This document shows, piece after piece, positions 1 through 64,000 of a DNA stretch of 64,000 bases. Origin of the DNA: a phage; the sequence record NC_101842.1. The stretch is one strand, 5' to 3'. The number at the start of each line of letters is the position of its first letter. Within the stretch, counting starts at the first letter, position 1. Made by a program: the position numbers and the translations under genes. The notes beneath the pieces were generated by a model, which worked only from the letters and a program-made list of their open reading frames with translations, did not search any database and was not told where the DNA came from.

Positions 1-280
1 ATGACGGTACAACAGAGTACTACGGATTCGAGGGTATCCGGTGCGGTGAGCTTGCTCGCGACCTTAAGGAAGATCCAGACCTGGAGGATCTACCCATAAC
101 CGTGAACGGTAAAGCTTACGTTAACCGTTAACCGTGAAAAAGATAATCATTACCTTGGGGATTGTGGCGGGATCGCTGGCGCTCTTTCCCCTTATGGTTA
201 GATATGTGCTGATCAGTATTGTCCTGGTGGTCAGTGATCTACTAGAAACGGTTGGCACCTTGTTTTAAAGAGCGATAAAA

Positions 281-472
281 ATGAATGTTGAACAAGTTAG
301 AAAGGTATTGGCGGTACTGCGTTATCATAATCATAGAAAGGTCATAGACGATCCTGATTATGTTGATTCAAGTCTGGAAGAGGATACACTACAAGCCATA
401 AGTAACATGCAAGAATTGCTAAAGCGCATGACAGAGAAAAACCGACCGGACTACATAGGCGAAAAAATATAA
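281..472 (+). CDS. hypothetical small protein (63 aa)
   Basis: ORF track; ATG at 281; followed by hairpin plus T-run at about 489-517. Confidence 0.4.
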   Translation: MNVEQVRKVLAVLRYHNHRKVIDDPDYVDSSLEEDTLQAISNMQELLKRMTEKNRPDYIGEKI

Positions 473-488
473 TCCTTATTAACTAGAA

Positions 489-517
489 AACAGGGCTTGC
501 AATGGTCCTGTTTTTTG
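489..517 (+). terminator. rho-independent terminator-like hairpin (acagg...cctgt + TTTTTT)
   Basis: 5-bp stem with T6 run directly after stop of ORF 281-472. Confidence 0.5.
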
Positions 518-600
518 TTATACTTATTACACGGCAGGCACCTGGCGACGGGGGGAGACAATCACCGGGCCTGCCTGTCATATAAGAACTATAAAAACCG

Positions 601-629
601 TTGACATCTGCCAGGTGGTGGGGTAACAT
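601..629 (+). promoter_or_regulatory. sigma70-like promoter candidate (TTGACA-17-TAACAT)
   Basis: TTGACA at 601, 17-nt spacer, TAACAT; upstream of ORF 684-956. Confidence 0.35.
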
Positions 630-683
630 TTATCTTGAAGGGGCAAAAGTGCCCACACAACAACCAGAAGAGAGGAAAACATT

Positions 684-956
684 ATGTCAAGCTGGATTAA
701 TCAAGAAGTCGAATCACGTTTTAATGCTATTTGGGATCTCATCGAAAAAGAGGACGGAACATCAAGCCCTTATCTCAATAATCTTGAATTCCATTTCGTG
801 GAAGCGATGAACGCAGAACATGATCACGAAGGTGGTGCGGATGAGTTCGCTAAATGGTATGGCTTCAACAATGCCAACGAAATGATCGAGGCGGTTGTAC
901 TCCAGGCTGAGGAAGATTATCAATTAAAAACGCTTGAATTCTGCCGCCGTAAGTAA
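684..956 (+). CDS. hypothetical small acidic protein (90 aa)
   Basis: ORF track; RBS-like agaggaaaa upstream of ATG. Confidence 0.45.
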   Translation: MSSWINQEVESRFNAIWDLIEKEDGTSSPYLNNLEFHFVEAMNAEHDHEGGADEFAKWYGFNNANEMIEAVVLQAEEDYQLKTLEFCRRK

Positions 957-1018
957 TAAGATAATGACACGGGCCAAAAGGCCCACTAAACAAAAACCAC
1001 ATAAAGAGGAAAAACATC

Positions 1019-1282
1019 ATGAAACGTCTTGACCAGCTCAAACTAGTTCAATATATGGCTTATCGTGTTCTGGAAGTCCAGAAAGGTAGCAAAAAAGAGG
1101 TTTGCGAGAAAGCTTATAAGATCTTTACCCGCAAAAAAGATGACTGGATGCTACGCCAGACCAAAAAGGCTGACATCTTGGGGTACCTGGAAGAAGAGAT
1201 CCGACTTGAAGAACAAGAAGAGATCCGCCGTAGTGAGGCAGATTATCAGGCAGCTTGGGAAAACTGGATGAGCAACAAATAA
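1019..1282 (+). CDS. hypothetical small protein (87 aa), charged
   Basis: ORF track; RBS-like aagagg upstream; terminator directly downstream. Confidence 0.45.
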   Translation: MKRLDQLKLVQYMAYRVLEVQKGSKKEVCEKAYKIFTRKKDDWMLRQTKKADILGYLEEEIRLEEQEEIRRSEADYQAAWENWMSNK

Positions 1283-1301
1283 TACAACAAGATGAACGGT
1301 C

Positions 1302-1327
1302 AGGGGCTTAAAGCCCCTTTCTTTTTG
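1302..1327 (+). terminator. rho-independent terminator (aggggc-ttaa-gcccct + T-run)
   Basis: 6-bp GC stem, tetraloop, T-rich tail immediately after stop of ORF 1019-1282. Confidence 0.65.
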
Positions 1328-1934
1328 TCTTCTCTTTTCCTACCATAAACGGCCCTACCTGGCAAGTGGAATAATTGACGAGCCATCAATCCCACACACT
1401 GTACAAATATACATGGAAAATAACTATTGCATAATTTTTCATTGTGTGGTAGCAAGGCCATTTTTACCCGTTTTACCTTCCAAAATTGCACGTAATGCCG
1501 CTATTGCACAAATTTTAACCTGATGCACATCTCCAATATCTTGTCAACAACTAAAAATCTTTATAAGTCATGCACTTACATAACCACAAAAGCGTGTTCT
1601 ACGTGAAAAATCGAGTATAACTATAGCCGCCAGATCTCAGAATTTACGTACGCTCACCAGTCTATAGCCTGCTAAGTATTTATTCCAACCATAGAATAAC
1701 GGAATAGTCAATACCTGCATAAAATAATTATTCGTGTAAACTGCATAACATAAATCGGCTAGGATGTCAACATTTTTCGTAAACAGCTCGAAATTATAAC
1801 GGTGAGTTATAATAAACAGAGAAATCTTTAGTCGTCTAATGTTTACTGTACATTACTATACTGACTGGAATCATTAGATGACTAAGAGAAAGATAAGAAA
1901 TCATTAACAATGCAATTGTTTTATTCGTAACAAT

Positions 1935-2112
1935 AAGGCAACTATGCAAACGAATGGCATGGCGCGACGGAGTCGCGACATAATATAAAAGCAGTAACCA
2001 TCACCCCCGTGATAGTTTGTCTGCAAACTATTAATCAGATCATAGTTGCCTTGTATTTAGTTAATCATGACATAACAAGCAAGGCAACTATAGATCTGCT
2101 AATAGTTGCCCT
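1935..2112. repeat. two inverted-repeat pairs of AAGGCAACTAT / ATAGTTGCC
   Basis: AAGGCAACTAT at 1935-1945 and 2071-2081; inverse ATAGTTGCC(T/C)T at 2042-2052 and 2102-2112. Confidence 0.7.
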
Positions 2113-2194
2113 GCTTTTATATTATGTCATGCTAATTATAATCAGTGCGATTATTGTCATGTATAATTATTGTCATGCAAACGAATGGCATGGC
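1944..2194. repeat. 20-bp perfect direct repeat ATGCAAACGAATGGCATGGC (two copies)
   Basis: copies at 1944-1963 and 2175-2194; second preceded by tandem ATTATTGTCATG x2. Confidence 0.7.
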
Positions 2195-2204
2195 TGATTA
2201 TCGG

Positions 2205-2296
2205 TGTGTAAACAGTCAATCATGTAAATGGTTAGCATGTGAACAATCAGGAATGTAAACAATCCAGTGTGTAAACTAATAGGTGTGTAAAAGTGT
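2205..2296. repeat. six iteron-like direct repeats of consensus RTGTAAAC
   Basis: gtgtaaac, atgtaaat, atgtgaac, atgtaaac, gtgtaaac, gtgtaaaa spaced about 15 bp. Confidence 0.6.
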
Positions 2297-2854
2297 CATG
2301 TTGTGTCAGTTAGGTCACATTATGTCAGACAAGTTTTTCCCCTCTTTGTCAAGTGCTGCATGAAAAATTTACAAGCTTGTATGGTAGCATTTTTGCGGCC
2401 CTGTTTACATTCAGGAGTGTATGTATAATCCTTGGTGTGTGGGCGTTTAGACGTCTAGACGGTTGGAAGTATGCAGGTCAATATCTAATCTATTGGCTGC
2501 TAACTATATCCCACACAAATGATAAGAAATATAATTGTTATATGCGTAAACTGTAACTCATGTTATCAATCCCTGTATGTATCGCCAGTGGTGCGCATAA
2601 TGGGTATTATGTTAAATTGCCCGTAATGATAACTATTCTCACAATGATAGGTATTCTCATTCACCCCCACAAGATAGGTTGCAAATGTTGTGCCACTGTG
2701 TGAACGGCCTAGCCTATTAATTTGCCTCACTGCCTTGATATTTGAGAATTGTTATAAGAATGAGAAGTATTCCCATTTCGTCCGCCTGGCAGCACTCCTG
2801 TAGGTCAGGTCAAAATCGTGGTAGAATTGGGCCTGTTCAGATATTTCTGGCTGA

Positions 2855-4064
2855 CTCTTCAGGTCTGTGTGGGAAAAGCCAACCTCTCCGGCGGGGCATG
2901 GGGTCATGACGGGAAAATTGCAGGTCAATTAAAAAATTTACGTGGTGTATGAAGCGCTCTTCAGGTAAGGCATGTATTATGGGATGAAACCCTCTTCAGG
3001 CAATGATATTTGTGGGTGTGATATTTGCTGGAAAGCCAGATATGACGGGACTCCCGGCGGGGCAGGGGTAGTACAGACAGGGAAAATATGGAGGATGTGG
3101 TTGGGTAAATTGATCAGGCAGGTAGAGTATGGAATATGTTACAGGTATGTTAAATAGGGAGGCTGAATATCTGTAGGATTTGTGTGTAAAATCAAAGACT
3201 TAAGTGGTGTTGTGGTATTTTCTATAAATAATTCAAGTTTAATAGGTAATATTTGTCTCTATTCGCTTTGTGTGGTAAACAGATTCAGATGAGATTGGTT
3301 TACAAGTGTATACATAATATACAAATTAAAGATACAAGAAACCCCCCTCCCCCTTCGGCTACCATTCACCTTTTCCTCTGACTGGTACTTAAACACTTAT
3401 TCAGACTCTTCAGGTTATCACCCATATATCATATGGCAGTGACTGGTGTCCTCCGGCCCCTCTTTCGTCACCCGTCCGCTTCGCCATGCTAATGCCATAG
3501 CCAATGGTTCGGTTGTTCACCCTGCTCACTCAGGTGTATCTCCATACCCCTTCAAACCGAAGAGAACAGAAAACCCGAATTACTCGGTAAAAGAAAAGAG
3601 AAGAACTTAATTTTATCAGGATAGGCAAGAATGTCAAGGCATGACTGCTCACTAAACAAGCAAACAGTCATGTGTGGGAGGTAAGTGATTGTGGTGGTGG
3701 GAAATTTAGTTGAAAGATGTGCTACAGGTGCGCTTCCAGCACTTTAGCAGGGCAGCTAATTGTGTGTCAGTCCAGCGGTTCATCCTCTACTTCACTGAAA
3801 TCAATGTTCATGGTCTCTTCCCAACCATCGATCTCAGCACAAGAGTGGAGTTCTTTAGGACTTACTCCCAAAGCATCAGCAACAGAGTCCATATTTAACA
3901 CCTCTGGCAGGTATGATTCATCGAATTCAAGGTAAATCAGGCCACGAGTGTTGTCAGCTCCACCAAATATTTCTATCTTCATGAAATCTCCTCTGGAAAT
4001 GAGAGTGTGAACAGGGTTTTATACGTTCCGATGCACAGGAATTATGCACGTTTGCCTCTTCAGG
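2855..4064. repeat. dispersed 9-mer CTCTTCAGG (5 copies) plus duplicated CCGGCGGGGCA(T)GGGG block
   Basis: CTCTTCAGG at 2855, 2957, 2992, 3406, 4056; ccggcggggcatgggg at about 2886 and ccggcggggcagggg at about 3052. Confidence 0.65.
3767..3982 (-). CDS. hypothetical small acidic protein (71 aa)
   Basis: ORF track; N-terminus MKIEIFGG resembles other MK(I/V)E(I/L) small proteins in the array. Confidence 0.4.
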   Translation of the reverse strand: MKIEIFGGADNTRGLIYLEFDESYLPEVLNMDSVADALGVSPKELHSCAEIDGWEETMNIDFSEVEDEPLD

Positions 4065-4103
4065 TCATGCTTTAGCATGAGGAACCTGTGTGGGCTCGGT
4101 GCT

Positions 4104-4316
4104 TCATAGTCTACCACCCCTGAACTCTTCGTGCTCAGGCATAATAGAGAACCAGATATCTACGATGTCCTCCCACGTCAGGTCATCAGCCTCAGGATCT
4201 GTCTGGGACGAAGATGAAGAGTCCTCAGAATATAAGTTTTCCTCTTTAACTGGCTCATCCAAGGGACATATGGTCACTCCTTCGGATGTCTCTTCAGATA
4301 CATGTGTGTTGATCAT
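4104..4316 (-). CDS. hypothetical small acidic protein (70 aa)
   Basis: ORF track; very acidic, Ser-rich. Confidence 0.35.
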   Translation of the reverse strand: MINTHVSEETSEGVTICPLDEPVKEENLYSEDSSSSSQTDPEADDLTWEDIVDIWFSIMPEHEEFRGGRL

Positions 4317-4402
4317 GTTCCACCCGTGAGTATTCCGGCAACAGCCGCTATGGAAGTAATGATCATCAGGATCACCACTAAAACTTCAGACAATGTTCTC
4401 AT
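4313..4402 (-). CDS. putative 29-aa single-pass hydrophobic peptide (MRTLSEVLVVILMIITSIAAVAGILTGGT)
   Basis: hand-translated; ATGA start/stop overlap with ORF 4104-4316; promoter-like TTGACA-17-TAGTAT upstream on minus strand. Confidence 0.3.
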   Translation of the reverse strand: MRTLSEVLVVILMIITSIAAVAGILTGGT

Positions 4403-4618
4403 TGTGTATTCCATATTCTCCAAACTGTGTGGATACTATCACGGTAGCGGTAATGTGTCAACAGAAACGCCGCGAGGGTTTGGTTAAAATCCGAGCGTAT
4501 GGTGATTTGGGTCAAAACGGACGTGCGTTCTCGCTACGCTCGAAAGAGAGATTTGTTTGTAGGAAGCTCTTAAACGCTCTGTAATGAGATTATCTGTCCA
4601 AGGTATGCAATCGTGCAC

Positions 4619-4650
4619 CAGATAAAGAAAAGGACGCCACAGAGCGTCCT
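4619..4650 (-). terminator. rho-independent terminator-like hairpin (minus strand)
   Basis: 7-bp stem aggacgc/gcgtcct; T-rich tract follows on minus strand; after ORF 4675-4986. Confidence 0.45.
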
Positions 4651-4674
4651 AGGTGTCTTAAATTTGATATTTTG

Positions 4675-4986
4675 CTATACCCATGAGGGCTTATCAAGGT
4701 TGGAGTAGCTGAAAGGTGTCAAAAGGTGACTGTCAAAATCTCTCAAACTATCTAAATCTTTTTCCTCGTCCTGACACCATCTGTGCCTACATTTATTGTT
4801 GTAGTGCATAGAATGCATAGCGTTCTGCAATTTAACAGGCACAAGTGATTCAGGAGTAGATAGTATTGTTGGGTATGCCAGAACCACCTCAAACAGTGGA
4901 AACACATCGAAACTAAAGTCTACCTCTGCAGAGGTTGATGGCATGTAAGAGTATTTAGCCGCCTTTGTAGACATAATCCACCTCAC
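4675..4986 (-). CDS. hypothetical protein (103 aa)
   Basis: ORF track; 4-nt overlap with upstream ORF. Confidence 0.4.
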   Translation of the reverse strand: MRWIMSTKAAKYSYMPSTSAEVDFSFDVFPLFEVVLAYPTILSTPESLVPVKLQNAMHSMHYNNKCRHRWCQDEEKDLDSLRDFDSHLLTPFSYSNLDKPSWV

Positions 4987-5309
4987 ACAGGTTTGATAAT
5001 ACCTTTACCGAATAACTCTTCGTATCTAATCTTATCCGGATCCCACTCCTGGATAATTTCGAAGACAATATCCAACCCTGGGATAATCACTTCTCCAGTG
5101 TCGAGCTTAGCAAGAACAAAACCGGAAGGTTGAATGGTTTCCCAGTTGCGCCGATTGGAATAGAAGACCTCGAAAATATCGCCGACCTTTATCTGTTGAT
5201 CAAGATGTTCAAGATTCTCTTTCATATAGACGCAGCGGATTTTTCGTGCAGGCCATAGACCACCTGCATCACGTTCATTTAGCTCTTTTACAGTAATCGG
5301 TATACCCAT
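4983..5309 (-). CDS. hypothetical protein (108 aa)
   Basis: ORF track. Confidence 0.45.
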   Translation of the reverse strand: MGIPITVKELNERDAGGLWPARKIRCVYMKENLEHLDQQIKVGDIFEVFYSNRRNWETIQPSGFVLAKLDTGEVIIPGLDIVFEIIQEWDPDKIRYEELFGKGIIKPV

Positions 5310-5332
5310 CTCAAATCTCCTTCATAGATAGT

Positions 5333-5362
5333 AAAAAGAGGGGCCCAAGCCCCCCCTCTTTG
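5333..5362 (-). terminator. terminator-like GC hairpin flanked by A-run and T-run (possibly bidirectional)
   Basis: aaaaagagggg-cccaagcc-cccctcttt between ORFs 5366-5671 and 4983-5309. Confidence 0.45.
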
Positions 5363-5365
5363 TCA

Positions 5366-5671
5366 TTATTCTACAGAGCGTTTGAACAGAATGTCTGCCT
5401 CAGACATGTGCTCAACCTCTTCTTCGATTTTAGCGCGACGTTTTTCAGCCTCATAGCGAATATCGAACTCGGTAGCCACCAGAGATTTGATGAATTTAGG
5501 AGAATACAGGTGATCCTGCTTCTCAACGAGAATGATATCCTTAATGGCATCTTTCAGATCTTTAATCTGAAGTTGGAGTTCTACCAGTTCTTCGATTGTT
5601 TTGCGAAGGCGATCACGCTCTGCAGTGTCAGAAGGAAGAGAGGTGAACAGTTCAACTTTAGATTTAGCCAT
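5366..5671 (-). CDS. hypothetical coiled-coil protein (101 aa)
   Basis: ORF track; charged heptad-like sequence. Confidence 0.45.
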   Translation of the reverse strand: MAKSKVELFTSLPSDTAERDRLRKTIEELVELQLQIKDLKDAIKDIILVEKQDHLYSPKFIKSLVATEFDIRYEAEKRRAKIEEEVEHMSEADILFKRSVE

Positions 5672-5699
5672 AGTAAGAGTCTCCTTATATTGTTTTAAA

Positions 5700-5951
5700 T
5701 TAACGTTCTACAAAAATACCGTTCAGTTCAATAACCAGGAATTTCTGGTCTTCACTATCGTCTCGTGCCAGCACCTCACAGACGTATCGGTCATCCCCAT
5801 CATCATCGCAGTCAAATACAAGACTGAGGACTTTATCATGGTAAACCTTCGCCACTACCGCCTCGTAAGTATTGCCGATTGTGAATCCAAGATAATCTCC
5901 GATGCATTTGACAACAACATGGTCTCCAGCATTTAAGTCAATCTTCGTCAT
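5700..5951 (-). CDS. hypothetical protein (83 aa, start refined to MTKIDLNAG)
   Basis: internal ATG preceded by aaggag RBS; listed longer ORF start lacks RBS. Confidence 0.4.
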   Translation of the reverse strand: MTKIDLNAGDHVVVKCIGDYLGFTIGNTYEAVVAKVYHDKVLSLVFDCDDDGDDRYVCEVLARDDSEDQKFLVIELNGIFVER

Positions 5952-6106
5952 TACTGCGCTCCTTGGGTAATAATACTGTATGTAAAACTTTAACCAGAGA
6001 TGTGAATAACGCCCCAAAACACACCGATAGCGCTAAAACAGACAAGGCCATCATTAAAGCTTCAGTAAAATCAGTCATTCCTCACCTCTTGTTAGTCACT
6101 ATACTA

Positions 6107-6370
6107 TCATTTATCCTTGTCGTCAAGAACTTTTTTAAATCTTTCAGGGATATCTCCCGTTCTTAGATAGTTCATGACCTCGCAAGGTTCCCACTTGAAT
6201 TTCTTACAGAGCAGGGCGGCTGAGATTGTTTCATTGCGAAAAGAAAGGATATTAATATCCCACTCTGAGAACCCCAACTTCCGAAGGGTAGCTACAGAAA
6301 TCCTCACCGCAACCCAGCAGCAAAAACATGCAACAAACGCCACTGCTACAACCCACATCAGGATGTTCAT
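6107..6370 (-). CDS. hypothetical membrane protein (N-terminal TM helix)
   Basis: MNILMWVVAVAFVACFCCWVAV hydrophobic N-terminus. Confidence 0.4.
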   Translation of the reverse strand: MNILMWVVAVAFVACFCCWVAVRISVATLRKLGFSEWDINILSFRNETISAALLCKKFKWEPCEVMNYLRTGDIPERFKKVLDDKDK

Positions 6371-6459
6371 ATAAGCACCTTACTGAAATACAAGACACAG
6401 TGTTAAGGTTACTGACCAGCAAATAATTAGCAGGACCATTGCAACCTTGGCAAGATTTA

Positions 6460-6747
6460 TCATAGTGCCTCTAAGATTTCATATCCTTCAGGTCGAAATA
6501 CAAGCCACTCCGTGGCTCCGTTTGGTCGATACGCTTTATACAGAACAACCTGATCTCGGCACATGCACATGGCTACATAGTTTTCATCCACACCTGCAGC
6601 CTGCATTGCATCTTCTTCTCCGGCAACTGCTTTGCTTACAACTTCCTTGGTAGGCAGGTGTGCGATCAGCTCGTCACCATCATTAATTCCAAAATGACTG
6701 AGTTCTCCATTGGTATCTTTAATCTTAATCTTAACCAGATCTTTCAT
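6460..6747 (-). CDS. hypothetical small acidic protein (95 aa)
   Basis: ORF track; start codon overlaps upstream stop. Confidence 0.45.
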   Translation of the reverse strand: MKDLVKIKIKDTNGELSHFGINDGDELIAHLPTKEVVSKAVAGEEDAMQAAGVDENYVAMCMCRDQVVLYKAYRPNGATEWLVFRPEGYEILEAL

Positions 6748-7076
6748 TAGTCTTTCTCCAGGTTCAAAGGTCCTAAGATTTCATATGCCAGATTAGAAGT
6801 TACCAGAGGGTCTTCTGCATCTTTAGTATTGTACCACCCGTGAATAACCAGAGTCCCACTTTGTTTCATATCCAACTGGAACTGTTCTGCAGTTTCCTCA
6901 TCCAGCTCCAAGATTTCCATAAGGTATTTGATGTTAGGAAGGTATGCAGCTGTTACAGTTCCCTCCACCAAACCTTCGGGCCAACCTACATCCGGATGAC
7001 AAGTAGGAACCAGGTTGGTCAACTTAATGGTGTACGCTTTTTCTGCACGAGCCTTCAGTAACGGGTCAATCTTCAT
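6747..7076 (-). CDS. hypothetical small acidic protein (109 aa)
   Basis: ORF track; start codon overlaps upstream stop. Confidence 0.45.
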   Translation of the reverse strand: MKIDPLLKARAEKAYTIKLTNLVPTCHPDVGWPEGLVEGTVTAAYLPNIKYLMEILELDEETAEQFQLDMKQSGTLVIHGWYNTKDAEDPLVTSNLAYEILGPLNLEKD

Positions 7077-7426
7077 TATTCGTCCTCCTCTTCGGTGCCT
7101 GCTTCCAGTAATAAGTTAAGAATATCTTCTGCACAAGGCTCATAGAACTCTTGGCCTTCATTATCGATGATTTTGTAGTCATCTCCACGAATAATCAGGG
7201 GATCACTCTCAAAATTATCGAGACCTTTAACAACGACAACACGATCGATTGCCATCATTGTAAGAACTTTATCGACATCTTCCTCTGCTACACCATACTG
7301 CAGCAGAATGTCTTTGGTAGGAGGAACAGCATCCACCACAACGCCGTTACCAAAACCTTCTGGAAGTTTAGCTAAAATATCTTCCGGAACCACATTCACA
7401 TCAAAACCGGTAATTTCTACTTTCAT
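7076..7426 (-). CDS. hypothetical small acidic protein (116 aa), MKVEITG N-terminus, acidic C-tail
   Basis: ORF track; resembles neighbours 7427-7687 and 8851-9120. Confidence 0.5.
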   Translation of the reverse strand: MKVEITGFDVNVVPEDILAKLPEGFGNGVVVDAVPPTKDILLQYGVAEEDVDKVLTMMAIDRVVVVKGLDNFESDPLIIRGDDYKIIDNEGQEFYEPCAEDILNLLLEAGTEEEDE

Positions 7427-7687
7427 TTACAGCACCTCTTCGTCAACTACTTCATAAAAATGGCCTGGGATTGCAATAGCGTTCTCACCTTCACCTACAA
7501 ACACAGTTCCGTCAAGAATCAACATCATAAGAATTTCTGTAATATCCTCTTCCGGAACGTTGCCAAAACCTTTAATCAGCTCGTAGGTTGGAATATTTAC
7601 CTCTAAGATGTCACCATCTTTAGAACGGAAATCAACACCGTCCTGAATCTCTGCCGTTTCAAGGTTTTTCAATTTAATCTTCATCAA
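7427..7687 (-). CDS. hypothetical small acidic protein (86 aa)
   Basis: ORF track; MMKIKLKNLE start, EVVDEEVL end. Confidence 0.5.
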   Translation of the reverse strand: MMKIKLKNLETAEIQDGVDFRSKDGDILEVNIPTYELIKGFGNVPEEDITEILMMLILDGTVFVGEGENAIAIPGHFYEVVDEEVL

Positions 7688-7763
7688 TCGGTCTCCTGTC
7701 TTGTTAAGATGAAGGTATTATTTCACACAGGGTTGGCGTTGTCAACACCTGTGTGCAAGAAAA

Positions 7764-8159
7764 TTACTGAAACAGTGCGGATAAATTACCTTCTGGTGGG
7801 AACTTATCTGCCAAAAACGGTGTTAGCACAGTAGCCTTCTGAAGATCTGGGGTCCACTCGTTGTTCAGAACATCCCAGTAGTACGCAATGTTGCTGTGTG
7901 GGTGCCGCATTACGAACTTTTTCCCTTCGTAGTCGTCTGAAACCTCTACAGAAGAAATAACAACAGAATCTTCAAGGGTTTCTTCATAGAAAGATCCCCC
8001 TTCAAATTTCCAACGAGATGCAAGAGCCCCTGCCTTGAACGCTGCAGATAACGGACTGTCGGCAAGAACATACATTTCTTGCACTCTGTCGCTGCGATCT
8101 TTGCTTCTTACGTTGTATACAGTATCTGAGCTATACTCAACACGGTATAGGCTTACCAT
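7764..8159 (-). CDS. hypothetical protein (131 aa), paralogue of 9966-10364
   Basis: shared motif HP(H/D)S..YYW/HYW....(E/K)TWTP with ORF 9966-10364. Confidence 0.5.
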   Translation of the reverse strand: MVSLYRVEYSSDTVYNVRSKDRSDRVQEMYVLADSPLSAAFKAGALASRWKFEGGSFYEETLEDSVVISSVEVSDDYEGKKFVMRHPHSNIAYYWDVLNNEWTPDLQKATVLTPFLADKFPPEGNLSALFQ

Positions 8160-8518
8160 TACCGCACCTCCTCAATAACTTCCACATCTGAACCTACCAC
8201 AAATGCAAAAGGACAGGTTTCATGAAAGACATCTGGATCGCCGCCAAGCTTGCTAACAATCTCTCCACCACTAATAAACACAAGCTCACCGATATTCATC
8301 AGATTGCTGAAATAGTACCCATAATGATTAAAGAATGCAGCAGGGTCAGGTAGACTGGTAGCCTCAAGCACTACATCGGTTGAGGTTACTTTCTTATCAT
8401 AACCTCTCGCCTTTTGAGATGCAAGATCTGCAGAATCCTCAGGAGACCGGAGATGCACAGGAATTGTTTCACCAATAAAGCGTACTTTCATATTATCACC
8501 CAACAACCATAGCTTCAA
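8159..8518 (-). CDS. hypothetical small protein (119 aa), member of MK(V/L)-...VEVIEE family
   Basis: C-terminal GSDVEVIEE resembles GSDADIVEL and GEDVEIVED of ORFs 10377-10631 and 10621-10848. Confidence 0.5.
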   Translation of the reverse strand: MKLWLLGDNMKVRFIGETIPVHLRSPEDSADLASQKARGYDKKVTSTDVVLEATSLPDPAAFFNHYGYYFSNLMNIGELVFISGGEIVSKLGGDPDVFHETCPFAFVVGSDVEVIEEVR

Positions 8519-8759
8519 AAGGAGTCATGAACGAATAAACGGCATCATCATCTGCTTCAGGGAATGCTCCCAAAGACTTCATATCTGAACCCTTGACAAA
8601 TACAAGGTTTTGATCAAAGGCTTCTTGGGGGTCAATCCGATACATATTTCGTAGAATATCGCTTACCTCCTCATCAAGAGGTGAGTATGCTGTGCACGTT
8701 TTTCCGATCAAGCTTTGAGAATCAGGGTATCCACCTGAAGTTTTAAAATAAACAATCAT
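8496..8759 (-). CDS. hypothetical small protein (87 aa)
   Basis: ORF track; overlaps upstream ORF by 23 nt. Confidence 0.4.
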   Translation of the reverse strand: MIVYFKTSGGYPDSQSLIGKTCTAYSPLDEEVSDILRNMYRIDPQEAFDQNLVFVKGSDMKSLGAFPEADDDAVYSFMTPFEAMVVG

Positions 8760-8850
8760 ATAGTATCACCTCTGGTAAGAGATTGGGATTCCTTTCCCAC
8801 AAATAATTACAAATCTTCCTTATCGAGGAAGTATGCTAATCCAAGCAGGA

Positions 8851-9120
8851 TTATTCCTCTACAATCTCATACACATCAGGAGTTACAATCAATTCTTCTC
8901 CGTTACCCGGTGCAACAAACACCACCAAACCTTCAGGTGTGTGCTTTTTAGCCATCTCGATAACATCTTCTCGCAGAGCTGGCTCCATCAGATCAAAACC
9001 TTCACCCAGGGCATCACGAACCACCTTCATATAGTCCACTGGTTGTGCTTCAACAATCATGCCTTCAACCAGTCCACAGTTTTTGTCTGCCAGCTCAGTT
9101 TTGAATAATTTAATTTTCAT
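8851..9120 (-). CDS. hypothetical small acidic protein (89 aa)
   Basis: ORF track; MKIKLFKTEL start, YEIVEE end. Confidence 0.5.
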   Translation of the reverse strand: MKIKLFKTELADKNCGLVEGMIVEAQPVDYMKVVRDALGEGFDLMEPALREDVIEMAKKHTPEGLVVFVAPGNGEELIVTPDVYEIVEE

Positions 9121-9257
9121 TTAGAGGTCTCCTCAATTATTTGATATTAATAGCCGTAACCTAACACATTAACTACAACTGCGATTGCAAACATAATTTC
9201 AAAGCATGCAATCTCTACATTTGGGACTAATTTCTTAATCACACCCATTGTAGCACC

Positions 9258-9575
9258 TCATTCTCCAAAGTCAATCTTTACTTTGCCTTTCCCCTTACCT
9301 TTCTTTCCACCGCATTTAGCCAGCTGACGTGCTGCAACATCTACCATACGGTCAGTTGCCTCGTAAGCATCACTACCTTTAGCCTTGGCAATAACTTCTT
9401 TTCCAGAATTGTCAAAAATGAACGCCATAACTTCCTGGTGATCATTTTCAACTTTTACACTCACACGTGCATAGTTGGCAGAGGGGTGCAAACGCTCCAG
9501 TTTAGACATTTTGTTGGAAATGAAAGACACCATACCTTCAGTGATTTCTACGTTGCCAGTGATTTCAATTTGCAT
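9258..9575 (-). CDS. hpf: ribosome hibernation promoting factor / RaiA (YfiA) family homologue
   Basis: MQIEITGNVEIT...KLE...VSVKVE...KAKGSDAYEATDRMVDVAARQL aligns along its length with E. coli HPF (MQLNITGNNVEIT...KLEQY...VVLKVEK...SAEGQDMYAAIDGLIDKLARQL); Lys/Gly-rich C-tail. Confidence 0.75.
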   Translation of the reverse strand: MQIEITGNVEITEGMVSFISNKMSKLERLHPSANYARVSVKVENDHQEVMAFIFDNSGKEVIAKAKGSDAYEATDRMVDVAARQLAKCGGKKGKGKGKVKIDFGE

Positions 9576-9657
9576 AACGTGTTCCTTTTAAAGAAGAGGG
9601 AACCAAACCCTCTTTGAAAACAATGATACTAAATCTGAAGCGTTGTGTCAACAGTTT

Positions 9658-9948
9658 TTACAGATTGTTGTCGATAGTTTTTAAAATATCCACAGCAAGA
9701 TCTGCCATTTTTCGAACATACTCTGCAAACTCAACAGGATCCTTGATCAAAGAATTCACAGGGTCGTACCCTAGAGCGTTCAAAATGGCTGCAGCATCTA
9801 CAACCTTCTCATCATTTGCGAAGATCTCTCCATCAAACTTGTAGGTCCATTTTGAGTCAATCTTGGCAGGGAAGGATTGGTCAACGCTTGTTACACCATC
9901 CTTTTTAAACGCTCCGGTGTTATCAGTGTCCAGAACTAAATCCATCAT
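9658..9948 (-). CDS. hypothetical protein (96 aa)
   Basis: ORF track. Confidence 0.45.
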   Translation of the reverse strand: MMDLVLDTDNTGAFKKDGVTSVDQSFPAKIDSKWTYKFDGEIFANDEKVVDAAAILNALGYDPVNSLIKDPVEFAEYVRKMADLAVDILKTIDNNL

Positions 9949-9965
9949 GTTAGTACCCCACTGTT

Positions 9966-10364
9966 TCAGTTTAGCTTTTCTTCAACAACCCCATAGCTCG
10001 GGACAGAGTCAAGAGCTTTCTGGTTTAAAAGTGGTGTAGCAGAATCTGCAAACGGTGTCCAAGTTTTTGTTCTGGCATTCCAGTAATGCTTCACTCTGGA
10101 ATCTGGATGCACTATAACAAAAACTTTTTCACTTGTCAACACATTAATTTCTTCTACACCCTTGCTGATAATTTCTCCGTCATAGCCCCCAGTCTGGTAT
10201 CCTTCGTACCAGGTTCTTGCATAGGCATAGCCAGCTTGCCAGCATGCAGCCTCCTCCGAGGTGGAGACTACGTAGAAGTCTTTCTCAAATTCTGGAATAC
10301 GCCCTTGCTTTATGCTCCAAGCTCCGCGAATTTTCATTGTAACTTTGAACAGTTTATTTTTCAC
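9966..10364 (-). CDS. hypothetical protein (132 aa), paralogue of 7764-8159
   Basis: shared HPDS..HYW....TWTP motif. Confidence 0.5.
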   Translation of the reverse strand: MKNKLFKVTMKIRGAWSIKQGRIPEFEKDFYVVSTSEEAACWQAGYAYARTWYEGYQTGGYDGEIISKGVEEINVLTSEKVFVIVHPDSRVKHYWNARTKTWTPFADSATPLLNQKALDSVPSYGVVEEKLN

Positions 10365-10376
10365 AACGGTTACCCA

Positions 10377-10631
10377 TCACAGCTCTACAATATCTGCATC
10401 TGACCCTACCCCAAAGGCATAATAGGACTCTTCCCCGAAATAATATTCAGGTGCACCAGCGGTGATCAGGTCTGCTCCTAAGATAAACACTACGTTGTGG
10501 CCTACATAACTGTGATGTTGCCGAACAGGATCATCCCACGGCAACCCTTCAAAGTATACCGCAGGAACGACCTTTCCCTTCAGGAAGGATTGTCCCAAGT
10601 AGACGTTAGAATCAAGAATTTTAACCTTCAT
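10377..10631 (-). CDS. hypothetical small protein (84 aa), MKVKILDS family
   Basis: near-identical N-terminus pattern to 10621-10848 (MMKVKVLDSSFYIGQ) and 14279-14512. Confidence 0.5.
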   Translation of the reverse strand: MKVKILDSNVYLGQSFLKGKVVPAVYFEGLPWDDPVRQHHSYVGHNVVFILGADLITAGAPEYYFGEESYYAFGVGSDADIVEL

Positions 10632-10848
10632 GATTGTCCTCCACTATCTCTACATCCTCACCTAGGGCAAAGTTGTAGGTCCACTGACTGTCAAAGCATT
10701 CCTGAGATGCACCAGCGGCAATAAGATCTGCCCCTTTTATTTTTAAAAGGTCGGGGTAATCTTCGTTAGGGACAGCAGTAAACACTTTCCCCACTAAGGG
10801 CTCCTGACCAATATAGAAGCTTGAATCTAAAACTTTAACTTTCATCAA
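10621..10848 (-). CDS. hypothetical small protein (75 aa), MKVKVLDS family
   Basis: paralogue of 10377-10631. Confidence 0.5.
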   Translation of the reverse strand: MMKVKVLDSSFYIGQEPLVGKVFTAVPNEDYPDLLKIKGADLIAAGASQECFDSQWTYNFALGEDVEIVEDNHEG

Positions 10849-11132
10849 CGGTCTCCATCAGGTGGTTGTGGGACGTAAACACTGTTACGAATATCGTCCG
10901 CAGTATAGTAATAAGTGTCTCCAACCCTATCTCTGGCTGCAATGTACTCTGCTATACCAATAAGTGCCATTGATTTGGTGGCGTATCTTCCCCACTCGTT
11001 AGCTCCCCAGTAGAATTTAGACCAGTAAGGAATAAGACCGAACAAATATACCTTTTGACGAACTTCCCAGTAAGTGCCTTTTCCGACAAGTTTAAACTCG
11101 ACTTCACTACTGTTAATCTTTTTCATTATCAA
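10845..11132 (-). CDS. hypothetical protein (95 aa), aromatic-rich
   Basis: ORF track. Confidence 0.45.
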   Translation of the reverse strand: MIMKKINSSEVEFKLVGKGTYWEVRQKVYLFGLIPYWSKFYWGANEWGRYATKSMALIGIAEYIAARDRVGDTYYYTADDIRNSVYVPQPPDGDR

Positions 11133-11425
11133 TCTCCCTCTACCGTGGTAGGATTGTCAGTAAGAAATTGAGCATTGGCTGGAGGCACGCCTGACATTTT
11201 CCACACAACCATAAGTTTGTAACCAGGCACTCTATTAAGTGCAGATCGAGTAGAGTTTGTGCACGTATACTTTCGCTTTCCAAACCCGTTCTCCATCATA
11301 ATCCAGTACCCAGTATCTTTGTCACCAGGTATCGGTAGACCACCTTCATCAACCCACTGAATGGACCACGGCACGATGGCTACAGCTTTATATTTAAACT
11401 TTTTAAACCACTCAAAAAGTTTCAT
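11129..11425 (-). CDS. hypothetical protein (98 aa)
   Basis: ORF track. Confidence 0.45.
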   Translation of the reverse strand: MKLFEWFKKFKYKAVAIVPWSIQWVDEGGLPIPGDKDTGYWIMMENGFGKRKYTCTNSTRSALNRVPGYKLMVVWKMSGVPPANAQFLTDNPTTVEGD

Positions 11426-11520
11426 AATTCAGCCTCGCATAGACATAATCACTATAAACAGGCAAACAATGAATCCGAATGCCACGCCACCCATAAACGT
11501 TAATATTGATGCAATCATAG

Positions 11521-11706
11521 TCAATCAGCCTCGCTTGGCAACTCTTCTACCTTAACATGCCGAAAAGTGTTACCGTAATGGTTGATCCATGACATCAGCT
11601 CGCTTTCTTGCTCTTCCTCTGGGATGAACTCTCGAATGCTGACAAGTTTTAAGAAAACCCAATCACAATCTGCACCCATTCTACCAGACAGGCAATAGTG
11701 CTTCAT
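11521..11706 (-). CDS. hypothetical small protein (61 aa)
   Basis: ORF track. Confidence 0.35.
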   Translation of the reverse strand: MKHYCLSGRMGADCDWVFLKLVSIREFIPEEEQESELMSWINHYGNTFRHVKVEELPSEAD

Positions 11707-11724
11707 AAAACCCTCCCGCCTGGT

Positions 11725-11919
11725 TTAGAATATTGCTTCTTCCATTGCGCCTGAGAGCAACAAAGAGGTGATCTGGCTAACATTCATCTCAGACTCTACT
11801 TCCTCCCCTTTGAAAGGTTCGCGGCAGAATAGGACTGTTTCAGGACTTTTACTTCGAACAATATAATACAAATCATTCAATGTGTTGTAGTAATAAGTGT
11901 TAAAACGTAAGTTTTTCAT
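11725..11919 (-). CDS. hypothetical small protein (64 aa)
   Basis: ORF track. Confidence 0.35.
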   Translation of the reverse strand: MKNLRFNTYYYNTLNDLYYIVRSKSPETVLFCREPFKGEEVESEMNVSQITSLLLSGAMEEAIF

Positions 11920-12203
11920 TTTCTAGTCCTCTTCTTAGATTTTTGGGGAGAAACGCTTTCTGCAATACGAGACAGACGTTCTTCTGAAGCCTTACCTACT
12001 CCAGGTTTTTTGAGTGGATTATCTTTATGACCACAATCCAACTGGATATTGGATACCTCTCCAACTTTGTAAGTCAATTCTAGCAAAAGGTTGTCGTCCT
12101 TGTCAAATGTTTTTACGATAAATTTTTTATCGTTCTCCTGAACTTCATATCTGGTACCTGCAGTATACAGCATGGTGCCATCAGCATAGGATATCCAAAT
12201 CAT
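11916..12203 (-). CDS. hypothetical protein (95 aa), basic C-tail
   Basis: ORF track. Confidence 0.45.
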   Translation of the reverse strand: MIWISYADGTMLYTAGTRYEVQENDKKFIVKTFDKDDNLLLELTYKVGEVSNIQLDCGHKDNPLKKPGVGKASEERLSRIAESVSPQKSKKRTRK

Positions 12204-12547
12204 TGAGCCTCCTTTTGCTGCAACAGCATTAACTCTTTGTTAGAAATCTTTACTGCTGTTTTTATTGTTCCATCTTCACGAAACCACGACCAGAACTCTA
12301 CAGTGTCACCACTATCAAGTAAAGCATGCCCATGGTAAAAATCTTTGTCCTTAGACAGTTTCTCATCTATATCTGCATCAACACATTCGTGATCCATAGC
12401 ATTTTGCCTGAACGCATCGGTTATGCCAATGCACGCCTTGCTCTCAAGACTGGTATATCCGATATCTTTTAATTCAGTTTCCCAAGTCCAGTACCCTATA
12501 AAAGCTAAAACAGCTACCCACAGTAATAACGTTTTAATCTTTGGCAT
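12200..12547 (-). CDS. hypothetical exported or membrane-anchored protein (N-terminal signal anchor)
   Basis: MPKIKTLLLWVAVLAFIGYWTW hydrophobic N-terminus. Confidence 0.45.
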   Translation of the reverse strand: MPKIKTLLLWVAVLAFIGYWTWETELKDIGYTSLESKACIGITDAFRQNAMDHECVDADIDEKLSKDKDFYHGHALLDSGDTVEFWSWFREDGTIKTAVKISNKELMLLQQKEAQ

Positions 12548-12609
12548 TCTCTCTACCTCTTTCTTAGTTTATTTCACTATGGCACATCCTTTGTGCCATA
12601 TCTCAACTA

Positions 12610-13080
12610 CTATTTAAATAGTAGTTCAAAATAGTGCAAAATTAACAGAAGTTGAACTACACCTAGTGCAACGGCGAGTATGTTAATCTTAGAATCGAAA
12701 AACTTCTTAACTTTTACTCTAAAAGGTTCCTTAATGTCCTTTACGATCCTATCTATAGATGACCTCATATCTCTGATTACCATCCTGAACATTAAAGACG
12801 GATGCTCCCCCATCTCTGTAACGGAATCGAAAACATACTCTCTTCGGTCATAAGGGCCGCCAGCTCTGCGTATTAACCTCTCCACAGAGACCTCGAACGT
12901 CACACCTGTAACGTAATCATCTATAACAAGTCGTGACGGGTCTTTACCTTTACTATCAAGAGGTATCAAAGTTATCTTTCCAGATTTTGTTAAAATTTCC
13001 CCTTTTTCAAGCAAGGTGTACCAATGCTCTCTGCCAAGACTGTTGAGGCACGTTTTTACATATTTAACAAACATCGTCAC
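12610..13080 (-). CDS. hypothetical tail-anchored membrane protein (C-terminal TM helix)
   Basis: C-terminal ILAVALGVVQLLLILHYFELLFK. Confidence 0.45.
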   Translation of the reverse strand: MTMFVKYVKTCLNSLGREHWYTLLEKGEILTKSGKITLIPLDSKGKDPSRLVIDDYVTGVTFEVSVERLIRRAGGPYDRREYVFDSVTEMGEHPSLMFRMVIRDMRSSIDRIVKDIKEPFRVKVKKFFDSKINILAVALGVVQLLLILHYFELLFK

Positions 13081-13280
13081 CCCTCATCGCACGTCTGATA
13101 TAACCACTCTATAAAATCTTGATACCATTCGCCCTCTGAGCGCTCCGTAGGCCAATAATCTTCACCCTCTCGTGCATTAAAATCTGAGTATTCAACTTTC
13201 CACTCCTTTACCAGCTCGTGGAGAAGGTTTTCAGCCTGCTCTAAAGATTTATTTTTTACCATTGCTGTCTCCTTTTTCAA
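13077..13280 (-). CDS. hypothetical small protein (67 aa)
   Basis: ORF track. Confidence 0.4.
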   Translation of the reverse strand: MKKETAMVKNKSLEQAENLLHELVKEWKVEYSDFNAREGEDYWPTERSEGEWYQDFIEWLYQTCDEG

Positions 13281-13481
13281 GATAGTTATACATCAGAACT
13301 GCACCACCTAAGATGGCTACCAGTAACAATACCCCAGATAGCATCTCAATAAACATGGCTTGAAACACTGGAAGGCCTCCCTAAATTAACGCACCATTTT
13401 AAATACATGCTCTTTTCCCATAAAGGTGCCTGGCTAAGATCTGCGTAGAACGCAATCTCTTTAAGAACAGTATAAACAGTT

Positions 13482-13718
13482 TTAGGTGCGGTCTCCATCC
13501 CTACCCTCCTTTTTCTCCTTACGGATATTCTTGTAGTAATCAACCAGGCACATTATCACGATGAAGATAACAACAGGCCAAAAAGGTGCAGCAGTGATGA
13601 TGGTGATAAAATCATCAAACTTCACCCTTCGTCTGGACACGATGCATACACCTGTCAAGAATACCGCTGTTATAACGGACATTACCAGGTAACCTATTAG
13701 CACAACATTTATACTCAT
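13482..13718 (-). CDS. small two-TMD membrane protein with charged C-terminus (holin-like topology)
   Basis: two hydrophobic segments then KNIRKEKKEGRDGDRT; not adjacent to the endolysin. Confidence 0.3.
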   Translation of the reverse strand: MSINVVLIGYLVMSVITAVFLTGVCIVSRRRVKFDDFITIITAAPFWPVVIFIVIMCLVDYYKNIRKEKKEGRDGDRT

Positions 13719-13748
13719 TGGTCCTCCCTTTGTAGGTTAAATTGTATA

Positions 13749-14282
13749 CTACAAATGGCAACTGAGGGTGTCAAGAAAATTATCCCGTTCTTTCTCAGAG
13801 TTTTCATGGGTGTAGCTGAAAAACATATCGAGAATAACCTTATTGATATATTCCAGCTCCTCTGTGTTCAGATGCTTAGCAGGATCTACAATGACATCCC
13901 AAATATCATACAGACCACACTCATGATACCCATAACGCCACTCAATTGTCAAGCTGAGCGGCAAATCTTTACCGTCACAAACAACCTTCCATCTACATAT
14001 GTTGGTATCTGGTCGTATCTGTGCACGGTACACCTGTACAAAATCCAATTTGAATTTGAGGTACTCGTCATACAATTTAAGCACAAAGCTCTCGATTTGT
14101 GGAGACACTTTTGCAGCAAACTGTGCGTATTTGTACTTGCACTGGATGATCTTTCTGCGTTTTGCAGTTAAATTTTTTGCCGCCAGTTGTTCTTCAGTGT
14201 ATCTCCACCTACGATCAACAAACGCAACAGGGTCTTTGTCCCCATAGAGGTCTTCCCAGTTAATCAGAAGCATACCTGTCAC
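13749..14282 (-). CDS. hypothetical protein (177 aa)
   Basis: ORF track. Confidence 0.45.
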   Translation of the reverse strand: MTGMLLINWEDLYGDKDPVAFVDRRWRYTEEQLAAKNLTAKRRKIIQCKYKYAQFAAKVSPQIESFVLKLYDEYLKFKLDFVQVYRAQIRPDTNICRWKVVCDGKDLPLSLTIEWRYGYHECGLYDIWDVIVDPAKHLNTEELEYINKVILDMFFSYTHENSEKERDNFLDTLSCHL

Positions 14283-14512
14283 TCCTCCACAACTTCAAGG
14301 CCTTTACCGCCTCGCTCTGGCAGATTACTTAAAGATAGGTAATACATATAATCAGGAGAGATCCTGCCAGACTCTGCACCTGCAGCTAGTAAATCCTTCC
14401 CTTTAACCAGGACAACATTCTCGTTTGCAGATAGCTGTTTTGCTTCCACAATTTTACCAACACAGTCAACCAAGGAAGGGTACCCTAAATCTGTAAGAAA
14501 TTTAACTTTCAT
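14279..14512 (-). CDS. hypothetical small protein (77 aa), MKVKFLTD family
   Basis: MKVKFLTDLGYP...LEVVEE resembles 10377-10631 family. Confidence 0.5.
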   Translation of the reverse strand: MKVKFLTDLGYPSLVDCVGKIVEAKQLSANENVVLVKGKDLLAAGAESGRISPDYMYYLSLSNLPERGGKGLEVVEE

Positions 14513-14551
14513 GCTACCTCCTGCTTCTACCGTCCCTGGTAAGATAAATTA

Positions 14552-14953
14552 TTACTGAACAGAGCGCGGGGCTAGGAAGGATAACTCTTCTAAAGAGAAG
14601 ATTTCATTTCCTACCACCCAAGTTGCTGGATCATCTGGGTCAACAGGCTGGATAATCATTACCTCATCCGCCTCGCACACACGTTTCCCACCTATAGTAG
14701 CGGAGTCAGCCACTAGCATACGAGGCTCTTCAGAAATGCACAGGTAACCTCCTCGGCCCACTGTTCCTTCCACAGGATCCTGCCCTTTGACCACAATGAA
14801 TACCTTCTCTCCTGTGGCGATATTACTTTGCACACTAACAGTTTGACCAACTTTAGATGTACCGATCTTGGTGGCTTCAAACATTAAATCCCGAATTACT
14901 GTTGCATAGTTGCCGGACACTTTCTTACCTTCTTTAGTAATCTCAATCTTCAT
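14552..14953 (-). CDS. hypothetical protein (133 aa), MKIEITKEG N-terminus
   Basis: ORF track. Confidence 0.45.
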   Translation of the reverse strand: MKIEITKEGKKVSGNYATVIRDLMFEATKIGTSKVGQTVSVQSNIATGEKVFIVVKGQDPVEGTVGRGGYLCISEEPRMLVADSATIGGKRVCEADEVMIIQPVDPDDPATWVVGNEIFSLEELSFLAPRSVQ

Positions 14954-15225
14954 AATCTAGGCTCCTTAAATGAATCTATGTAATCAATTAAATCCCAAGC
15001 ATCGCGATGGGCTGTCAGAGGGTATACTTCTCCGAGAGGGATCATAGCAATAAGTCTATCAAAAACCCAGTCTGGACGCAACATTTTATGGTGATATTCC
15101 CACTCACCTTCCACAGATTTTTTCTGAGTGATCAGGATCTCTGTGTAGTGTTTCGACTGTCTTGAGTAGATTGAAAATGACTTGTACATAAATGACCCCC
15201 TCTTGTTGAAAACAACAATACACAA
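14950..15225 (-). CDS. hypothetical protein (91 aa)
   Basis: ORF track. Confidence 0.4.
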   Translation of the reverse strand: MCIVVFNKRGSFMYKSFSIYSRQSKHYTEILITQKKSVEGEWEYHHKMLRPDWVFDRLIAMIPLGEVYPLTAHRDAWDLIDYIDSFKEPRL

Positions 15226-15510
15226 CTACCAGGTTACTGTCAAGTAGGCAACCGTATTATTTTTCTCTGGGGAGATGCCAACAACATCTACCTGCAGACC
15301 TCCTGCCCTTAAATCTCCAACAATGTGCGGGAAGTAATCTGAGAGATGCGATGGTAGATTTATCGAAAATCCGCACCCCAGAAAGCCTGCTAACGCTTTA
15401 TTTTGTATCTCCCCTACAATCGCATCATAAATAGAGTTAAGCTCGTCAGGAAGCGTTACAGGACGTTTTAGCGCTAACTGGTGTAATTTGTCCTTAGCAC
15501 TCATTTTCAT
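15226..15510 (-). CDS. hypothetical protein (start refined to MKMSAKDKL, ATGA overlap with upstream stop)
   Basis: upstream gene ends at 15507, so start at 15510 is the first ATG compatible with coupling. Confidence 0.4.
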   Translation of the reverse strand: MKMSAKDKLHQLALKRPVTLPDELNSIYDAIVGEIQNKALAGFLGCGFSINLPSHLSDYFPHIVGDLRAGGLQVDVVGISPEKNNTVAYLTVTW

Positions 15511-16040
15511 TTCAGGTCTACCTCTGGAGGTGCCAACCACATAAATGGCGGCAAGTCTAAACGGTTTTTCTTATCCCAGACAAAATATGCATATGCTTGC
15601 CCGTCAGTTCTGCCATTTGATTGAAAAGATGGACGCTTAGATATTGTGATCACAGTGGTAGGTGCATTATCAAGCCACCATTCAAATCTGGCTTTGCTTT
15701 CCAGAAAATTAAGACGCAAAAGCATAATAACTACGTCAGCATCTTTCAACGCCTTGTCTACAAACTCACGAGCCAAACTGTATGGTGGGTTGGTGATAAT
15801 ACAGTCAACATGGTTGTATTCTGTATTCAGATAGTCAACACCTTCTTGGATTTCTCCCCATGCAGATCCTAACGGCATACGTGAGTAGAACACACCTGAG
15901 GCACTATTCCTGCAAGGCTCTAAATAGGTCCAGTCTTCTGGGAACGTAATAAGGTCATACAGCCCTTCTGCACACCACTCCGGTGTCACATACTCATCGT
16001 AAGCGTTACGTTGTTCATCAGGTTTTCTAGCACAAGTCAT
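15507..16040 (-). CDS. DNA N6-adenine methyltransferase (small, NPPY motif)
   Basis: YVTPEW, EPCRNSASG, IITNPPYS motifs. Confidence 0.6.
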   Translation of the reverse strand: MTCARKPDEQRNAYDEYVTPEWCAEGLYDLITFPEDWTYLEPCRNSASGVFYSRMPLGSAWGEIQEGVDYLNTEYNHVDCIITNPPYSLAREFVDKALKDADVVIMLLRLNFLESKARFEWWLDNAPTTVITISKRPSFQSNGRTDGQAYAYFVWDKKNRLDLPPFMWLAPPEVDLK

Positions 16041-16055
16041 GCAAATCTCCAGATC

Positions 16056-16081
16056 ATAAAAGCCCTCCGAAGAGGGCTTTA
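16056..16081 (-). terminator. intercistronic GC hairpin (aagccctc-cgaa-gagggctt)
   Basis: 8-bp stem, tetraloop, between ClpP-like gene and methyltransferase. Confidence 0.4.
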
Positions 16082-16091
16082 GAATTAATGT

Positions 16092-17138
16092 TTAAGCTTC
16101 TTCGACAATTCCTGCACCCAGGATTTTTTCATTGAGCTCTTTTGCTGTTTTAATAATATTGTCCACCAGACGCTTGCGAGTCTTATCTTTTACCTTAACC
16201 TCTTCACCGCCGTTCAGGGTTGTCTTCAATTGGGACAGAATGTCTTGAAGTTCAACGACAGAGAATCGCTGCAGATCTTCTGAGGTAATCTCACCTAAGG
16301 CAATCTTAATGGTCTCACCACTTTCCATCTGCAGATTTAGGAACACAGTGTGAACATCACCTTTCGAACCAACCGCTTTCGCAGATTCAACAGCATGAAC
16401 TAGCTCATCTAAAGAGGTGCACTGGTGAATCTCAGGAAGACCTGCTTCACCTAACACGCCTTCATCACCTTTTGCCAGAAGCTTTTTAGGTTTTTGTCCG
16501 TTCTGGATGCGCTGTATGTTACCTTCATCCAGAATGATGGCTCCAGTTCGAGCTGCCAGCTCCTCTCCGTCCAACCACACTTCACCACCAGCTGTGATGG
16601 ATGCGATCTCATCTTCTGTCAGCACCCCACCGTAGTATTTTTCGATCAGGCGTTCAAAACGTTTTTTCCAGTAGCTGACCTGAGTATTCATGTTCACACC
16701 GTTACCATAAGTGCCACCTTGATAGTAGTGGAACATAAATTCTGTGTCCGGAGCCACAGTGCGTTCTTTACAACCCAGCCATAAGATTGTTCCCGCAGAG
16801 CAGCACATCCCTTCAGCATGTGCAACAACGCTTGCCTGAGACTCGCGGAATGCCTGTAGATAAGCCATTGCAATGTGCACGCAACCACCAGGGCTATTGA
16901 TGATCACCCGAATGCTTTCTTCCGGCTGAGCCATACGGATCGTCTGCAGACGAGACATATGATCCTGCAGGTCTTCCAAATCGTCGATATAAAGAACGTG
17001 GTCAACAACAGGTGTTGGGTAGCTGTATGTTTCCATGATACCGCCCGGCATACCAAACATTTTATTACTCATAGGTTCGAAACCGTTCTGTTTTTCTTTC
17101 ATGCCGTGTACCATGGTGCTGCGAGGTGTTAAATTCAT
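16092..17138 (-). CDS. ClpP / S14-family serine peptidase homologue with about 150-aa C-terminal extension
   Basis: VIINSPGGCV...GMCCSAGTILWLG...FMFHYYQGG aligns with E. coli ClpP INSPGG...GQAASMGAFLL...VMIHQPLGG. Confidence 0.65.
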   Translation of the reverse strand: MNLTPRSTMVHGMKEKQNGFEPMSNKMFGMPGGIMETYSYPTPVVDHVLYIDDLEDLQDHMSRLQTIRMAQPEESIRVIINSPGGCVHIAMAYLQAFRESQASVVAHAEGMCCSAGTILWLGCKERTVAPDTEFMFHYYQGGTYGNGVNMNTQVSYWKKRFERLIEKYYGGVLTEDEIASITAGGEVWLDGEELAARTGAIILDEGNIQRIQNGQKPKKLLAKGDEGVLGEAGLPEIHQCTSLDELVHAVESAKAVGSKGDVHTVFLNLQMESGETIKIALGEITSEDLQRFSVVELQDILSQLKTTLNGGEEVKVKDKTRKRLVDNIIKTAKELNEKILGAGIVEEA

Positions 17139-17198
17139 GAGAAATCCTTAATATTGGAAGTTGAAAGCTATTTATTTAAACCTGATTCACATTTACCT

Positions 17199-17510
17199 TT
17201 ATTTAGCAATCACTATGGAATACTTACGATTGTCAGAAGCATCACAACTCAATGATTGCCAGTCTACCACATACCACGTATCATTGTCAACAATTACTTT
17301 ATCGCCTGTTCTGTAGCAGGTGCTGCTTTCAATAATTCGAGACTCGATAAAGAATCTGTGTCGGCGCTCACGTAGCAACGCTAAGTTGATTATATTACCA
17401 CCACTGTCCTTGATCCACACATTCTTGGATCCTTTATTTGCCAAAATTGTCTCACCGTTGTAGACGAACAGGCAGTATATTTTATTCAGTCTCTCTTGTA
17501 TTGTAGCCAT
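17199..17510 (-). CDS. hypothetical protein (103 aa, start refined to MATIQERL)
   Basis: aaggagaaggag RBS immediately upstream of internal ATG. Confidence 0.4.
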   Translation of the reverse strand: MATIQERLNKIYCLFVYNGETILANKGSKNVWIKDSGGNIINLALLRERRHRFFIESRIIESSTCYRTGDKVIVDNDTWYVVDWQSLSCDASDNRKYSIVIAK

Positions 17511-17614
17511 ACTATCTCCTTCTCCTTGTTTTGTCCGATGATAATATCTAAAGCTTACCTGTTTGTCAACAACTGTTTTAGATATTTTAAGGGTGGAATA
17601 ACCACCCTTCTGTA

Positions 17615-18403
17615 TTACTCGGAAACAGGGGTCCAAATATGATTTGCACGATCTTCAATAAGATTGAGTGCAATCTGACGACCCAACCCGGAACGAACGA
17701 CATCGTCTGGACTATCAAAGCTAATCATTCCAACCTCAGGATCTGGATGACGAGTAAAGAAATCCGTCACCCATGCGAGGCCAGATTTACCAGGGATGTC
17801 ACGTTGGCTATTATCACCCATAATTACAAGGGTGGCTTGATCAGAGATCCTTGTGATAATTGACAACATTTCTTCAGGGTTAGTTTGCTGTGCCTCGTCA
17901 ATCAGGACAAAGCATCGCTCATCGAAACTACGACCACGAATGCTTTCAACTTCACAAATCTCGATACGACTGTTCTGACCGTCTCCCAGCATTGCGGTAA
18001 AAGCACCTTTGCCAACACGACGACAAATCGTGTCCATCATGCTTCGAAGATAGGGCCACAGTTTCTGCATTGCATTTCCGGGTTTAAATCCTGAAGTCTT
18101 TCCTGTCTGGACGTAAGGACGTGCAACAATGATCTTATCAATCTCGTTCTTACGCAGAAGATCACCTGCATATGCAGATGCCATAAATGTCTTACCGGAT
18201 CCAAACACACCGTTTACAATAATAATCTTACGTGACCCTAGATAATCAAGATACTTTTGCTGCTTCTTATTCATTGGTCGGAGAGCTGGAGCGGTGTGCT
18301 CTCTTTCGTCAGCAAATTTCTCAGCAGCCTTACGCAGGCGATCAGATTTGCGAGCCTCTCTAGCTTCATCACGCATGCGTTTTGTTTCTTTAGCTCGACC
18401 CAT
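17615..18403 (-). CDS. phoH: PhoH-like ATPase
   Basis: Walker A GVFGSGKTF, LIDEAQ motif, PhoH-like length. Confidence 0.8.
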   Translation of the reverse strand: MGRAKETKRMRDEAREARKSDRLRKAAEKFADEREHTAPALRPMNKKQQKYLDYLGSRKIIIVNGVFGSGKTFMASAYAGDLLRKNEIDKIIVARPYVQTGKTSGFKPGNAMQKLWPYLRSMMDTICRRVGKGAFTAMLGDGQNSRIEICEVESIRGRSFDERCFVLIDEAQQTNPEEMLSIITRISDQATLVIMGDNSQRDIPGKSGLAWVTDFFTRHPDPEVGMISFDSPDDVVRSGLGRQIALNLIEDRANHIWTPVSE

Positions 18404-18441
18404 GTTGGGACTCCTTTCAGATTGAGATGTGCCAAGTACTT

Positions 18442-18792
18442 TTACTGCAACAGTTTTTCAATAGCCGCTTCCATGCTGCTTGCAACAGCCTGAACTCGGA
18501 TATTCATCTCTTCTTGGTGGATCAGCTCCTTAAGCTCTTTAATGGTAAATTCTTTAGAGAAACCTTCCACCATAATCTTGTGCAAGGCTTCTTGCGTGTC
18601 TACTTGCAAGAACTTTTCCAGTTTGTTGGCAGAGGCTTCTAAATCAGCCCGAATACGAGGGTCATCTGTGCGATTCAGCATTAGGCGTAAGCCATCAAGA
18701 TTAGTAGAAATAGCATCTGCATGTTGAGTAACTAACCGTGGCAAAATGAGATCTACAAACTTATTAGCCAAATCGATACGTTCTTGTGTCAC
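18442..18792 (-). CDS. hypothetical protein (GTG start)
   Basis: ORF track; small Lys-rich upstream ORF ends with GTGA overlap. Confidence 0.4.
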   Translation of the reverse strand: MTQERIDLANKFVDLILPRLVTQHADAISTNLDGLRLMLNRTDDPRIRADLEASANKLEKFLQVDTQEALHKIMVEGFSKEFTIKELKELIHQEEMNIRVQAVASSMEAAIEKLLQ

Positions 18793-18964
18793 TGTTGCAC
18801 CCCCTCTTCATCTTCATGATGTTTATTTTCACGCTTGTGTTTTTTCTTAAGCTCAAGCGCAATCTCTTTCTTGTACGCCTTCTTCAAGGCTTTTTTAGCC
18901 ATTTGGCACCTCCTCTGCTTTCATTACGACAATTATAACCGACTTAACAAAGCTTTGTCAACGA

Positions 18965-19438
18965 TTAGTCAACCTGAACCCAACCATCTGCTACCTTTTT
19001 AAACATTCTTTGGTTATCACTGCCTCTAAAGGGTTTTTTGGTGGGGTTATCTTTTTCGTACTTACCGTCCATAATGTAATCAACACTATCTTTAATGTAA
19101 TCGGGGACTTCTTCAAACAAATACCCTGTGTACACCCAGATAGTTTTTGTGTTGCCGAAGCGTTCACGGATAGCGCAAATGATTGAATACATACCATCAA
19201 TATTGTAAGGTGCTAAAGGCTCTCCACCGCATAATGTAACGCCGGTAATATGGTTTGGTTCTATAGAGCTAAGTATGCTCTCGATTGTGTCATTTGTTAA
19301 CGGTTCCCCTTTAGCGGGGGACCAAACACTTTTGTTTTGGCAACCGACGCAGTGATGTGGACAACCAGAACAGAACACCGTTGTCCTGATACCTGGGCCG
19401 TCAACCATGCTACACTCTATAATATTGACAACATTCAT
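18965..19438 (-). CDS. nrdG: anaerobic ribonucleotide reductase activating protein (radical SAM)
   Basis: Cys cluster FCSGCPHHCVGC near N-terminus; about 157 aa; adjacent to nrdD. Confidence 0.75.
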   Translation of the reverse strand: MNVVNIIECSMVDGPGIRTTVFCSGCPHHCVGCQNKSVWSPAKGEPLTNDTIESILSSIEPNHITGVTLCGGEPLAPYNIDGMYSIICAIRERFGNTKTIWVYTGYLFEEVPDYIKDSVDYIMDGKYEKDNPTKKPFRGSDNQRMFKKVADGWVQVD

Positions 19439-19671
19439 TCCTTACCCTCTTTGAGATAGGGATATTCAGGCCCACAATAAGCTCTATCTAAGAAAACAGC
19501 TTCTTCCCCTCTGGAATCAGTAGATCTATAATACCCATCACCCTGGTAACTAACGAACCAGTAGCACCCATCATTACTTTCTACTGTTGTGGCTCTGTCC
19601 GAATGAAAGATAATTTCGTAATCCTTACCGAATGTAAACCATCTGTTAGCTTTTACACAGACACCTATCAT
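19435..19671 (-). CDS. hypothetical protein (78 aa)
   Basis: ORF track; ATGA overlap with nrdG. Confidence 0.4.
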   Translation of the reverse strand: MIGVCVKANRWFTFGKDYEIIFHSDRATTVESNDGCYWFVSYQGDGYYRSTDSRGEEAVFLDRAYCGPEYPYLKEGKE

Positions 19672-19822
19672 AAGGAACCTCTCTTCTGTGGTGTGCTTCT
19701 ATTCAAGATAAACTTATAAAAGTCCATTTGATGAAGCCGTATAACTTTTTATACTTACGCTTCAGTGCTAACAATTTTATCTTGATTTTCTTGATAGATT
19801 TCCGCATTTCGACCCCTTATGC

Positions 19823-19939
19823 TTATAAGTACTCCGCATCGCATTCAGGGCAATGCCAAATAAAATCGTCCAGTGCCTTGCACCAACGAAGATTGCAATG
19901 ACAGCCGCACTTGCAAATTTTATAAATACCTGTAGACAT
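19823..19939 (-). CDS. putative 38-aa Cys-rich zinc-ribbon peptide
   Basis: hand-translated MSTGIYKICKCGCHCNLRWCKALDDFIWHCPECDAEYL; strong RBS aggaggtg; between nrdD and nrdG. Confidence 0.35.
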   Translation of the reverse strand: MSTGIYKICKCGCHCNLRWCKALDDFIWHCPECDAEYL

Positions 19940-20008
19940 ACTGCACCTCCTACTCCTAGCTCACTGTGTGTCAATAATATGCCACATCCTTGTGGCTTTT
20001 GTCAAGTA

Positions 20009-22132
20009 TCAGCAACCACAACTTCCGTAGTGCTTAACTCGCTCGATAACTTCCGCTTGCTTACCTTTATTGTAAGGACGAGAGTTAGGACTGGAAAGGT
20101 ATCCAGACACACGTCGAATTACGCTGATCGTTCCCTCTTCATGGTTTCCACACTCTGGGCATACAAAGCCTTTAGCTGTTGCACTGAACTCACCAGAGAA
20201 ACCACACTTGAGACATTTATCCACAGGCTGGTTGATACCAAAATACATAATGTGTTTATATCCGAAATCAACAAGAGCTTCCAAAGCATCTAAGTTGTTT
20301 TTCAGATTTGGTGTCTCTACGTATCCGATGTTGCCACCAGAGGAGATCATAGCAAAACCTTCCTCATACTCCCACTTATCAAAAGGAGAGCTATTGATCC
20401 ATACTGGCTGATGGAAACTGTTGGTGAGATATTCATGCTCGTGCTTCAACACTTCAGGATATTCACGATCCAGACAGGTTGCAGCTTTATAGCATAGACT
20501 CTCAGAAGGGGTGCCGTACAAGCTAAACGCTAGTCTACTTTCCTTCTTGTATCTCTCACAAGCATCTCTCATGTGCTGAAGTATTCCAAGAGCTAAAGCC
20601 TTGTCACCCTCCCTGCCCAAAATCTGACAGGTTTCATACACACCAATATACCCAATACTGATGGAAGCGTACCCGTCGTAGAAGAGTTTATCAATACTCT
20701 CTTCAGGGTCCAGGCGAGCAAGAGCGCCTTCACACCACATGATAGGGTTCTGCCCTGCCTTTGTCCCTTTTAGACGATTAACCCTTACAAGGTGAGCCTC
20801 GTATGCAAGATCCAGGTATTCGTCAAGAACTGCAAAGAAATCAACACCTTCCGTTTTAGCTTTTGCCGCAATCATTGGCAGATTAAGGCTAACAACGCCT
20901 AAGTTAAATCTGCCAAGGTATTTCTCCTCGCCTGTTTCCAAGTCATTGTATTTGCTAAGAAAACTCCGGCAACCCATGCTCGTTACTTTACCATCTGTCG
21001 AGCCTGTCACTTTACGATTTAGTGGAACAGAAACAAAGTCAGGATAAATCCGCTCTGCAGAGCATTCCAGAGCTAATCGTTTCAAATCATAGTTAGGATC
21101 TCCAGGGTTCATGTTGACACCCTCTTCTAGGAAGAACAACACTTTAGGGAACACAGGTGTGATACGTTCTTCACCAAGACCCATTTTGTGGACTTTCAAG
21201 TAGTTTTTGGTAATCATTCTACCAAAGACTGAGGTGTCCAGACCTAAACTTAATGTGATGAATGGGGTTTGCCCGTTGACAGAAGTTAACGTATTGATTT
21301 GATAGAGTAAAGTCTGCATGCTGTCAAATACGTCTTTATCTGTCATCTGCATTGCAACAGTCTCAGCATCTGGCAACCAATGTTCCTGGCAAAATTTAAG
21401 GTTCTTCTCATAAGTCGCCTCAGCATACTGTGCCAGATAATGATCAATATGGCTCATAGTCTGACCCCCATATTGAGCACTAGCTACCGCACTAGAGATT
21501 TGGCTAAGGATTGTTGTTGCAACCCCTATTGACTTCGGCTTACTGACATGGGCGTTACCAATGTTGAATCCGTTTTCCAACATATCTGGATAATTTACCA
21601 AACAACAGTTTGTTAACGGACTGATCAAGTAGTCAAGATCATGCACATGGATGAAGCCTTTATTGTGCTCTTCTGAGACACGGTCTGGCAGGATCTGTGT
21701 TGATGCAAGGTGTTTGCTAAGGATGCCTGCAAGCAGGTCACGATGAGTGTGTACATGATTGGTAGGCTTATTTGCGTTTTCTTTTGTAAATTCATCACAA
21801 GTTCGATCCAAGAAGCCACTAATATCTGCAAGCAGTTTTCCACCTGCCTCTCTGTTATTATCTCTTGTCTGTCTATACTGGATGTATTCTCTGGCTGCAC
21901 ATTTTAAACCCATATCCATAAGAGCATCTTCAACAAGGATATGGATATTTTTTACAGAGATCGTGCACTGGTCGGTTGGTAGATTGTTAGCAACAACTTC
22001 ATTAACCGCACAAGCGATCCGGTAAGCTTCTTCTTCAGTATGTCCAGACTCAAGTAAGGCGGACTCTGCCGCCTTGATCACCTTAATTCCGTTATAGAAC
22101 TCTTCTCTACCGTCCCGTTTTACAACTTTCAC
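20009..22132 (-). CDS. nrdD: anaerobic ribonucleoside-triphosphate reductase (class III)
   Basis: N-terminal ATP-cone (MKVVKRDG), C-terminal glycyl-radical motif RRVSGY and Cys zinc ribbon; 707 aa. Confidence 0.85.
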   Translation of the reverse strand: MKVVKRDGREEFYNGIKVIKAAESALLESGHTEEEAYRIACAVNEVVANNLPTDQCTISVKNIHILVEDALMDMGLKCAAREYIQYRQTRDNNREAGGKLLADISGFLDRTCDEFTKENANKPTNHVHTHRDLLAGILSKHLASTQILPDRVSEEHNKGFIHVHDLDYLISPLTNCCLVNYPDMLENGFNIGNAHVSKPKSIGVATTILSQISSAVASAQYGGQTMSHIDHYLAQYAEATYEKNLKFCQEHWLPDAETVAMQMTDKDVFDSMQTLLYQINTLTSVNGQTPFITLSLGLDTSVFGRMITKNYLKVHKMGLGEERITPVFPKVLFFLEEGVNMNPGDPNYDLKRLALECSAERIYPDFVSVPLNRKVTGSTDGKVTSMGCRSFLSKYNDLETGEEKYLGRFNLGVVSLNLPMIAAKAKTEGVDFFAVLDEYLDLAYEAHLVRVNRLKGTKAGQNPIMWCEGALARLDPEESIDKLFYDGYASISIGYIGVYETCQILGREGDKALALGILQHMRDACERYKKESRLAFSLYGTPSESLCYKAATCLDREYPEVLKHEHEYLTNSFHQPVWINSSPFDKWEYEEGFAMISSGGNIGYVETPNLKNNLDALEALVDFGYKHIMYFGINQPVDKCLKCGFSGEFSATAKGFVCPECGNHEEGTISVIRRVSGYLSSPNSRPYNKGKQAEVIERVKHYGSCGC

Positions 22133-22407
22133 TTTTTCTCTCCAAAACCATTCTTAACAAAAGAGATGAAATCGTCGGCACCGCCTATATGGATACTGTC
22201 AAGATCGCTTTCTAAGAAGATCTGCGGCAACGTTCTGGGGACGATTGGACTACACTTCTCAATAAGCTCTTCTTTTGTGTATCCCTCGCCAAGTGTCTTA
22301 TATACAAAAGGCAGACCTTTGCTGATTGCAAATTCTTTTGCTCTGACACAATGTGGGCAGTTATCCTTACCGTAAATGATGATGAAAAAAGATTTTTCGC
22401 AGCTCAT
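22129..22407 (-). CDS. glutaredoxin-like redoxin (CPHC)
   Basis: NCPHCVRAKEF, TLPQIF, HIGGADDF resemble T4 NrdC-type redoxin. Confidence 0.75.
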   Translation of the reverse strand: MSCEKSFFIIIYGKDNCPHCVRAKEFAISKGLPFVYKTLGEGYTKEELIEKCSPIVPRTLPQIFLESDLDSIHIGGADDFISFVKNGFGEKK

Positions 22408-22410
22408 ATA

Positions 22411-23499
22411 TTAAAACTCCCAAATTTCTTCTTCAGCGTCGTTAACAGTTGTGTTGACGCGGTAGTCAGTGTTCGACATTTCTTGGTTCGCCGTCTGTTG
22501 CAATGAAGGTTTCATCCACACCTGCATAAACGGTAGCGGGTCCTTTGTTGGCGGCACAAAGTCTTTGTCGATGTCGTAGTAATCATAAATCGGTGAACAG
22601 TTATAGTCAACCCATTCTTTAAGCAACGGTGAGTTAAGACCTATAATCGCTCTTCCTTCGCTGAAAATATAGTCACTCCAACCGTACTCTTTGGTTCGTA
22701 CTTCATCAAGAATCTCTTTTAACTCCCCTTTTATCTCCAGGAAGCTTTTCTCCCATGCGGGATCGTTAAGCAAGATATCAATGATGGCAAAATCACCTTT
22801 CGAATGTAGCATTTCGTCAAGCATGATTTTTTGAACAAGCTGCGCCACCTGAACAAAAATACCCTGTTCAGCTACTGCGAAAGTGCATGCAAAACTTGCA
22901 ATAAACTCAATACTTTCCAGGGCTAAAAGTGCAAAAAGCGCTCTAAGAATGCATTTCCGCACAATATCTTCTTCAACACTAGAAGGATCCAGTCGGTATT
23001 TTGCACCAATAACCTCAAGCTCTTGCATGTATTTGACAATAACGCCAGATCTGCTCAGAACGTTTTGGTTTTCCTGAATCTCTTCTATAATCTCACGGGC
23101 ATTGGGGAGGCATTGTCTAACAATCTCTGAGTAAGTTAGTGCGTGAAGAACTTCAATCTCTGACTGTTTCATCAATAGAGTGAAAAGCTCACTATTAGTG
23201 ATGAATGGTGAAAAGAGGCAGATGATCGATCTTGCCGCAACGCTATCAGCCTCCCATTGCCACATCAAGGTCTGCACCATCACGTCATAAGTTGACTTTG
23301 AGCATGTTACAAAATCTGAAATAGATTGCGACAAATCCACTTCATCCTCTGCCCAATCTTGCTCTTTTTGTTTTTTGTATAGTTCAAACAGTTGTGGATA
23401 TTTTTTGTTGATAGAGTCGTACATACCCATTTGCTGTCCCAGAAACAGCGGATAGTCACCAGTTTTATGAGCGGTGTTCTCAGCATTAAATACAGCCAT
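22411..23499 (-). CDS. nrdB: ribonucleotide reductase class Ia beta subunit
   Basis: ferritin-like R2 pattern; start refined to MAVFNAENT at RBS. Confidence 0.8.
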   Translation of the reverse strand: MAVFNAENTAHKTGDYPLFLGQQMGMYDSINKKYPQLFELYKKQKEQDWAEDEVDLSQSISDFVTCSKSTYDVMVQTLMWQWEADSVAARSIICLFSPFITNSELFTLLMKQSEIEVLHALTYSEIVRQCLPNAREIIEEIQENQNVLSRSGVIVKYMQELEVIGAKYRLDPSSVEEDIVRKCILRALFALLALESIEFIASFACTFAVAEQGIFVQVAQLVQKIMLDEMLHSKGDFAIIDILLNDPAWEKSFLEIKGELKEILDEVRTKEYGWSDYIFSEGRAIIGLNSPLLKEWVDYNCSPIYDYYDIDKDFVPPTKDPLPFMQVWMKPSLQQTANQEMSNTDYRVNTTVNDAEEEIWEF

Positions 23500-23537
23500 T
23501 ATTCTACCTCTAAAATGGGGCCGAAGCCCCTTTAAAA

Positions 23538-25853
23538 TTATAGTGCACAGCTTTCGCAATACGGATCTTCAACTGAACTATCTGCAATCAAAGGATAGTT
23601 CTTTCTGGTTTCATCTTCAGCCTGTTTCTTGGCATGAAGTTCCTCTGCCAAGGAGTCACCAGCACCAACCCTAGAGTTTAAATAATACCATGTCTTCATC
23701 CCGAATTTAGTGGCACGGATAAGGTACCCTAGCTGCTCCTTCATTGAAATTTTACCATCTTTCAACTTGGTGTAGTCTATGTATAAATCCGCGCTGATTG
23801 CCTGACCTGTGAATTTTTGAATCACAGCATACATATCGATCATGTCGTTAGTATCAACGTCCCAAGCCGAAGTGTAATACTCTTTCAACTCATCGTATTC
23901 AGGAACGATAAACAGCACCTGCCCTTGTGGCGACTTTTTAAAGATAATGTGCTCACGGACAGGATAAACCCCGTTAGTGGTGTTTGTTGCCAGCGAAGAG
24001 CTTTCATTAGGCATATATGCTTCAAGAACGCTATTACGTAGCCCACCATTTTCAATGATTTCTTTACGTAACCCTTCCCAATCCTGTTTAAGAGAAGGAT
24101 CTTTCACCACACTATCGACCTCTTTGTTATAAGTGTCGATTGGTAACCAACCTTCTGGATATTTTGTTTTATACATCCACTCGCAGACACCACGCTCTTT
24201 TGCCAACCGTAAACTTGCCTTATGCAAGCTGTAGCTGTGAAGTTCTGCAAGATCGTGAACAAGCTGTTTACTTTCAGGAGATCCGTAAGTAACCTTGTGG
24301 CTGGCAATAAAATGTGCAACATTGGTAAGGCCAACCCCGATGGATCTGCGTTTTTTAACAGTACTCTCCATGTTTTCATACGGATATGTCATGATTTCCA
24401 TAACATTGTCAATCATAAGCACCGTGTAGTATGCAACATCCTCATACTCCTCTGGGGTAACCCTTCCAGCTACAAGAGATGACAGGAAGCACAATGCAAC
24501 CTCACCATCATCAACATCGTACTTGAAGATATTACGCATATCTGAATAGCCTTTTGTCGGGAGGGCTATTTCTGCACACAGGTTGCTTGAATAGATCACA
24601 TCTTTAAAAGGTGTATGTCTATTCATCTCATCTGTCCAGTATACGTACAGCCTTCCCACCTCAGTACGCTGCGTGATCAGCTCAACAGCAAGATCTCTAG
24701 CCCGGATCCATGTCTTAGGAATACTGTCATCTTTAGCAATACGCTCAACCTCTGCATCGAACTCCTCCATAGACATGGTGAAGATACCCTCATGCAGTTG
24801 AGGAGCGTGCTTATAAGAAACAAGCATCCAATCTAAATTCTTAGCCACACGGTTGATAAACGACCTATTAATACCGATGGAGTAGTCCATGGTGTTGATT
24901 CTTTTTGAAGCAACAGTCATAGGGTTTCTCAAACGGATTAGCTCATCAATCTGCGGGTCCAGTGCAAGGAATGATACTGTTGCAGAACCGCCACGTGATT
25001 GTTGTCTGTTCTCCTTAACACCAGCATCAATACCTCGATAATATGGAATCTTACCCATGTGTTTAATAGTGTTACCGCGAACACCATCACCTGCAGATCT
25101 TGATGATAAATAGTAGCCGATACCTGCTTGGTTAACCGTCATTGTGTACGCAACTTCACGTGCCACACCAATAGATTTTGCTGTATCGTCAGCTTTTATT
25201 ACACAACAAGATGCATACCCTGTCTTACCTGTGCGCAGCCCGTTTAAGTACGGTGTCGGGGCATTGATCTTTAAGTCGGACAGATAAGTGTATAATTTTA
25301 CAACATCGTTGATACGACGTTCTTTCGGCATATTCTTCATGACAGCCATTGCTATCCCCATAAACATCATCTGGGGAGATTCAAACAAGGTGTCTTTAAG
25401 AGTATCCTTGATCCCGTATTTGTCGCGAAACTGTTTAAGGACTGCATAGCCATAACCGAGATCTTTACTGTGGTCAATAACAGCGTCTAAAGTGTTTAGC
25501 TCGGTAAAGCTATATCCCATATCCTCCCAATACCCTTTCTCAACCATGTCGTTGTAAAATGATGGTAAGGAAGGGATCTTTGTAAACCCTCCAAAAGCCT
25601 CTTTATAAATCTGACCAATAAGAACACGACCAGCCATACGGGAATGTGCTTCGTCTTTACGGCTAACACAGGAGTCTATGATAGCTTGGTTAACTTCTTT
25701 GGTTGTACATCCATCATACAGTCGTTTGTATGCATCCAGTGCAATATGTGACCAATTGCCGTTACCGTCGTCACCGAAAATAGCTGCCTTATTTAAACGT
25801 TCTGGATCGAATGCCACTTCACATCCGTTGCTTTTAATTACCTTGGTGATCAA
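23538..25853 (-). CDS. nrdA: ribonucleotide reductase class Ia alpha subunit
   Basis: ATP-cone (VIKSNG), 771 aa, C-terminal Cys pair. Confidence 0.85.
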   Translation of the reverse strand: MITKVIKSNGCEVAFDPERLNKAAIFGDDGNGNWSHIALDAYKRLYDGCTTKEVNQAIIDSCVSRKDEAHSRMAGRVLIGQIYKEAFGGFTKIPSLPSFYNDMVEKGYWEDMGYSFTELNTLDAVIDHSKDLGYGYAVLKQFRDKYGIKDTLKDTLFESPQMMFMGIAMAVMKNMPKERRINDVVKLYTYLSDLKINAPTPYLNGLRTGKTGYASCCVIKADDTAKSIGVAREVAYTMTVNQAGIGYYLSSRSAGDGVRGNTIKHMGKIPYYRGIDAGVKENRQQSRGGSATVSFLALDPQIDELIRLRNPMTVASKRINTMDYSIGINRSFINRVAKNLDWMLVSYKHAPQLHEGIFTMSMEEFDAEVERIAKDDSIPKTWIRARDLAVELITQRTEVGRLYVYWTDEMNRHTPFKDVIYSSNLCAEIALPTKGYSDMRNIFKYDVDDGEVALCFLSSLVAGRVTPEEYEDVAYYTVLMIDNVMEIMTYPYENMESTVKKRRSIGVGLTNVAHFIASHKVTYGSPESKQLVHDLAELHSYSLHKASLRLAKERGVCEWMYKTKYPEGWLPIDTYNKEVDSVVKDPSLKQDWEGLRKEIIENGGLRNSVLEAYMPNESSSLATNTTNGVYPVREHIIFKKSPQGQVLFIVPEYDELKEYYTSAWDVDTNDMIDMYAVIQKFTGQAISADLYIDYTKLKDGKISMKEQLGYLIRATKFGMKTWYYLNSRVGAGDSLAEELHAKKQAEDETRKNYPLIADSSVEDPYCESCAL

Positions 25854-26080
25854 TTTGCTTCCTCCACTTCATCAACGTATTTATCAAGGCAGGTATCAGT
25901 ATCTTGCTGGATAAAGGTATCCTCTTCTACAGAGATATTTATAATTTTGCCTGTATACTCGTCATAATAAACATCATCATACATTTTAATATCGTTTGTC
26001 AGGCCGTTGAACCAAAGCCAACCAACATACTCTGACCGACTTGCAAAACCAAGATCCTTCCACTTGGAGTTATGACTCAT
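25850..26080 (-). CDS. hypothetical protein (start refined to MSHNSKW at aggtgg RBS)
   Basis: ORF track with refined start. Confidence 0.35.
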   Translation of the reverse strand: MSHNSKWKDLGFASRSEYVGWLWFNGLTNDIKMYDDVYYDEYTGKIINISVEEDTFIQQDTDTCLDKYVDEVEEAN

Positions 26081-26090
26081 CTTCACCACC

Positions 26091-26564
26091 TTAGCTTTCA
26101 ATACCGAATAATTTTTCCAGGCGATGCAGATCTTCAAAATTGAAAGGTTCATCAACAATATGAATATCTTCAGCCTTTTCAGATTGTTTTGTATACTTTC
26201 TTACATTAACACGATCCTCTACAGGAATATCATACGGAAGATCTTGAACAAGCATTGCCTCACCAGGTGCTTTATCCACATCTAAAATATCTACACCGTT
26301 ATACATTTGCGGGTATCTAAAGTCTGCACGCATGACACCAGCAAATACATCTGCCTTTCGATAATGTGTTGGCTTATTTTTGCATCGAACGTTTTTTCCA
26401 CGAAGAACATCAATACTTTTTAAATCAAACCCTACGGCAAAGAGTGCAGCTCGGAGACCGTTTCGTGTGCGAACGTTAAACCCGGGAACGGTAGATAGGA
26501 AATCCAAAGTAACTGAAATAAATGTCTTTTTAGGAATCATAACATTACTCATATCTGTCTCCAT
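26091..26564 (-). CDS. hypothetical protein (start uncertain)
   Basis: ORF track; ggtgag SD-like sequence before internal Met. Confidence 0.4.
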   Translation of the reverse strand: METDMSNVMIPKKTFISVTLDFLSTVPGFNVRTRNGLRAALFAVGFDLKSIDVLRGKNVRCKNKPTHYRKADVFAGVMRADFRYPQMYNGVDILDVDKAPGEAMLVQDLPYDIPVEDRVNVRKYTKQSEKAEDIHIVDEPFNFEDLHRLEKLFGIES

Positions 26565-26650
26565 TTCTGGCTCACCAACAAAGTGAGCCATTATTATAGA
26601 TTATCTAATACTATTAGTCAACACAAAAGTTACCTATCGCTGTGATAGGA

Positions 26651-27634
26651 TTAACCTTTCACGAAGTGGTTATTAAGCAGTTGTCTGTGCTGAACCCACC
26701 CACAAAAGTTGGCAGACCAGAATTTACCATCACGGTCTTGATGGGTTACACCTTCCTGCCAAGTACTGATGTCTTGTGTGATTTCACATGAAGACAGGTA
26801 GTAGTTTAAACGTTCCATTGCGTTATCGTGATCCATAGGTGTTGCCTGGTGCTCGTAAGGGCTTGCATGAATACGATCCCCACCAATCAATTTTTTAGCC
26901 ACACTGTCTGCCTTTTCAAACGTGCTGTCAATATTTCGATAAGATACTTGTGCACAGCAACTAGCACTGATAGACAGAGCTTCTTTAGTATCGAGAATGC
27001 AGAGCTTTCCTTCTGTGTCACGTACAGCGTAGTTAAACTCCCCGTCCAAATAAACGTGCTCTACATATGGAGTGTGCCATTGACCCGGTTTAAGGATTTC
27101 AGGAGTGCTATTCACAAGAGCCTCCCACATACAATTAGCTAACATCTGAATCGTAGGATCCGCATCGTGCCAGCAACGGAGGTGGAAAAAATTATTCCAC
27201 TCGGTGCTTGTTACAACTGTTTTCATGCGCTGAAAAGGCTCCACTAAGCGGTTACATACTTGCTTATGGTAACCAGCAAGGGCAAACTTCTCTGCATGCC
27301 AAGCGGCGTTTTTTGCAGCTTCTTTCCAAAACTCTTCCGGAGTTAGCTCCATATCAGTGTACTCTACACGGATCTTTTGATCGTGTTCCCCACCATCTTC
27401 CATTCCTCGCTTATTTACACCGAAGCGAACTGGCATTGCCGGATTCTCCACAATCTGTTGCAGCATCTTTCCGACAGGCACTGCACGGGAAGACATGGCG
27501 TTTCGGCTGAACACTCGGTGCGTCATAAGCTCTGAGTGAATAATTCGAGGATACTCTAGCTCAAAAGTGGTGATGCGCTTACCTTTCTCGGAAATGCTGT
27601 CAGCAATGATCTTTGCAGTGCACAGTTTTAGCAT
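26651..27634 (-). CDS. thyX: flavin-dependent thymidylate synthase ThyX-like, with C-terminal extension
   Basis: THRVFSRNAMSSR matches ThyX RHR-x7-S signature; 327 aa is longer than typical. Confidence 0.7.
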   Translation of the reverse strand: MLKLCTAKIIADSISEKGKRITTFELEYPRIIHSELMTHRVFSRNAMSSRAVPVGKMLQQIVENPAMPVRFGVNKRGMEDGGEHDQKIRVEYTDMELTPEEFWKEAAKNAAWHAEKFALAGYHKQVCNRLVEPFQRMKTVVTSTEWNNFFHLRCWHDADPTIQMLANCMWEALVNSTPEILKPGQWHTPYVEHVYLDGEFNYAVRDTEGKLCILDTKEALSISASCCAQVSYRNIDSTFEKADSVAKKLIGGDRIHASPYEHQATPMDHDNAMERLNYYLSSCEITQDISTWQEGVTHQDRDGKFWSANFCGWVQHRQLLNNHFVKG

Positions 27635-27834
27635 TATTTAGCTCTCCTTGTTTTAATTTTGGAAATTTCGTCTGGGTTTATGTTGGCCTTAAATGCAAGG
27701 TATCTGTTGAACATATCGGAGCACATGTCTTGGGTGATCCTGGAGGCATACACCAGCTTACCTCCCAGATCATACACCTCTAGCCAGTCACCGTATCTGA
27801 CTACAGGATCGCCACCTTTAGAACATCTGCCCAT
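27634..27834 (-). CDS. hypothetical small protein (66 aa)
   Basis: ORF track. Confidence 0.4.
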   Translation of the reverse strand: MGRCSKGGDPVVRYGDWLEVYDLGGKLVYASRITQDMCSDMFNRYLAFKANINPDEISKIKTRRAK

Positions 27835-27835
27835 T

Positions 27836-28429
27836 TCAAATACCTTCTAAAAACTTTCCTATTTTATACCAGCTATTAGCGGTATAGTCAACACTGACCT
27901 TTAACTCCTCAAATTGCTCATAAGGCGTATCTTTTAGGATTTTAATAACTTCAGGGCGTGAAGCGAATTGGTTCAGGTATTCATGCCTGTCGTCAATTAT
28001 AACATCTACAGCCACATTTCCCTTGAAATGCGTGGCGTAGAAGCCGTGACCCTGGGTGTGATCGTCCAGATCCATAAAATCACTAGTCCAACGCTTTAAG
28101 AACCTTGATTTAGATGCAAGGTGACCTTTCTTGCATACCGAGATAAATGCAAGCTTGTGACCACGAGCCACCAAATCTTTCATAACCTCAATAGCCCCCT
28201 CTTCAGGCTTAAGAAAGTCGTAGAGGAACGGGTCACTCCAGAAATCAAAAGGCCCTATGATGTTTTCTTTGGGGCGATCAGGCCAATACTTTGACAGATC
28301 GTAATACATTAACCCATTAGAAGGTTTAGTGACTGTCTTACTGGCTGGACCATATAAACGCTCCAACCACTCCCACCATGCTGTTCCTGAATCTACCAGT
28401 GTCAAATCTACATCAATACCGATTAACAT
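27836..28429 (-). CDS. HAD-superfamily phosphatase (putative nucleotidase)
   Basis: N-terminal IGIDVDLTLVDS DxDxT motif. Confidence 0.55.
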   Translation of the reverse strand: MLIGIDVDLTLVDSGTAWWEWLERLYGPASKTVTKPSNGLMYYDLSKYWPDRPKENIIGPFDFWSDPFLYDFLKPEEGAIEVMKDLVARGHKLAFISVCKKGHLASKSRFLKRWTSDFMDLDDHTQGHGFYATHFKGNVAVDVIIDDRHEYLNQFASRPEVIKILKDTPYEQFEELKVSVDYTANSWYKIGKFLEGI

Positions 28430-29040
28430 TCTTCTTGGGCCTCTTTAGCATCAATATACTTGCACACAATCTCCGATGCACATTCCCAAGGTGCACCTTC
28501 AGGGTTTACAACATCGAACTCAATTCCTTTTATTCCGTTCTTTTCCAGACTTAGATAGGTTCTGGAATCATTTCCCCAGTCATATCCGACACGGTGAATA
28601 CGGAACAACAACAGATCTCCACCTGTGCTGTACGCGTACTCGCTAAGGCATGCCAGCTCCTCTTTGAATCCACCATCGGAGTAAACAACAACCCCTTTAC
28701 CTTTAGGGAAATCTTTCTTCAAAGATGCGACTGCGGCTTTACCGAAAGCATCTTCACCAAAGATAGGTTTAATCAGATTTTCACTACAATGGATCATCCA
28801 TTCTCGCGGAGAAACATGCTTGCCGTCTATCATTAAGAAAGGGCAAGGCTCTTCTTTGTAGTGGCGGTCATAAAGTGCATTCCAGAGTTGAGGAGTTACA
28901 CCAGCTGCCTTAATTGCCACACTGAAGAGCATCTCCTTAACCTCACGGTGGTGTGAGTTAGGAATAGCTTCCAACAAGAGATCTGCAATGTGATCCTTAC
29001 CACTGCTGGGTGGGGCGTTAAGAACAATAATATCCATCAA
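28423..29040 (-). CDS. P-loop nucleotide kinase, dNMP-kinase-like
   Basis: N-terminal LNAPPSSGKD P-loop as in T4 gp1 (SGVKRSGKD). Confidence 0.5.
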   Translation of the reverse strand: MMDIIVLNAPPSSGKDHIADLLLEAIPNSHHREVKEMLFSVAIKAAGVTPQLWNALYDRHYKEEPCPFLMIDGKHVSPREWMIHCSENLIKPIFGEDAFGKAAVASLKKDFPKGKGVVVYSDGGFKEELACLSEYAYSTGGDLLLFRIHRVGYDWGNDSRTYLSLEKNGIKGIEFDVVNPEGAPWECASEIVCKYIDAKEAQEEC

Positions 29041-29240
29041 AAACCTCCGTGGTATTCTTCAACTGCATCAATAATACTTTTACACTTATCTACCAGCTCG
29101 TTAGCCACTACAGCATCGTCTTCCCAAACAGCTTCCTCGATCTGATCAAGCAATGATCGCATCTTACCCATCATTTCTGGGATAAAGTCTTCTGAAAAGC
29201 TGTCTGGAATTGTTAACTTTAGTGTCATTGCGTTCTCCAA
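29037..29240 (-). CDS. hypothetical small acidic protein (67 aa)
   Basis: ORF track. Confidence 0.4.
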   Translation of the reverse strand: MENAMTLKLTIPDSFSEDFIPEMMGKMRSLLDQIEEAVWEDDAVVANELVDKCKSIIDAVEEYHGGF

Positions 29241-29255
29241 TCATACTATGCGTTA

Positions 29256-29714
29256 TTAGAAGTTTGTTTTTACACGTCCCTTTTCATCAACCTCGTTGTT
29301 GGCTAGAAGCGTTACAAAGTCTGTGAAACGGACATGAAGAACTCTTTTCTTATCAAGGTATCCTAAAGCCACCCCTGAGAAATTTAGCATCAAAGGGGCT
29401 AAAGAAGCTCTGGCACTGAAATGCTGTTGTTCTACCCTTCCAACACCCTTAGTGTAGGATGGGTTAAGATTGTAAGTTCTGAATCCCAGTTTTGTTGGAG
29501 CTTTAGAATTAAAAACAACTTTATAGCGTTTCTTACTCAACTTATGCTCCAGGATAAGCATTCCCTTATCACCCTTGATAAGTTGAAAATCTGTAAAGTG
29601 CTCTTTTAATACGAAAGGTAGTGCCAGTCCCATCGCCTGCCCCCTTTGTACCGCTGTCTCACCAAAAGCTTTTGCATCAGTAAGTTCTTTGGTCAAGTCT
29701 ATGCTTTTGATCAT
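29256..29714 (-). CDS. hypothetical protein (152 aa)
   Basis: ORF track; start may be internal. Confidence 0.4.
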   Translation of the reverse strand: MIKSIDLTKELTDAKAFGETAVQRGQAMGLALPFVLKEHFTDFQLIKGDKGMLILEHKLSKKRYKVVFNSKAPTKLGFRTYNLNPSYTKGVGRVEQQHFSARASLAPLMLNFSGVALGYLDKKRVLHVRFTDFVTLLANNEVDEKGRVKTNF

Positions 29715-30525
29715 ACCTAGTCTCCAAAATGTATTGTAGTTCTTTCTTACCTATACTCTTCATTCCGGCAGTCTTACCTGCTTCTTCTTGAAAAGAAGAA
29801 TAGCATTCAGCAAACACTCTGTCAACACCGTCAACTAAAGATTTTATGAAATATGTTGATTCTTCAGATTTTGGGTCATCCTCCCCCAATACTTTTCCAG
29901 CATTATACCCAACACGTCTTACACAGAAGTCGTAGTCATCTGGAGTGCTAAAAGAAAATAACTTATTCTCCCCAATCTCTACAGGATCCCTGTTGCACGC
30001 CTTTTTCTCCCAAATTTGGAAAACACACGGCACGTCATAAGGTTTGCCATTAAGTAGAAACGAGTTCTTAGGGCACCTTTCACTGTAGACAAGGTGCATC
30101 GACATGTCCAGTTTGTTTGCAAAAAATATTTTTTCAAATGTCCGTGGCAAGATGAAGGCTATAGCCCCTCCAAGCTCTAGCAATGATGCACAATGGTTAA
30201 AGAATTTGCAAGCTAAAGATGAATTCTTGCCAAATGGTGGGTTACCTATGAAGACATCTGCCTTGGGATGCACCTCCAAGAAGTTTGCCTGAATGCACGG
30301 TGTTGGTCCTTCAAATTCAGGATCTGGTACTAGATCGTAAGACAGTATCTCTGAAAATAGTTTTGAAAAAGAACCCCTTCCAGCAGAAGGCTCAACGTAT
30401 GCACAATTTCCATACTTATCTTTTACTTTACCAACAAGATATTCTGCATACTCAGGGTTTGTGTAATATTTGTCGTTGGACTCTTTCTTGCTCAAAGTGC
30501 CTCCAAAAGGAAAAGGGAGGCGCAA
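29677..30525 (-). CDS. DNA N6-adenine methyltransferase (second)
   Basis: YYTNPEYAEY, VEPSAGRGSF, FIGNPPFG motifs. Confidence 0.7.
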   Translation of the reverse strand: MRLPFPFGGTLSKKESNDKYYTNPEYAEYLVGKVKDKYGNCAYVEPSAGRGSFSKLFSEILSYDLVPDPEFEGPTPCIQANFLEVHPKADVFIGNPPFGKNSSLACKFFNHCASLLELGGAIAFILPRTFEKIFFANKLDMSMHLVYSERCPKNSFLLNGKPYDVPCVFQIWEKKACNRDPVEIGENKLFSFSTPDDYDFCVRRVGYNAGKVLGEDDPKSEESTYFIKSLVDGVDRVFAECYSSFQEEAGKTAGMKSIGKKELQYILETRYDQKHRLDQRTY

Positions 30526-30541
30526 GCCTCCCTATACTTGA

Positions 30542-31531
30542 TTAGATTATCTGAATCAGGGTGTTTTTCATTTCTTCTCTGGTACGGATGTTGTTACGGT
30601 CACGAACAACAGATCCACAACCTTCGCAGCGATATGTTTTAAATGCACTCAGTTGAGTATACGCCAAAGCTTCTTCCTCGTGAAGGTGTTCTCCACCGCA
30701 GCGTGGGCAACGAACTTTTGGCTCCTCATCCTGGTAGTACAATGACATGTTGGGGTGCTGCTTAGCAAACGGGCGTGCCAGCAAATACAGGCCTTCCAGA
30801 GATAGGATATCACCAACATTGTACTCCCGCATCTGTTTAAACGCCTCAAGATCACCATGAACACACTTGATCCACATTTCAAATGTGTGGTCAATCAGTT
30901 TCTGTCGGGCAAGTTGGAAGTATTTGCATGCATACTCCAAAGTGTTTGCATTCAAACGGAATGCCTTCTTGATCATTTTAAGGGTGTCAACCTCTTTGTA
31001 TGGGCTTGTTGGAGGCAACCCGTGAAATGCAAATCGTTGGTTTGCCCACCCACAGTCAAAACCTGAATTGTGGGCTACTGCGACATCACATTTATCCAGA
31101 TAATACCACAAGTCCTGAATCAATTCGAGGTCATTGTGAATATCCTCATCCCACATTTTGTAATCGGGAAGAGCGCAGTCAACCACACTAGGACTGTCTA
31201 ACCACTTACCTGCGAAAGTTAGCATATAGGGCATAATTTCAATACCGCAGGTTTGAATGTTGGTCTTATAGTGCCCAAAGAACCAGCCGTTTGTTGGTGA
31301 TGTTTCTGTATCATACACCCAAACTTTAGCTCCTTTGTGTTCTTCAAGGAAGCGCTCCGTTGCTTCTCCTACAATCTCTGACATATTCTCTTGTGCACGT
31401 TTAAGCTGTAGTCGGATCCAACTCTCACGTGACTCACGGCCTAAAAATTCACGAGCAATTTGTCTATTAGTGTATCCCTGCTGCTTTAGTGTTAAAATTT
31501 GCTCAAGAGTTAACTTTGTCATCATCGTCAA
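30542..31531 (-). CDS. DEDD-type 3'-5' exonuclease with N-terminal HTH and C-terminal Cys4 zinc ribbon
   Basis: VWVYDTETS, HNSGFD, CPRCGG...CEGCG. Confidence 0.5.
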   Translation of the reverse strand: MTMMTKLTLEQILTLKQQGYTNRQIAREFLGRESRESWIRLQLKRAQENMSEIVGEATERFLEEHKGAKVWVYDTETSPTNGWFFGHYKTNIQTCGIEIMPYMLTFAGKWLDSPSVVDCALPDYKMWDEDIHNDLELIQDLWYYLDKCDVAVAHNSGFDCGWANQRFAFHGLPPTSPYKEVDTLKMIKKAFRLNANTLEYACKYFQLARQKLIDHTFEMWIKCVHGDLEAFKQMREYNVGDILSLEGLYLLARPFAKQHPNMSLYYQDEEPKVRCPRCGGEHLHEEEALAYTQLSAFKTYRCEGCGSVVRDRNNIRTREEMKNTLIQII

Positions 31532-31537
31532 AATTCC

Positions 31538-31759
31538 TTAGTAAAACTGAAGAATGTCTTTTAAAGCGAAGTCACGATATTCGCCCTTGTCTACATCAAA
31601 GGCATGCATCAACCACTGCTCTTCTTTATGATACTCTGTAGAGCCAAACCATAAATTAGGCTCAGTAACGCAGCGATCTGCAACAACACCTTTCCAGTTA
31701 CGGTATTTCATCCTGATCAGGACTGAGTCGCAAGGATTGAATACCTTTTTCATCCCCAT
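31538..31759 (-). CDS. hypothetical small protein (73 aa)
   Basis: ORF track. Confidence 0.35.
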   Translation of the reverse strand: MGMKKVFNPCDSVLIRMKYRNWKGVVADRCVTEPNLWFGSTEYHKEEQWLMHAFDVDKGEYRDFALKDILQFY

Positions 31760-32303
31760 AGAAATCTCTCTCCTCAGTTTTCTTTATAAACTCCTGCATG
31801 TAGGACTCAATAGCCTCATGCTTGGTGCACTCTGGATTAATGACAAGATTGAGATCTGATTCTGCTCGTGCAATAATCGTAGCTTTAGAGCATCTCCTCA
31901 AGAACTTTGTCATATCATCTCTGTAGTTTTTGTGGAGCGGGAAGTCGCTGTAGTCTTTCTCCAGATAGTCAGCCATCCGGCGCAACGCCTCTGATAAACT
32001 GCAATCTGTATACTCGTTACAGTATTTCATCCAGTATTTAAGCACATACCCCTCAAAGGTATTAGTGCACTGAGACAAAACACCCCTGCAACGACCAGTC
32101 AGATGATCATGATCTAAACAAGGCTTACGAAGTGGCTCGCACAAGATCGGATCAAGACCATCCTGCTCCTCTGACAATTCTTTTCGAAAGTTGGCTATGT
32201 CCTTAGAATCTTTTAGCCACCCGCTATGAACGGGGGCTTTGACAGCTTTCTTTCTTATTTTACGCTTTGCGATAACCCCTCCAGATGCGCCCTGCCTATC
32301 CAA
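31698..32303 (-). CDS. recombination endonuclease VII-like Holliday junction resolvase
   Basis: CLDHDHLTGRCRGVLSQCTNTFEG matches T4 endonuclease VII HLDHDH...RGLLCNLCN core; start uncertain. Confidence 0.65.
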   Translation of the reverse strand: MDRQGASGGVIAKRKIRKKAVKAPVHSGWLKDSKDIANFRKELSEEQDGLDPILCEPLRKPCLDHDHLTGRCRGVLSQCTNTFEGYVLKYWMKYCNEYTDCSLSEALRRMADYLEKDYSDFPLHKNYRDDMTKFLRRCSKATIIARAESDLNLVINPECTKHEAIESYMQEFIKKTEERDFYGDEKGIQSLRLSPDQDEIP

Positions 32304-32884
32304 TAAGCATCTGCGAGATCGGCCTTACCTTGTACCAAATTGATCCCATCTAGGAACCCAGGTTCAGATACTTCGCAGGCCTTAACCATCAACTTTTTAT
32401 CCATCGTAACAGGTTTCTTCACAGTATGCTCTTTACCTGTCTTTTTGTCAAGCTTTTTCTTCTCCTCAAAAGCAAGTTCCTCAGGAAGATGACTACGAGC
32501 AAACTTTTTGGCAGTTGTTGGTGTCACGGTGTGGACCTTAAACAGGCCGTCATTTTCACAATCAGCTAAAGCATCCCAAAGCATAACTTCAAGACCGTAA
32601 AACAACCCAGCCAGTTCGCGTGTGGCATCCCCGCGTGATCCAAAGGAAAGCCCTTCCATAACCACGGTGTCAACGCCGTGCGTGTGGATGTAATATCTGA
32701 CCTGTTTGCAGATCCAGTCAATACGCTCAGCAGCTGTTGCAAAAGAAACCGTCCCTGGTTTCTTCTCTTTTGCAGATGAGCTTTGAGTTCGTAACACAAC
32801 CTTATGAACAGGCTTTCCATCGTCCCATACAACGCAAGCTGTGTGTGTCAACGACTGGTCTATGGATAATAGACGCTCTCTCAT
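32255..32884 (-). CDS. RuvC-like resolvase (RNase H fold)
   Basis: LSIDQSLTHTACVV, MEGLSF, ADLADAYWIG parallel RuvC motifs. Confidence 0.5.
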   Translation of the reverse strand: MRERLLSIDQSLTHTACVVWDDGKPVHKVVLRTQSSSAKEKKPGTVSFATAAERIDWICKQVRYYIHTHGVDTVVMEGLSFGSRGDATRELAGLFYGLEVMLWDALADCENDGLFKVHTVTPTTAKKFARSHLPEELAFEEKKKLDKKTGKEHTVKKPVTMDKKLMVKACEVSEPGFLDGINLVQGKADLADAYWIGRAHLEGLSQSVK

Positions 32885-33213
32885 GCTTCCTCGTCCTCCT
32901 CTCCTTCATCAGGAGCATAAGCCTTATCTTTGAACAAGACGAGAGAGCAAAGCTTAACATCTGTTTCCACACTGGTGAACATGCATAACCGCTCGCCCTC
33001 AATCAGCTCACAATCCTCTTTTAAAACAGCAGACCATACACGGTCATCTGCGTAATCATCCGTGTACAGGATGTATGAAATGGTGTCATCTTCATACAAC
33101 CGCCACATACCTGTGGCAACAACGAATGTATTTTTTGTTTTAAGTGTCCCTGTTGTGTGATCATCCTCAAAAACAGCTTCCATAATTGCGTTATCTACAG
33201 CATTTTTAGTCAT
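32881..33213 (-). CDS. hypothetical acidic protein (110 aa)
   Basis: ORF track. Confidence 0.45.
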   Translation of the reverse strand: MTKNAVDNAIMEAVFEDDHTTGTLKTKNTFVVATGMWRLYEDDTISYILYTDDYADDRVWSAVLKEDCELIEGERLCMFTSVETDVKLCSLVLFKDKAYAPDEGEEDEEA

Positions 33214-34352
33214 CAGATTGCTCCAACATTTCTAAGAACGTTAACAAGTTTTGTCTGGTCATTAAATGTCCGCTTCATATACAAACAGTCAAAAATTATA
33301 CTCATCCATTGACCTACGGAAATTCTACGATCAATACCATTGAAGTCAGTATACTTAACAACACCTTTCGGGAACCACTTCTTGTACTGATCAATAATAG
33401 CCACCCACATCTCCTTTGGAGTGCTGCACTGAGACAGTAGGTAGAATGCTGAGGCATCCCCGAACTTACCCTTACCGATAAGTCCTTGATACGGCTTGAT
33501 GTTGTCAGCAGAGTCACCACACAGCATTTGGTATCCGAAGAACAGCATACCGTAACCGCCAACCTCTCCATTAGGCTTCATGAAGATGTTCCCCATACCG
33601 TTATCGATCAGCATAGGGGTTTCCCTTACAAAATCTCCCTTATCGTTTCGCATGGGATCGAACACAAGCCCCGGTAGTGTTCTTTGGTCCTTATCAATAG
33701 AGATAATAAACTTGTTGAACTTACCTGTTTTTTGGTAGTGGTTCCAACCTTCAAATTGCTGGATAGCTAACCAGTCGTCAGCCTCGATACCGTTGATCAC
33801 TTGAGCATTGTACTGCTTTTGGAGATACTGTCTTGCATCTCCAAGCAGCAGTGGTCGAAGAGTATTGTTACGGTTGGCTTTATATCTTTCCGGCATGGGA
33901 AGATCTAGTCTGAAATTACCTGTGCCTCCAAGTACCCCCACGCACCGATCTTCCGGAATACCGAGATAATTAAGGACTGCATTAGCTTTACACTTAATTG
34001 TGTGCAAGCAGTTCTCTACAGGATCAGGGGTTTGGATATCCAAGACATCGAAATCTTCTCGTGTCCACGGAATAAACTCCTTGCCAGCCTTTTTACATGC
34101 AGCTTCACGGTTGGTATTCTCAGCTTTTAACCAACCACCAACGGTGTTCTTCTGCCGCCCCCAGAACTCTGTTCGTGTTTTAAACATCTTCTTACGTCCG
34201 GAGGCTTTGTGTGTTACCTCAATTGTCCTTTTTTCACAACTTGCTGCAGCTTGATATGCAACCTGATCGAAGTCATAATAAACTATAGCGTCAGGTTCAA
34301 GAAGATCAGCTAGACAATCTATGGACTCAATAAGTGGATATTCTCTACTCAA
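33213..34352 (-). CDS. 5'-3' exonuclease / flap endonuclease-like nuclease
   Basis: GIEADDWLA, ISIDKDQ, CGDSADNIKPYQGLIGKG resemble T5 D15 / T4 RNase H motifs. Confidence 0.55.
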   Translation of the reverse strand: MSREYPLIESIDCLADLLEPDAIVYYDFDQVAYQAAASCEKRTIEVTHKASGRKKMFKTRTEFWGRQKNTVGGWLKAENTNREAACKKAGKEFIPWTREDFDVLDIQTPDPVENCLHTIKCKANAVLNYLGIPEDRCVGVLGGTGNFRLDLPMPERYKANRNNTLRPLLLGDARQYLQKQYNAQVINGIEADDWLAIQQFEGWNHYQKTGKFNKFIISIDKDQRTLPGLVFDPMRNDKGDFVRETPMLIDNGMGNIFMKPNGEVGGYGMLFFGYQMLCGDSADNIKPYQGLIGKGKFGDASAFYLLSQCSTPKEMWVAIIDQYKKWFPKGVVKYTDFNGIDRRISVGQWMSIIFDCLYMKRTFNDQTKLVNVLRNVGAI

Positions 34353-34653
34353 AGACCCTCCTGTTAGTTATTCTGCAAGATGGTTGGATGCTGTAATGAA
34401 ATGCATCATCACTCTCTGCAATAAGTGACTCAACATCCCAATACTTTTCAAAAAGGAACGGATTAGACCCCCAGTGGTGGGTTATTTTCATCAATGAGTC
34501 TGGTAGCAGATAGCCACAGATCTTAATTACATCACCAGGTTGAATTGTGTTTTCATAGAGGTTGCTTTCCTTCTTCAGAATAATACCTTTATGATTCTCG
34601 TTTGCATACAACTGGACAATATCTTTATCTTCAACAATAAAAATTTTAAGCAT
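34345..34653 (-). CDS. hypothetical protein (102 aa)
   Basis: ORF track; promoter with overlapping palindrome upstream. Confidence 0.45.
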   Translation of the reverse strand: MLKIFIVEDKDIVQLYANENHKGIILKKESNLYENTIQPGDVIKICGYLLPDSLMKITHHWGSNPFLFEKYWDVESLIAESDDAFHYSIQPSCRITNRRVFE

Positions 34654-34683
34654 GTCTAGTTCTCCTAGTTTATAAATATCTGA

Positions 34684-34716
34684 CTGATAATATCAGATTA
34701 ATAACACTTTTGTCAA
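34684..34716 (-). promoter_or_regulatory. minus-strand promoter (TTGACA-17-ATATTA) overlapped by palindrome CTGATA-A-TATCAG
   Basis: rc of 34711-34716 is TTGACA; 13-bp palindrome at 34684-34696 covers the -10 region. Confidence 0.4.
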
Positions 34717-35009
34717 GACTTTTTAGTCTTTCTTGGAGAGCTTTTTGTTGATCTTTTCCTTTTGTGGTAGATTCCAAGTGCAGCGTTTTCTTGGGCGCAC
34801 GTTTTAACAGTTCTCAGAGAAGAACTTTCAGCTTTAGGCAGGTTTAACTCCCACCAACCGAGCCAGTAAAGTTCTGATTCCGACAGCTGCTCAGATTCAG
34901 CCTTCCGATACAATGATTGCATACCTCTAATGATGTCGTCCAGAGGTGTATCGAATACAAAAGCTGTCTTATCAAATTTCTCTTTTACAGGTTTCTTAGC
35001 CATGCTCAC
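34713..35009 (-). CDS. hypothetical basic protein (98 aa)
   Basis: ORF track. Confidence 0.45.
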   Translation of the reverse strand: MSMAKKPVKEKFDKTAFVFDTPLDDIIRGMQSLYRKAESEQLSESELYWLGWWELNLPKAESSSLRTVKTCAQENAALGIYHKRKRSTKSSPRKTKKS

Positions 35010-35880
35010 CTCTCACACAATCATCCACTGACTTCATAAACTCTTGCACCCAAAGTGCCCCTATTTGAGGAACTATGGCGTTACCGAAGCCTTTGTGGCG
35101 AGACAATCCCATTGGGGTGGATAGCCCATCAACCAACAAGGGAATGCCGGGTTCAGGAAGTTTACGCCATTTTCCGTCTCGGCATAGATACTGTCTTGTA
35201 TGCTCCCACACCCGTAATACATCCTCACCTGCTCCCACAGATTCCCAGGACTTAATGACTTCCTGCCAGTTGCTAAGCGTTGTTGCTTGCGCCTTTCCAT
35301 CGCTTCCTGAGATCTGCACCCTACCTGAGTTACCGTAGGGGTTAACCACGTTGCTAACTGCCCCGAAGTAAAGTCGTTCGCGGCGGTGCGGGGCGTTGAG
35401 GATTGCAGCATTAAGTATGGAAGCCCCGAAGCTGTAACCAGCGTTTTCCATTTCATTCTGCATATCGTCGAGCCATCCGGATTCAATCGCTTTTGCAACC
35501 TGCTCTCCAAACATGAACTCAGGTTTAAGCTGTTTAACGAGCCGGAGGTATGTTGGTGCAAGATGTCTTGGGTCAAATTTTCCACGTTGCTTACCTGCTT
35601 GAGAGAAAGGTTGGCAGCACGGAGATCCTGTGCATACCGACCAAGTTTCTGGAATGCCAGCAAGTTTCAAGGCCAAAGGCCATCCACCTATGCCAGCGAA
35701 GAAGTGCCACTGTGTGAAACCTCTAAGATCTTCTACAGTAACCTCTGTAATAGAACGATCATCCACCTCGCCTTGAGGAAGTAGTCCTAAAGATATTAGA
35801 TTCTTCAACCAAGCAACTGCATCTTTATCATTGTCATTGTAGTATACCACACTTAATTCTCCAAATACTGATGTATCCAA
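34996..35880 (-). CDS. DNA cytosine-5 methyltransferase
   Basis: motif I FAGIGG, motif IV GSPCCQPFS, ENV-like FGEQV, HRRERLY, GFGNAIVPQ. Confidence 0.8.
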   Translation of the reverse strand: MDTSVFGELSVVYYNDNDKDAVAWLKNLISLGLLPQGEVDDRSITEVTVEDLRGFTQWHFFAGIGGWPLALKLAGIPETWSVCTGSPCCQPFSQAGKQRGKFDPRHLAPTYLRLVKQLKPEFMFGEQVAKAIESGWLDDMQNEMENAGYSFGASILNAAILNAPHRRERLYFGAVSNVVNPYGNSGRVQISGSDGKAQATTLSNWQEVIKSWESVGAGEDVLRVWEHTRQYLCRDGKWRKLPEPGIPLLVDGLSTPMGLSRHKGFGNAIVPQIGALWVQEFMKSVDDCVRGEHG

Positions 35881-36368
35881 GAAAAGTCAGTCTTCCATTC
35901 CGGAACCTTGCTAAGCTCCCGCCACTCTGCAAAGCAGTCTCGATAATAAGCCTCTGCCATGCCCTTGGTGATCTTATTCACCTTAGCCAACTGATTAACT
36001 GCCTGAGCATACTTTCCACGGATATTTGCTAACCCAGGGTGCACCGATGTGTGACAATCCGGGCACAACGCTATCAGTCCGACAAGACGGATCACTCCAT
36101 CTTCGAAAGTGTAAAGTTCATGACACTCCACTGGGTGTTTGCTGCCCTTACCGCCGCACACCTCACAAGTGTAGTTGGCTTCTCTGTAGCACTTCTTACG
36201 GATCTTATCCCACTCACTCTTCTTCACAGCGTTTCGGAGGTTATTATACCAAGCTGTTTCTGGGATCAGTTGCACAATAAGCCTGCGTTCAGACTTCATT
36301 AAACGTCCGTCTTCCACGTGTTCTCCCTCATTCAAAGAAATGGGTGCGAGGGCAGGAACCTGCCTCAC
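35853..36368 (-). CDS. HNH endonuclease-like protein
   Basis: CEVCGG...HPVECHELY...CPDCH; overlaps start of C5-methyltransferase gene. Confidence 0.55.
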   Translation of the reverse strand: MRQVPALAPISLNEGEHVEDGRLMKSERRLIVQLIPETAWYNNLRNAVKKSEWDKIRKKCYREANYTCEVCGGKGSKHPVECHELYTFEDGVIRLVGLIALCPDCHTSVHPGLANIRGKYAQAVNQLAKVNKITKGMAEAYYRDCFAEWRELSKVPEWKTDFSWIHQYLEN

Positions 36369-36534
36369 CTTGTTTCACAAGCTCGTAGAGCTCACCTTGG
36401 CTTGTCTCATAAAGGCAAATACGTTTACCATTGTCCCGATATACATCGACAAGATACGCTGTTTCACCTGCAAACACGACACCACAGGCCAGACATGCTG
36501 TCATGAACAAAATTGCCAACAGAAAATCTTTCAT
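36328..36534 (-). CDS. small secreted or lipoprotein candidate (68 aa)
   Basis: hydrophobic N-terminus with Cys (MTACLACG); directly downstream of lysozyme. Confidence 0.4.
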   Translation of the reverse strand: MKDFLLAILFMTACLACGVVFAGETAYLVDVYRDNGKRICLYETSQGELYELVKQGEAGSCPRTHFFE

Positions 36535-36597
36535 GGTTAAACCCTCCTAAACATTTTATGAGGTAACAATACCACGTCCGTGTGGTTATGTCAATGA

Positions 36598-37068
36598 TCA
36601 ATCCAGGACAACGCCACCTGCTTTTTTAAACACATCGATCAACTTCTCGATCTTCTGTTCATGCTGACCATATCCAGCACCAGGTAACGAAGCCCAGCGG
36701 GAACGGCATTTGTGGATAGCTTCGTGGATACGCCCTTCGTCAATGTCAGCGAGAGCCTTGCACTCACGGATCAGTTGCAACGCAATCTTGTCCTGACTGG
36801 CAGGGCCAAAATCTGGTAATCCTAGCTGCTTCATATAGTGTTTAGCGAACTTCTCCAAAACCTGGTAACGCCCAGCAGCGGAGGAGGTAAGTTTAGCATT
36901 TAGCTTAACGTAAACACCGGGATGCTTGCTGTAATCGCTGAACAGCTTGCCACCGACTATGACATCGTATCCACGATCCTTGGTAGGTTGTCTACCATTA
37001 TCTGTGCCTTCCGAATATGCGATCATATCCAAGAAAGCTTTTCGTTGAACATTTTTATCAAGTTTCAT
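36598..37068 (-). CDS. endolysin, lambda R-type lysozyme (lytic transglycosylase)
   Basis: QRKAFLDMIAYSEGTDNGRQ...YDVIVGG...AAGRYQVL...RWASLPGAGYGQ closely parallels lambda R. Confidence 0.9.
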   Translation of the reverse strand: MKLDKNVQRKAFLDMIAYSEGTDNGRQPTKDRGYDVIVGGKLFSDYSKHPGVYVKLNAKLTSSAAGRYQVLEKFAKHYMKQLGLPDFGPASQDKIALQLIRECKALADIDEGRIHEAIHKCRSRWASLPGAGYGQHEQKIEKLIDVFKKAGGVVLD

Positions 37069-37136
37069 TTTTCATACTCTCCAGTTTACTCATAACTAAC
37101 CCGATCAACAACACTGCATAGTGTGGTTATGTAGGT

Positions 37137-37165
37137 GCCAATTGAAAAACCATCATTCAATTGGC
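37137..37165. promoter_or_regulatory. perfect 10-bp inverted repeat GCCAATTGAA-N9-TTCAATTGGC
   Basis: between ligase stop and lysozyme start. Confidence 0.4.
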
Positions 37166-37192
37166 TACCGTTGCCTACTAAACCTTCCTACA

Positions 37193-38476
37193 TCATTCCA
37201 GAACCTCCCAAGTGTCTGGGTTAACATTCCGGACGCAGATACCGACAGGGAATTGGTAGTTGTTGTCTTCTGTCCTTGCTTGATATTTGAAGGTGACAAA
37301 CTTGCCGATCATTTCCTGCATTCTGTCATAGCTACGCTCCTCGTGCGTACCTTTCATCTTCATTTTAACAACAACACCTTCCTTGTCAACACAGATAAGA
37401 ACACCTTCATCATTCTTATCTTTCTCAACGTCAATAACTTTCACCTCTGCGTCGTTGAACTTTTTCCATTTCAATGCTTCAGATGTTCGCTGACCATACT
37501 CATATTTACCGCAGAAATTACGCATGATAGTACCTTCATATCCTTCGGACATGAATATACCAACAGATTCTTCGCAATGATCAACTGTGTACGCAAGCTC
37601 TGCGTCAACAACCTTGATATGATCAAGCATCAGAGTGGTAACGGTATCCTCTGCATCCATAAGATCCTTGCAGCGTCCAGACTCTGTTTCTGGATCCCAC
37701 CACACCTTGTCGCTAGGAATATCAAAAATGTGATACTCCAGATCGTAGCTACAGTATCCACCGTAACGCAAATCATCACGAACAGGCTCAACATCGACAG
37801 GAATATCTACCTTGTTGAAGTTTTTGTATGTTGATAAGCCTGCCTTAATTGCTGCATGACGGCGTTTTTTATCTGCCTCATAGTCTTTATCGATCTCGGC
37901 CTGAATCTCTTCCTGTGTGCGCCACCGTTTAGCAAGAGACACTATTTTCTGCAAAGGAAGACCATGAATGTATAGTTCCCCGTCAAGTTGTTTAATCCCA
38001 GTGGTAGAATGGAAAGAACGAAGTTGCTCTAAAAGCTTTCCTTGAATAGGGTAGGACTTATTACCACGGGAAATAAATTTAGGCTCACCATTTTGGAAAA
38101 CAACAAGCAGACGAAGGCCATCTAACTTACGCAAGATCCAGCAAGGTAATTTAAGTGCCTTGCCACGCTTCAGGTAGTCATGCACCAGCATAGGTAAAAG
38201 ATCAACACCCTGCTCGCAATCTTCCATGTTTTCAACATACCCCAGACGGACTTGTTTTTCCCACTTGCTGATAGCCTCAAGCTCGGCCTGTTGCTCAGCT
38301 GTAGTCTCGTTGGCACGACCTACGTTTTTAGGTGTGCATACCGTCTCTTTGTACTGCAATTTACCGTCAAGCTTGCCAAACTCTACGATAACCTTTTCGC
38401 CATCAGTGAATACTTTCCACTGTTGGTAGCTGCCATCTTTGTTCAGTGCGTACAGTGTTGTTTTGATTTGATGCAT
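37193..38476 (-). CDS. ATP-dependent DNA ligase
   Basis: motif I KLDGLR, motif III DGELYIHG, motif IV EGTIMRNF, motif V KWKKF. Confidence 0.75.
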   Translation of the reverse strand: MHQIKTTLYALNKDGSYQQWKVFTDGEKVIVEFGKLDGKLQYKETVCTPKNVGRANETTAEQQAELEAISKWEKQVRLGYVENMEDCEQGVDLLPMLVHDYLKRGKALKLPCWILRKLDGLRLLVVFQNGEPKFISRGNKSYPIQGKLLEQLRSFHSTTGIKQLDGELYIHGLPLQKIVSLAKRWRTQEEIQAEIDKDYEADKKRRHAAIKAGLSTYKNFNKVDIPVDVEPVRDDLRYGGYCSYDLEYHIFDIPSDKVWWDPETESGRCKDLMDAEDTVTTLMLDHIKVVDAELAYTVDHCEESVGIFMSEGYEGTIMRNFCGKYEYGQRTSEALKWKKFNDAEVKVIDVEKDKNDEGVLICVDKEGVVVKMKMKGTHEERSYDRMQEMIGKFVTFKYQARTEDNNYQFPVGICVRNVNPDTWEVLE

Positions 38477-38745
38477 TACTCGGCCTCTTCCTTAAAAATT
38501 TTAAACATCTCTTCTTTACTCATTACCAACCAGTCTCCCATAAAGTCAACTAACCAATCTCCCTGGTACAAAACCAAGTTGCCAAACGGCTCAACAAGCT
38601 CACACATGCGACGAATATCTCTGGTCCGAACAGGTGACGATGTAAACACACCTGTATCAATCCACCGTTGCAGATCAGATACTGATGAAGAGCTTCCATC
38701 AAACTGGTGTGCTTCTACAGGTTTAGCAAGATTAAATAACGGCAT
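38476..38745 (-). CDS. hypothetical protein (89 aa)
   Basis: ORF track. Confidence 0.4.
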   Translation of the reverse strand: MPLFNLAKPVEAHQFDGSSSSVSDLQRWIDTGVFTSSPVRTRDIRRMCELVEPFGNLVLYQGDWLVDFMGDWLVMSKEEMFKIFKEEAE

Positions 38746-39040
38746 TGCAGTCCTCCTTCTGTAGTAGGTCTTTTATAGGATAAACAAGTAAGTGTGGATC
38801 GGAATAACGTATAGTCCTATTCTGCCACACTATGAACTTTATTACAACCAAATTTACAATATCTTTATCACCATGTAGCCCAACACACACATTTGTCCAT
38901 ATTTTGTGGTTGAAGATCTTGCTATCGATGTAGATTTTAGTGTCAAACTTATCTTCCATTCTACCTATAAGTTTGATCAGCTCCTTCATCTGGTCGCCAA
39001 ACACAGCATCTTTTTCAAGATCTCTGGAATGCTTGTACAT
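38732..39040 (-). CDS. hypothetical protein (102 aa)
   Basis: ORF track. Confidence 0.4.
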   Translation of the reverse strand: MYKHSRDLEKDAVFGDQMKELIKLIGRMEDKFDTKIYIDSKIFNHKIWTNVCVGLHGDKDIVNLVVIKFIVWQNRTIRYSDPHLLVYPIKDLLQKEDCNAVI

Positions 39041-39102
39041 AACTAACTACCTCACTGCATACTTTCCATAATAAGTAAAGCCGGGTAATCCCGGCTATGT
39101 TG

Positions 39103-39816
39103 TTAAATATACTCTGTTACATCCTTGAAGCTCGAAGGCTTCATAATCTTACCTTTACTGTCAAGGAATATAATAACTTTATTACCGTTGTAGAACTCCT
39201 CTTTAGCAACGAAACCTTCGTAGCGACCACCAAAACGACGCTCAAGATCTTCAATCTCTAACTCTATGAGCAATTCAGTAGACATATCTGCACTGGCACC
39301 GTGAGAATATCGTAGATGGTTGATCCGTGCAAACTTGCTGTCATTAGATTTGAGAACCTTCCGCATCATCCCACACACATCGCCGCGAAGCTGGAACAGC
39401 AAAGCTGTTGACAACTCCGCTAAGCGGTAAGCTGACGCTCTTTGCTTGGATGTGTTTTTCGCAGCGATCAGTGTATCATAGAACTCACCGATCTTGAACT
39501 TAAGACCTCGTGGATTATCAAACAGGTTTGACCACTTTTCGTGATTATCATTAACAAGATAAGCGGCATAACTTGTGACAACGTGAAGATCGCAGGCCTC
39601 TTTTAGCAGGTGATCTCCACCATCACCTTTCTCCAGCTCTTCCAAAACCTCATTGAACTCTTCCTCAATGAAGCTAAGCTGTAATTCGAATGGTGTGTAT
39701 GATTTTTTCACTTTAGCTGCCACACGGTTCCAGTTTTCCACCCAGTTGGCAGACCAAAGGTAGTTTTCAGGCTGAGACAGTTTTTCCAGGTTGTCGATCA
39801 GTTTAGTATTCAGCAT
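39103..39816 (-). CDS. MazG-like / all-alpha NTP pyrophosphohydrolase-like protein
   Basis: FIEEEFNEVLEEL...EACDLH resembles EExxE...ExxD metal-binding pattern. Confidence 0.4.
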   Translation of the reverse strand: MLNTKLIDNLEKLSQPENYLWSANWVENWNRVAAKVKKSYTPFELQLSFIEEEFNEVLEELEKGDGGDHLLKEACDLHVVTSYAAYLVNDNHEKWSNLFDNPRGLKFKIGEFYDTLIAAKNTSKQRASAYRLAELSTALLFQLRGDVCGMMRKVLKSNDSKFARINHLRYSHGASADMSTELLIELEIEDLERRFGGRYEGFVAKEEFYNGNKVIIFLDSKGKIMKPSSFKDVTEYI

Positions 39817-39829
39817 TAAAGGTCTCCTT

Positions 39830-40591
39830 TTAAAGTTCCATAAAGTTTTCTACAGTTTCAATAAATGCTTTATCAGAGAAAGCGTCAACAGCACCGTTAA
39901 ACCATACAGGGATCCCGCGATCCTCATATTGATAAAGGTCGCTACGTGAAATGCCACTTCCATCTGCACTCTGCGAGTCATACTTGTTTACAATCAGCAG
40001 TTTTGTGCCTTTACAAGTAGCAGGAAACAATTCCCAGTTAAAATTAATAACTGTGTTAGAACAACCTACTAGGATCACCATATCATTGCTTGTGAGAGAT
40101 GTCAACAGGTCATACATGTCTGTATACTTAGGAGCAACCTCACCGAAGAACACTACATTGGGCTTAACCCAGGTATACTTGCCTGTATCTACCTCCGTGT
40201 ATCCGATATTTTTAATTACATCATTACCTTCAGCATCTTCGTAGGTGATTTCAGGCAAATACCCGTGGACATGTAAAATATCTTCATGTTTTACACCAGC
40301 ACGCTCCAGCAAATCATCTACATTGGTGGTAAGGTTGATCACACGACCAGACCAGCGGGAATACCACTCAGCGATCCGAAGATGTGCAAGGTTAGGATCA
40401 ACACTGCCCAGAGCTACACGACGTGCATTGTAAAAGTCATGCACCTTATAGTAATTCTTGGCAAAGGTGTGGATGTTGCACACCTCATCGATGCTGAAAT
40501 TCTCCCACATTGCAGTGCTACCAGATCGGAAAGTGGGAATACCAGATTCAGCGCTCAAACCAGCACCGGAGATAATAATCAGTCGTCGCAT
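39830..40591 (-). CDS. Sir2/CobB-family NAD-dependent sirtuin-like protein lacking zinc-ribbon cysteines
   Basis: GAGLSAESGIPTFR, FYNARR, TTNVDDLLERAG, HVHG, PNVVFFGE parallel E. coli CobB; no CxxC pairs where the Zn module should be. Confidence 0.75.
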   Translation of the reverse strand: MRRLIIISGAGLSAESGIPTFRSGSTAMWENFSIDEVCNIHTFAKNYYKVHDFYNARRVALGSVDPNLAHLRIAEWYSRWSGRVINLTTNVDDLLERAGVKHEDILHVHGYLPEITYEDAEGNDVIKNIGYTEVDTGKYTWVKPNVVFFGEVAPKYTDMYDLLTSLTSNDMVILVGCSNTVINFNWELFPATCKGTKLLIVNKYDSQSADGSGISRSDLYQYEDRGIPVWFNGAVDAFSDKAFIETVENFMEL

Positions 40592-40599
40592 AAGTGTCC

Positions 40600-40950
40600 T
40601 CAGTAGATGTTTTGTTTAATCTCTATTCCAAACTTCTTGAATGAGTCAGCAGCAAGCATAAATTTACGAGCTGCCGATGGATTAGAAGTATGCACGAAAA
40701 TAATCACGTTGTCAATAAGTGGTGGCTTTCCGAATACAAGTTTCTCCTCTAGCGCAGAGAAGCAGTCGTACCCTTCAAGCACTTCACCTAGATCATTGTC
40801 AAAATACCACTCAGATACGCGTCTGTAGAGCTTTCTCTTATCATTAAGAAAATCCATAAACTCAGAAGAATTCTTTAGCCACAGAGCGTCTAGGAGTCCA
40901 TAATCTGACGGATCTCTAAAATCATCAAGCCACACAATCCACTTCTTCAT
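40600..40950 (-). CDS. hypothetical protein (116 aa)
   Basis: ORF track; ATGA overlap with upstream gene. Confidence 0.45.
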   Translation of the reverse strand: MKKWIVWLDDFRDPSDYGLLDALWLKNSSEFMDFLNDKRKLYRRVSEWYFDNDLGEVLEGYDCFSALEEKLVFGKPPLIDNVIIFVHTSNPSAARKFMLAADSFKKFGIEIKQNIY

Positions 40951-41882
40951 TGCATATAGTCCTCGTTGTGGAAATAGCAGTCAAGTATCTCACGGCGTTC
41001 CTGCTCCAGGAGGCAGTTCCATACATCCTCTGTGTAGTTGTTACGAATGAAGTTTACCATGCCGTAAAACTCTTCGTCAACACGTTTAAAGATATCATCA
41101 TCCCAAATCTTCCAAGCTTTACCCCTCATTACGGCCTTTCGTGCCAGATAGTATGGAGACTTGATCTTCAACTGCAGATCATAAGGGTAGTAAGGCTTAC
41201 GAATCATATATCCTTCACCTCTTGTTTCTGCAGCTAACTCTTTTGCATAGCTGAACGGAATTTCACGCACAGTGTGAGGACGTTTTGCACCAAGGTATTT
41301 GGCAATCCCATCTAAAGCGGCTTCTGGTAGCATTATTCCAGAATCATTATATCTGCAACCTATCAAATATGCGCCATGATCTTCCTGAACAATATGCGGA
41401 TCTGAAGGGTGACAAATTTCAAACATGAATGTCATGTTTTCATTGCCCATAACCTTCTTGATAAGATCTAAATTACCGCATTGCTCCTGGATGGTTTCCT
41501 TTGCAAGGTTACAATATGGGGAATCAAGAGACCCGGTTGTTGAGAACAATAGTTCACCTTTATGAGATGACACCACACCAAGGAATCCGTTCTTTTTCTC
41601 TACCGCCGTCACAAGCTTATTGTCAGGCAGGTTGGTGGAGTTTTCTCCCAAGTTAAACACTTTTGTGAAGGGCCATGCCACAACATTTCCTTCATTACCG
41701 ACAACAATGCCTCGGCACTCCAGTAATCGAGGAGACAAATGCCATAAGTTGTTGTAGAATACTTTTCTGGCATATTTATAGATCTTTAACCCAAGATCTG
41801 GGTAATATCTGCTGGTTACAAGACCTTTGTCAACTAGGTCGTCTGCATTAAAATACTTCATCATACGTTCCTCATTTGTCAT
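40947..41882 (-). CDS. RNA ligase, T4 Rnl1-like
   Basis: LSPRLLECRGIVV and KVFNLGEN match T4 Rnl1 LPDALECRGIMF and KFFNLNEN; motif I lysine in VEKKNGFLG. Confidence 0.7.
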   Translation of the reverse strand: MTNEERMMKYFNADDLVDKGLVTSRYYPDLGLKIYKYARKVFYNNLWHLSPRLLECRGIVVGNEGNVVAWPFTKVFNLGENSTNLPDNKLVTAVEKKNGFLGVVSSHKGELLFSTTGSLDSPYCNLAKETIQEQCGNLDLIKKVMGNENMTFMFEICHPSDPHIVQEDHGAYLIGCRYNDSGIMLPEAALDGIAKYLGAKRPHTVREIPFSYAKELAAETRGEGYMIRKPYYPYDLQLKIKSPYYLARKAVMRGKAWKIWDDDIFKRVDEEFYGMVNFIRNNYTEDVWNCLLEQERREILDCYFHNEDYMQ

Positions 41883-41925
41883 TTTGTCCCTTTATCCTGC
41901 CACACAAATAACCCAGTGTCAACAC

Positions 41926-41954
41926 TTGAAATTAACAAAACAGTTAGGTATACT
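41926..41954 (+). promoter_or_regulatory. sigma70-like promoter TTGAAA-17-TATACT
   Basis: consensus-like hexamers, 17-nt spacer, about 30 nt upstream of kinase start. Confidence 0.55.
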
Positions 41955-41982
41955 ATCATTGAAATTAAAACGGAGGGTTACT

Positions 41983-42390
41983 ATGTCTAAAATGCTATAT
42001 ATCGTGCGTGGTCTACCAGGGTCTGGCAAATCAACACTGGCAAATGCGCTATCTTTAGAAGGTCTGTACCCACATTTTGAGAACGACATGTTCTGGTACG
42101 ACGATGACGGCAATTACAACTGGGATGCAAGTAAAGTAACACTTGCAGCAAAATGGTGCAAAGATCACGTAGAAGATATGATGCGTATGGGATACGACCG
42201 TATCGTGGTAAGTAATACGTTTACAAAAGAAAAATACGTGCAAAAATATATTGACATGGCAATCAGCTATGGGTATAGTTATACCGTAATCGTGGTTGAA
42301 AACCGCCACGGTAATAAAAGCATTCATGCTTCAGACGAGGTTGTGGATCGTATGGAGCGCCAGCTTAAAAACTGCATCAAACTTAAATGA
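41983..42390 (+). CDS. polynucleotide 5'-kinase-like P-loop kinase
   Basis: LYIVRGLPGSGKST resembles T4 Pnk kinase N-terminus; start refined to ATG after acggaggg RBS. Confidence 0.65.
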   Translation: MSKMLYIVRGLPGSGKSTLANALSLEGLYPHFENDMFWYDDDGNYNWDASKVTLAAKWCKDHVEDMMRMGYDRIVVSNTFTKEKYVQKYIDMAISYGYSYTVIVVENRHGNKSIHASDEVVDRMERQLKNCIKLK

Positions 42391-42397
42391 GGAATGT

Positions 42398-42952
42398 ATG
42401 AAATACTTTGTAACAAGCGACACACACTTTCTCCACCAGCGGGTCATGGAGTTTGATTCATGTCAAAAACACAGATCTCAATATGATCACAATCTTGACA
42501 GTATGAATGCGGGAATCATCACCAAGTGGAACTCTGTTGTGTCACCTGCAGACACTGTGTTCCACCTGGGAGATATTGCGTGCACTAATGATAAGAATAT
42601 CAACAACTTACTTCCAGATATTCTAAATATGTTGAACGGACATATTATTCTTGTTCGTGGCAACCATGACACAAGGACGACTGTCAGAATTATGAAAGAG
42701 TTCGGTCATGAGGTTGTAGATTATTACGAGCTTCGCCACAACAAGAATTTGATCTGTATGAGCCATTACCAGTTTGCAAAGTGGAACAGAAAGCCTCACG
42801 GATCAGTCCAACTGTTCGGTCATGCTCACGGAACCACACAACAGTTGTTTGGCAGACAGTTTGATGTCGGTTGGGATGTGTGGGGGAGACTCTTACCATT
42901 AGAAGAGGCATACCGTATTGCAATGAGTTTTGCTATTGACAGCGGGGAGTAA
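42398..42952 (+). CDS. calcineurin-like metallophosphoesterase
   Basis: SDTHF, GDIACTN, GNHD, GHAHG motifs; start refined to MKYFVTSD. Confidence 0.7.
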   Translation: MKYFVTSDTHFLHQRVMEFDSCQKHRSQYDHNLDSMNAGIITKWNSVVSPADTVFHLGDIACTNDKNINNLLPDILNMLNGHIILVRGNHDTRTTVRIMKEFGHEVVDYYELRHNKNLICMSHYQFAKWNRKPHGSVQLFGHAHGTTQQLFGRQFDVGWDVWGRLLPLEEAYRIAMSFAIDSGE

Positions 42953-42999
42953 TCCCTGCTATTTTAAAGAAAATTGCCACACAAGGAGAATCAGGAGAT

Positions 43000-43350
43000 A
43001 TGAAAGATGGGGATAAGCTGCTATATCTTAAAGTCCCCCTTGAAATACTATCTATGTCAAAAGTTTTGAATGACACAACTGGGGAGGTTGTTGTTCTTGA
43101 CTTGTATGACAAGATCGTATACTGCTACCTGCACAACTGGTATAAGCTTGGAGGAAGTTCACGCTTCACACCCAGCACAAGGAAAATTGCAGCAGATGTT
43201 GGAATAAAGAAAACAAAAGCAGCAGCGTGCGTTAAAACTTTAGAATGTGCGGGAGTGGTTGAAATATCCACACAAGGGAGAGGTAAAAGATGCACATTTT
43301 CCAAAGTTTTGCCACCAGAAGAAGTTATTCGAATGTCAACAACTGGTTAG
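43000..43350 (+). CDS. small putative HTH DNA-binding protein (116 aa)
   Basis: helix-turn-helix-like segment TRKIAADVGIKKTKAAACVKTLE; tandem palindromic repeats immediately downstream. Confidence 0.4.
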   Translation: MKDGDKLLYLKVPLEILSMSKVLNDTTGEVVVLDLYDKIVYCYLHNWYKLGGSSRFTPSTRKIAADVGIKKTKAAACVKTLECAGVVEISTQGRGKRCTFSKVLPPEEVIRMSTTG

Positions 43351-43425
43351 ACCAGTAAAAACTTAAATATCTGTACTATAAGGATTCGTATGTTTTATGT
43401 TCGCTCTGGAGCAGAGGTTAGTAAC

Positions 43426-43507
43426 TGTCCGTGATACGGACACTACTGTCCGTCACGCGGACACATCTGCCCGTAATACGGACACTAACTGTCCGTGATA
43501 CGGACAC
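43426..43507. repeat. four tandem 18-bp palindromic iterons (TGTCCGT-N-ACGGACAC), period 21-22 bp
   Basis: copies at 43426-43443, 43447-43464, 43468-43485, 43490-43507. Confidence 0.8.
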
Positions 43508-43640
43508 ATAAAGAATATAACTAAAATAACTAAATAATAAAAAATAAAAGATCTAGTACTTATGGTACTAAGTACATATACTTAACTTATGTAGAATATA
43601 CTAGATCCTAAGTACCATGTTTTAAATTTATTACTTACTA
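43508..43640. other. AT-rich tract with short inverted repeats, adjacent to iterons
   Basis: strongly A+T-biased with TAGTAC/GTACTA and CTAAGTAC repeats. Confidence 0.5.
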
Positions 43641-43905
43641 TGGGCAGTGTCGGCCCTTCATTGGCACTCGCCTACGAGGGGCGAGATGCCGGGCCTCTTT
43701 GGTGCACACAATAACAGAAGTTCATACATACAGGTCTGTTAACATGTGTGGGAGCGAAGCGATAGCGCAGGCCAAAGGCCGAGCACTGATGTGGACCACC
43801 GACGAAAGCTTGCCAGCGCCGTAAGGAGTCGGTTGAGAGTCTCCCGCGCGAGCTTGGATGAAGTTTATGTGTGGAAACTGACAAGAAGGCCCCTAAATCG
43901 CTCCA
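43640..43905 (+). ncRNA. candidate structured non-coding RNA (G+C-rich island with nested stems); strand unknown
   Basis: G+C-rich relative to flanks; nested pairings ggccc/gggcc, ggca/tgcc, ctcgcc/ggcgag at about 43650-43695; only ORF is an antisense low-complexity frame. Confidence 0.25.
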
Positions 43906-44010
43906 CAGCTATATAAACTATACCAGGTAATGCAATCGCACCAGTTTGGTAGAAAAGCTCGTTACAAAGCGATACAGTGAGTTTTTCTATAACTTGAAGA
44001 GGAGGCAGCT

Positions 44011-44589
44011 ATGGGTTCACGCAAAGATGACCGTGAAAAGATTGCAAAACGTTATCAGAATGAAGAACAGATGGAGAAAACTTTCAAGTGGAAGCCCGGT
44101 TTCCAGCGTAATCATTCTAACGCTCGTGATCGTAAGCATCCGGATAAGTGGCTAACACCGCCAAATGATGGCATGCAGGTTGGGGATGAGAAGGAGATGT
44201 CGCCTGGAAAAGATGGCAACTACATTCGCACTAAGGACGCTGGTCCAAAGGATGACAGCTATCTTGTAGATAAGGTTCTTGATGGTATCAATGTAGATGT
44301 TGACACTGCACGAAACCTTTTTCTTGGGTGGTATCGCACAGGTTTTTTCGACATCAAGGCTATTCGTCGTGTTTGTGATATTAAAAAGTCTGCATATGAT
44401 GACGACTCGTTACATCGCACCCTGAGACAATATTCAGAAAGATATGGTCATCCGGTTATCACTCTTGACGATGTTAACGAAGTGATGTATCATGCAGAGG
44501 TTGTTGCAGGAAGATTTGGTGATGCATATCTTGATATCCTTTCTGCAAAGGATGAGGTAATGTTAAATAAGATTTACTATGAACGCTGA
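44011..44589 (+). CDS. hypothetical protein (192 aa)
   Basis: ORF track; strong RBS gaggagg. Confidence 0.5.
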   Translation: MGSRKDDREKIAKRYQNEEQMEKTFKWKPGFQRNHSNARDRKHPDKWLTPPNDGMQVGDEKEMSPGKDGNYIRTKDAGPKDDSYLVDKVLDGINVDVDTARNLFLGWYRTGFFDIKAIRRVCDIKKSAYDDDSLHRTLRQYSERYGHPVITLDDVNEVMYHAEVVAGRFGDAYLDILSAKDEVMLNKIYYER

Positions 44590-44788
44590 GGAGCGCTTAA
44601 TGAACAACCCGGTAGCAAAGAACTGTAATAAGTTCAACAAGTCTGCAATTCACACTGACAGGAAAAAGAGCTGGTCTCCTGACATTGACGAGGAGCTTGA
44701 GAGTTACTTTGAAGACCTGGTCACTAATGCAGATGAGGTTGCGATTAAAGAATACGCAGACAGGAAGGATAAGGCCGGAATCTGTTGA
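44579..44788 (+). CDS. hypothetical small protein (69 aa)
   Basis: ORF track. Confidence 0.4.
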   Translation: MNAEERLMNNPVAKNCNKFNKSAIHTDRKKSWSPDIDEELESYFEDLVTNADEVAIKEYADRKDKAGIC

Positions 44789-44864
44789 CAAAAATAGTGT
44801 TACCTGATAAGATCTGCAATATGATGTGATGCAATTTTAACTTACGAGGTCTACAGGTAATGCT

Positions 44865-45107
44865 ATGTTTAAGGTTAAGCTCGTTTTTCGTTCCATGAAT
44901 GAGGATTATTTAGAAGATGAAGGTGAATTTCGTGCACTGGATGATGCAATAGATTTTGCCAACGACTTAGCTTGTATGAATACGGGTTATGGGCTATGCT
45001 GTTGGGATGGTGGTGTTCAGATCGGTGATAGCAAGATCTTCTACTTCTACCCTGAGCCTGATAACAAACAAATTAAGTATGTTTTATTTATTTGTGCTTT
45101 ACAATGA
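44865..45107 (+). CDS. hypothetical small protein (80 aa)
   Basis: ORF track. Confidence 0.4.
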   Translation: MFKVKLVFRSMNEDYLEDEGEFRALDDAIDFANDLACMNTGYGLCCWDGGVQIGDSKIFYFYPEPDNKQIKYVLFICALQ

Positions 45108-45139
45108 GGTTGTTTTCGTGTATCATGATGAATATCCAA

Positions 45140-45420
45140 TTTAAAGATGAATTTGATGGCTTTATCTCCGGATGCTTTGAAACAGGGTTCGGAGAAGGCT
45201 GAGTTCCCCTTAGAGGGCTTGATAGTGCACCACACTTAAAATGGTAGGGGCAGCCAGCACATGACGATGTGACCCCGGCCAACCTGTAATAAGGTCGAGC
45301 CAAAGTGCGGTAATGGGCTCTGGTAACCCACTTGTTGGGTCTTGCTGGTCCAGGACGCTGGACAAGTCGCATGGAATACCACCCTGCGGCGAACTTGACA
45401 ATCAGTATTTGCTATGATAA
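45140..45420 (+). ncRNA. candidate structured non-coding RNA (second G+C-rich island); strand unknown
   Basis: four overlapping minus-strand ORFs in different frames over the same span indicate stop-codon depletion from composition. Confidence 0.25.
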
Positions 45421-45452
45421 AATCCACCTATCACGTGATAATGGAGGAAACA

Positions 45453-45790
45453 TGGCGGATACAACTAAAAAGCGTCGCCGTAGAGGCAGACCTCTGAAAG
45501 AGGAGTCCAACGCCATTCAGCTAGAGAAGAACATCCTTGATATGAAGGAATCTTTTATAGCGATGGTTCCAGAAGCTCACAAAGTTTTAAGAGAGCTGAT
45601 GTTGGACCCGAAAACCAAACAAAATATTCGTCAAAGCATTGCAGAGTATGTTCTTGATAAGGCAGACCGAATGCAGGAAGAATATGATGAGATGTTTGGT
45701 GAAGAGGAAGAGGTGGTAGTAGAAGAGGCTGAAAAACCAGCACCTTTTATGCCATTTACCACAGAAATACAACCTGTTAGCAATAGCTAA
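45453..45790 (+). CDS. hypothetical protein with N-terminal basic RGRP (AT-hook-like) motif and acidic C-tail
   Basis: MADTTKKRRRRGRPLKEES...; RBS ggagga. Confidence 0.5.
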
Positions 45791-45799
45791 AATATTTTC

Positions 45800-45828
45800 T
45801 TGACAAACTTTGCTTAACAGTGTAATAT
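45800..45828 (+). promoter_or_regulatory. sigma70-like promoter TTGACA-17-TAATAT upstream of tRNA cluster
   Basis: consensus -35, 17-nt spacer, TG immediately before -10. Confidence 0.6.
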
Positions 45829-45886
45829 TGTAAACATGGTCTCCCACCTTTTCTGGCGGCTAAGGTGTAAAAGAAAGCCACCCAGT

Positions 45887-45961
45887 GCCCTGTTAGCTTA
45901 GTGGATAAAGCAGCGGCCTTCTAAGCCGTTGACACTGGTTCGAGTCCAGTACGGGGTGCCA
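45887..45961 (+). tRNA. tRNA-Arg (anticodon TCT)
   Basis: hand-folded cloverleaf: acceptor gccctgt/acggggt, anticodon loop cttctaa, T-loop ttcgagt, encoded CCA. Confidence 0.7.
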
Positions 45962-45965
45962 AATT

Positions 45966-46052
45966 GGGGAGTTATCCCGTAGGGGTAGCGGTGTAGACTG
46001 TAAATCTATTGTCATTGCGACTCGGGTGGTTCGACTCCACCACTCCCCACCA
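45966..46052 (+). tRNA. tRNA-Tyr (anticodon GTA), long variable arm
   Basis: acceptor ggggagt/actcccc, anticodon loop ctgtaaa, T-loop ttcgact, encoded CCA. Confidence 0.75.
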
Positions 46053-46166
46053 AATTTATAGTTTTAAATGCATAAATCATACAGATAATGGCATTGATAT
46101 TTATCGTCGTTTATACTAGTCACTAACTGCTCGAAAATCAGTGTCATTATTAGTATTGTTTATAAA

Positions 46167-46257
46167 TGAGGGTAGGGAGCAATGGTGCTCAAGCGGTCTT
46201 GAAAACCGTCCCGTTGAGGATGACTTGATGATGGTTCGATTCCATTACCCTCAGCCA
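46167..46257 (+). tRNA. tRNA-Ser (anticodon TGA), long variable arm
   Basis: acceptor tgagggt/accctca, 3-bp D stem, anticodon loop cttgaaa, T-loop ttcgatt, discriminator G, encoded CCA. Confidence 0.65.
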
Positions 46258-46355
46258 TATTGTTGACCTTGTAATTAAGCGAAAGCCGGAAGCAGAACCG
46301 GATTATCAAATGTTACAGTCGTCATCGCCGACTAGCAACATGGTCAACATACTGA

Positions 46356-46452
46356 GCTAGGTAAGCCCTTTGGCAAGGGCGAGGATTTTTAATCCTGAAA
46401 ATAGACGAGGTAGTCGTTGAATACATAGGTGGTTCGATTCCATCACCTAGCA
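46356..46452 (+). tRNA. atypical tRNA-like element (97 nt)
   Basis: perfect 7-bp acceptor gctaggt/acctagc, canonical T-arm, D-arm-like hairpin, but irregular anticodon arm and about 29-nt variable region; no CCA. Confidence 0.4.
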
Positions 46453-46459
46453 CCTTTTT

Positions 46460-46535
46460 GCTGATGTAGCACAATTGGTAGTGCAATTGATTTGTAATCA
46501 ATAGGTTGCAGGTTCAAGTCCTGCCATCAGCACCA
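46460..46535 (+). tRNA. tRNA-Thr (anticodon TGT)
   Basis: acceptor gctgatg/catcagc, anticodon loop tttgtaa, T-loop ttcaagt, encoded CCA. Confidence 0.75.
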
Positions 46536-46536
46536 T

Positions 46537-46611
46537 GGCCCTGTAGCTGGAAGGTTCAAGCAAGCGACTCATAATCGCCAGACGGTGGTTCAATTCCACC
46601 CAGGGCCACCA
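46537..46611 (+). tRNA. tRNA-Met or tRNA-Ile2 (anticodon CAT), elongator type
   Basis: acceptor ggccctg/cagggcc with G1-C72, anticodon loop ctcataa, T-loop ttcaatt, encoded CCA. Confidence 0.65.
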
Positions 46612-46622
46612 AATAATAAATA

Positions 46623-46699
46623 CTCCGCGTAGCTCAGCTTGGTAGAGCGCCTGATTTGGGATCAGGAGGTCGAGTGTTCGAATCACTCCGTGGAGACCA
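46623..46699 (+). tRNA. tRNA-Pro (anticodon TGG)
   Basis: C1-G72 start, D-loop agcttggta, anticodon loop tttggga, T-loop ttcgaat, encoded CCA. Confidence 0.75.
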
Positions 46700-46745
46700 C
46701 TTTCAGTTATACTTTAAACATATACAAACAAAAGGAACCTTTAAA

Positions 46746-47015
46746 ATGTATACACTTAAAATTGTAGAGCGTGTAAATCCAACCCATACCGTAGATTTTC
46801 GTGACGATTTCAATCCTCTGGCTGTAAATCTTCGAGAGTCATATCATGAACTCAGCTGCGATGCAGTGGTGGTCTTTTTTGAAGACAACTCTGAAGGGGC
46901 GGTAGCTTGTGTTGTTGATAGTGAGCAGAAGTTTTATATTTACAGAGATGTAGATGCATACTTGATGAATGAAAATGCAGTTACTGTTAGAATCATCCAC
47001 CGAGTGCCTCGATAA
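46746..47015 (+). CDS. hypothetical protein (89 aa, start refined after tRNA-Pro)
   Basis: listed ORF start overlaps tRNA-Pro; internal ATG has aaggaa RBS. Confidence 0.45.
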   Translation: MYTLKIVERVNPTHTVDFRDDFNPLAVNLRESYHELSCDAVVVFFEDNSEGAVACVVDSEQKFYIYRDVDAYLMNENAVTVRIIHRVPR

Positions 47016-47071
47016 GTATTAGTCTCCTTTTAGTTAGTTTCGATCTATTTAGGTTACTCAATTTTAACCCG

Positions 47072-47103
47072 CCCCGTTAGCTGTATAGCTGCGGGGTTTT
47101 TTC
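47072..47103 (+). terminator. rho-independent terminator (ccccg...cgggg + TTTTTT)
   Basis: GC stem enclosing inner agct/agct palindrome, then T6. Confidence 0.65.
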
Positions 47104-47120
47104 GTTTCTGGAGCCTTAAA

Positions 47121-47519
47121 ATGATTTCAGTTTTAACATGGCTGAGCAGGTATAGAGGGATCATAAAAGGTTTAGTTTTTGCAGCTGCGATAGGTACAGC
47201 TTATCTTGGGGCCGTGTATTGGTTTAACTCTAAGCTTAATGATGCCTACCAAGAAGGTGTGTCAGCAACAGAGTTAAAGTGGGAACGGATCCTTGATCAG
47301 CAACAAAAGCAGGCCGACAAAATTAAAATGGGCCACGCAGAGGAGGTTAAAAACCTTGAAAAATCCCTTTCTGATCTACAGGATAAATTAAATATGGCTG
47401 AGAAGGCAGGTAAAGAAAAGCAGATTATTTACCTCCAGTCACCTGAGGGTAAGAAGTCAACACTCCCTGATCAGCTTATAGATATTTATAATGAGAGTAT
47501 TAATCAGGAGGGTAGATGA
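47121..47519 (+). CDS. i-spanin-like protein (N-terminal TMD plus coiled coil)
   Basis: TM helix GLVFAAAIGTAYLGAVYWF then charged helical region; ATGA overlap with next gene. Confidence 0.55.
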   Translation: MISVLTWLSRYRGIIKGLVFAAAIGTAYLGAVYWFNSKLNDAYQEGVSATELKWERILDQQQKQADKIKMGHAEEVKNLEKSLSDLQDKLNMAEKAGKEKQIIYLQSPEGKKSTLPDQLIDIYNESINQEGR

Positions 47520-47803
47520 GAGTTGCTACACTGTTTATTGTGTGCTTGTTATTATGTGGGTGTGCAACCAGCGTTGAGAGAGAATACAAGATTGACCCTC
47601 CGGATGTAGGAAGGTTGATTGTTAAACCCCCGGAAGGTGCCATGAAACCACCTGCTAAAGCTATGCCTTTGAAGAAAGGTGCGCCAGATGCAGTGAATTC
47701 TGGCATTATGAGGGATAATAATCTGTCTTGTAGCAATGATAGAGCTAAATTGATCATTTTGCAAGACTATATTAGAACACTGTTTCCAAAGGAGAGAGGT
47801 TAA
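47516..47803 (+). CDS. o-spanin-like outer-membrane lipoprotein (Pro-rich)
   Basis: signal with LLLCGC lipobox-like site, Pro-rich mature region. Confidence 0.55.
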   Translation: MRVATLFIVCLLLCGCATSVEREYKIDPPDVGRLIVKPPEGAMKPPAKAMPLKKGAPDAVNSGIMRDNNLSCSNDRAKLIILQDYIRTLFPKERG

Positions 47804-49350
47804 TGTCTAAGATTTACGGACCGTGTTCTGAAAAGCAGAAGATGATCCTAGAAAACGATGCAGATATTTTGGTAATCGGCGGTGCCGCAGGGTCTGGCAA
47901 GTCGTTCCTCTTGCAGTTGATGCCACTTAAAATTATTGATGACCCCCACAGCTCTGTGGTTATGTTCCGAAGAACAACCCCACAGTTGGAAGGTGAGGGT
48001 GGACTATGGCCTAAAGCAGTAGCTATTTATAGTGATCTGCCTGAAAACATTAAGCCAAAGTTCAGAGAGAAGGATCATAAGTTCATTTTTCCACGGTTTG
48101 ATCCGAACACTGGTAAGTGGGATAGAAGCAAAAAGGGAGCTGTTGTAAAATACTGCCATATGGAGTATGTACAAGATAAGCTTAACCATCAGGGGCTTGA
48201 GTACACCATGGTTTGCTTCGATGAGGGCACGCAGTTCGAATGGGAGCAGATAGACTATCTGATGTCTCGTCTGCGATCTCAGTCAAAGTATCCATCAAGA
48301 ATGGTTATCAGCTGTAACCCCGATTCAGAACACATGCTTGCCAAACTGGTTAGATGGTGGTTGGACGATGAAGGGTATCCAGATCCGGAGAAATGCGGTA
48401 AGAAAAGATATTTTATCCGACGCGACGGTGAATTTATCTGGGGAGACTCTAAAGAAGAGTTGATAGAGAAATACACCACGGTTAACGGACTTGGCGTAGA
48501 GATCAAGCCAAGACCGTTGTCATTCTCGTTCATAGGCGCAACAATATTCGATAATCCTGTCTGTTTGAGAGACAACCCAGAATACCTTGCTTTCCTCGAA
48601 GGTCTACCAGAGCTGGAAAAAGCTCAGCTTCTCCATGGTAACTGGTTTGCAAAGCCTGAGGGTGCAAACTATTTTCAAAGATCTTTCCTTCGTGATGCCG
48701 ATAGAGTACCTCTTGGGTCAGTATCTTGCAGGGCATGGGATAAGGCAGGAACCGAGAGAACTTCCGGTAATAAATTTCCTGACTTTACTGCCAGTATTAA
48801 GGTAAGTAAAGATAGCGACGGCTTTTATTACCTGTCCGGTGATTATTGTCCTGAGAACGTGGATGACGGGAGGTATTCCACAGGTCTGGAAGGCAAGTTC
48901 TGTAAAAAGGCTGGTGAACGAGATGTGATCATCAGGAAACAGGCGCAGTTCGATGGTGATGATTGCATAATCGTCTTCTCTGTGGACCCAGGGCAGGCAG
49001 GTAAGAGTGAGTTCTTAACCTCCTCCAGATCCTTGCTTGCCGAAGGGTTCAGGGTTGAAGAAGACCCAATGCCTTCCAACAAGTCTAAACTGACAAGGTT
49101 CTCACCTTTTGCCAATCTTGCCCAACAAGGAATGGTGAGGATTGTAAAATCCAGTTTCCATCCTGATACTCTGGAAGCATTTCTGACTGAACTTGAAAAA
49201 TTCAACGGGGAAAGATCAACATTTAACAGAAAAGACGACTGGGCCGACTGTGTAGCTTCTGCGATTAATTTCCTAGAGAAAGAGGAGGTAGCACTTCCTT
49301 GTGTGATTCCATCAATCTCATCACCTTCTATGTTCAAGCGTTTTATCTAA
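47803..49350 (+). CDS. terminase large subunit
   Basis: Walker A GGAAGSGKS near N-terminus, 515 aa, directly upstream of portal. Confidence 0.8.
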   Translation: MSKIYGPCSEKQKMILENDADILVIGGAAGSGKSFLLQLMPLKIIDDPHSSVVMFRRTTPQLEGEGGLWPKAVAIYSDLPENIKPKFREKDHKFIFPRFDPNTGKWDRSKKGAVVKYCHMEYVQDKLNHQGLEYTMVCFDEGTQFEWEQIDYLMSRLRSQSKYPSRMVISCNPDSEHMLAKLVRWWLDDEGYPDPEKCGKKRYFIRRDGEFIWGDSKEELIEKYTTVNGLGVEIKPRPLSFSFIGATIFDNPVCLRDNPEYLAFLEGLPELEKAQLLHGNWFAKPEGANYFQRSFLRDADRVPLGSVSCRAWDKAGTERTSGNKFPDFTASIKVSKDSDGFYYLSGDYCPENVDDGRYSTGLEGKFCKKAGERDVIIRKQAQFDGDDCIIVFSVDPGQAGKSEFLTSSRSLLAEGFRVEEDPMPSNKSKLTRFSPFANLAQQGMVRIVKSSFHPDTLEAFLTELEKFNGERSTFNRKDDWADCVASAINFLEKEEVALPCVIPSISSPSMFKRFI

Positions 49351-49353
49351 GTG

Positions 49354-49382
49354 TTGCCAATCTTAATTAGATGTGGTACAAT
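49354..49382 (+). promoter_or_regulatory. promoter candidate TTGCCA-17-TACAAT
   Basis: between terminase and portal; followed by hairpin agccctc/gagggct with T-run at about 49399-49424. Confidence 0.4.
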
Positions 49383-49450
49383 AAAGTAATTGGAGATACT
49401 AGCCCTCTGACGAGGGCTATTTTGTTATACTGTTTTGAGGGGTAAAGCTT

Positions 49451-51007
49451 GTGTCCAAAAAGAACCGCAGGAAACACAACGCCACAGCCAAAACTGTGAA
49501 TAAATCTGGGAACGCAGGCGCACCAACTCATAATGTTCGTATGAGTGAGATCGGTTCTGGCGCACTTTCCCAAATTATGGCAGAATCGCAATCTATGATG
49601 GTTGAGGAATTGCGTTGGCCTCAGCTGATTGCCACAGTGGAGACTATGAAATGTGATTCCACAGTTGCTACTGCCTTAGATACAAAATATGTTTTCATCA
49701 CGAAAGCATTCAATGATTTTAAGATCCTTTATAATGTTAAAAGTGAAGACTCTAAGAAAGCTGCCGAGCTTATAGAGTATTCTTTGCGTAATTTGGCAAA
49801 CCAACAAACTCTTCGAGATATTGCAAGAAGCGCAGCTACCTTTAACGAGTATGGTTTTTCACTGTTTGAGAAAGTATACCGCAGAGAGAAAGAAGGTAAA
49901 TATGCCGGGATGCTTCTTATCGATAAAATTGCATTCCGACCTCAGGCCAGCCTGTCCAGATCAGAGCCGTTTGTTTTTGATAAGAATAGCAGAACACTGA
50001 CAGGTATTTATCAGTCACCTAATGCATTTCTAAACACTCAGAATGCACGCTGGGCTGGACCTCTTGCTGCAATGCCTTCAAAAGGCTTTAATGAGCCTGA
50101 AATTTTCATCCCTGCTAAAAAGCTTATGCTCATGACCCTGTCAGGAACAGAATCTAACCCTGCAGGTGTGTCACCTATGATAGGTTGCTACAGATCTTTC
50201 CGTGAGAAAGTTCTGATTGAAAACCTTGAGGTTGTTGGCTGTTCCAAAGACCTTGGTGGTGTGCTTGAGCTGAAAATTCCTTCCAATATTTTGAACAAGG
50301 CCAGCATTGACCCGAATTCAATGGAAGGGAGAATGGTTGCAGACCTTATGCTTGACGCAGCAAACGCCCATAGTGGTGAGCAAAGTTTCTTTATACTTCC
50401 GTCTGATAGAGATAAGTCTGGTAAAGAGCTTTACTCCATGACCCTGAAGGGGGTTGACGGTATGGGTAAGCAGTATTCCACTAAAGATTTGATTGATGCC
50501 CGTAAGAAGGCGATTCTTGACCGTTTCGGTGCTGGCTTTATTAACCTCGGTAACGATAACGTTGGATCCTTCTCTCTGTCTGAGTCAAAACAGTCTATCC
50601 ATGGTCATTTTGTTCAGCGTGATATAGATATTATCACTGAAGCCTTCAATAAGGATCTTATTCCACAGCTTCTGGCATTGAATGGTATCATCCTTGAAGA
50701 TGATGATATGCCTAAACTGAAACCTGGTCTGATTGAAGAAGTGGATATGGAGAGCTTCTCCAAGTTTGTCCAGAGGATCGGTGCTGTAGGTTACTTGCCA
50801 AAAACTCCTGCAGTAATTAATAAGATTCTTGAAGTAGGCGGGTTTGATGAAAGATTTGACGAGGACATGGATCAGGAAGAGCTGATGAAGCTCTTGGGCC
50901 AGGACATCAGTAGAGCTGGTGATGGAATGGCTGCAGGATCCACTGGCAACGGCACTTCTAAGATATCATCAACCAGAGATAATTCCATATCCAACATGGA
51001 AAATTAA
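49451..51007 (+). CDS. portal protein (putative; GTG start)
   Basis: 518 aa immediately after large terminase, acidic C-terminus; assignment by synteny and size. Confidence 0.55.
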   Translation: MSKKNRRKHNATAKTVNKSGNAGAPTHNVRMSEIGSGALSQIMAESQSMMVEELRWPQLIATVETMKCDSTVATALDTKYVFITKAFNDFKILYNVKSEDSKKAAELIEYSLRNLANQQTLRDIARSAATFNEYGFSLFEKVYRREKEGKYAGMLLIDKIAFRPQASLSRSEPFVFDKNSRTLTGIYQSPNAFLNTQNARWAGPLAAMPSKGFNEPEIFIPAKKLMLMTLSGTESNPAGVSPMIGCYRSFREKVLIENLEVVGCSKDLGGVLELKIPSNILNKASIDPNSMEGRMVADLMLDAANAHSGEQSFFILPSDRDKSGKELYSMTLKGVDGMGKQYSTKDLIDARKKAILDRFGAGFINLGNDNVGSFSLSESKQSIHGHFVQRDIDIITEAFNKDLIPQLLALNGIILEDDDMPKLKPGLIEEVDMESFSKFVQRIGAVGYLPKTPAVINKILEVGGFDERFDEDMDQEELMKLLGQDISRAGDGMAAGSTGNGTSKISSTRDNSISNMEN

Positions 51008-51074
51008 AAATTATCAACACAGGGGGTTGCAAAACCTCCTTTGGCGTGATAAAATAATCCACATGGGGAATAAG

Positions 51075-51494
51075 ATGCCACAGGAAGAAATGATTTCCTA
51101 CGAAATCATCTACGAGCCTGACACTAAAGATGCTCACGGTGAGTGGATGAGTAAAGACACCATCAAAAAGGCTAAAGATAACTGGGACGCAGCATACGCT
51201 GCAGGCCTAGTTTCTGAAAACCTTTTCCACTTGACCTCTACAGATGCTTTCACTATTGAAAAGACGTGGATTCAAGAAGAGTTTGATGTTGTAGTAATTG
51301 GCACTGAGCAGGTCATCAAGGCTGGCTCTTGGGTTGCTAAAGTTAAATACAATAATCCTGAATTATGGGAAGCTAAGAAGGCTGGCATTGTTGGTGGCCT
51401 AAGCATTCAGGCAACAGGTAATGTTGATGAAGAAACTGGTGAAATTACCAACGTAAACTTCGGGATCAGTGTTGTAGAAGAGGGCAATGAATAA
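51075..51494 (+). CDS. hypothetical head-module protein (about 139 aa; start uncertain, 51063 also possible)
   Basis: ORF between portal and scaffold; no protease motifs recognised. Confidence 0.4.
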   Translation: MPQEEMISYEIIYEPDTKDAHGEWMSKDTIKKAKDNWDAAYAAGLVSENLFHLTSTDAFTIEKTWIQEEFDVVVIGTEQVIKAGSWVAKVKYNNPELWEAKKAGIVGGLSIQATGNVDEETGEITNVNFGISVVEEGNE

Positions 51495-52471
51495 TGTCTG
51501 AAAAAACGATTACTATTAAAGAGAAGGGGATTGCCCTGTGCCATAAGGCGCAAGGCTATAGCGCTAACAACAGACCTGTATCTCTTTTGATGAAGAGTGA
51601 TCTTAAGCCTGAGCAGTTAACAGACGATATTGTTAAGGCACTTCGCCAAGTTACTGTGGAGCTTAGTTTTGAAGAATACCTGCGTCGTTTCTTCGATATG
51701 TGGTATGATGATGCTAAAGCACTTGCACACATGCTTGGTTTTGAGATTGAAGAGGAGGCTTGGGCTAAAGAGCATCCTGATTGGGAATGGGCGCAAGCTG
51801 ACGCAGAGTCTTGTATTGCATGGCTGGAAGAGCGTTGTGATAACGTGACCATTCATAAGGCTGCAAAAGAAGGCAAGCAGCTTAGTGTAGTAGATCAGTA
51901 CAGCCTGTTAAAAACACAACAGATTTTTGAACAAGTAACCGCTGATCTCTTCGATAAAGAAGGGAACCTGATCAAGGCGGTACAGGAACCTGCTGAGGTG
52001 GATAAAACTACCGAGGTGGATGATGTTGCAAAATCCGCAAATACCGAGGAGAATCCGGTGGACGTAACCAAAACTAAAGAGTATCTGGATCTGCTGAAGC
52101 AAGTAGAAGAGCTGAAAGCAACCCAGAGTAAAGCTGAAGAAATCATCAAGGCCCAGGTTGAAGTTGAAAAAGCTAAAATGCTGACTAAGGCTCAAGCTTT
52201 AAGCTTTGTTGGTGAAGAAGATCATGCAACCCTGGTTGACTTCATGCTGGAAAAAGCTAACGAACCTATCGTAGCTATGCTGGAGAAAGCTCAAGCAAAA
52301 ATTGAAGAGCTGGAAGCAGAGGTGCATAAAACCAAAGAAGAGTTTGCCACCACTGAACATGGTAATGATGGCGAACCTGTTGTGGATGATATTGCAAAAT
52401 CCGCAGAAGAAATTCTTGCTGAAAACGTTGCAAAAGCACTTGCTCGTGCACGTGCAGAATCTACCAAATAA
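51494..52471 (+). CDS. capsid scaffolding protein (putative)
   Basis: acidic, helical, E/K/A-rich with repeated VDD(V/I)AKSA motif; between portal and major capsid. Confidence 0.55.
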   Translation: MSEKTITIKEKGIALCHKAQGYSANNRPVSLLMKSDLKPEQLTDDIVKALRQVTVELSFEEYLRRFFDMWYDDAKALAHMLGFEIEEEAWAKEHPDWEWAQADAESCIAWLEERCDNVTIHKAAKEGKQLSVVDQYSLLKTQQIFEQVTADLFDKEGNLIKAVQEPAEVDKTTEVDDVAKSANTEENPVDVTKTKEYLDLLKQVEELKATQSKAEEIIKAQVEVEKAKMLTKAQALSFVGEEDHATLVDFMLEKANEPIVAMLEKAQAKIEELEAEVHKTKEEFATTEHGNDGEPVVDDIAKSAEEILAENVAKALARARAESTK

Positions 52472-52491
52472 GACATTAACGGGGGAAATAA

Positions 52492-52881
52492 ATGATTACC
52501 GCTCAATATTCTGATATCGTGCTCGGCAAAGTTGATTCTAGCGATGCTGGCTACAATTTTAAAGAGATGGAAATTACACTGACAGAGCACCATCATGCTG
52601 GCACGGTAGTGACAAAAGATGGTAGCATTGCCAATCAGGACGGTTCAGACGCATATGGCGTTCTGGTGGATCGTGCTTTAATTCCAGACTCTGCTGGTAA
52701 AGTACATATCGCTGAACCTCTTGGCACAAAGAAATATAAACTGGTTGTTGCTGTGCGTGGTGTTACTTTTGCCAAGGATAAATTACTGGCAACTGGTGGC
52801 GCTAAAGCAGCACAGGCTGTGTTAGACAAGCTTGAGGCTCTGGGTAACAAGGTTCAAGTCCAGACCCTTGGTGATGAGTAA
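52492..52881 (+). CDS. hypothetical capsid-associated protein (possible decoration protein)
   Basis: 129 aa directly upstream of major capsid gene. Confidence 0.35.
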   Translation: MITAQYSDIVLGKVDSSDAGYNFKEMEITLTEHHHAGTVVTKDGSIANQDGSDAYGVLVDRALIPDSAGKVHIAEPLGTKKYKLVVAVRGVTFAKDKLLATGGAKAAQAVLDKLEALGNKVQVQTLGDE

Positions 52882-52929
52882 GCCCTAAATTGTTCGGGAA
52901 AATATTTAAGTTTTACTTTGGAGAAATAA

Positions 52930-53940
52930 ATGATTACTCGTAAAGATGAATTCGGCATTGTTGATTTAGGTGCTACTCTGGACCTTGTTCCTCGCCAATT
53001 CCGACCGATTACCGGTATGGATCTGTTCGAAACCCGTCTCGGCACCTCAACGATTGCTCAGATCGAGCGTGTTGATGAAGTTGTAACCGACATTCCGGCA
53101 CGCCGTCGTGGTGGTGAGCGTAACTACGTTGGTAGTGAACGTGCTCAGGTTAAAAACCTGAACATCCCGTTCTTCCCTCTGGACAAAGGCATCACTGCCG
53201 CAGATGTTCAGAACTTCCGTCGTTACTTCACCCCTGATGCTCCGAAAACTGTTCAGGACGTAGTAACCCGCGTTGTTCGCCGTATCCGTGTTTCTCATGA
53301 AGCACTGCGTGAGAAAGCGCTGTTCCAGGCTATTCTGGGTAAATCCTATGCACCTGGTGACACCACTTGTCAGTATGATTACTACACTCTGTGGGGTGTG
53401 TCTCAGAAATCTGTTGAAATTGATCCTGCAAAAGCAGATCAGGATCCTATGGAGGTTCTGGAAGAAGCTCGTCTGCACATCGCGCTGCAGGCTGGCGATA
53501 ACGCAGCTGGCTATCGCATCGTAGCCCTGTGCTCACCAGAGTTCTTCAGTGCTATTACCCATCACCCGCTGGTAGAACTGGCATACACCTATTATGGCTC
53601 TGCTCAGGAACCTCTGCGTCGCCGTCTGGGTGCTGGCGGTCAAGACAGCGTATACCGTGTGTTTGAGCATAAAGGTATCACCTTTATCGAAGATATCTCT
53701 GGCAATATTCCGAAGAAAGAAGCTCGCATTCTGCCGATGGGTATTGATCAGATGTTCCAGCTGCACTTTGCTCCGGCAGACGATGTTAACGAAGCAAACA
53801 CTCCAGCACAGGAACTGTACATGTGGTATAAACACTCTGCATACCTGCGTGAAGAGAAGATCGAATCTGAAACTTCTATGCTGGCAGTTAACACCCGTCC
53901 AGAGCTGGTTGTTAAAGTAACTCTGAAAAACGGTGACTAA
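52930..53940 (+). CDS. major capsid protein (putative)
   Basis: 336 aa after scaffold, strong terminator downstream, codon usage shifted relative to early genes. Confidence 0.65.
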   Translation: MITRKDEFGIVDLGATLDLVPRQFRPITGMDLFETRLGTSTIAQIERVDEVVTDIPARRRGGERNYVGSERAQVKNLNIPFFPLDKGITAADVQNFRRYFTPDAPKTVQDVVTRVVRRIRVSHEALREKALFQAILGKSYAPGDTTCQYDYYTLWGVSQKSVEIDPAKADQDPMEVLEEARLHIALQAGDNAAGYRIVALCSPEFFSAITHHPLVELAYTYYGSAQEPLRRRLGAGGQDSVYRVFEHKGITFIEDISGNIPKKEARILPMGIDQMFQLHFAPADDVNEANTPAQELYMWYKHSAYLREEKIESETSMLAVNTRPELVVKVTLKNGD

Positions 53941-53964
53941 TCACTAAGGTGATTCATCCCATAC

Positions 53965-53995
53965 GGGGAGGGGGTTCTCCCCTCCCCTTTTTATT
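53965..53995 (+). terminator. strong rho-independent terminator (ggggaggggg-ttct-cccctcccc + T-run)
   Basis: about 9-bp GC stem, tetraloop, T-rich tail after capsid gene. Confidence 0.8.
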
Positions 53996-54020
53996 TATTA
54001 GGGCTTAACAGGAGTGTCCC

Positions 54021-54866
54021 GTGAAGAGAGCTGTATATCCAGTTGAGTATGATCCTCTATTAAGAGTTTTCAACAATCAGTTAAGTTTTTATCAATTTTT
54101 AGCACAATATAACCCAGAAATCAATGTTGGTTTATCAGCCCTGCTGCCACCAACAGAATTCGTTATTGGCAGTGTTCACTATCCATGCAGAACGATTGTA
54201 GACTTCTTCGAGAAGATTGCAAAACATACAGGTCTGCCAATTGATACTGGTATTTCAACTATCCGTATGGGTGTTATTCTTCTGTTCTTCACAGAGAACC
54301 TTGATGAAAGCACTTTAACACTGCAAAGCGGGGATGTCAATATCACCCTCACCCCGTCAGTGTTTAAAGAGGTAGATGCTGCTTTCCAAGTTTCCGTGGC
54401 AGAGGGGCATCTATGGGACCCTGTAGGGATGCCTAAAAAAGTGACCATAAACGATGAGCAATGCAACATTGTTTATGAAGAAGATACCCAAACTTTCACC
54501 ATTGAGTGGCCTAAGAAACGTTCTCAGGTTGTAAATCTTGGACTGGTTTCTACGATAGCTCCACCGCCTGAACCGGAACCGGAGCCGCCTGTAGGTCCTA
54601 CTGAACCTGGTGGTGACGGTGAAGAATCCCCAGATCCGGCTGCACCGGGAGGCACTGAGCAGGATCCTGAACAGGCACAAGAATCAAGATCTTCTCGCAG
54701 TGATATTGATGCTATACTACAGCATGCCGCAGCTCTTAACAACGAAGATGACAAAAGTGGTTCAAAAGATGCACTTCAAGCCTTCGCTAAAGAGTACGGT
54801 GTTACCTTAAGTAAGGCAAAAACTTTCCAAAATATGATGAAAGATTTTGAGGCTGCACTGGCATAA
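54021..54866 (+). CDS. hypothetical structural protein with Pro/Glu-rich linker (GTG start)
   Basis: PPPEPEPEPPVGPTEPGG linker between two domains. Confidence 0.45.
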   Translation: MKRAVYPVEYDPLLRVFNNQLSFYQFLAQYNPEINVGLSALLPPTEFVIGSVHYPCRTIVDFFEKIAKHTGLPIDTGISTIRMGVILLFFTENLDESTLTLQSGDVNITLTPSVFKEVDAAFQVSVAEGHLWDPVGMPKKVTINDEQCNIVYEEDTQTFTIEWPKKRSQVVNLGLVSTIAPPPEPEPEPPVGPTEPGGDGEESPDPAAPGGTEQDPEQAQESRSSRSDIDAILQHAAALNNEDDKSGSKDALQAFAKEYGVTLSKAKTFQNMMKDFEAALA

Positions 54867-54875
54867 TTTTGTTAA

Positions 54876-54910
54876 GGCCCCTTCCAAATCAGGAATGGGG
54901 CTTTATTTTT
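54876..54910 (+). terminator. rho-independent terminator (gcccc...ggggc + T-run)
   Basis: hairpin then ctttattttt. Confidence 0.55.
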
Positions 54911-54925
54911 ACGAGGTATTTTCAA

Positions 54926-55546
54926 ATGGCATGGTATGAAGATGAAGAGATTATCCCGTCCCCGCCTAACCATGATGGTGTAGTCGATACCCCAGAAGAA
55001 CCACCAAAAGAAGATCCTGTACTTCCGGAACCTGATCCAGACCAACCTCTTATTAATATTATGAGGTTGTTGCTCGGCAATGTTGATGAGGAAACTCTCC
55101 CTGATGAGGTAATTAAAACATTCCTTGACATGGAGAAGTTGAAACTAAATTATCCGGCAGACCCTGATAAGCTACCTCTGCTTAAGTACAATGTACTTGT
55201 GCAGCTTGTGCGGTGGCTAATGATGCAGGAAGTGTCCAGCGGTAATGCAAGTATAACTTCCCGTCTGGAAAAAATAGGTGATGAGACCATAGAGATTCGT
55301 GGAGGATCTTCCTACGCCCAATGGAAAGATTTCCTTGATTGGCTGCTGGCACACCCAGACTATGTAGATTCTGAGCTAGATGCTTACAGCAGAATGATTA
55401 TCATTGGTGGTGTTCGTGTAGATGAAGGAATTCGGGTTAAATTTAATGAAAACAGCAACGGACCGTTCGATGTCCAGGGGATTACACCTATCAGTGGTCT
55501 AAATAACCAACCTCCTCGACACCCAAGACGCAAACGCAGTTTTTAA
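54926..55546 (+). CDS. hypothetical structural protein (start refined to MAWYEDEE)
   Basis: listed start lies inside terminator; refined ATG has gagg RBS. Confidence 0.45.
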   Translation: MAWYEDEEIIPSPPNHDGVVDTPEEPPKEDPVLPEPDPDQPLINIMRLLLGNVDEETLPDEVIKTFLDMEKLKLNYPADPDKLPLLKYNVLVQLVRWLMMQEVSSGNASITSRLEKIGDETIEIRGGSSYAQWKDFLDWLLAHPDYVDSELDAYSRMIIIGGVRVDEGIRVKFNENSNGPFDVQGITPISGLNNQPPRHPRRKRSF

Positions 55547-55552
55547 AAATTG

Positions 55553-55581
55553 TTGCTTTTGATGTATCTTTGTGGTAAAAT
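55553..55581 (+). promoter_or_regulatory. promoter TTGCTT-17-TAAAAT with TGG immediately upstream of -10
   Basis: -10 context tgGTAAAATAC shared with promoter at 59074-59102. Confidence 0.5.
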
Positions 55582-55599
55582 ACATTAGTGAGGGATATA

Positions 55600-56058
55600 A
55601 TGCTAAAGGTTAAATGTCAAACAAGGTTCAACCTAAAGCGTTTAGATCGCTTCTACAAAGAACTTGTGAGACTTGAAAGTAAAACAATAACCTACGGCTT
55701 TTATGACGAACCTCACCCGTCAGGCTTAAATATGGCAACATTGGCAGCCATTCACAACTTCGGTTGGAACGGGCTGCCTGTTCGCAATTTCATGGAGACA
55801 GCTTTTGCATTTCACAGCACTCAACTACAGACCTTGACAGAAAAATTGTTGAGAGCTATGGCTAGAGGATCAAGTGCAGAGGCTATTCTTAAGCAGATGG
55901 GGGACACAGGGGCCAAAGCTATCCAGTTTGTTATTGAGGCTGGGCAGTTTAGTAATCCTACTGTTAGTGAGCAGTGGGCACAAGAGAAAGGCTTCAACGA
56001 GGCTATGCGGCATTACGATGTGCTGCTTGAATCTGCAACCTTTAAAATCGGACAGTAA
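55600..56058 (+). CDS. hypothetical head-tail joining or structural protein (start refined to MLKVKCQ)
   Basis: ATG with gaggga RBS. Confidence 0.4.
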   Translation: MLKVKCQTRFNLKRLDRFYKELVRLESKTITYGFYDEPHPSGLNMATLAAIHNFGWNGLPVRNFMETAFAFHSTQLQTLTEKLLRAMARGSSAEAILKQMGDTGAKAIQFVIEAGQFSNPTVSEQWAQEKGFNEAMRHYDVLLESATFKIGQ

Positions 56059-56073
56059 AAATAAGGGGGTTGA

Positions 56074-56499
56074 GTGGCAGCAGGTTATAAGCTGATAGGA
56101 AAGAACAGACTAATACCTCGTAAAACATTCAAAGGTCGCCACAGAGTGTATAACAAAACAGTTGGTGGCCCTTTTGCCAACGAGGGGTTAGAACTTGAGT
56201 ATGAAGAGTTTGATGTCTTAGAGTGTGTTGTGCAGCCGTTGACAGGAAGGGCAGCTAAAGATTACTCCTCTCAAATAAACCCCGAAGGTGACAGACAGTA
56301 CGAGGCTTTTACAGTTTACTCCTCAACCAAGTTGTATAGTCCGGACGAAGGAACATATGCAATGGCTGACCAAATTCAGCTGCCTGACATTCGTGGTGAC
56401 TTGAAATGGTTTACCGTTTTAAAATGCGATGCATATGTTACCTCTGGTGGTGGAAGATATAGATTTTTTGTGGTAGAAGAGCCTGAAGGAGAAAACTGA
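56074..56499 (+). CDS. hypothetical structural protein (GTG start)
   Basis: ORF track; RBS aaggggg. Confidence 0.4.
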   Translation: MAAGYKLIGKNRLIPRKTFKGRHRVYNKTVGGPFANEGLELEYEEFDVLECVVQPLTGRAAKDYSSQINPEGDRQYEAFTVYSSTKLYSPDEGTYAMADQIQLPDIRGDLKWFTVLKCDAYVTSGGGRYRFFVVEEPEGEN

Positions 56500-57050
56500 T
56501 GGAAGCTTTCGAAAAAGTTTTTTCTGATCTTGAAACAACCATTGCTAAGCTCGTCAAAGTTGCCACAGGAAGAACTGTAGTTCTGGCAGAAAGCTCTACC
56601 ATACCGAAGCCGGAAGGTGAGTTTGTACTTTTACAAACCTTGGCGATCAATCCCACCACTTGGGAAGATAATGAGTTTCAAGATGCGGAGGGTAATGCTT
56701 ACGTCACCCACAGCTACACTGTTACTTATCTGTTAACAGCTTATCGTGGCAGGGCATATGCTGCACTTAGCAGAGTATTGCAAGCAATAAACCTTCCAAT
56801 GTTTTATGACAAGTATTTCCCTCTGGGATCGTGCTTTGCCTACTCTAACAATTCAACAATCTCACCTCAAAGAGTGCCGTTGAATAAACAGACGTATGAA
56901 AATAGAGCCACTGTGATGCTGACATTTAACGTAAGGTTTGTTGAAACAGACATTGGGGCTTTTGAGGATCTTCAGGGAATTAAGGCTGAAATAACCACAC
57001 ACTTCCCTTCACCCAATTCTGGTAAAGCGGTTACAGACAGTGGTCAGTAA
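56499..57050 (+). CDS. hypothetical structural protein (183 aa)
   Basis: start codon overlaps upstream stop. Confidence 0.45.
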   Translation: MEAFEKVFSDLETTIAKLVKVATGRTVVLAESSTIPKPEGEFVLLQTLAINPTTWEDNEFQDAEGNAYVTHSYTVTYLLTAYRGRAYAALSRVLQAINLPMFYDKYFPLGSCFAYSNNSTISPQRVPLNKQTYENRATVMLTFNVRFVETDIGAFEDLQGIKAEITTHFPSPNSGKAVTDSGQ

Positions 57051-57122
57051 TCGTTATAATTGTGTAGTGTAATGATTACACTGCGTGTTTGATATCCGTG
57101 CACAGATATTAAGAGGAAACAA

Positions 57123-58499
57123 ATGCCATATTTAGATAAAGTGGTAGATGTTACAGTTAACCTCGGAACCCAGCCTATTGACACTGTAGGTTTCGAAACT
57201 CCCCTGTTCATCGCTATCCACAACAACTTTACTGAGCGAGCTCGCGTATATGCAGAGCTGGATCAGATGGTGGAAGATGGTTTCGCACAAGGCTCTGCAG
57301 CGTATGAGTTTGCAGCAAAAGCTTTTGGTGGTGTATTCCCTCCACAATACGTTATGATCGGCAGACAGGCCAAAGAAAAGACCACTGTAGATTTTAAAGG
57401 TATTGCTGCCGCAGCTGATACCGATGTCGTAATGACTATTGCAAAAGGTAGCTACAATACCTCTTTGATAGTCCCTATCTCTGGTGGAACAGCTGCAACT
57501 CAGATTGCAGAGTCAATGAAGGCTAAAATCGAAGCAGATGATAACTTGGACGATATCACTGTAGAGGCTGCTGATGGTGTTATCACCATCACTGGTGACT
57601 GTACTGTTGGTTACCATACTGGTAACTATACAATCAAAAATATCGCCAATGCTGAAAAACCTTCTACAGTAGTTGATAAGATCAATGCTGAGCGTGACAA
57701 TTGGTACTTCCTGTGCCATGAAGACCACACCGACATTGAAGCATGTGCTAAGTGGGCTCAGGCTAACTACAAGCTGCATGTCTACTCTACTGCAGAAGAT
57801 GTGACTGGTAAAGATAATAACATCGCCACCAAACTGAAAGCTGCACAATATGACAGTGTCGGCATGTACGATCCTCGTGCAGATAAGGACTTCCCGGAGG
57901 GTGGTATCATAGGTGCTATGGCATCCAACGATCCGTCTTACGGCGACAGCTTGCACTTAAAACAGATGCCAGGTGTGATTGCACCGTCTCTGACTTTAAC
58001 TCAGCGTATGGCTATTTGGGAAAACCACGTTAACTTCTACAGAATGATTAACGGTGTTGGCGCTTTCTGGGAAGGTAAGTGTGCTTCAGGTCAGTATGCA
58101 GACGCTATTCGTTTTGCACACTGGATCAAGTTCAGATCTGAAGAATCTATGTTTGGGTACATGCATCGTCGCTCCAACATGGGTTTAAGCATGAAGATGT
58201 CTGATGATGATCTTCCGGTTATCAAGTCTGTCCTGATGAACAACCCAATCAACACTGGCATTAAGAATGGTGCGATCCTGACAGGTTTCGACGAAGACAA
58301 TAATGTATTCTACGACCCGATCATCACAGTTCCTAAACGTGCAGAAATCCCAACCAATCAGTTGGCTGCTCGTGTTCTGGAAGGTGTGAAAGTAGAACTG
58401 GTGTATAACAACGCCCTGCACTTCGTTCGTATCCGGATCAACGTCCTTCTGGACAAAGTTGGTTCTAAATCCACCAATGCTGTTGCAATGACTGAATAA
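57123..58499 (+). CDS. large tail or virion structural protein (possible major tail tube protein), 458 aa
   Basis: position between head-tail genes and chaperone/tape-measure block; codon usage like capsid gene. Confidence 0.4.
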   Translation: MPYLDKVVDVTVNLGTQPIDTVGFETPLFIAIHNNFTERARVYAELDQMVEDGFAQGSAAYEFAAKAFGGVFPPQYVMIGRQAKEKTTVDFKGIAAAADTDVVMTIAKGSYNTSLIVPISGGTAATQIAESMKAKIEADDNLDDITVEAADGVITITGDCTVGYHTGNYTIKNIANAEKPSTVVDKINAERDNWYFLCHEDHTDIEACAKWAQANYKLHVYSTAEDVTGKDNNIATKLKAAQYDSVGMYDPRADKDFPEGGIIGAMASNDPSYGDSLHLKQMPGVIAPSLTLTQRMAIWENHVNFYRMINGVGAFWEGKCASGQYADAIRFAHWIKFRSEESMFGYMHRRSNMGLSMKMSDDDLPVIKSVLMNNPINTGIKNGAILTGFDEDNNVFYDPIITVPKRAEIPTNQLAARVLEGVKVELVYNNALHFVRIRINVLLDKVGSKSTNAVAMTE

Positions 58500-58509
58500 G
58501 GAAGACTAG

Positions 58510-58983
58510 ATGGAAACTCAAATTTTAACTCCTTATGCTTATGATCCTAAAAAGGTCAAACTGTATCTGATGCAGCAGCGTGTCACTGGCTTCGCTGCTG
58601 ACACCAAGATCGTTGTTTCAAGAAACGAAGACAACATCTACCCTCACGTTGGTGTGGATGGCGAAATGTCTGCTGCCCTGTCTCGTAACCAATCTGGTGT
58701 TATGACTGTATCTTTGCAGAACACTTCTGTATGGAACGCTTACCTTTCTGACTGGCAGAAACAGGCATCGATTACTGGCCTGGTATTCTTCCCGGTTCTG
58801 CTGGAAGGTAGCCAGGGCCCTGGTATTTCCACAATTGGTTGGATCCAGAAACAGCCTGACCTGACTTACGGAACCGAAGTAGGTCAGCTGGACTGGGATA
58901 TCGGTATTCTGGATGCATGGCTCAACCGTGATAACATCACTGGTGCTCTTACTGGCCTCGCAGGTCTTGCAGGTATTATCTAA
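58510..58983 (+). CDS. tail structural protein (possible major tail subunit), 157 aa
   Basis: followed by terminator and new promoter before chaperone genes. Confidence 0.35.
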   Translation: METQILTPYAYDPKKVKLYLMQQRVTGFAADTKIVVSRNEDNIYPHVGVDGEMSAALSRNQSGVMTVSLQNTSVWNAYLSDWQKQASITGLVFFPVLLEGSQGPGISTIGWIQKQPDLTYGTEVGQLDWDIGILDAWLNRDNITGALTGLAGLAGII

Positions 58984-59002
58984 GGGCACACTTTAGCATA
59001 CG

Positions 59003-59027
59003 CCTCACCTTCGGGTGGGGCTTTTTG
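59003..59027 (+). terminator. rho-independent terminator (cctcacc-ttcg-ggtgggg + T-run)
   Basis: 7-bp stem with two G-U pairs, tetraloop, T5. Confidence 0.6.
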
Positions 59028-59073
59028 CTTTTATGGTTTTGACACACGTTCTTGAATTGCTTGAAAGGTTAAA

Positions 59074-59102
59074 TTGACAATGCACCATAATCATGGTAAA
59101 AT
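59074..59102 (+). promoter_or_regulatory. promoter TTGACA-17-TAAAAT with TGG upstream of -10
   Basis: consensus -35, 17-nt spacer; -10 context catgGTAAAATAC. Confidence 0.6.
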
Positions 59103-59145
59103 ACACAAATATGGTGCACAACATGACTAATAAGGATGCTATAAA

Positions 59146-59619
59146 ATGGCTATAAACTTTAGACCTACAACAGAGATTGATTTAGCAGGGCACAACTTTG
59201 TGATCACCCACTGGGGACCGATGAAAGCAATGAAAAACATGCCTAAAATCGGTAAGATTGTGGCTGTCCCGCTAGGTGCTATCGGTGGATCTATTATCTC
59301 TGGTGGTCAGAATATGGCAGAGGTCCTTCCTACTGCTCTGGCTTACCTGTTCCAAGAACTTGATGATAGCTCTATTGAAGAGTTATTTAAAATCTTGTTC
59401 GAAGATATTACCGTAGATGGTGTGGATAAGCTTAACCCAGATGTTGTGTTTGCAGGGCATCTGCTGGAGATGATTAAGCTGGCAGGTAAGGTTCTGGAGG
59501 TTAACTACGGCTGTTTTTTCACACAAGACGGTTTAGGAAGCCTTCTGGAGATGTTACAGCAGATGGGTATGATTCAGCAGGTGAACAACCTGGATCAGAC
59601 TCCGGAAGAGCAGGAATAA
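59146..59619 (+). CDS. tail assembly chaperone (G-like)
   Basis: 157-aa acidic protein immediately upstream of tape measure; contains slippery heptamer near 3' end. Confidence 0.6.
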   Translation: MAINFRPTTEIDLAGHNFVITHWGPMKAMKNMPKIGKIVAVPLGAIGGSIISGGQNMAEVLPTALAYLFQELDDSSIEELFKILFEDITVDGVDKLNPDVVFAGHLLEMIKLAGKVLEVNYGCFFTQDGLGSLLEMLQQMGMIQQVNNLDQTPEEQE

Positions 59620-59879
59620 GCAAGGTTGTTGTGAGGGCCAGTGAGTGGGCAGCCAAGAACAGTTCACTCAACTGGTTCGACTTTCTTTGGTGTAGGGTGC
59701 TCAAGAATTTCAAAGGGGAAAATTTTGAATCGCTAAATCTTGCAGATATGGCGTATTTCCTGAAGCTCTGTGAGTATCTTGATATCGAAGAATTCCTAGA
59801 TACCGTCCAAAACAGGGAAATGGAGCGGGAGCAGAAGGCTGCCGCAGCTGCTGCGAAAGCTAAGCGCAGGAGAGGATAA
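59146..59879 (+). CDS. tail assembly chaperone -1 frameshift product (GT-like fusion), slip at TTTTTTC 59514-59520
   Basis: T_TTT_TTC in the zero frame; -1 frame open from 59505 to stop at 59879. Confidence 0.5.
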
Positions 59880-59884
59880 TCTAA

Positions 59885-59921
59885 GGGCCGGATTCCTTTT
59901 CTGGGATCTGGCCCTTTTTAT
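59885..59921 (+). terminator. terminator-like hairpin (gggcc...ggccc + T-run)
   Basis: hairpin followed by ttttta after frameshift product stop. Confidence 0.45.
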
Positions 59922-59933
59922 TATGAGGAAACC

Positions 59934-62270
59934 ATGGCTACAAACAAAATAGTTGCCACAACAGTCAACAAGATTGGCTTTGAGATAGAGAACTCCTCCT
60001 ACAAAAAAGCTGTAGAGAAAATTCGCAGTATTGGGAGGGAGTTCAGGAAACTGGGCGAGGATTTTAACTCAGCCAACCCCATGAGTAGATGGCAGGCGGT
60101 AGCTGTTAAAACCCAGCAGACAATGCAGAGGGTTGCCAGACAGCAATCTCAGGCAAATGCTAAACTGCACAGAGAGAGCGTAGCACAGGCCAAGAAAGAG
60201 GCTGCAGTAAGGGCTGCAATAGAACGTAGGGAGAATGCGAGACGTAAACAAGCTGTAGGTAATCTTACCGCTAAAAATCCAGAAATGGCTAGGATGCGTA
60301 AGTTCTACCAGCAGCAAGCTAAAGAGGCCAAAAAGGCTGCCAAATCTGCACCAGTGTCTTACGGTGGTTATAAGGCACCTAAGGCAAGAGTTTTGGCTAA
60401 TGCCAAATCTTTCAAATATATCCCCGGTAACCCTAATATGGGTGGTGTGGCTTCCGACCCTAACCTTGTAAAAGCTCAGACAGCCGCTATGAATCGTTAT
60501 CATAGACAGCTAAGAAGAGACAGTAAAGCTGGTATGGATAATAGGCTTATGTCGGATCGTGAGGCAAGGAGAACCCACCTATACAACTCCGCGATAAGAC
60601 TTTCTGCCAAGTATGGGGCCGGATTCCGTGGAAGCTTGCCAGGATACTCAGAGTTAGAGTCCAGGTTTGCTCGCGGGGAGATGAAGAAGTCAACCTTTAA
60701 CGCCCACCTGTCAGCGCTGCAGTCTGGGTTTAAAAGCGCCACCAGCCAAACGCTTACACTAGGCGATGCCATGAGAGACTTACGTAGATCTGTTATTAAT
60801 GCAACAGCTGCGTATACAGCTTTTTCTGGATTTGCTGCGGTTAACAGATCCGGTCACATGATGGAGGGGGCAAGTGCTGCTCTTACTGCTGTTACTGGAG
60901 ATCCAAACAAAGCCAACAGTGAGGTTGCGTTTGTCCAGCAAGAGGCTATGCGTCTTGGTTTTGATCTCAAATCTGGTCTTCAAGGTTACGCCCAGATGTC
61001 GGTAAACGCCAAAAACCAGATGACAAATCAGGAAGTGCATGAGCTGTTTTCTGCATACTCCCAGTATGCTGCTGCTTATGGTGCCGATGAGGTAAAATAC
61101 CAGCGCGGTATTATGGCAATCCAACAGATGCTCGGTAAAGGGCAAGTAATGTCCGAAGAACTGAAGCAACAACTTGCTGAAGCATTGCCTGGTGCATACG
61201 AACCTTTTATCAAGGCCACCAAAGAGGCTTTTGGTCTTTCTGAACTCTCCATGGATCAGTTCATGGACATGATGAAGAAAGGTGAGGTTAAAACAGCCAA
61301 GATCATGAAGTATGTGGCTAAGTACATGAACGAGGCATCTGCAGCTGGTTATGAAAGAATGCAGAAGTCTAACGTGCTGGCAGAAAACAGGCTGAAAACC
61401 TTCATCGAACTGACTCGTCAGAAACTGTTCACCCGTTGGTCTGACGAACTAACAGAGTTCTATTATACACTAATCCGCACTGGTGAGACTCTGCAATTTG
61501 TGTGGGATGCCTCTGGTGATTTTGTTAGCGGGTTTGTGAGAGGCCTTAACTGGGTAGTTGGTGAACTAAACAACACTATAGTCAAGATCCGCATGTTTTT
61601 CCTTGAATGGGGGATTAAATGGGGATTCATAACAGCTAAGACGAAGGAATATTCTGAAGAGCTTCATGACACCTTTAGCTATGCTAAATGGGCAGGGTTT
61701 GCTGCTGCCATCATGCTGGTAGTCAATGCCCTAACAAAAGGTTTTGTCATGGCATCCATGCTTGTAAAAACCTTTAAATTCCTTAACTCTCTAAGGGGTG
61801 CAGCTGGAGCAGCGGGTGCCGCTACTACAGAAGGATCTGGTGGTGGAGCTCCGGCAGGAAAAGGTGGTGGTGGCCTCAAGACACCTGGTGGCAAAGTTGG
61901 TCTGCTCGGTAAGCTGGGCATTATCGGTACAATACTAAGCGCCGGGGAATTATTTAATGACCGTTACAACCCACTAAGTGAAAGAAATCAGCAGCTGGAT
62001 ACTATCAGCGATATGATTCGCAAAGATATCATATCGGGAGGTAACGGGTTTGTTAATCCTTTGGACACCTTACCGGGCGGGACTCTTCCGTTGCCGGGTG
62101 GCCCTGGTTTTGCTTCTCAATTAAGAACTATGGAAATGCTACCTTTAGAGATCAGTGATGGGAAAATCACGATTTCAATAGATGAGGGTGAGTTTAACAA
62201 AATATTTGATGCAAAACTTGAGTGGGAGAACAATAAAGATATCAACTTCATGTCTACCGACCTTTGGTAA
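59934..62270 (+). CDS. tail tape measure protein
   Basis: 778 aa, helical and Ala/Gln/Lys-rich, Gly-rich hydrophobic segment, directly after chaperone pair. Confidence 0.8.
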   Translation: MATNKIVATTVNKIGFEIENSSYKKAVEKIRSIGREFRKLGEDFNSANPMSRWQAVAVKTQQTMQRVARQQSQANAKLHRESVAQAKKEAAVRAAIERRENARRKQAVGNLTAKNPEMARMRKFYQQQAKEAKKAAKSAPVSYGGYKAPKARVLANAKSFKYIPGNPNMGGVASDPNLVKAQTAAMNRYHRQLRRDSKAGMDNRLMSDREARRTHLYNSAIRLSAKYGAGFRGSLPGYSELESRFARGEMKKSTFNAHLSALQSGFKSATSQTLTLGDAMRDLRRSVINATAAYTAFSGFAAVNRSGHMMEGASAALTAVTGDPNKANSEVAFVQQEAMRLGFDLKSGLQGYAQMSVNAKNQMTNQEVHELFSAYSQYAAAYGADEVKYQRGIMAIQQMLGKGQVMSEELKQQLAEALPGAYEPFIKATKEAFGLSELSMDQFMDMMKKGEVKTAKIMKYVAKYMNEASAAGYERMQKSNVLAENRLKTFIELTRQKLFTRWSDELTEFYYTLIRTGETLQFVWDASGDFVSGFVRGLNWVVGELNNTIVKIRMFFLEWGIKWGFITAKTKEYSEELHDTFSYAKWAGFAAAIMLVVNALTKGFVMASMLVKTFKFLNSLRGAAGAAGAATTEGSGGGAPAGKGGGGLKTPGGKVGLLGKLGIIGTILSAGELFNDRYNPLSERNQQLDTISDMIRKDIISGGNGFVNPLDTLPGGTLPLPGGPGFASQLRTMEMLPLEISDGKITISIDEGEFNKIFDAKLEWENNKDINFMSTDLW

Positions 62271-62280
62271 TAAACTGTGC

Positions 62281-62306
62281 AGGGGGCTCCGGCCCCCTTT
62301 ATTTTA
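62281..62306 (+). terminator. rho-independent terminator (agggggc-tccg-gccccct + T-run)
   Basis: 7-bp GC stem, tetraloop, T-rich tail after tape measure gene. Confidence 0.7.
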
Positions 62307-62374
62307 TCGGTGTTGTAAAAACAGCTATTTTATGATACAATATCTAGATGGTATAGGAGTGTCCTGGAGAGGTT

Positions 62375-63259
62375 ATGCCAAGCAATATAGTTGATGAAAA
62401 AGACCTGTACAAGCCTCAAGAGGTTAAATCTCCAAAGGCTGAAAAGGCAGAGCAGCAAACTGAAAGCGATGTAAAGTATACTATGTTTGTCAGCGGTCTT
62501 AACTATGGTGGTCGCAATACGGAGATGAAGGGTAAAAACTTTACTAACGATCTTGCCATTATCTTCGACCAGGTTGAGAACTATTCTTTCAAACATTCTG
62601 TTGATAAAACTGGTTTTGCAGTGGAAGATAAATCTACCATGTCAGACCACGCTGTAATTAAAGATGGTGTATTTTCTTTTACTGGTAGGGTAAATACATC
62701 CCCACATATAATTTATGAGCAAAACTACATTGATAGGAATACTGACTCTAAAAACCCTGCAGCATCTATGCGACCAGGTGCCGCACTGGAGGCTTTGACT
62801 GAGATCATTAATAAGCGACAGTTGGTTTCTTTGGTTACCGAGGAGAGACTTCTTGAGAACTACATCATAACCAGCCTTTCTGCCAGCAAGTCTGTTGGTG
62901 AAGGTGCTGCAATGGTTTTTGATGTAGAACTTACAGAGTTCCGCACATTCTACTTGAACAAGGTTGTTAATGCAACCGTATACAGCAACCCTAAGAAAGT
63001 AGGCAAGACCCAACAAAAAGGTGCTGTCAACGACTGTAAGAATGGTAGTAACGTAGGTAACAAGAGGGACACAGGGGCATTTGCAGACACTGCATCCACA
63101 AATGCTGCAGAGGAGTGGCAGCCATATAAATCTATGATGTGGACAGATGAAAACGGTGTCACCCAATCGGCTGCTGATTGGTATTATCAAGAATATGGAA
63201 GACCTTCTACCATAGTCCCATCTGAGCAGGGAAACTACGACAAAGTTAACGGGAAATAA
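62375..63259 (+). CDS. distal tail protein candidate (294 aa)
   Basis: first gene after tape measure; assignment by synteny only. Confidence 0.4.
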   Translation: MPSNIVDEKDLYKPQEVKSPKAEKAEQQTESDVKYTMFVSGLNYGGRNTEMKGKNFTNDLAIIFDQVENYSFKHSVDKTGFAVEDKSTMSDHAVIKDGVFSFTGRVNTSPHIIYEQNYIDRNTDSKNPAASMRPGAALEALTEIINKRQLVSLVTEERLLENYIITSLSASKSVGEGAAMVFDVELTEFRTFYLNKVVNATVYSNPKKVGKTQQKGAVNDCKNGSNVGNKRDTGAFADTASTNAAEEWQPYKSMMWTDENGVTQSAADWYYQEYGRPSTIVPSEQGNYDKVNGK

Positions 63260-63271
63260 GGGGAGCGTATA

Positions 63272-63652
63272 ATGGAGCTTAAAGATTGGTGCATAATCAC
63301 CTTTGTGTGGGACATTGACGGCTTTCCTGATCAAACCATGCGTGTTGTTTTAGACAACGAAACGTATGAAATGCGTATGCAATGGAATGAGAGGGATGAG
63401 TCCTGGTGGTTATCTCTTGGCCCAGTAGGTGACAGCCCTTTAGTAACTAGAAAAGTAACAGCTTGCCAAGATATTTTAGACGGACTGCATTACAGAGATG
63501 ATTTACCGAAAGGTAGACTGATGGTGCTGTCGTTTAAAGACGATCAATATTGGGGTAGGGTTGGAAGATATAACCTTGGTGCGAGATCTGAGCTACAACT
63601 TGTATACGGCACCCCGGTTGATCTTTACAAGGAACAGCAAGGGTTAGAATAA
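63272..63652 (+). CDS. hypothetical tail protein (126 aa)
   Basis: ORF track. Confidence 0.4.
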   Translation: MELKDWCIITFVWDIDGFPDQTMRVVLDNETYEMRMQWNERDESWWLSLGPVGDSPLVTRKVTACQDILDGLHYRDDLPKGRLMVLSFKDDQYWGRVGRYNLGARSELQLVYGTPVDLYKEQQGLE

Positions 63653-64000
63653 TGGCAGAGTACAGACGTAGAACATGGCGATTATTGTTTGGTCGTCCGG
63701 TAGAGCATGGCGGTAAATCAAAAACCAATATCCCAAAATCTGTTGAAAAGAAAGGGGAGAGTGATTCCGGAGTTTATGAAGTTAGCTCAGACACTGGTGC
63801 CGCCAATATAGAGTTTGACATACAAAAGGACAATACCAAAGAGCCAAACAAAGGTTATGTGACAGTTTACAACCTGTCTGACGATACAGTTAACTATCTG
63901 GATATGCATCAGGCTGATGCCCTTGCAGTTATGTTTGAAGCTGGCTATGATGATGAGAACCAGTTGATATTCTCCGGAACTGTAGAGTTTGTTGAAGACA
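63652..64000 (+). CDS. tail protein, 5' partial (runs off window end)
   Basis: ATG overlapping upstream stop (TAATG); open to window end. Confidence 0.4.
   Translation, partial: MAEYRRRTWRLLFGRPVEHGGKSKTNIPKSVEKKGESDSGVYEVSSDTGAANIEFDIQKDNTKEPNKGYVTVYNLSDDTVNYLDMHQADALAVMFEAGYDDENQLIFSGTVEFVED

Follow-up and report, generated by a model that had tools for sequence, protein, structure and literature searches.

Phages commonly carry multiple orphan methyltransferases. The closest described case is phage Bas51 (WalterGehring), in whose virion DNA 1405 adenines in GATC and 509 in GTAC are methylated to m6A (PMC12548924); by our count, the Bas51 genome offers 703 GATC sites (1406 adenines) and 516 GTAC adenines as possible positions. 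From the same study, we know that practically all m6A at GATC depends on the phage protein bas51_0176, that this protein is toxic to E. coli and that it triggers two retrons, retron-Asa1/Squ1 (PLoS Biol 2025, PMC12548924). The published escape mutations in this methyltransferase are D69G, D79G and T83P; in the T83P mutant, methylated GATC adenines go down from 1405 to 35, while GTAC m6A persists (511 adenines versus 509 in the wild type) and 349 ‘other’ m6A sites are retained (PMC12548924). Concerning restriction, the BASEL study described the Vequintavirinae as ‘exceptionally susceptible’ to restriction-modification, without effective protection, and its raw data for phage CarlMeissner give plating efficiencies of about 4e-4 to 1e-3 for EcoRI and of 0.02-0.09 for EcoCFT_II, and no plaques for EcoRV. 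Two other precedents are relevant here: M.HpyAXII, a weakly conserved gamma-class enzyme (catalytic Asn: residue 87) that makes GTm6AC, and a set of circularly permuted C5 enzymes (M.BssHII, M.Alw26I, M2.Eco31I, M.Esp3I and M2.BsaI), in which motifs IX-X precede motifs I-VIII.

Three methyltransferase genes in the window

The window, i.e. the whole stretch of 64 000 nucleotides analysed here (record NC_101842.1), comes from a Vequintavirus (an rV5-like E. coli myovirus) and is 99.9% identical to CarlMeissner/Bas48 and HdK5; its identity to Bas51 is 97% across the region. The sequence-only reading of this DNA had reported three methyltransferase genes of two chemistries, and this much was confirmed: all three open reading frames (ORFs) are there, on the minus strand, the quoted motifs are all found in their translations, and motifs, matches to profiles and fold predictions bear out the division into two N6-adenine enzymes of the gamma class and a single C5-cytosine enzyme. 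As for the coordinates, 15507-16040 stands, but 30525 and 35880 mark where the maximal ORFs end; the true starts, as deduced from Shine-Dalgarno sequences, family alignments and GenBank annotation, are a TTG at 30495 (giving 272 aa) and a GTG at 35850 (giving 284 aa). The matches to PHROGs (phrog_799, E 1.7e-66, for the 177-aa protein; phrog_5172, E 2.5e-129, for the 272-aa protein; phrog_363, E 4.3e-60, for the C5 enzyme) show a homology to methyltransferase profiles that is far beyond chance, even if neither adenine enzyme (177 or 272 aa) passes the curated Pfam/NCBIfam thresholds. A motif scan over all ORFs of the window found no further (D/N/S)PP(Y/F) candidate.

As stated, the finding of three methyltransferases is neither unusual nor new; some detail is added here. 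In GenBank entries of these phages, two of the genes are already annotated as putative N6-adenine methyltransferases and one as a putative C5-cytosine methyltransferase. ‘Three’ is moreover an undercount for the phage, because a 99.9%-identical genome has two additional methyltransferase-like genes, located outside the window. The explanation that we consider quite probable is that the three genes encode orphan enzymes bringing about a narrow, site-specific modification (GATC, probably GTAC, and one C5 site) and no general shield against restriction. They would be AdoMet-dependent DNA methyltransferases lacking a partner nuclease, set amid minus-strand genes of replication and nucleotide metabolism, and each would mark one short sequence on the replicating phage DNA. 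Such a modification would block nucleases whose sites contain GATC or GTAC and have to be unmethylated, and it may also spare the phage DNA from nicking by MutH at unmethylated GATC; protection can only concern sites containing GATC, GTAC or the motif of the C5 enzyme.

The 177-aa enzyme and GATC methylation

The gene at 15507..16040 (minus strand), whose ATG is preceded by the Shine-Dalgarno sequence GGAG, encodes a minimal N6-adenine DNA methyltransferase of 177 aa, as judged from its translation, from phrog_799 and from orthology to bas51_0176. Its motifs are DEYVTPEW (X), LEPCRNSASG (I) and NPPY (IV, within ITNPPYS; residues 84-87). The two proteins are identical at 175 of 177 residues and D69, D79 and T83 are conserved; the residues named in the Bas51 paper fit the 177-aa protein only, the 272-aa protein having Q, A and I at these positions. 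Copies at ≥95% identity are found in about 117 phage records. By this orthology, the experimentally tested ortholog differing at 2 of 177 residues, the enzyme would be a minimal Dam-like methyltransferase acting on GATC on both strands. It would also be sensed by retron defence systems, and it is likely a retron trigger in the phage of the window as well. Membership of the phage Dam family is not supported by the curated profiles, since the scores for PF05869 (19.2 bits, cutoff 28.1) and TIGR01712 (16 bits, cutoff 97) are both below threshold. A catalytic core is common to this protein and the 272-aa family (hhalign probability 93%, E 3.2e-7), and both adenine enzymes have the gamma-class order of motifs X, I and IV: DxYxTP, then EPxxxxG, then NPP(Y/F).

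The 272-aa enzyme and its probable role in GTAC methylation

The gene at 29677..30495 (minus strand), with GGAGG as Shine-Dalgarno sequence before its TTG start, encodes what we identify with high confidence, from phrog_5172, PADLOC and AlphaFold2, as a gamma-class, Type-II-like orphan N6-adenine methyltransferase. The protein contains VEPSAGRGSF and GNPPFG (NPPF being residues 85-88), and E35, P36, G39, G41 and F43 as well as G84, N85, P86, P87 and F88 are invariant over 55 homologs. PADLOC gives a full-length match to MTase_II PDLC03255, a REBASE-derived Type II methyltransferase profile (E 1.3e-33). The AlphaFold2 model (pLDDT 92.8), a Rossmann-type methyltransferase fold, has as top Foldseek hits TrmN (the best), M.TaqI, a Type I M subunit (StySJI), M.BseCI and CamA; a sequence match of the protein to solved structures was not detected, nor was a structural match found for its small C-terminal domain (about 100 aa). 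The phage gene lies next to genes for a DnaQ-like exonuclease and a hypothetical protein, i.e. there is no adjacent restriction endonuclease. In bacteria, a REase_II-like ORF (PDLC03460, E 5e-15) follows the homolog, within about 16 bp, in 21 of 80 loci, and the phage gene, itself an orphan, is therefore seen as originating from such a family. It is a remote possibility that the 272-aa enzyme, together with the nuclease-like protein of ~217 aa that is paired with its bacterial relatives, represents an uncharacterised GTAC-type Type II restriction-modification family.

Which protein is responsible for the GTAC m6A of Bas51? We know of no GTAC methyltransferase in E. coli K-12, and the enzyme should therefore be phage-encoded. 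By exclusion, the 272-aa protein is most likely the one, and is our best candidate: an enzyme with bacterial relatives in Type II pairs would make the complete GTAC m6A of the virions. In principle, nanopore calling of 6mA could mistake a neighbouring N4-methylcytosine in GTAC for m6A.

The C5-cytosine methyltransferase

The third gene (34996..35850, minus strand) encodes an accessory C5-cytosine methyltransferase of 284 aa, recognized through PF00145, phrog_363 and its fold. It displays FFAGIGGW (motif I), GSPCCQPFS (IV), FGEQV (VI), HRRERLYF (VIII) and GFGNAIVPQ (X); Cys79 and Gln80, like motifs VI, VIII and X, do not vary within the family, across which the Asn of motif VI is replaced by Gln. 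The best folds are M.HhaI, Dnmt2 and M.HaeIII, and in the model the catalytic domain is confident and the short target-recognition region is at low confidence. Conservation suggests that the enzyme would methylate a cytosine at a site of its own. The gene is found in only 3 of 50 697 phage records; neither Bas51 nor rV5 has it and, since most phages of the genus lack it, it does not belong to a conserved strategy. Pairwise alignment shows that a segment of about 870 bp (35003..35873), which carries this gene and the final few codons of the HNH gene upstream of it, is absent from Bas51: positions 34600-35002 match the Bas51 locus at 96% and 35874-36100 at 93%, with no match in between, and the HNH protein ends in …SWIHQYLEN in the window versus …SWIEGYLDG in Bas51. 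The sole published methylome is that of Bas51, a phage without this gene.

The order of the motifs is not the canonical linear one from I to X but II-III, I, IV-X. The protein passes PF00145 (73.3 bits against a cutoff of 22) with an alignment restricted to residues 80-177 of the maximal ORF, and a profile search against M.HhaI splits into motif I (HhaI 2-33) and motifs IV-VIII (HhaI 69-171), HhaI 34-68 being without counterpart between them. When the block containing motif I was placed before the N-terminal 42 aa, the PF00145 score rose from 73.0 to 97.1 bits, in one contiguous match; nine shuffled versions used as controls scored 73.2-82.5 bits. We infer that the AdoMet-binding motif I block and the motif II-III block have exchanged places across this phage/prophage family, a very large one with >5000 homologs, all labelled as ordinary cytosine methylases. 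Such a non-circular swap was not listed in the literature that we searched, in which the cited survey looked only for motif X before motif I.

Alternative explanations

The presence of three enzymes had been taken as a sign of broad self-protection, or of epigenetic control, beyond what a single enzyme gives. It is true that more sites are covered by three specificities than by one, that methylation of GATC and GTAC is complete in the close relative Bas51, and that GTAC shows the strongest depletion among the 4-bp palindromes of the window (104 observed versus 200 expected), which fits past selection by GTAC-cutting nucleases. However, that the enzymes jointly shield the phage from host restriction systems is highly improbable, and largely refuted for the systems tested: CarlMeissner, which has all these genes, is strongly restricted by EcoRI and EcoRV and also plates poorly on EcoCFT_II, the BASEL authors concluded that these phages have no effective protection, and almost all Vequintaviruses do without the C5 gene. 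One enzyme, that for GATC, is even a liability because it triggers retron defence. It could be that the main role is something other than anti-restriction, either escape from MutH/mismatch-repair nicking at unmethylated GATC or the timing of packaging or gene expression; Dam methylation is used for packaging by phage P1. We consider this possible but rather doubtful. In its favour, virion GATC methylation depends almost wholly on the phage enzyme even though the host has Dam (from the loss of m6A in T83P, it follows that host Dam cannot keep up), and the window shows no avoidance of GATC (observed/expected 1.01). But enzyme-deficient escape mutants formed plaques and were propagated, so that such a role is not essential in the laboratory. 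Narrow modification of a few sites remains our preferred reading.

Within it, the attribution of GTAC to the 272-aa protein has one competitor, the only other adenine candidate: a 441-aa Type III Mod-like protein encoded outside the window (PDLC03636, E 1.5e-205), which has a strong PF01555/Type III Mod match and the motifs DPPF and FGGSG. If this protein made the GTAC m6A, the target of the 272-aa enzyme would be another DNA motif (the ‘other’ m6A) or RNA. At least one further activity may indeed exist, given the 349 ‘other’ sites left in the T83P mutant, and TrmN, the top fold match, is a tRNA enzyme, while some homologs are labelled ‘predicted RNA methylase’ by JGI. We nevertheless judge this attribution unlikely. 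Type III Mod enzymes normally recognize asymmetric sites of 5-6 bp, methylated on one strand; GTAC, in contrast, is palindromic, has 4 bp and carries the methyl group on both strands (509/516). The ~349 residual sites fit an asymmetric motif of 5 bp, for which about 275 occurrences would be expected, by calculation, in a genome of 140 kb. Furthermore, the 272-aa family aligns end to end with a Type II methyltransferase profile, and the Type II REase-like gene found after its bacterial homologs is the signature of a DNA enzyme. Another doubt concerns the C5 enzyme, which might be impaired, or carry out a chemistry other than simple 5-methylation, through its altered cofactor and catalytic motifs; this seems to us quite unlikely. 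Two positions that are invariant in the 54 other family members are changed, and this could lower or change activity: Asp for Glu in a motif II-like NEWD element (E6D), and a Cys for Pro just before Cys79 (P78C), the Pro-Cys pair being one position earlier (P77-C78). A natural C5-carboxymethyltransferase using Cx-SAM (8yf3) is among the structural and sequence neighbours, and the gene is dispensable for the genus. Against this, both changes are shared with an 80%-identical relative, which, together with a dN/dS of 0.21 for that pair, speaks for a maintained, working enzyme; to judge by such comparisons, the gene is under purifying selection. Cys79, Glu116, Arg157, Arg159 and the GNAIVP motif are intact, and we found no pointer specific to another cofactor. 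In the CarlMeissner/HdK5/Alma subclade, Asp is fixed in place of the cofactor-ribose-binding Glu and Cys-Cys in place of the universal Pro-Cys; that its cofactor pocket has been altered so as to install a non-methyl group, or that its kinetics or specificity are unusual, is a speculation to which we give little credence.

Implications and comparison with known systems

As the genes were already annotated and one was characterised, the finding as stated adds little. What is gained is that the GATC and GTAC methylome of Bas51 can now be tied, the latter part tentatively, to specific genes across the genus, and that the number of methyltransferases appears as a poor predictor of restriction resistance, a point relevant to the choice of therapeutic phages. 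An undescribed motif rearrangement is also flagged in a widespread C5-methyltransferase family; owing to the swapped order, their N-terminal third escapes standard profiles.

Compared with bas51_0176, the 177-aa protein of the window is an ortholog at the same genomic position, where it adjoins a ClpP-like protease; it differs by two substitutions (T32P and V174A), and its activity here is assigned by orthology. Like the alpha-class Dam enzymes of E. coli and T4, it is an orphan that would, again by orthology, make m6A at GATC, but its motifs are arranged as in the gamma type (X, then I, then IV), and it is ~100 aa shorter and without an obvious separate target-recognition domain. The 272-aa enzyme shares with M.TaqI the succession EPxxGxGxF then NPPF, and the fold (Foldseek E about 2e-7); with respect to the precedent of M.HpyAXII, compared by description, its equivalent Asn is residue 85. 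Motifs I, IV, VI, VIII and X and the catalytic Cys are common to the C5 enzyme and M.HhaI-type methyltransferases (PF00145; PHROG 363), from which it differs by Cys-Cys for Pro-Cys and by Asp for the Glu of motif II. Finally, like the permuted enzymes of the M.BssHII type, it departs from the canonical I-to-X order, yet in its own way: the permutation is not circular, and only the II-III and motif I blocks are swapped.

Methyltransferase genes and their prior annotation

The 21.5-kb region around the methyltransferase genes matches Escherichia phages CarlMeissner (Bas48, MZ501054) and vB_EcoM_HdK5 from end to end at 99.9% identity, and upward of 100 further Vequintavirus (rV5-like) genomes at 97-99%. 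About 20 public 'Campylobacter phage' records (MG0656xx) also show 98-99% identity to E. coli Vequintaviruses; these are probably mislabelled or contaminant assemblies.

The three ORFs picked out in the sequence-only reading, and the motifs quoted for them, were borne out at the positions described, and the call of two N6-adenine enzymes and one C5-cytosine enzyme was right. The genes lie on the minus strand amid genes for ClpP, PhoH, ribonucleotide reductases, thymidylate synthase, exonucleases and ligase. Their counterparts in the CarlMeissner GenBank record are bas48_0176 (177-aa ORF) and bas48_0198 (272-aa ORF), both 'putative N6 adenine methyltransferase', and bas48_0207 (C5 ORF), 'putative C5-cytosine-methyltransferase'. 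The PHROGs matches of the three proteins, in the same order, have E-values of 1.7e-66, 2.5e-129 and 4.3e-60; the Pfam threshold is passed by the C5 enzyme only (PF00145, 73 bits), the two adenine enzymes giving only sub-threshold matches in Pfam and NCBIfam. Since Shine-Dalgarno sequences, family alignments and GenBank concur, the true starts are placed at 30495 for the 272-aa gene and 35850 for the C5 gene, instead of the maximal-ORF ends at 30525 and 35880.

A scan for (D/N/S)PP(Y/F) motifs gave no further candidates within the window. Two more methyltransferase-like genes lie outside it, which brings the genome total to five instead of three. One encodes a 441-aa orphan Type III Mod-like adenine methyltransferase (MZ501054 64234-65559; 14456-15781 in the Bas51 locus L004), the other a 254-aa 'Dcm-like' protein (MZ501054 66820-67584; L004 17042-17806) with FDGSGG, PPCT and ENP motifs, for which Pfam and PADLOC gave no match.

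Public annotation already records the methyltransferases, and experimental work has in part described them; papers on Druantia, Zorya and Certrevirus offered nothing specific on these genes. New here are the gene-by-gene tie to the Bas51 methylome, a probable GTAC assignment, the rarity and unusual motifs of the C5 gene, and the count of five methyltransferase-like genes.

The 177-aa enzyme and GATC methylation

The 177-aa adenine methyltransferase (15507-16040, minus strand) is the ortholog of the GATC enzyme of Bas51 (phage WalterGehring, MZ501111), the phage used in a 2025 PLoS Biology study (PMC12548924). In that work Bas51 mutants escaping two retrons were isolated, engineered D69G, D79G and T83P substitutions abolished retron defence, GATC m6A was detected by nanopore and lost in the T83P mutant, and the methyltransferase protein was toxic in E. 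coli. We find D69, D79 and T83 all in the 177-aa protein and none in the 272-aa protein; T83 is directly N-terminal to NPPY, and the window and Bas51 copies differ at two residues. According to the source data (PMC12548924), 1405 GATC adenines are methylated in wild-type Bas51 versus 35 in T83P. By our count the genome has 703 GATC sites, i.e. 1406 adenines, and therefore GATC methylation in Bas51 is essentially complete and depends almost wholly on the phage enzyme, despite host Dam.

The 177-aa gene is found at ≥95% identity in about 117 phage records, and relatives at 47-65% occur in phi92-like phages, Phapecoctavirus, Klebsiella and Cronobacter phages and other large myoviruses. About 1.2 kb downstream of it lies a putative glycosidase gene (13749-14273, minus strand), the counterpart of bas51_0171, in which a premature stop likewise abolished retron-Asa1 defence (PMC12548924).

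The 272-aa enzyme and its probable role in GTAC methylation

For GTAC, the source data of the 2025 study give 509 methylated adenines in wild-type Bas51 and 511 in T83P (PMC12548924), and we count 258 GTAC sites, or 516 adenines, in the genome. A second activity, independent of the GATC enzyme, therefore fully methylates GTAC; it was given no gene in the 2025 paper (PMC12548924). The 272-aa adenine methyltransferase (29677-30495, minus strand) has 791 homologs and carries the invariant EPxxGxGxF and GNPPFG motifs of its family. Sequence searches against solved structures yielded no meaningful match for it or for the 177-aa protein. AlphaFold2 modelled the 272-aa protein with confidence (pLDDT 92.8), the N-terminal ~170-200 residues superposing on TrmN, M.TaqI, Type I M subunits, M.BseCI and CamA; a motif X-I-IV core is common to both adenine enzymes, and a PADLOC Type II methyltransferase profile covers the 272-aa protein end to end (E 1.3e-33).

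Besides these two enzymes, the genome has one candidate adenine methyltransferase, the 441-aa protein (bas48_0070 / bas51_0070), which is unambiguously Type III Mod-like (PF01555; PADLOC MTase_III, PDLC03636, E 1.5e-205; Mod subunits as nearest structures). Enzymes of the Mod class usually methylate asymmetric sites on a single strand, so a GTAC mark that is palindromic and on both strands agrees better with the 272-aa enzyme. The Mod-like protein could account for the 349 'other' m6A sites that remain in T83P (PMC12548924). A precedent for the GTAC mark is M.HpyAXII of H. pylori, a gamma-class enzyme of poor conservation that produces GTm6AC and blocks RsaI. We thus regard the 272-aa enzyme as the likelier maker of the Bas51 GTAC m6A, with somewhat better than even confidence. 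Of the 4-bp palindromes in the window, GTAC is depleted most (104 observed versus 200 expected under a Markov model), GATC being at expectation (335 observed, 333 expected); GGTACC occurs 4 times and CGATCG once.

Among the best 80 bacterial loci found in a genome scan for 272-aa relatives, Helicobacter was absent, the hosts being Sphingomonas, Rhodobacterales and others. In 21 of the 80 (e.g. loci L007, L013 and within L036-L082), an ORF of ~217 aa lies directly downstream of the homolog, within ~16 bp. This conserved ORF has an FDI…D…PTSIK motif and is hit (E 5e-15) by a generic PADLOC profile for Type II restriction enzymes, and probably represents an uncharacterised restriction endonuclease family. 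Given such a neighbour, the 272-aa family stems from genuine Type II systems, the phage copy being an orphan. The partner was not recognised as a known GTAC nuclease such as PabI: single-sequence and profile searches of PDB, Pfam and NCBIfam returned nothing, and as only the generic PADLOC profile matched, no specificity can be transferred from it. Nor does GTAC avoidance assign the site of the bacterial pair, the observed/expected ratios in methyltransferase loci with the nuclease (0.81) and without it (0.92) being too weakly separated.

Protection against restriction

The broad self-protection proposed from the number of enzymes is contradicted by plating data. The BASEL paper describes Vequintavirinae as 'exceptionally susceptible' to restriction-modification, seemingly without effective protection, and its raw data for CarlMeissner give efficiencies of plating of 4e-4 to 1e-3 with EcoRI, no plaques with EcoRV, 0.02-0.09 with EcoCFT_II, 0.09-0.56 with EcoP1 and ~0.5-0.9 with EcoKI. 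The window alone has 12 GAATTC and 19 GATATC sites, and the enzymes can only mask sites containing GATC, GTAC or the C5 motif. The GATC enzyme, moreover, opens the phage to retron-based abortive defence.

A rare C5 gene with an unusual predicted motif order

The C5 methyltransferase gene (34996-35850, minus strand) is not shared across the genus: it is missing from Bas51 and rV5, which accounts for coverage of 96% against 100% in the phage comparisons of the 21.5-kb region. At the DNA level it was found in 3 of 50,697 phage records (HdK5, CarlMeissner and vB_Eco_Alma), always 100% identical. Against Bas51, the gene shows up as a clean ~870-bp indel flanked by a small hypothetical gene and an HNH gene, the last six codons of which are replaced as well. 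A more distantly related, Vequintavirinae-like metagenomic contig has an 80%-identical relative in the matching place (HNH, methyltransferase, 5'-exonuclease); further protein relatives are at most 55% identical. The dN/dS between the gene and the 80% relative is 0.21, so it has been kept by selection.

The HNH 'homing endonuclease' gene (35853-36299, minus strand) just upstream is at the same locus in Bas51, without the methyltransferase, and a distant relative has a 57%-identical copy at the corresponding locus. The BASEL table counts no other homing endonuclease for CarlMeissner, and the gene more closely resembles a fixed core gene than a mobile homing endonuclease. A role as C5 restriction partner was rejected because the HNH gene persists in phages without the methyltransferase, and a C5 gene split by homing-endonuclease insertion was discarded since the whole family begins at the same N-terminus. 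Homing-endonuclease content varies widely within the genus: nrdD (anaerobic ribonucleotide reductase; 20009-21919, minus strand) is uninterrupted here, and in Bas51 (locus L002, 6489-10226) it is annotated in two pieces, with one homing endonuclease gene inside and a second beside it.

The catalytic domain of the C5 enzyme, though not its variable region, was modelled with confidence, the nearest folds being M.HhaI, Dnmt2 and M.HaeIII. Two positions set this protein and its 80% relative apart from all 54 other family members: position 6 is Asp instead of Glu, and position 78 is Cys instead of Pro. The PCCQ quoted earlier is therefore present, but as a variant of the canonical PPCQ.

Motif I (FAGIGG) lies only ~20 residues ahead of motif IV, and the family profile aligns to M.HhaI as two separate segments, HhaI 2-33 and 69-171, skipping residues 34-68 (motifs II-III). 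For the N-terminal 42 residues, a strand-helix-strand unit is predicted. Their pairwise Smith-Waterman comparison with E. coli Dcm was not significant, and a profile-based de-permutation test was used in its place. With the motif I block placed before these 42 residues, PF00145 aligned in a single contiguous stretch and scored 97.1 bits, up from 73.0 (+24), compared with 73.2-82.5 bits (~+4) for nine shuffles of the segment, 76.1 for its reversal and 73.6 for its deletion; two further family members behaved in the same way. The split match and the gain over controls point to a motif order of II-III, I, IV-X, predicted here from sequence, which appears to hold for the whole family (PHROG 363, >5000 homologs) and would explain why standard profiles align motifs IV-VIII only. 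Our literature search found no description of this arrangement. It differs from the natural exceptions among C5 methyltransferases recognized in a 2018 survey, all of which are circular permutations with motifs IX-X first.

Follow-up and report, generated by a model that had tools for sequence, protein, structure and literature searches.

The gene at positions 16,092 to 17,138 of the DNA examined here (64,000 nucleotides of the phage record NC_101842.1, in the following called the window) encodes, in the reading we favour, a non-structural, cytoplasmic serine peptidase of the ClpP fold which would be transcribed together with the early or middle genes of nucleotide metabolism and replication and would not act in the prohead. 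We put the probability of this reading at about 0.6. The protein has the ClpP fold with an invariant Ser114-His137 pair and invariant oxyanion glycines, the head module of the phage contains a separate S78-type protease, and the non-head context of the gene is conserved in other phages. The initial annotation had left the choice between a displaced prohead protease and a peptidase directed at proteins of the host or at early proteins of the phage. What it said on the ClpP-like nature of the protein, on the C-terminal extension and on the position in the early block stands, whereas the displaced prohead protease is not supported in view of the S78-type protease, and it is the second role that we favour. 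The analysis adds one new point, namely the recurrent pairing of this gene with a gene for a PhoH-like ATPase.

The peptidase gene and its family

The source DNA is that of a Vequintavirus, an rV5-like myovirus of E. coli. Over the 4 kb surrounding the peptidase gene, HdK5 and MaxTheCat have a sequence that is 100% identical, and about 100 further phages reach 97-99% identity. About 18 GenBank records (MG0656xx) are labelled as Campylobacter jejuni phages, but over the regions searched they share about 98% of their sequence with rV5-like phages of E. coli, so that this host label looks doubtful.

The start codon ATG of the peptidase gene is preceded at a distance of 6 nt by the Shine-Dalgarno sequence AAGGA. 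The same protein, 100% identical and with the same gene neighbours, is found in HdK5, MaxTheCat and V18. In rV5 the orthologue gp122 is listed as "ClpP (ATP-dependent) protease subunit" in Table S3 of the rV5 paper (PMC3606486), the BASEL phage annotation calls it "ClpP-like protease", and in most deposited genomes it is annotated as 'ATP-dependent Clp protease proteolytic subunit'. The peptidase is already known, since more than 100 deposited Vequintavirus genomes contain an identical, labelled protein, and as a gene call it is ordinary. A literature search (phage-encoded ClpP, Vequintavirus Clp protease, ClpP-like prohead protease) returned no experimental study of this phage ClpP-like family, and PADLOC gave no defence or anti-defence match for the peptidase.

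The Pfam profile PF00574 (CLP_protease) matches amino acids 59-168 with 47.7 bits at a cut-off of 20.2, which places the protein in the ClpP superfamily (MEROPS clan SK). PHROG 5410 is matched over its full length (E 2.3e-153, 511 bits; amino acids 24-344 on profile positions 4-322 of 323), followed by PHROG 1827 (E 2.6e-40) and, as a secondary match, by the head-protease family PHROG 1684 (E 6.6e-22, 79 bits). PHROG 1827 is a widespread family of phage proteins labelled 'ATP-dependent protease', and PHROG 5410 is a branch of it with long members. In the comparison with the S14, S49 and prohead protease families CLP_protease exceeds its cut-off, whereas the head-maturation model NF045542 and the S49/NfeD-type profiles stay below theirs (NfeD1b_N 18.8 vs 40, SDH_protease 15.8 vs 31.3, SppA_dom 14.3 vs 155). 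The features discussed in this and the following sections are collected in Table 1.

Table 1. Features of the peptidase gene, its neighbours and the head module (positions in the window)
Feature	Position	Strand	Basis or remark
ClpP-like serine peptidase gene, PHROG 5410, rV5 gp122 orthologue	16092..17138	-	ORF and profile matches; 348 aa plus stop
ClpP-fold catalytic core, aa 45-215	16494..17006	-	AlphaFold model, pLDDT about 88-94 (to about aa 220)
Codon of Ser114, the putative catalytic serine (Ser97 of E. coli ClpP in the alignment)	16797..16799	-	invariant in alignments
Codon of the putative catalytic His137, aligned to ClpP His122	16728..16730	-	invariant in alignments
Codon of Glu186, at the ClpP Asp171 triad position	16581..16583	-	D, E or Q in relatives
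Variable linker, aa 216-261	16356..16493	-	pLDDT <50 at aa 223-239 and 257-261; poor conservation in long-form alignment
Clade-specific C-terminal domain, aa 262-348	16095..16355	-	beta-hairpin plus three helices; conserved F292, E296, L297, R321, L324
N6-adenine DNA methyltransferase gene, directly downstream of peptidase	15507..16040	-	PHROG 799, E 1.7e-66
103-aa ORF, PHROG 5456, between PhoH and peptidase genes	17199..17510	-	
Putative sigma-70-like promoter TTGACA-17-TATTAT, upstream of 103-aa ORF and peptidase	17541..17569	-	11/12; consensus match only
PhoH-like ATPase gene, upstream of peptidase	17615..18403	-	Pfam PhoH 161 bits and synteny
TerL	47803-49350		head module
Portal	49451-51007		head module
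XkdF/S78-type serine protease ORF, prohead protease candidate	50919..51494, alternative start 51075	+	Pfam PF14550 and PHROG 3017
325-aa protein, PHROG 2970	51494-52471	+	head module
Decoration protein	52492-52881		head module
gpE-type major capsid protein	52930-53940	+	head module

Protein architecture and active site

The AlphaFold model of the peptidase contains the ClpP alpha/beta fold, in agreement with the profile matches, and the ClpP motifs on which the original call was based are present at amino acids 80-85, 112-116 and 136-142. A search of BFVD returned the same fold, labelled "Clp protease", from T4-like and T5-like phages and also from jumbo and marine ones. The handle helix (amino acids 150-169) is present in the monomer model. 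Amino acids 1-42 in front of the core are predicted to be disordered (pLDDT <50) and are variable among the relatives. Behind the core, the long C-terminal extension that had been noticed earlier resolves into a variable linker and a C-terminal domain.

Ser114, His137 and the glycines Gly84-Gly85 of the oxyanion loop are invariant in 20 long-form homologues and likewise in E. coli ClpP and in a set of 13 phage sequences that covers about nine genera. This invariance among homologues that are only 23-38% identical points to selection for catalysis, and the protein would be expected to cleave by means of the Ser114-His137 pair. The position of Asp171 of ClpP is less constant: of the 13 phage sequences in the alignment, 8 have D or E there and the others, including most of the close long-form relatives, have Gln, for which reason the chemistry may differ from that of ClpP.

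The C-terminal domain folds separately when it is modelled alone (amino acids 262-342, pLDDT 81.8). No Pfam family matches it at threshold, and a profile of the domain searched against 1.84 billion representative proteins retrieved seven entries only, which are ClpP-like fusions of the same clade, two fragments and one repetitive protein of 1281 amino acids. The latter was considered as another context for the domain and judged spurious. The extension is weakly related to its Certrevirus counterpart (hhalign 60%). An extension shared with ICP1 gp211 (326 aa) was also considered and rejected, the hhalign probability being 0.5%.

Gene neighbourhood and transcription

In the order of transcription on the minus strand, the genes for the PhoH-like ATPase, the 103-aa ORF, the peptidase and the N6-adenine methyltransferase follow each other with gaps of 104, 60 and 51 nt. 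The order peptidase, methyltransferase is also found in Certrevirus, in Barbavirus and in a Barbavirus-like contig (L016). We thus confirm the location in the early, nucleotide-metabolism region next to PhoH and a methyltransferase; the head genes are 32-38 kb away and on the opposite strand. With the putative sigma-70-like promoter and the good Shine-Dalgarno sequence, the peptidase would be expressed early or in the middle of the infection alongside the genes of nucleotide metabolism and replication. A perfect sigma-70 consensus (TTGACA, 18 nt, TATAAT) is present at 18932-18961 on the minus strand, upstream of a 116-aa ORF and PhoH.

Further away, the reading frame at 9258-9575 on the minus strand corresponds, by coordinate offset and equal length, to a coding sequence of MaxTheCat that is annotated as 'ribosome hibernation factor'. 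Such a gene is unusual for an early region, and it could be of interest here if ribosomes or RNA are what PhoH acts on.

Homologues in other phages

The neighbourhoods were counted in 13 annotated phage regions, 7 metagenomic loci and one published genome, a small and non-random sample. Short and long homologues of the peptidase occur across the phage groups with 23-38% identity, and they lie in replication or nucleotide-metabolism neighbourhoods. In KVP40 the gene is located between frd and uvsX and in T5-like phages between the dNMP kinase and holin genes. KVP40, being T4-like, presumably has a gp21-type head protease and the T5-like phages presumably have a T5-type one. Further neighbourhoods were those of ICP1 gp211, Otagovirus, Pakpunavirus, Certrevirus, Barbavirus, Vibrio phage F99 and several metagenomic contigs.

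For ICP1 the predicted capsid protease is a different, late-expressed protein, gp125. The gene gp211 is the upper bound of a gene range whose nucleotide-metabolism subset peaks in mid-infection, a statement on the range and not on the profile of gp211 itself. In Barbavirus the gene for a peptidase, gp097, stands between those for portal and capsid (PMC6715854), and P26059A encodes an XkdF protein (ORF 10) besides its ClpP (ORF 116) (PMC5964084). Iyer et al. (2021) suggested that the patchily distributed phage ClpP proteins are directed against the host and do not serve virion maturation (PMC7824862).

The candidate head protease of the phage

In the initial annotation no protease had been recognised in the head module. 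This is not correct, for the portal gene is immediately followed by an ORF that matches Peptidase_S78_2 (Pfam PF14550) with 64.6 bits at a cut-off of 24 and the 'head maturation protease' family PHROG 3017 with an E value of 1.2e-13. The best PHROG of this ORF is 1530, labelled "DNA methyltransferase", and the RefSeq annotation of Murica carries the same label, which is probably a propagated mis-annotation. A sequence search of the PDB gave no significant match to the ORF, and NCBIfam has no model for it. In W70, another member of the Vequintavirinae, the PHROG 1530 orthologue is described as capsid maturation protease, and in the Certrevirus CB7 the portal-adjacent 21-kDa equivalent is described as "prohead core protein protease"; both were detected in virions (PMC11370258 and PMC7344957, jointly for the two phages). 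Judged by its profile matches, this ORF is the actual candidate for a catalytically active head protease, and with it there is no puzzle of a missing protease in this phage.

Two further observations concern the head module. The gene of the 325-aa protein, which lies between those of the protease and the decoration protein, has the position expected of a scaffold gene, yet its orthologue is abundant in mature W70 virions (913 spectra). It could be a scaffold, a cement or an internal protein. In the mass spectrometric analysis of rV5 virions the peptide R.KDEFGIVDLGATLDLVPR was found, which in the major capsid protein spans residues 5-22. From residue 5 onward the N-terminus of this rV5 protein is thus retained, and the substrates of the head protease must be others.

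Alternative roles

One alternative is that the peptidase is a displaced prohead protease, packaged into proheads perhaps via its C-terminal domain and processing scaffold or capsid there. Head maturation proteases of the ClpP type do exist, the peptidase has secondary matches with families of this kind (PHROG 1684 and NCBIfam NF045542), and head proteases commonly bear C-terminal targeting or scaffold extensions. The score with NF045542, the model for ClpP-related head maturation proteases, is however only half of the cut-off (60.4 vs 120 bits). The true ClpP-type head proteases among the weak matches of our profile search (loci L013-L015 and L017) are encoded between portal and capsid genes, whereas the peptidase gene lies in the nucleotide-metabolism block far from the head genes. 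We also considered the C-terminal domain as a capsid-targeting signal and rejected this, as it has no similarity to the S78-type protease and to the 325-aa and 281-aa head proteins (hhalign probability ≤0.5% each). Mass spectrometry detected 19 proteins in rV5 virions, and gp122 (38,541 Da) was not among these; the list of 28 virion proteins of W70, a phage that may or may not carry a PHROG 5410 gene, contains no PHROG 5410 protein either. Prohead proteases often digest themselves and leave the capsid, so that absence from virion proteomes is weak evidence. The intact N-terminal part of the rV5 major capsid protein also speaks against a role in the head, and so does the fact that ICP1, Barbavirus and P26059A each have a dedicated head protease besides their homologue of the peptidase. 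These lines are consistent when taken together and, since the premise of a protease-free head module is false, the displaced prohead protease is largely refuted and in our view highly improbable.

A different possibility is that the peptidase plugs as proteolytic subunit into the host ClpX or ClpA and thereby re-programmes or supplements ATP-dependent proteolysis. This is what the annotation of most deposited genomes implies, and the ClpP fold, the conserved Ser-His active site and the handle-helix region of the model would fit, but the parts needed for docking do not. We compared the residues that we take to form the IGF/IGL pocket of E. coli ClpP, namely Y60, Y62, F82, I90, M92, F112, L114 and L189. 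In an alignment of about 24% identity Y60, F82, I90, M92, F112 and L114 map to R77, E99, H107, E109, T127 and A129, i.e. to residues that the analysis counts as polar or charged, while Y62 aligns to I79. The long-form clade has R77, E99, H107, E109 and T127 without exception, while its residue at position 129 is Ala or Ser, and in none of the aligned phage relatives is the hydrophobicity of the mapped positions conserved. For the N-terminal axial loops and helix A of ClpP no alignable counterpart was found in the disordered amino acids 1-42, and the equivalog models for ClpP reach about one tenth of their cut-offs (TIGR00493 33.2 vs 308.6, PRK00277 38.2 vs 249). We therefore regard a subunit of host ClpX or ClpA as unlikely. 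Loss of the docking pocket and the unconserved triad Asp position, which is Gln in most close relatives, could also be taken as signs of a catalytically dead ClpP-fold protein that serves as scaffold, chaperone or decoy, for example by poisoning host ClpP rings. Yet Ser114, His137 and Gly84-Gly85 have been kept across distant lineages, and at about 24% identity co-assembly with E. coli ClpP is unlikely, so that we give hardly any credence to this explanation.

Pairing with PhoH

In 7 of the 11 sampled lineages the ClpP-like gene is preceded, at a distance of less than 2 kb, by a PhoH gene of the same orientation. The loci of this comparison were, besides positions 15507-18403 (minus strand) of the window, L004, L005, L008, L010, L011, L016, L018, L019, L020 and L022. 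Where it was measured, the ClpP-like proteins of the paired lineages are less than 40% identical to each other; F99 and P26059A are outside the identity matrix. The spacing of the two genes differs. They overlap by 8 nt in two Otagovirus phages and by 4 nt in contig L019, and in Barbavirus and its relatives we find a gap of 53 nt, a gap of 11 nt (L016) and an overlap of 1 nt (L018). PhoH is also upstream in Certrevirus, and in ICP1 and F99, in both of which a small PHROG 8141 ORF is found in between. In P26059A the PhoH and ClpP genes are adjacent by ORF numbering (ORFs 116 and 117), and in contig L011 the upstream partner is a PIN-PhoH fusion. Two unrelated lineages have an HNH homing endonuclease gene between the partners, ICP1 (gp209, L004:2538-3170) and L011 (L011:5070-6008); these genes are secondary insertions. 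L018 combines a ClpP-like protein that shares 71% identity with that of Barbavirus and a PhoH that shares 49% with that of ICP1 and only 24% with that of Barbavirus. The adjacency has thus survived a swap of the partner. No adjacent PhoH is found in four lineages, KVP40, T5-like, Pakpunavirus and Dorisvirus. Our literature search brought up no paper that discusses the pairing, and one may exist.

Possibly the two genes constitute a conserved functional module, in which the PhoH-like ATPase and the ClpP-like peptidase act physically together or in one pathway. PhoH may recruit, remodel or unwind RNA-protein substrates which are then degraded by the peptidase that lacks the docking pocket, and the clade-specific C-terminal domain could be an additional tether. 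The recurrence of the pair in spite of low identity of the ClpP-like proteins, the overlapping or nearly abutting stop and start codons in Otagovirus, L016, L018 and L019, by which the pair would often be coupled in translation, the secondary nature of the HNH genes, the exchanged PhoH type of L018 and the PIN-PhoH fusion of L011 are all in favour of such a module. However, four lineages do without an adjacent PhoH, the sample is small and non-random, and genes of nucleotide metabolism cluster in phages anyway. Moreover, PhoH is an SF1-helicase-like ATPase and not an AAA+ unfoldase, and we know of no precedent for PhoH feeding a peptidase. We therefore put the module forward as a tentative idea which we would sooner bet against than on, although we take it more seriously than any of the alternatives discussed above.

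The role of phage PhoH is still described as enigmatic (PMC7824862). If the module were real, the wide distribution of phoH among phages would for the first time become accessible to a mechanistic explanation. The gene is widely used as an ecological marker, and the recurrent pair is a cheap and testable lead into the function of phage PhoH.

Proposed role of the peptidase

We return to the reading of a non-structural, cytoplasmic peptidase, which would be self-contained. The protein would probably assemble into ClpP-like rings and would cleave host proteins or non-structural phage proteins or peptides in the cytoplasm of the infected cell. As hydrophobic pocket and N-terminal helix are not conserved, it may act without canonical docking to host ClpX or ClpA. 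Substrate or partner specificity is probably supplied by the clade-specific C-terminal domain, and the neighbouring PhoH-like ATPase, as the best candidate for a functional partner, would probably contribute to it. Since the residues for docking to ClpX and ClpA are replaced by polar ones, it is doubtful whether the peptidase is the subunit of an ATP-dependent protease, and the usual label "ATP-dependent Clp protease proteolytic subunit" probably over-states what is known.

Comparison with known systems

The orthologues in other Vequintavirus genomes do not differ from the peptidase in any distinguishing feature. The short-form relatives of 180-260 amino acids, in contrast, are without the linker and the C-terminal domain of about 85 amino acids. 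With ICP1 gp211 and the ClpP of KVP40 the peptidase shares the core with invariant Ser and His and the non-head context; gp211 has a C-terminal extension of its own, which is not homologous to the one described here.

Bacterial ClpP (S14; E. coli ClpP, PDB 1TYF/1YG6) is about 24% identical. It has the hydrophobic pocket and the N-terminal axial loop and helix A, neither of which is matched in the phage peptidase, which has Glu or Gln at the position of Asp171 and adds the C-terminal domain. SppA (S49) and NfeD/1510-N are ClpP-fold peptidases that work independently of ATP. Of these, SppA is a membrane-anchored protease with a Ser-Lys dyad, whereas the phage peptidase has no evident membrane segment. 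The ClpP-related head maturation proteases of phages (NF045542; PHROGs 1684, 94, 2976 and 133) are similar in their ClpP fold and Ser-His pair, and C-terminal extensions are frequent among them as well. Their genes, however, are placed between portal and major capsid, whereas the peptidase gene is located elsewhere, in a phage that has an S78-type head protease instead.

Follow-up and report, generated by a model that had tools for sequence, protein, structure and literature searches.

A neighbourhood containing a phage-encoded sirtuin was described by Iyer, Burroughs, Anantharaman and Aravind in 2022 (PMC9503650, section 3.7.3) as the type 2 sirtuin neighbourhood of "Escherichia phage V5 / Proteus phage Mydo", with V5 as the prototype. 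Its sirtuin was predicted to remove 2′-phosphates from RNA in the manner of KptA/Tpt1, and the sirtuin system of jumbo phages was reported to have a Nudix pyrophosphatase in a comparable slot (PMC9503650). The rationale for the cyclic-phosphate-processing cREC domain has been given elsewhere (PMC7824862). No experimental study was found in the literature on phage sirtuins.

Here, we analyzed a 64,000-nt stretch of phage DNA (NC_101842.1; hereafter the window), in which the features at positions 39103-40591 were followed up. The window contains a type 2 neighbourhood as defined by Iyer et al. (2022), and this very cluster was predicted there to be an NAD-dependent cassette for RNA repair (PMC9503650). 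As a genome-scan finding it adds little, since the genes are annotated and the literature covers both neighbourhood and hypothesis. The present analysis adds the family-wide absence of zinc ligands together with a change of TQN to TTN in the sirtuin, a pyrophosphatase that tracks DNA ligase, and a fold of this pyrophosphatase that is closest to dimeric dUTPases.

The locus and its phage

Over the studied stretch, the window was 100% identical to the Vequintavirus phages isim, nomine and CarlMeissner, and its phage is a Vequintavirus (rV5-like Escherichia coli phage). Both genes under study are already annotated in these published phages, and over 100 genomes with the same or nearly the same sequence carry such annotations. 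Positions 39103-40591 are filled by two close minus-strand ORFs, 39830-40591 (253 aa) and 39103-39816 (237 aa), which form the last two genes of a minus-strand unit with the order Rnl1-type RNA ligase, cREC, sirtuin (Sir2) and NTP pyrophosphohydrolase (PPase). The packing of this unit is operon-like: the RNA ligase and cREC genes overlap by 4 nt, cREC and Sir2 are separated by 8 nt, and Sir2 and PPase by 13 nt. Shine-Dalgarno sequences precede both ORFs, namely GAGGA before the sirtuin, overlapping the stop codon of the upstream cREC gene, and AAGGAG before PPase. A kinase-like gene and a metallophosphoesterase gene, transcribed divergently, adjoin the four-gene unit, and all six genes lie inside 39103-42952. 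A block of phage tRNA genes is located near the RNA ligase, kinase and phosphoesterase genes. The features are as follows.

37193..38476, minus strand: ATP-dependent DNA ligase, 427 aa (Pfam DNA_ligase_A_M, OB_2)
38476..39040, minus strand: two small conserved ORFs, 102 aa and 89 aa, between PPase and DNA ligase (PHROG 7684, 14585)
39079..39096, minus strand: GC-rich hairpin with T-rich tail, resembling a terminator at the end of the four-gene unit
39103..39816, minus strand: all-alpha NTP pyrophosphohydrolase of the MazG/HisE/dimeric-dUTPase superfamily, 237 aa
39830..40591, minus strand: Zn-less class-III-like sirtuin, 253 aa (Pfam SIR2 6.9e-28; PHROG 2162; CobB/SIRT5 as best PDB sequence and fold matches)
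40600..40950, minus strand: cREC (cyclic-phosphate-processing receiver-like) protein, 116 aa (Pfam PF20274 1.8e-13)
40947..41882, minus strand: T4 Rnl1-family RNA ligase, 311 aa (Pfam RNA_lig_T4_1 6.4e-15; PHROG 562 1.3e-66)
41983..42390, plus strand: P-loop polynucleotide-kinase-like protein, 135 aa (Pfam AAA_33 8.2e-11, Zeta_toxin 7.5e-5; ATG at 41983 after GGAGGG)
42398..42952, plus strand: calcineurin-like metallophosphoesterase, 184 aa (Pfam Metallophos_2 3e-6, Metallophos 5e-6; PDB 1XM7 5.5e-11)

The hairpin has a 7-bp stem with six GC pairs and lies 6 nt past the PPase stop codon; it is a consensus match only, and sites of this kind are in total as numerous in the region as expected by chance. 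In cREC, residues D9, D10, D51, T88 and K96 occupy receiver-like positions as read from its sequence. Among PDB sequence searches with the kinase, the metallophosphoesterase and the RNA ligase, 1XM7 was the sole informative match.

The sirtuin and the pyrophosphatase

The 253-aa protein is a member of the Sir2 family with the NAD-binding motifs and the catalytic histidine, scoring 98.2 bits against PF02146 (gathering cut-off 24) and matching PHROG 2162 at 1.5e-108. Its best solved relatives by sequence were E. coli CobB (1S5P, 3e-21) and then SIRT5, and a Foldseek search with its AF2 model (pLDDT 90.8) also returned CobB first (E 2e-18, TM 0.84). Residues invariant in 67 sequences included F21, R22, Y54, R57, N90, D92, H109, G176, S178 and N202, as well as the F148-F149-G-E151 stretch, within which G150 is not among the invariant positions. 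H109 is the catalytic histidine and Y54-x-x-R57 the class III anion-binding motif, both invariant in these sequences. C38, likewise invariant, aligned with an alanine of CobB and SIRT5 (Ala86 in SIRT5), where it provides a small residue, and the protein thus carries both sequence features of class III sirtuins. It is acidic (pI 4.9), which is atypical for an RNA-binding enzyme.

The first-pass annotation, made from the sequence alone, had stated that the NAD-binding and catalytic motifs of CobB are kept and that the four cysteines of the zinc module are lost. The former was borne out by the invariance of F21/R22, N90/D92 and H109, with TQN(I/V)D, changed to TTNVD, as the single deviating canonical motif. 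The latter proved correct as well: the only cysteines are C38, C177 and C193, residues 110-150, which align to the Cys-bearing zinc module of CobB, contain none, and the four-cysteine module of canonical sirtuins is accordingly absent. Across 119 homologues, this segment had no Cys in 69, one in 48 and two in 2. In the structure prediction, which had been proposed as a check, three β-strands are kept at the zinc-ribbon position. Jumbo-phage relatives (L062 and L063) retain CxxC...CxCC. In the sirtuin clade, the zinc site is lost together with the replacement of Q by T in TQN, and both the small domain and the NAD pocket may accordingly be altered.

Against all seven NCBIfam CobB models, the sirtuin remained under the cut-off; its best score with the equivalog models (NF040867, NF001753 and others) was 122.6 bits versus a cut-off of 243. 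The clade gave 2 MAG matches among 185,579 species genomes versus 975 among 50,697 phage records and is essentially restricted to phages. A true host-derived CobB orthologue was rejected on these two grounds.

The ORF that follows the sirtuin, previously called MazG-like, is indeed an all-alpha NTP pyrophosphohydrolase, a divergent member of the MazG/HisE/dimeric-dUTPase superfamily whose helical bundle bears the metal-binding motif EExxE...ExxD. Its only Pfam match was PRA-PH (PF01503) at 13.7 bits, under the gathering threshold of 21.3, with no match to MazG (PF03819) above threshold; among 70 relatives, 49 matched PRA-PH and 15 matched MazG (E < 0.01). A C-terminal β-hairpin carries the invariant K223 and K226, the lysines of GKIMKP. 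By fold similarity the protein is nearest to dimeric dUTPases. A closer subset of the 70-sequence alignment was used as the query in searches for PPase loci, and DNA ligase was found upstream of PPase in 30 of the 33 loci. PPase tracks DNA ligase rather than the sirtuin.

Gene context and candidate functions

To place the sirtuin in its wider context, 62 IMG/VR loci holding it were compared. An RNA-end-healing enzyme stands beside the sirtuin in 41 of them. Both Rnl1 and the kinase were present within 6 kb in 13 loci, where the kinase lies beside the RNA ligase and the gene order is unlike that of the window; a metallophosphoesterase and DNA ligase are added in 12 of these, and a metallophosphoesterase is present in 15 Sir2 loci. 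In 28 T5-like loci, a HAD_SAK_2 "RNA-repair" phosphatase (PF18143, 4e-20), non-homologous to the healing enzymes of the other loci, is encoded instead, less than 1 kb downstream of the sirtuin. A zinc-containing sirtuin on a 607-kb contig also has an Rnl1-family ligase two genes away. RNA-end-healing neighbours recur in unrelated phage lineages, and the locus comparison supports an association of the sirtuin with RNA-end healing. HAD_SAK_2 and cREC are RNA-repair domains by prediction only. Much of the synteny between rV5-like and Mydo-like phages may reflect common ancestry.

Other arrangements were also observed. DNA ligase directly follows Sir2 in Mydovirus-type loci, the two small ORFs (102 aa and 89 aa) accompany the cluster in 11-12 loci, and at the locus L060, a NAMPT gene is followed after about 0.5 kb by a distant homologue that likewise lacks zinc ligands. 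Sir2 is found directly beside PPase in Vequintavirus loci only. The cREC-metallophosphoesterase-Rnl1-kinase-ligase-PPase cluster occurs without Sir2 on several contigs of about 27-150 kb, some of them phi92-like. Seven such loci were recorded (L084, L087, L089, L092, L094, L100 and L101), L084 and L101 being on phi92-like contigs of about 150 kb; at least five contigs with a Sir2-less cluster carry Sir2 elsewhere, tens of kb off where both positions are known. An obligate pairing of Sir2 with the MazG-like gene was rejected on the basis of the Vequintavirus-only adjacency, the association of PPase with DNA ligase and these seven clusters, and the partnership implied by the first-pass annotation is weak.

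We tentatively read the sirtuin/PPase pair as the last two genes of a cassette that heals and seals RNA ends, with tRNA/RNA repair as its most likely role. The target would be RNA, such as tRNA, broken by host anticodon nucleases or other metal-independent nucleases; the kinase and the phosphoesterases would heal the ends, and Rnl1 would seal them. With NAD+, the sirtuin would attack the leftover RNA phosphate (2′-PO4 after opening of the cyclic phosphate) as KptA/Tpt1 do, so that nicotinamide is set free and an ADP-ribose cyclic phosphate arises as by-product, and cREC, possibly with PPase, would open or degrade the cyclic-phosphate and ADPr products. The RNA 2′-phosphate as substrate, the product and a part for PPase in the same pathway are points that we only infer. 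It seems rather unlikely to us that the Zn-less sirtuin is, specifically, a nucleic-acid-directed Tpt1/KptA analogue, which would transfer ADP-ribose onto an RNA 2′- or other terminal phosphate in tRNA repair, with the class III pocket holding phosphate instead of succinyl-lysine and with cREC and PPase clearing the by-product.

A CobB-like protein deacylase role is a strong rival. All sequence determinants of the sirtuin also fit an ordinary class III protein deacylase, the Y-x-x-R motif and C38 making up a succinyl/malonyl pocket. The protein would then be an NAD+-dependent protein lysine deacylase of the CobB/SIRT5 type, removing acetyl, succinyl or malonyl groups, in which zinc ligation has been lost and which acts on host or phage proteins, its genomic position being incidental or regulatory. 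Possible targets are the neighbouring RNA and DNA ligases, which need an unmodified active-site lysine for catalysis; Sir2 abuts the ATP-dependent DNA ligase in Mydovirus-type loci, and a mycobacterial Sir2 has been reported to take part in Ku/LigD end joining (PMC3102665). CobB and SIRT5 as nearest relatives in both sequence and fold, together with the invariant H109, acyl-carboxylate motif and C38, are consistent with such an enzyme. On the other side, we weighed the score far under every NCBIfam CobB cut-off (122 versus 243 for the best), the confinement of the clade to phages, the RNA-end phosphoesterases beside the sirtuin in about two-thirds of loci in two non-homologous versions, and the coupled loss of zinc ligands and TQN glutamine with the altered small domain and NAD pocket that it suggests. 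On balance, deacylation appears possible though doubtful. The repair reading has difficulties of its own: the T4-type ligase of the cassette is already accompanied by a kinase and a metallophosphoesterase, and the T4 Pnkp/Rnl1 set works without removal of a 2′-phosphate. The acidic pI of the sirtuin, the Sir2-less clusters and a possibly ancestral synteny also speak against it.

The first-pass annotation had further proposed a sirtuin that counters NAD-depleting immunity, either through the NAD pool or through ADP-ribosylation of proteins of the host or its defences, in partnership with the MazG-like enzyme. This is improbable. Sirtuins do use up NAD+, some ADP-ribosylate proteins (PMC9503650, section 3.3.2), and the homologue L060 is close to NAMPT. 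Nevertheless, a phage-borne NAD consumer would worsen NAD depletion rather than relieve it, and the conserved catalytic histidine and acyl/anion pocket are those of transfer enzymes, not of simple NADases. The PADLOC defence-system models, including ThsA, DSR1/2, SIR2-HerA and the Sir2-type pAgo class, gave no match to the sirtuin at E ≤ 0.01, and a defence-type NADase sirtuin was rejected. The annotation of the closely related genome FFH2 contains no NAD-salvage, Nudix, macro, KptA, NAMPT, PRPP-synthetase-like or NMNAT genes; a linkage to NAD salvage in the phage was also discarded, NAMPT being seen only at the distant locus L060. The earlier functional reading (deacylation, ADP-ribosylation, NAD pools) is generic and blind to the RNA ligase, cREC, kinase and phosphoesterase neighbours.

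As for PPase, the chances are evenly balanced that it works independently of the sirtuin in dimeric-dUTPase-like house-cleaning of dNTPs (dUTP or other non-canonical dNTPs) along with DNA ligase, ThyX and RNRs, its adjacency to Sir2 being an accident of Vequintavirus gene order. Against this reading, the dimeric-dUTPase motif is ExxDxxHF, from which the motif-2 context CDLxVV of PPase departs; no more than 8-13% of residues are identical to those of dUTPases, and the PPase model has a pLDDT of only 75. Moreover, the sirtuin is also present on 22 of the 34 contigs carrying the PPase family, and the Nudix enzyme in the comparable slot of the jumbo-phage system (PMC9503650) makes a role of PPase in clean-up of ADPr derivatives possible.

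If the published prediction is true, about 2% of sequenced phages (975/50,697 records), including T5-like, rV5-like, phi92-like and jumbo phages, carry such a sirtuin. It would perform NAD-dependent RNA-end processing, a catalytic role never demonstrated for the sirtuin fold, and would form part of counter-defence against tRNA-cleaving host immunity. Action on RNA, which has been predicted in print (PMC9503650), would be a first for any sirtuin. The proteins are small, their E. coli phages are easy to handle and several are in the BASEL collection, and the hypothesis is directly testable with RNA oligonucleotides and NAD+.

Comparison with known systems

PPase differs from dimeric dUTPases, MazG and HisE in its 8-17% identity, its scores under the Pfam gathering thresholds and its extra C-terminal β-hairpin. 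The sirtuin shares with CobB/SIRT5 the Rossmann fold and small domain (TM 0.84 to 1S5P) and the motifs GAGxSxxSGIPxFR, N-(V/I)-D, catalytic His, VVxFGE, G-x-S and Y-x-x-R; unlike them, it has no zinc cysteines, although the three strands are still there, reads TTN instead of TQN, has a distinct stretch of 50 residues at the C-terminus, and belongs to a phage-restricted clade under the NCBIfam CobB cut-offs. With KptA/Tpt1 it would share, according to the proposed analogy (PMC9503650), an NAD+-dependent attack of a phosphate oxygen on C1″ with release of nicotinamide, and the RNA ligase/kinase/phosphoesterase context is alike. However, KptA/Tpt1 have the ART fold (PTS_2-RNA domain), with no homology to the Sir2 fold of the phage sirtuin, and the relation is therefore a functional analogy at most. 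As in the T4 Pnkp-Rnl1 system, an Rnl1-family ligase, a 5′-kinase and a 3′-end phosphoesterase are encoded together near tRNA genes, whereas in the window the kinase and the phosphatase are encoded by different genes, the latter being a metallophosphoesterase and not a HAD enzyme, and cREC, sirtuin and NTP-PPase genes are added. To the type 2 neighbourhood of Iyer et al., the window is identical in content: sirtuin, T4-like RNA ligase, cREC, nucleotide kinase, MazG-superfamily PPase and calcineurin-like phosphoesterase.

Gene layout and phage identity

Two minus-strand ORFs fill 39103-40591, encoding a sirtuin and, behind it, a pyrophosphatase. Good Shine-Dalgarno sequences precede both genes: that of the sirtuin (GAGGA) shares bases with the stop codon of the preceding cREC gene, and that of the pyrophosphatase (AAGGAG) lies 7 nt ahead of its ATG. 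The intergenic spacings Rnl1/cREC, cREC/Sir2 and Sir2/pyrophosphatase are -4, 8 and 13 nt.

Features of the sirtuin region (coordinates, strand, description)
42398-42952, plus, calcineurin-like metallophosphoesterase, divergent
41983-42390, plus, P-loop polynucleotide-kinase-like protein, divergent
40947-41882, minus, T4 Rnl1-family RNA ligase, upstream
40600-40950, minus, cREC domain protein (PF20274, 1.8e-13), upstream
39830-40591, minus, sirtuin, 253 aa (Pfam SIR2, PHROG 2162)
39103-39816, minus, pyrophosphatase, 237 aa (PHROG 671)
39079-39096, after the pyrophosphatase stop codon, GC-rich hairpin with T-rich tail (consensus match only)
38476-39040, minus, two small conserved ORFs of 102 aa (PHROG 7684) and 89 aa (PHROG 14585), downstream
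37193-38476, minus, ATP-dependent DNA ligase, 427 aa, downstream

Taken together, the Rnl1, cREC, kinase, metallophosphoesterase and further neighbours make this neighbourhood an RNA end-healing and sealing cassette, a context that the first-pass annotation had missed. The Pfam adenylation-domain match of the DNA ligase is restricted to residues 285-338, leaving outside it the N-terminal ~280 residues, of which the first ~100 are beta-rich. In 11-12 distant loci the two small ORFs accompany the RNA-repair/ligase cluster, with the 89-aa family located just behind the DNA ligase. Six tRNA genes and one odd tRNA-like call form a block (45887-46699) 3 kb beyond the metallophosphoesterase. The odd call, a 99-nt ARAGORN 'tRNA-???' with a four-base anticodon (atcc) at 46356-46454 (plus strand) amid Arg-TCT, Tyr, Ser, Thr, Met and Pro tRNAs, might be a pseudo-tRNA, a tRNA with an intron or one resembling frameshift suppressors; Vequintavirus FFH2 and MiataMamis carry no tRNA annotation at the matching position.

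Over the gene pair, the DNA showed 100% identity with the Escherichia phages isim, nomine, CarlMeissner and vB_Eco_Alma, and 120 phage records matched it at 90% identity or more; the phage is therefore a Vequintavirus, an rV5-like myovirus. The matching records annotate the sirtuin gene as 'Sir2 NAD-dependent deacetylase', and its neighbour as 'nucleotide pyrophosphohydrolase', 'hypothetical protein' or, wrongly, a second 'Sir2-like protein'. About 18-25 unannotated 'Campylobacter phage' records (GenBank MG0656xx; C12, C14, A116, A135, D1 and others; host C. jejuni) were 96-100% identical to the E. coli Vequintavirus genes (39103-40950), and C13 matched T5-like phages; these are probably mislabelled or contaminant assemblies.

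The sirtuin and its zinc module

The sirtuin matched Pfam SIR2 with 98 bits and PHROG 2162 at 1.5e-108, and its nearest solved structures were the class III enzymes E. coli CobB (1S5P, 3e-21) and SIRT5. In a 67-sequence alignment the invariant residues (S16, F21, R22, W29, C38, F53, Y54, R57, R58, N90, D92, H109, G110, F148, F149, E151, G176, S178 and N202) spanned the NAD-binding GIPxFR, N-x-D, catalytic His, VVxFGE substrate-loop and G-x-S motifs, and included the class-III Y-x-x-R pair, with which SIRT5 and CobB bind a succinyl/malonyl carboxylate. C38 aligned opposite the small Ala that completes the succinyl/malonyl pocket of these enzymes. The sole departure from the canonical motifs was TTNVD in place of TQN(I/V)D.

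Only three cysteines (C38, C177 and C193) are present, none of them in the stretch aligned with the CobB zinc-ligand region; among 119 homologues this stretch held no cysteine in 69, one in 48 and two in 2. The AlphaFold model (pLDDT 90.8) placed three strands (110-118, 124-128 and 142-146) where the zinc ribbon would be, and superposed best on CobB (E 2e-18, TM 0.84), then on archaeal Sir2-Af1 and SIRT5. The zinc-less CobB-like sirtuin of the first-pass annotation was thereby borne out, whereas its functional interpretation found support in part. Two distant relatives on very large contigs (L062, 279 kb; L063, ~607-608 kb) keep TQN together with CxxC...CxCC, whereas the zinc-less relatives have TTNVDD, so zinc loss and the Q-to-T change go together. 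The protein fell far beneath all NCBIfam CobB equivalog cut-offs, and PADLOC returned no match to defence sirtuins.

The clade was found in 975 of 50,697 phage records, from T5-like, Vequintavirinae, Mydovirus and phi92-like phages, phage 7-11 and Vibrio/Yersinia/Salmonella jumbo phages, and when 185,579 species genomes were scanned with a sequence pattern it was recovered in two MAG contigs only; it is thus essentially phage-only.

Comparison of related loci

Among 62 IMG/VR loci collected with the sirtuin, 13 had Rnl1 as well as the kinase within 6 kb, mostly on ~140-150 kb contigs with a few shorter or partial, and 12 of these also had the metallophosphoesterase and DNA ligase. Their gene order is unlike that of the window; in Proteus phage Mydo it runs metallophosphoesterase ... 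Rnl1, cREC, kinase, small ORF, Sir2, DNA ligase, several ORFs, pyrophosphatase. In Mydovirus-type loci the DNA ligase starts at the sirtuin stop codon. Another 28 loci, T5-like and without a ligase, had the HAD_SAK_2 'Swiss-army-knife RNA-repair' phosphatase (PF18143, 4e-20) downstream of the sirtuin, either adjacent to it or separated by less than 1 kb. An RNA-end-processing enzyme therefore stands beside the sirtuin in 41 of the 62, about two thirds. This arrangement, which takes two non-homologous forms and recurs in phage lineages unrelated to one another, is the best support for an RNA-repair role.

A third neighbourhood, with no obvious tie to RNA repair, was seen in ten phi92-like, 7-11-like and unclassified loci (L032 at 2712-6010, L033, L038, L039, L045, L048, L051, L055, L056 and L058), where a phrog_757 'DNA methyltransferase'-like protein precedes the sirtuin; in L032, conserved unknowns (DUF7275/DUF7277, phrog_8514 and phrog_9509) also lie ahead of it. 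Further neighbours with a relation to NAD or ADPr were seen at distant sirtuin homologues: a NAMPT gene ~0.5 kb upstream of a zinc-less one (L060, 4057-5493 and 5959-6705), a nucleoside 2-deoxyribosyltransferase-like gene directly downstream of the zinc-containing sirtuin of L062 (6001-7198), and an Rnl1-family ligase with an arginase-family gene upstream in L063 (3582-6708).

The pyrophosphatase showed a different linkage: it followed the DNA ligase at a distance of 0.2-2.1 kb in 30 of 33 loci analysed (34 examined), nearly all within 1.7 kb, and in L061 a canonical short MazG occupies the same slot. Seven loci (L084, L087, L089, L092, L094, L100 and L101; L084 and L101 on phi92-like ~150-kb contigs) have the cREC-metallophosphoesterase-Rnl1-kinase-DNA ligase-pyrophosphatase cluster without Sir2, which occurs elsewhere on the same contig in five, at ~24-32 kb in those cases with both positions known. 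Five loci (~118-141 kb contigs) have the DNA ligase, pyrophosphatase and metallophosphoesterase only. Direct Sir2-pyrophosphatase adjacency is confined to Vequintavirus loci, so the pairing emphasized in the first-pass annotation is the weakest link of the cluster.

The 'MazG-like' label itself is correct at superfamily level. The ORF had no significant Pfam match of its own; its PHROG match was 671 'nucleotide pyrophosphohydrolase' (5.7e-22). Searching 1.84 billion representative proteins with a profile gave 163 relatives, and in a set of 70 relatives PRA-PH (HisE) was matched by 49 and MazG by 15. Against PDB sequences the family profile found HisE, AF_0060 and MazG only, all on the EExxE...ExxD segment. 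E53, D76, N158, K161, K223 and K226 are invariant, and in fold the closest proteins are dimeric dUTPases. Given this fold, the linkage to the ligase, and a phage that has ThyX and RNRs and no annotated dUTPase, an independent dUTPase-like house-cleaning role has an even chance.

Possible functions of the sirtuin

The published RNA-repair model is tentatively the most likely reading. The sirtuin would attack a leftover RNA 2'-phosphate in an NAD+-dependent manner, releasing nicotinamide and ADP-ribose cyclic phosphate, and cREC, perhaps with the pyrophosphatase, would act next on the cyclic-phosphate and ADPr products. What has been observed are the identities of the genes, the conservation of residues and the context; substrate and product we infer. 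The main rival, an ordinary class-III protein deacylase, is possible at somewhat lower probability. It is favored by the retention of all CobB/SIRT5 catalytic and pocket determinants, by the acidic pI of 4.9, and by a cassette that already holds the T4-type enzyme set, which in T4 does not need 2'-phosphate removal. In a speculative variant of this rival, the sirtuin would deacylate the neighbouring RNA and DNA ligases at their catalytic lysines.

Manipulation of NAD pools or counter-defence, also raised in the first-pass annotation, is improbable and found no specific support, the FFH2 annotation listing no NAD-salvage, macro, Nudix or KptA genes. Possible NAD-reconstitution genes, a ribose-phosphate pyrophosphokinase and a PnuC-like NMN transporter, are annotated near the cluster in Mydovirus-type relatives (L066 1-383, Proteus phage Mydo; hit H101, Klebsiella phage vB_Kpn_K45PH128C2) and are absent from the FFH2 annotation.

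The feature is already known, being annotated in many genomes; exactly the same neighbourhood, with a functional hypothesis, was described by Iyer, Burroughs, Anantharaman and Aravind (Viruses 2022, PMC9503650, sec. 3.7.3), whose group had defined the cREC domain in a 2021 jumbo-phage paper (PMC7824862). Our literature search turned up no experiment in which a phage sirtuin had been tested. The value left in the feature is that its RNA-repair hypothesis is easy to test. According to its authors (PMC9503650), the sirtuin would be KptA/Tpt1-like, sharing with these enzymes the removal of RNA 2'-phosphates.
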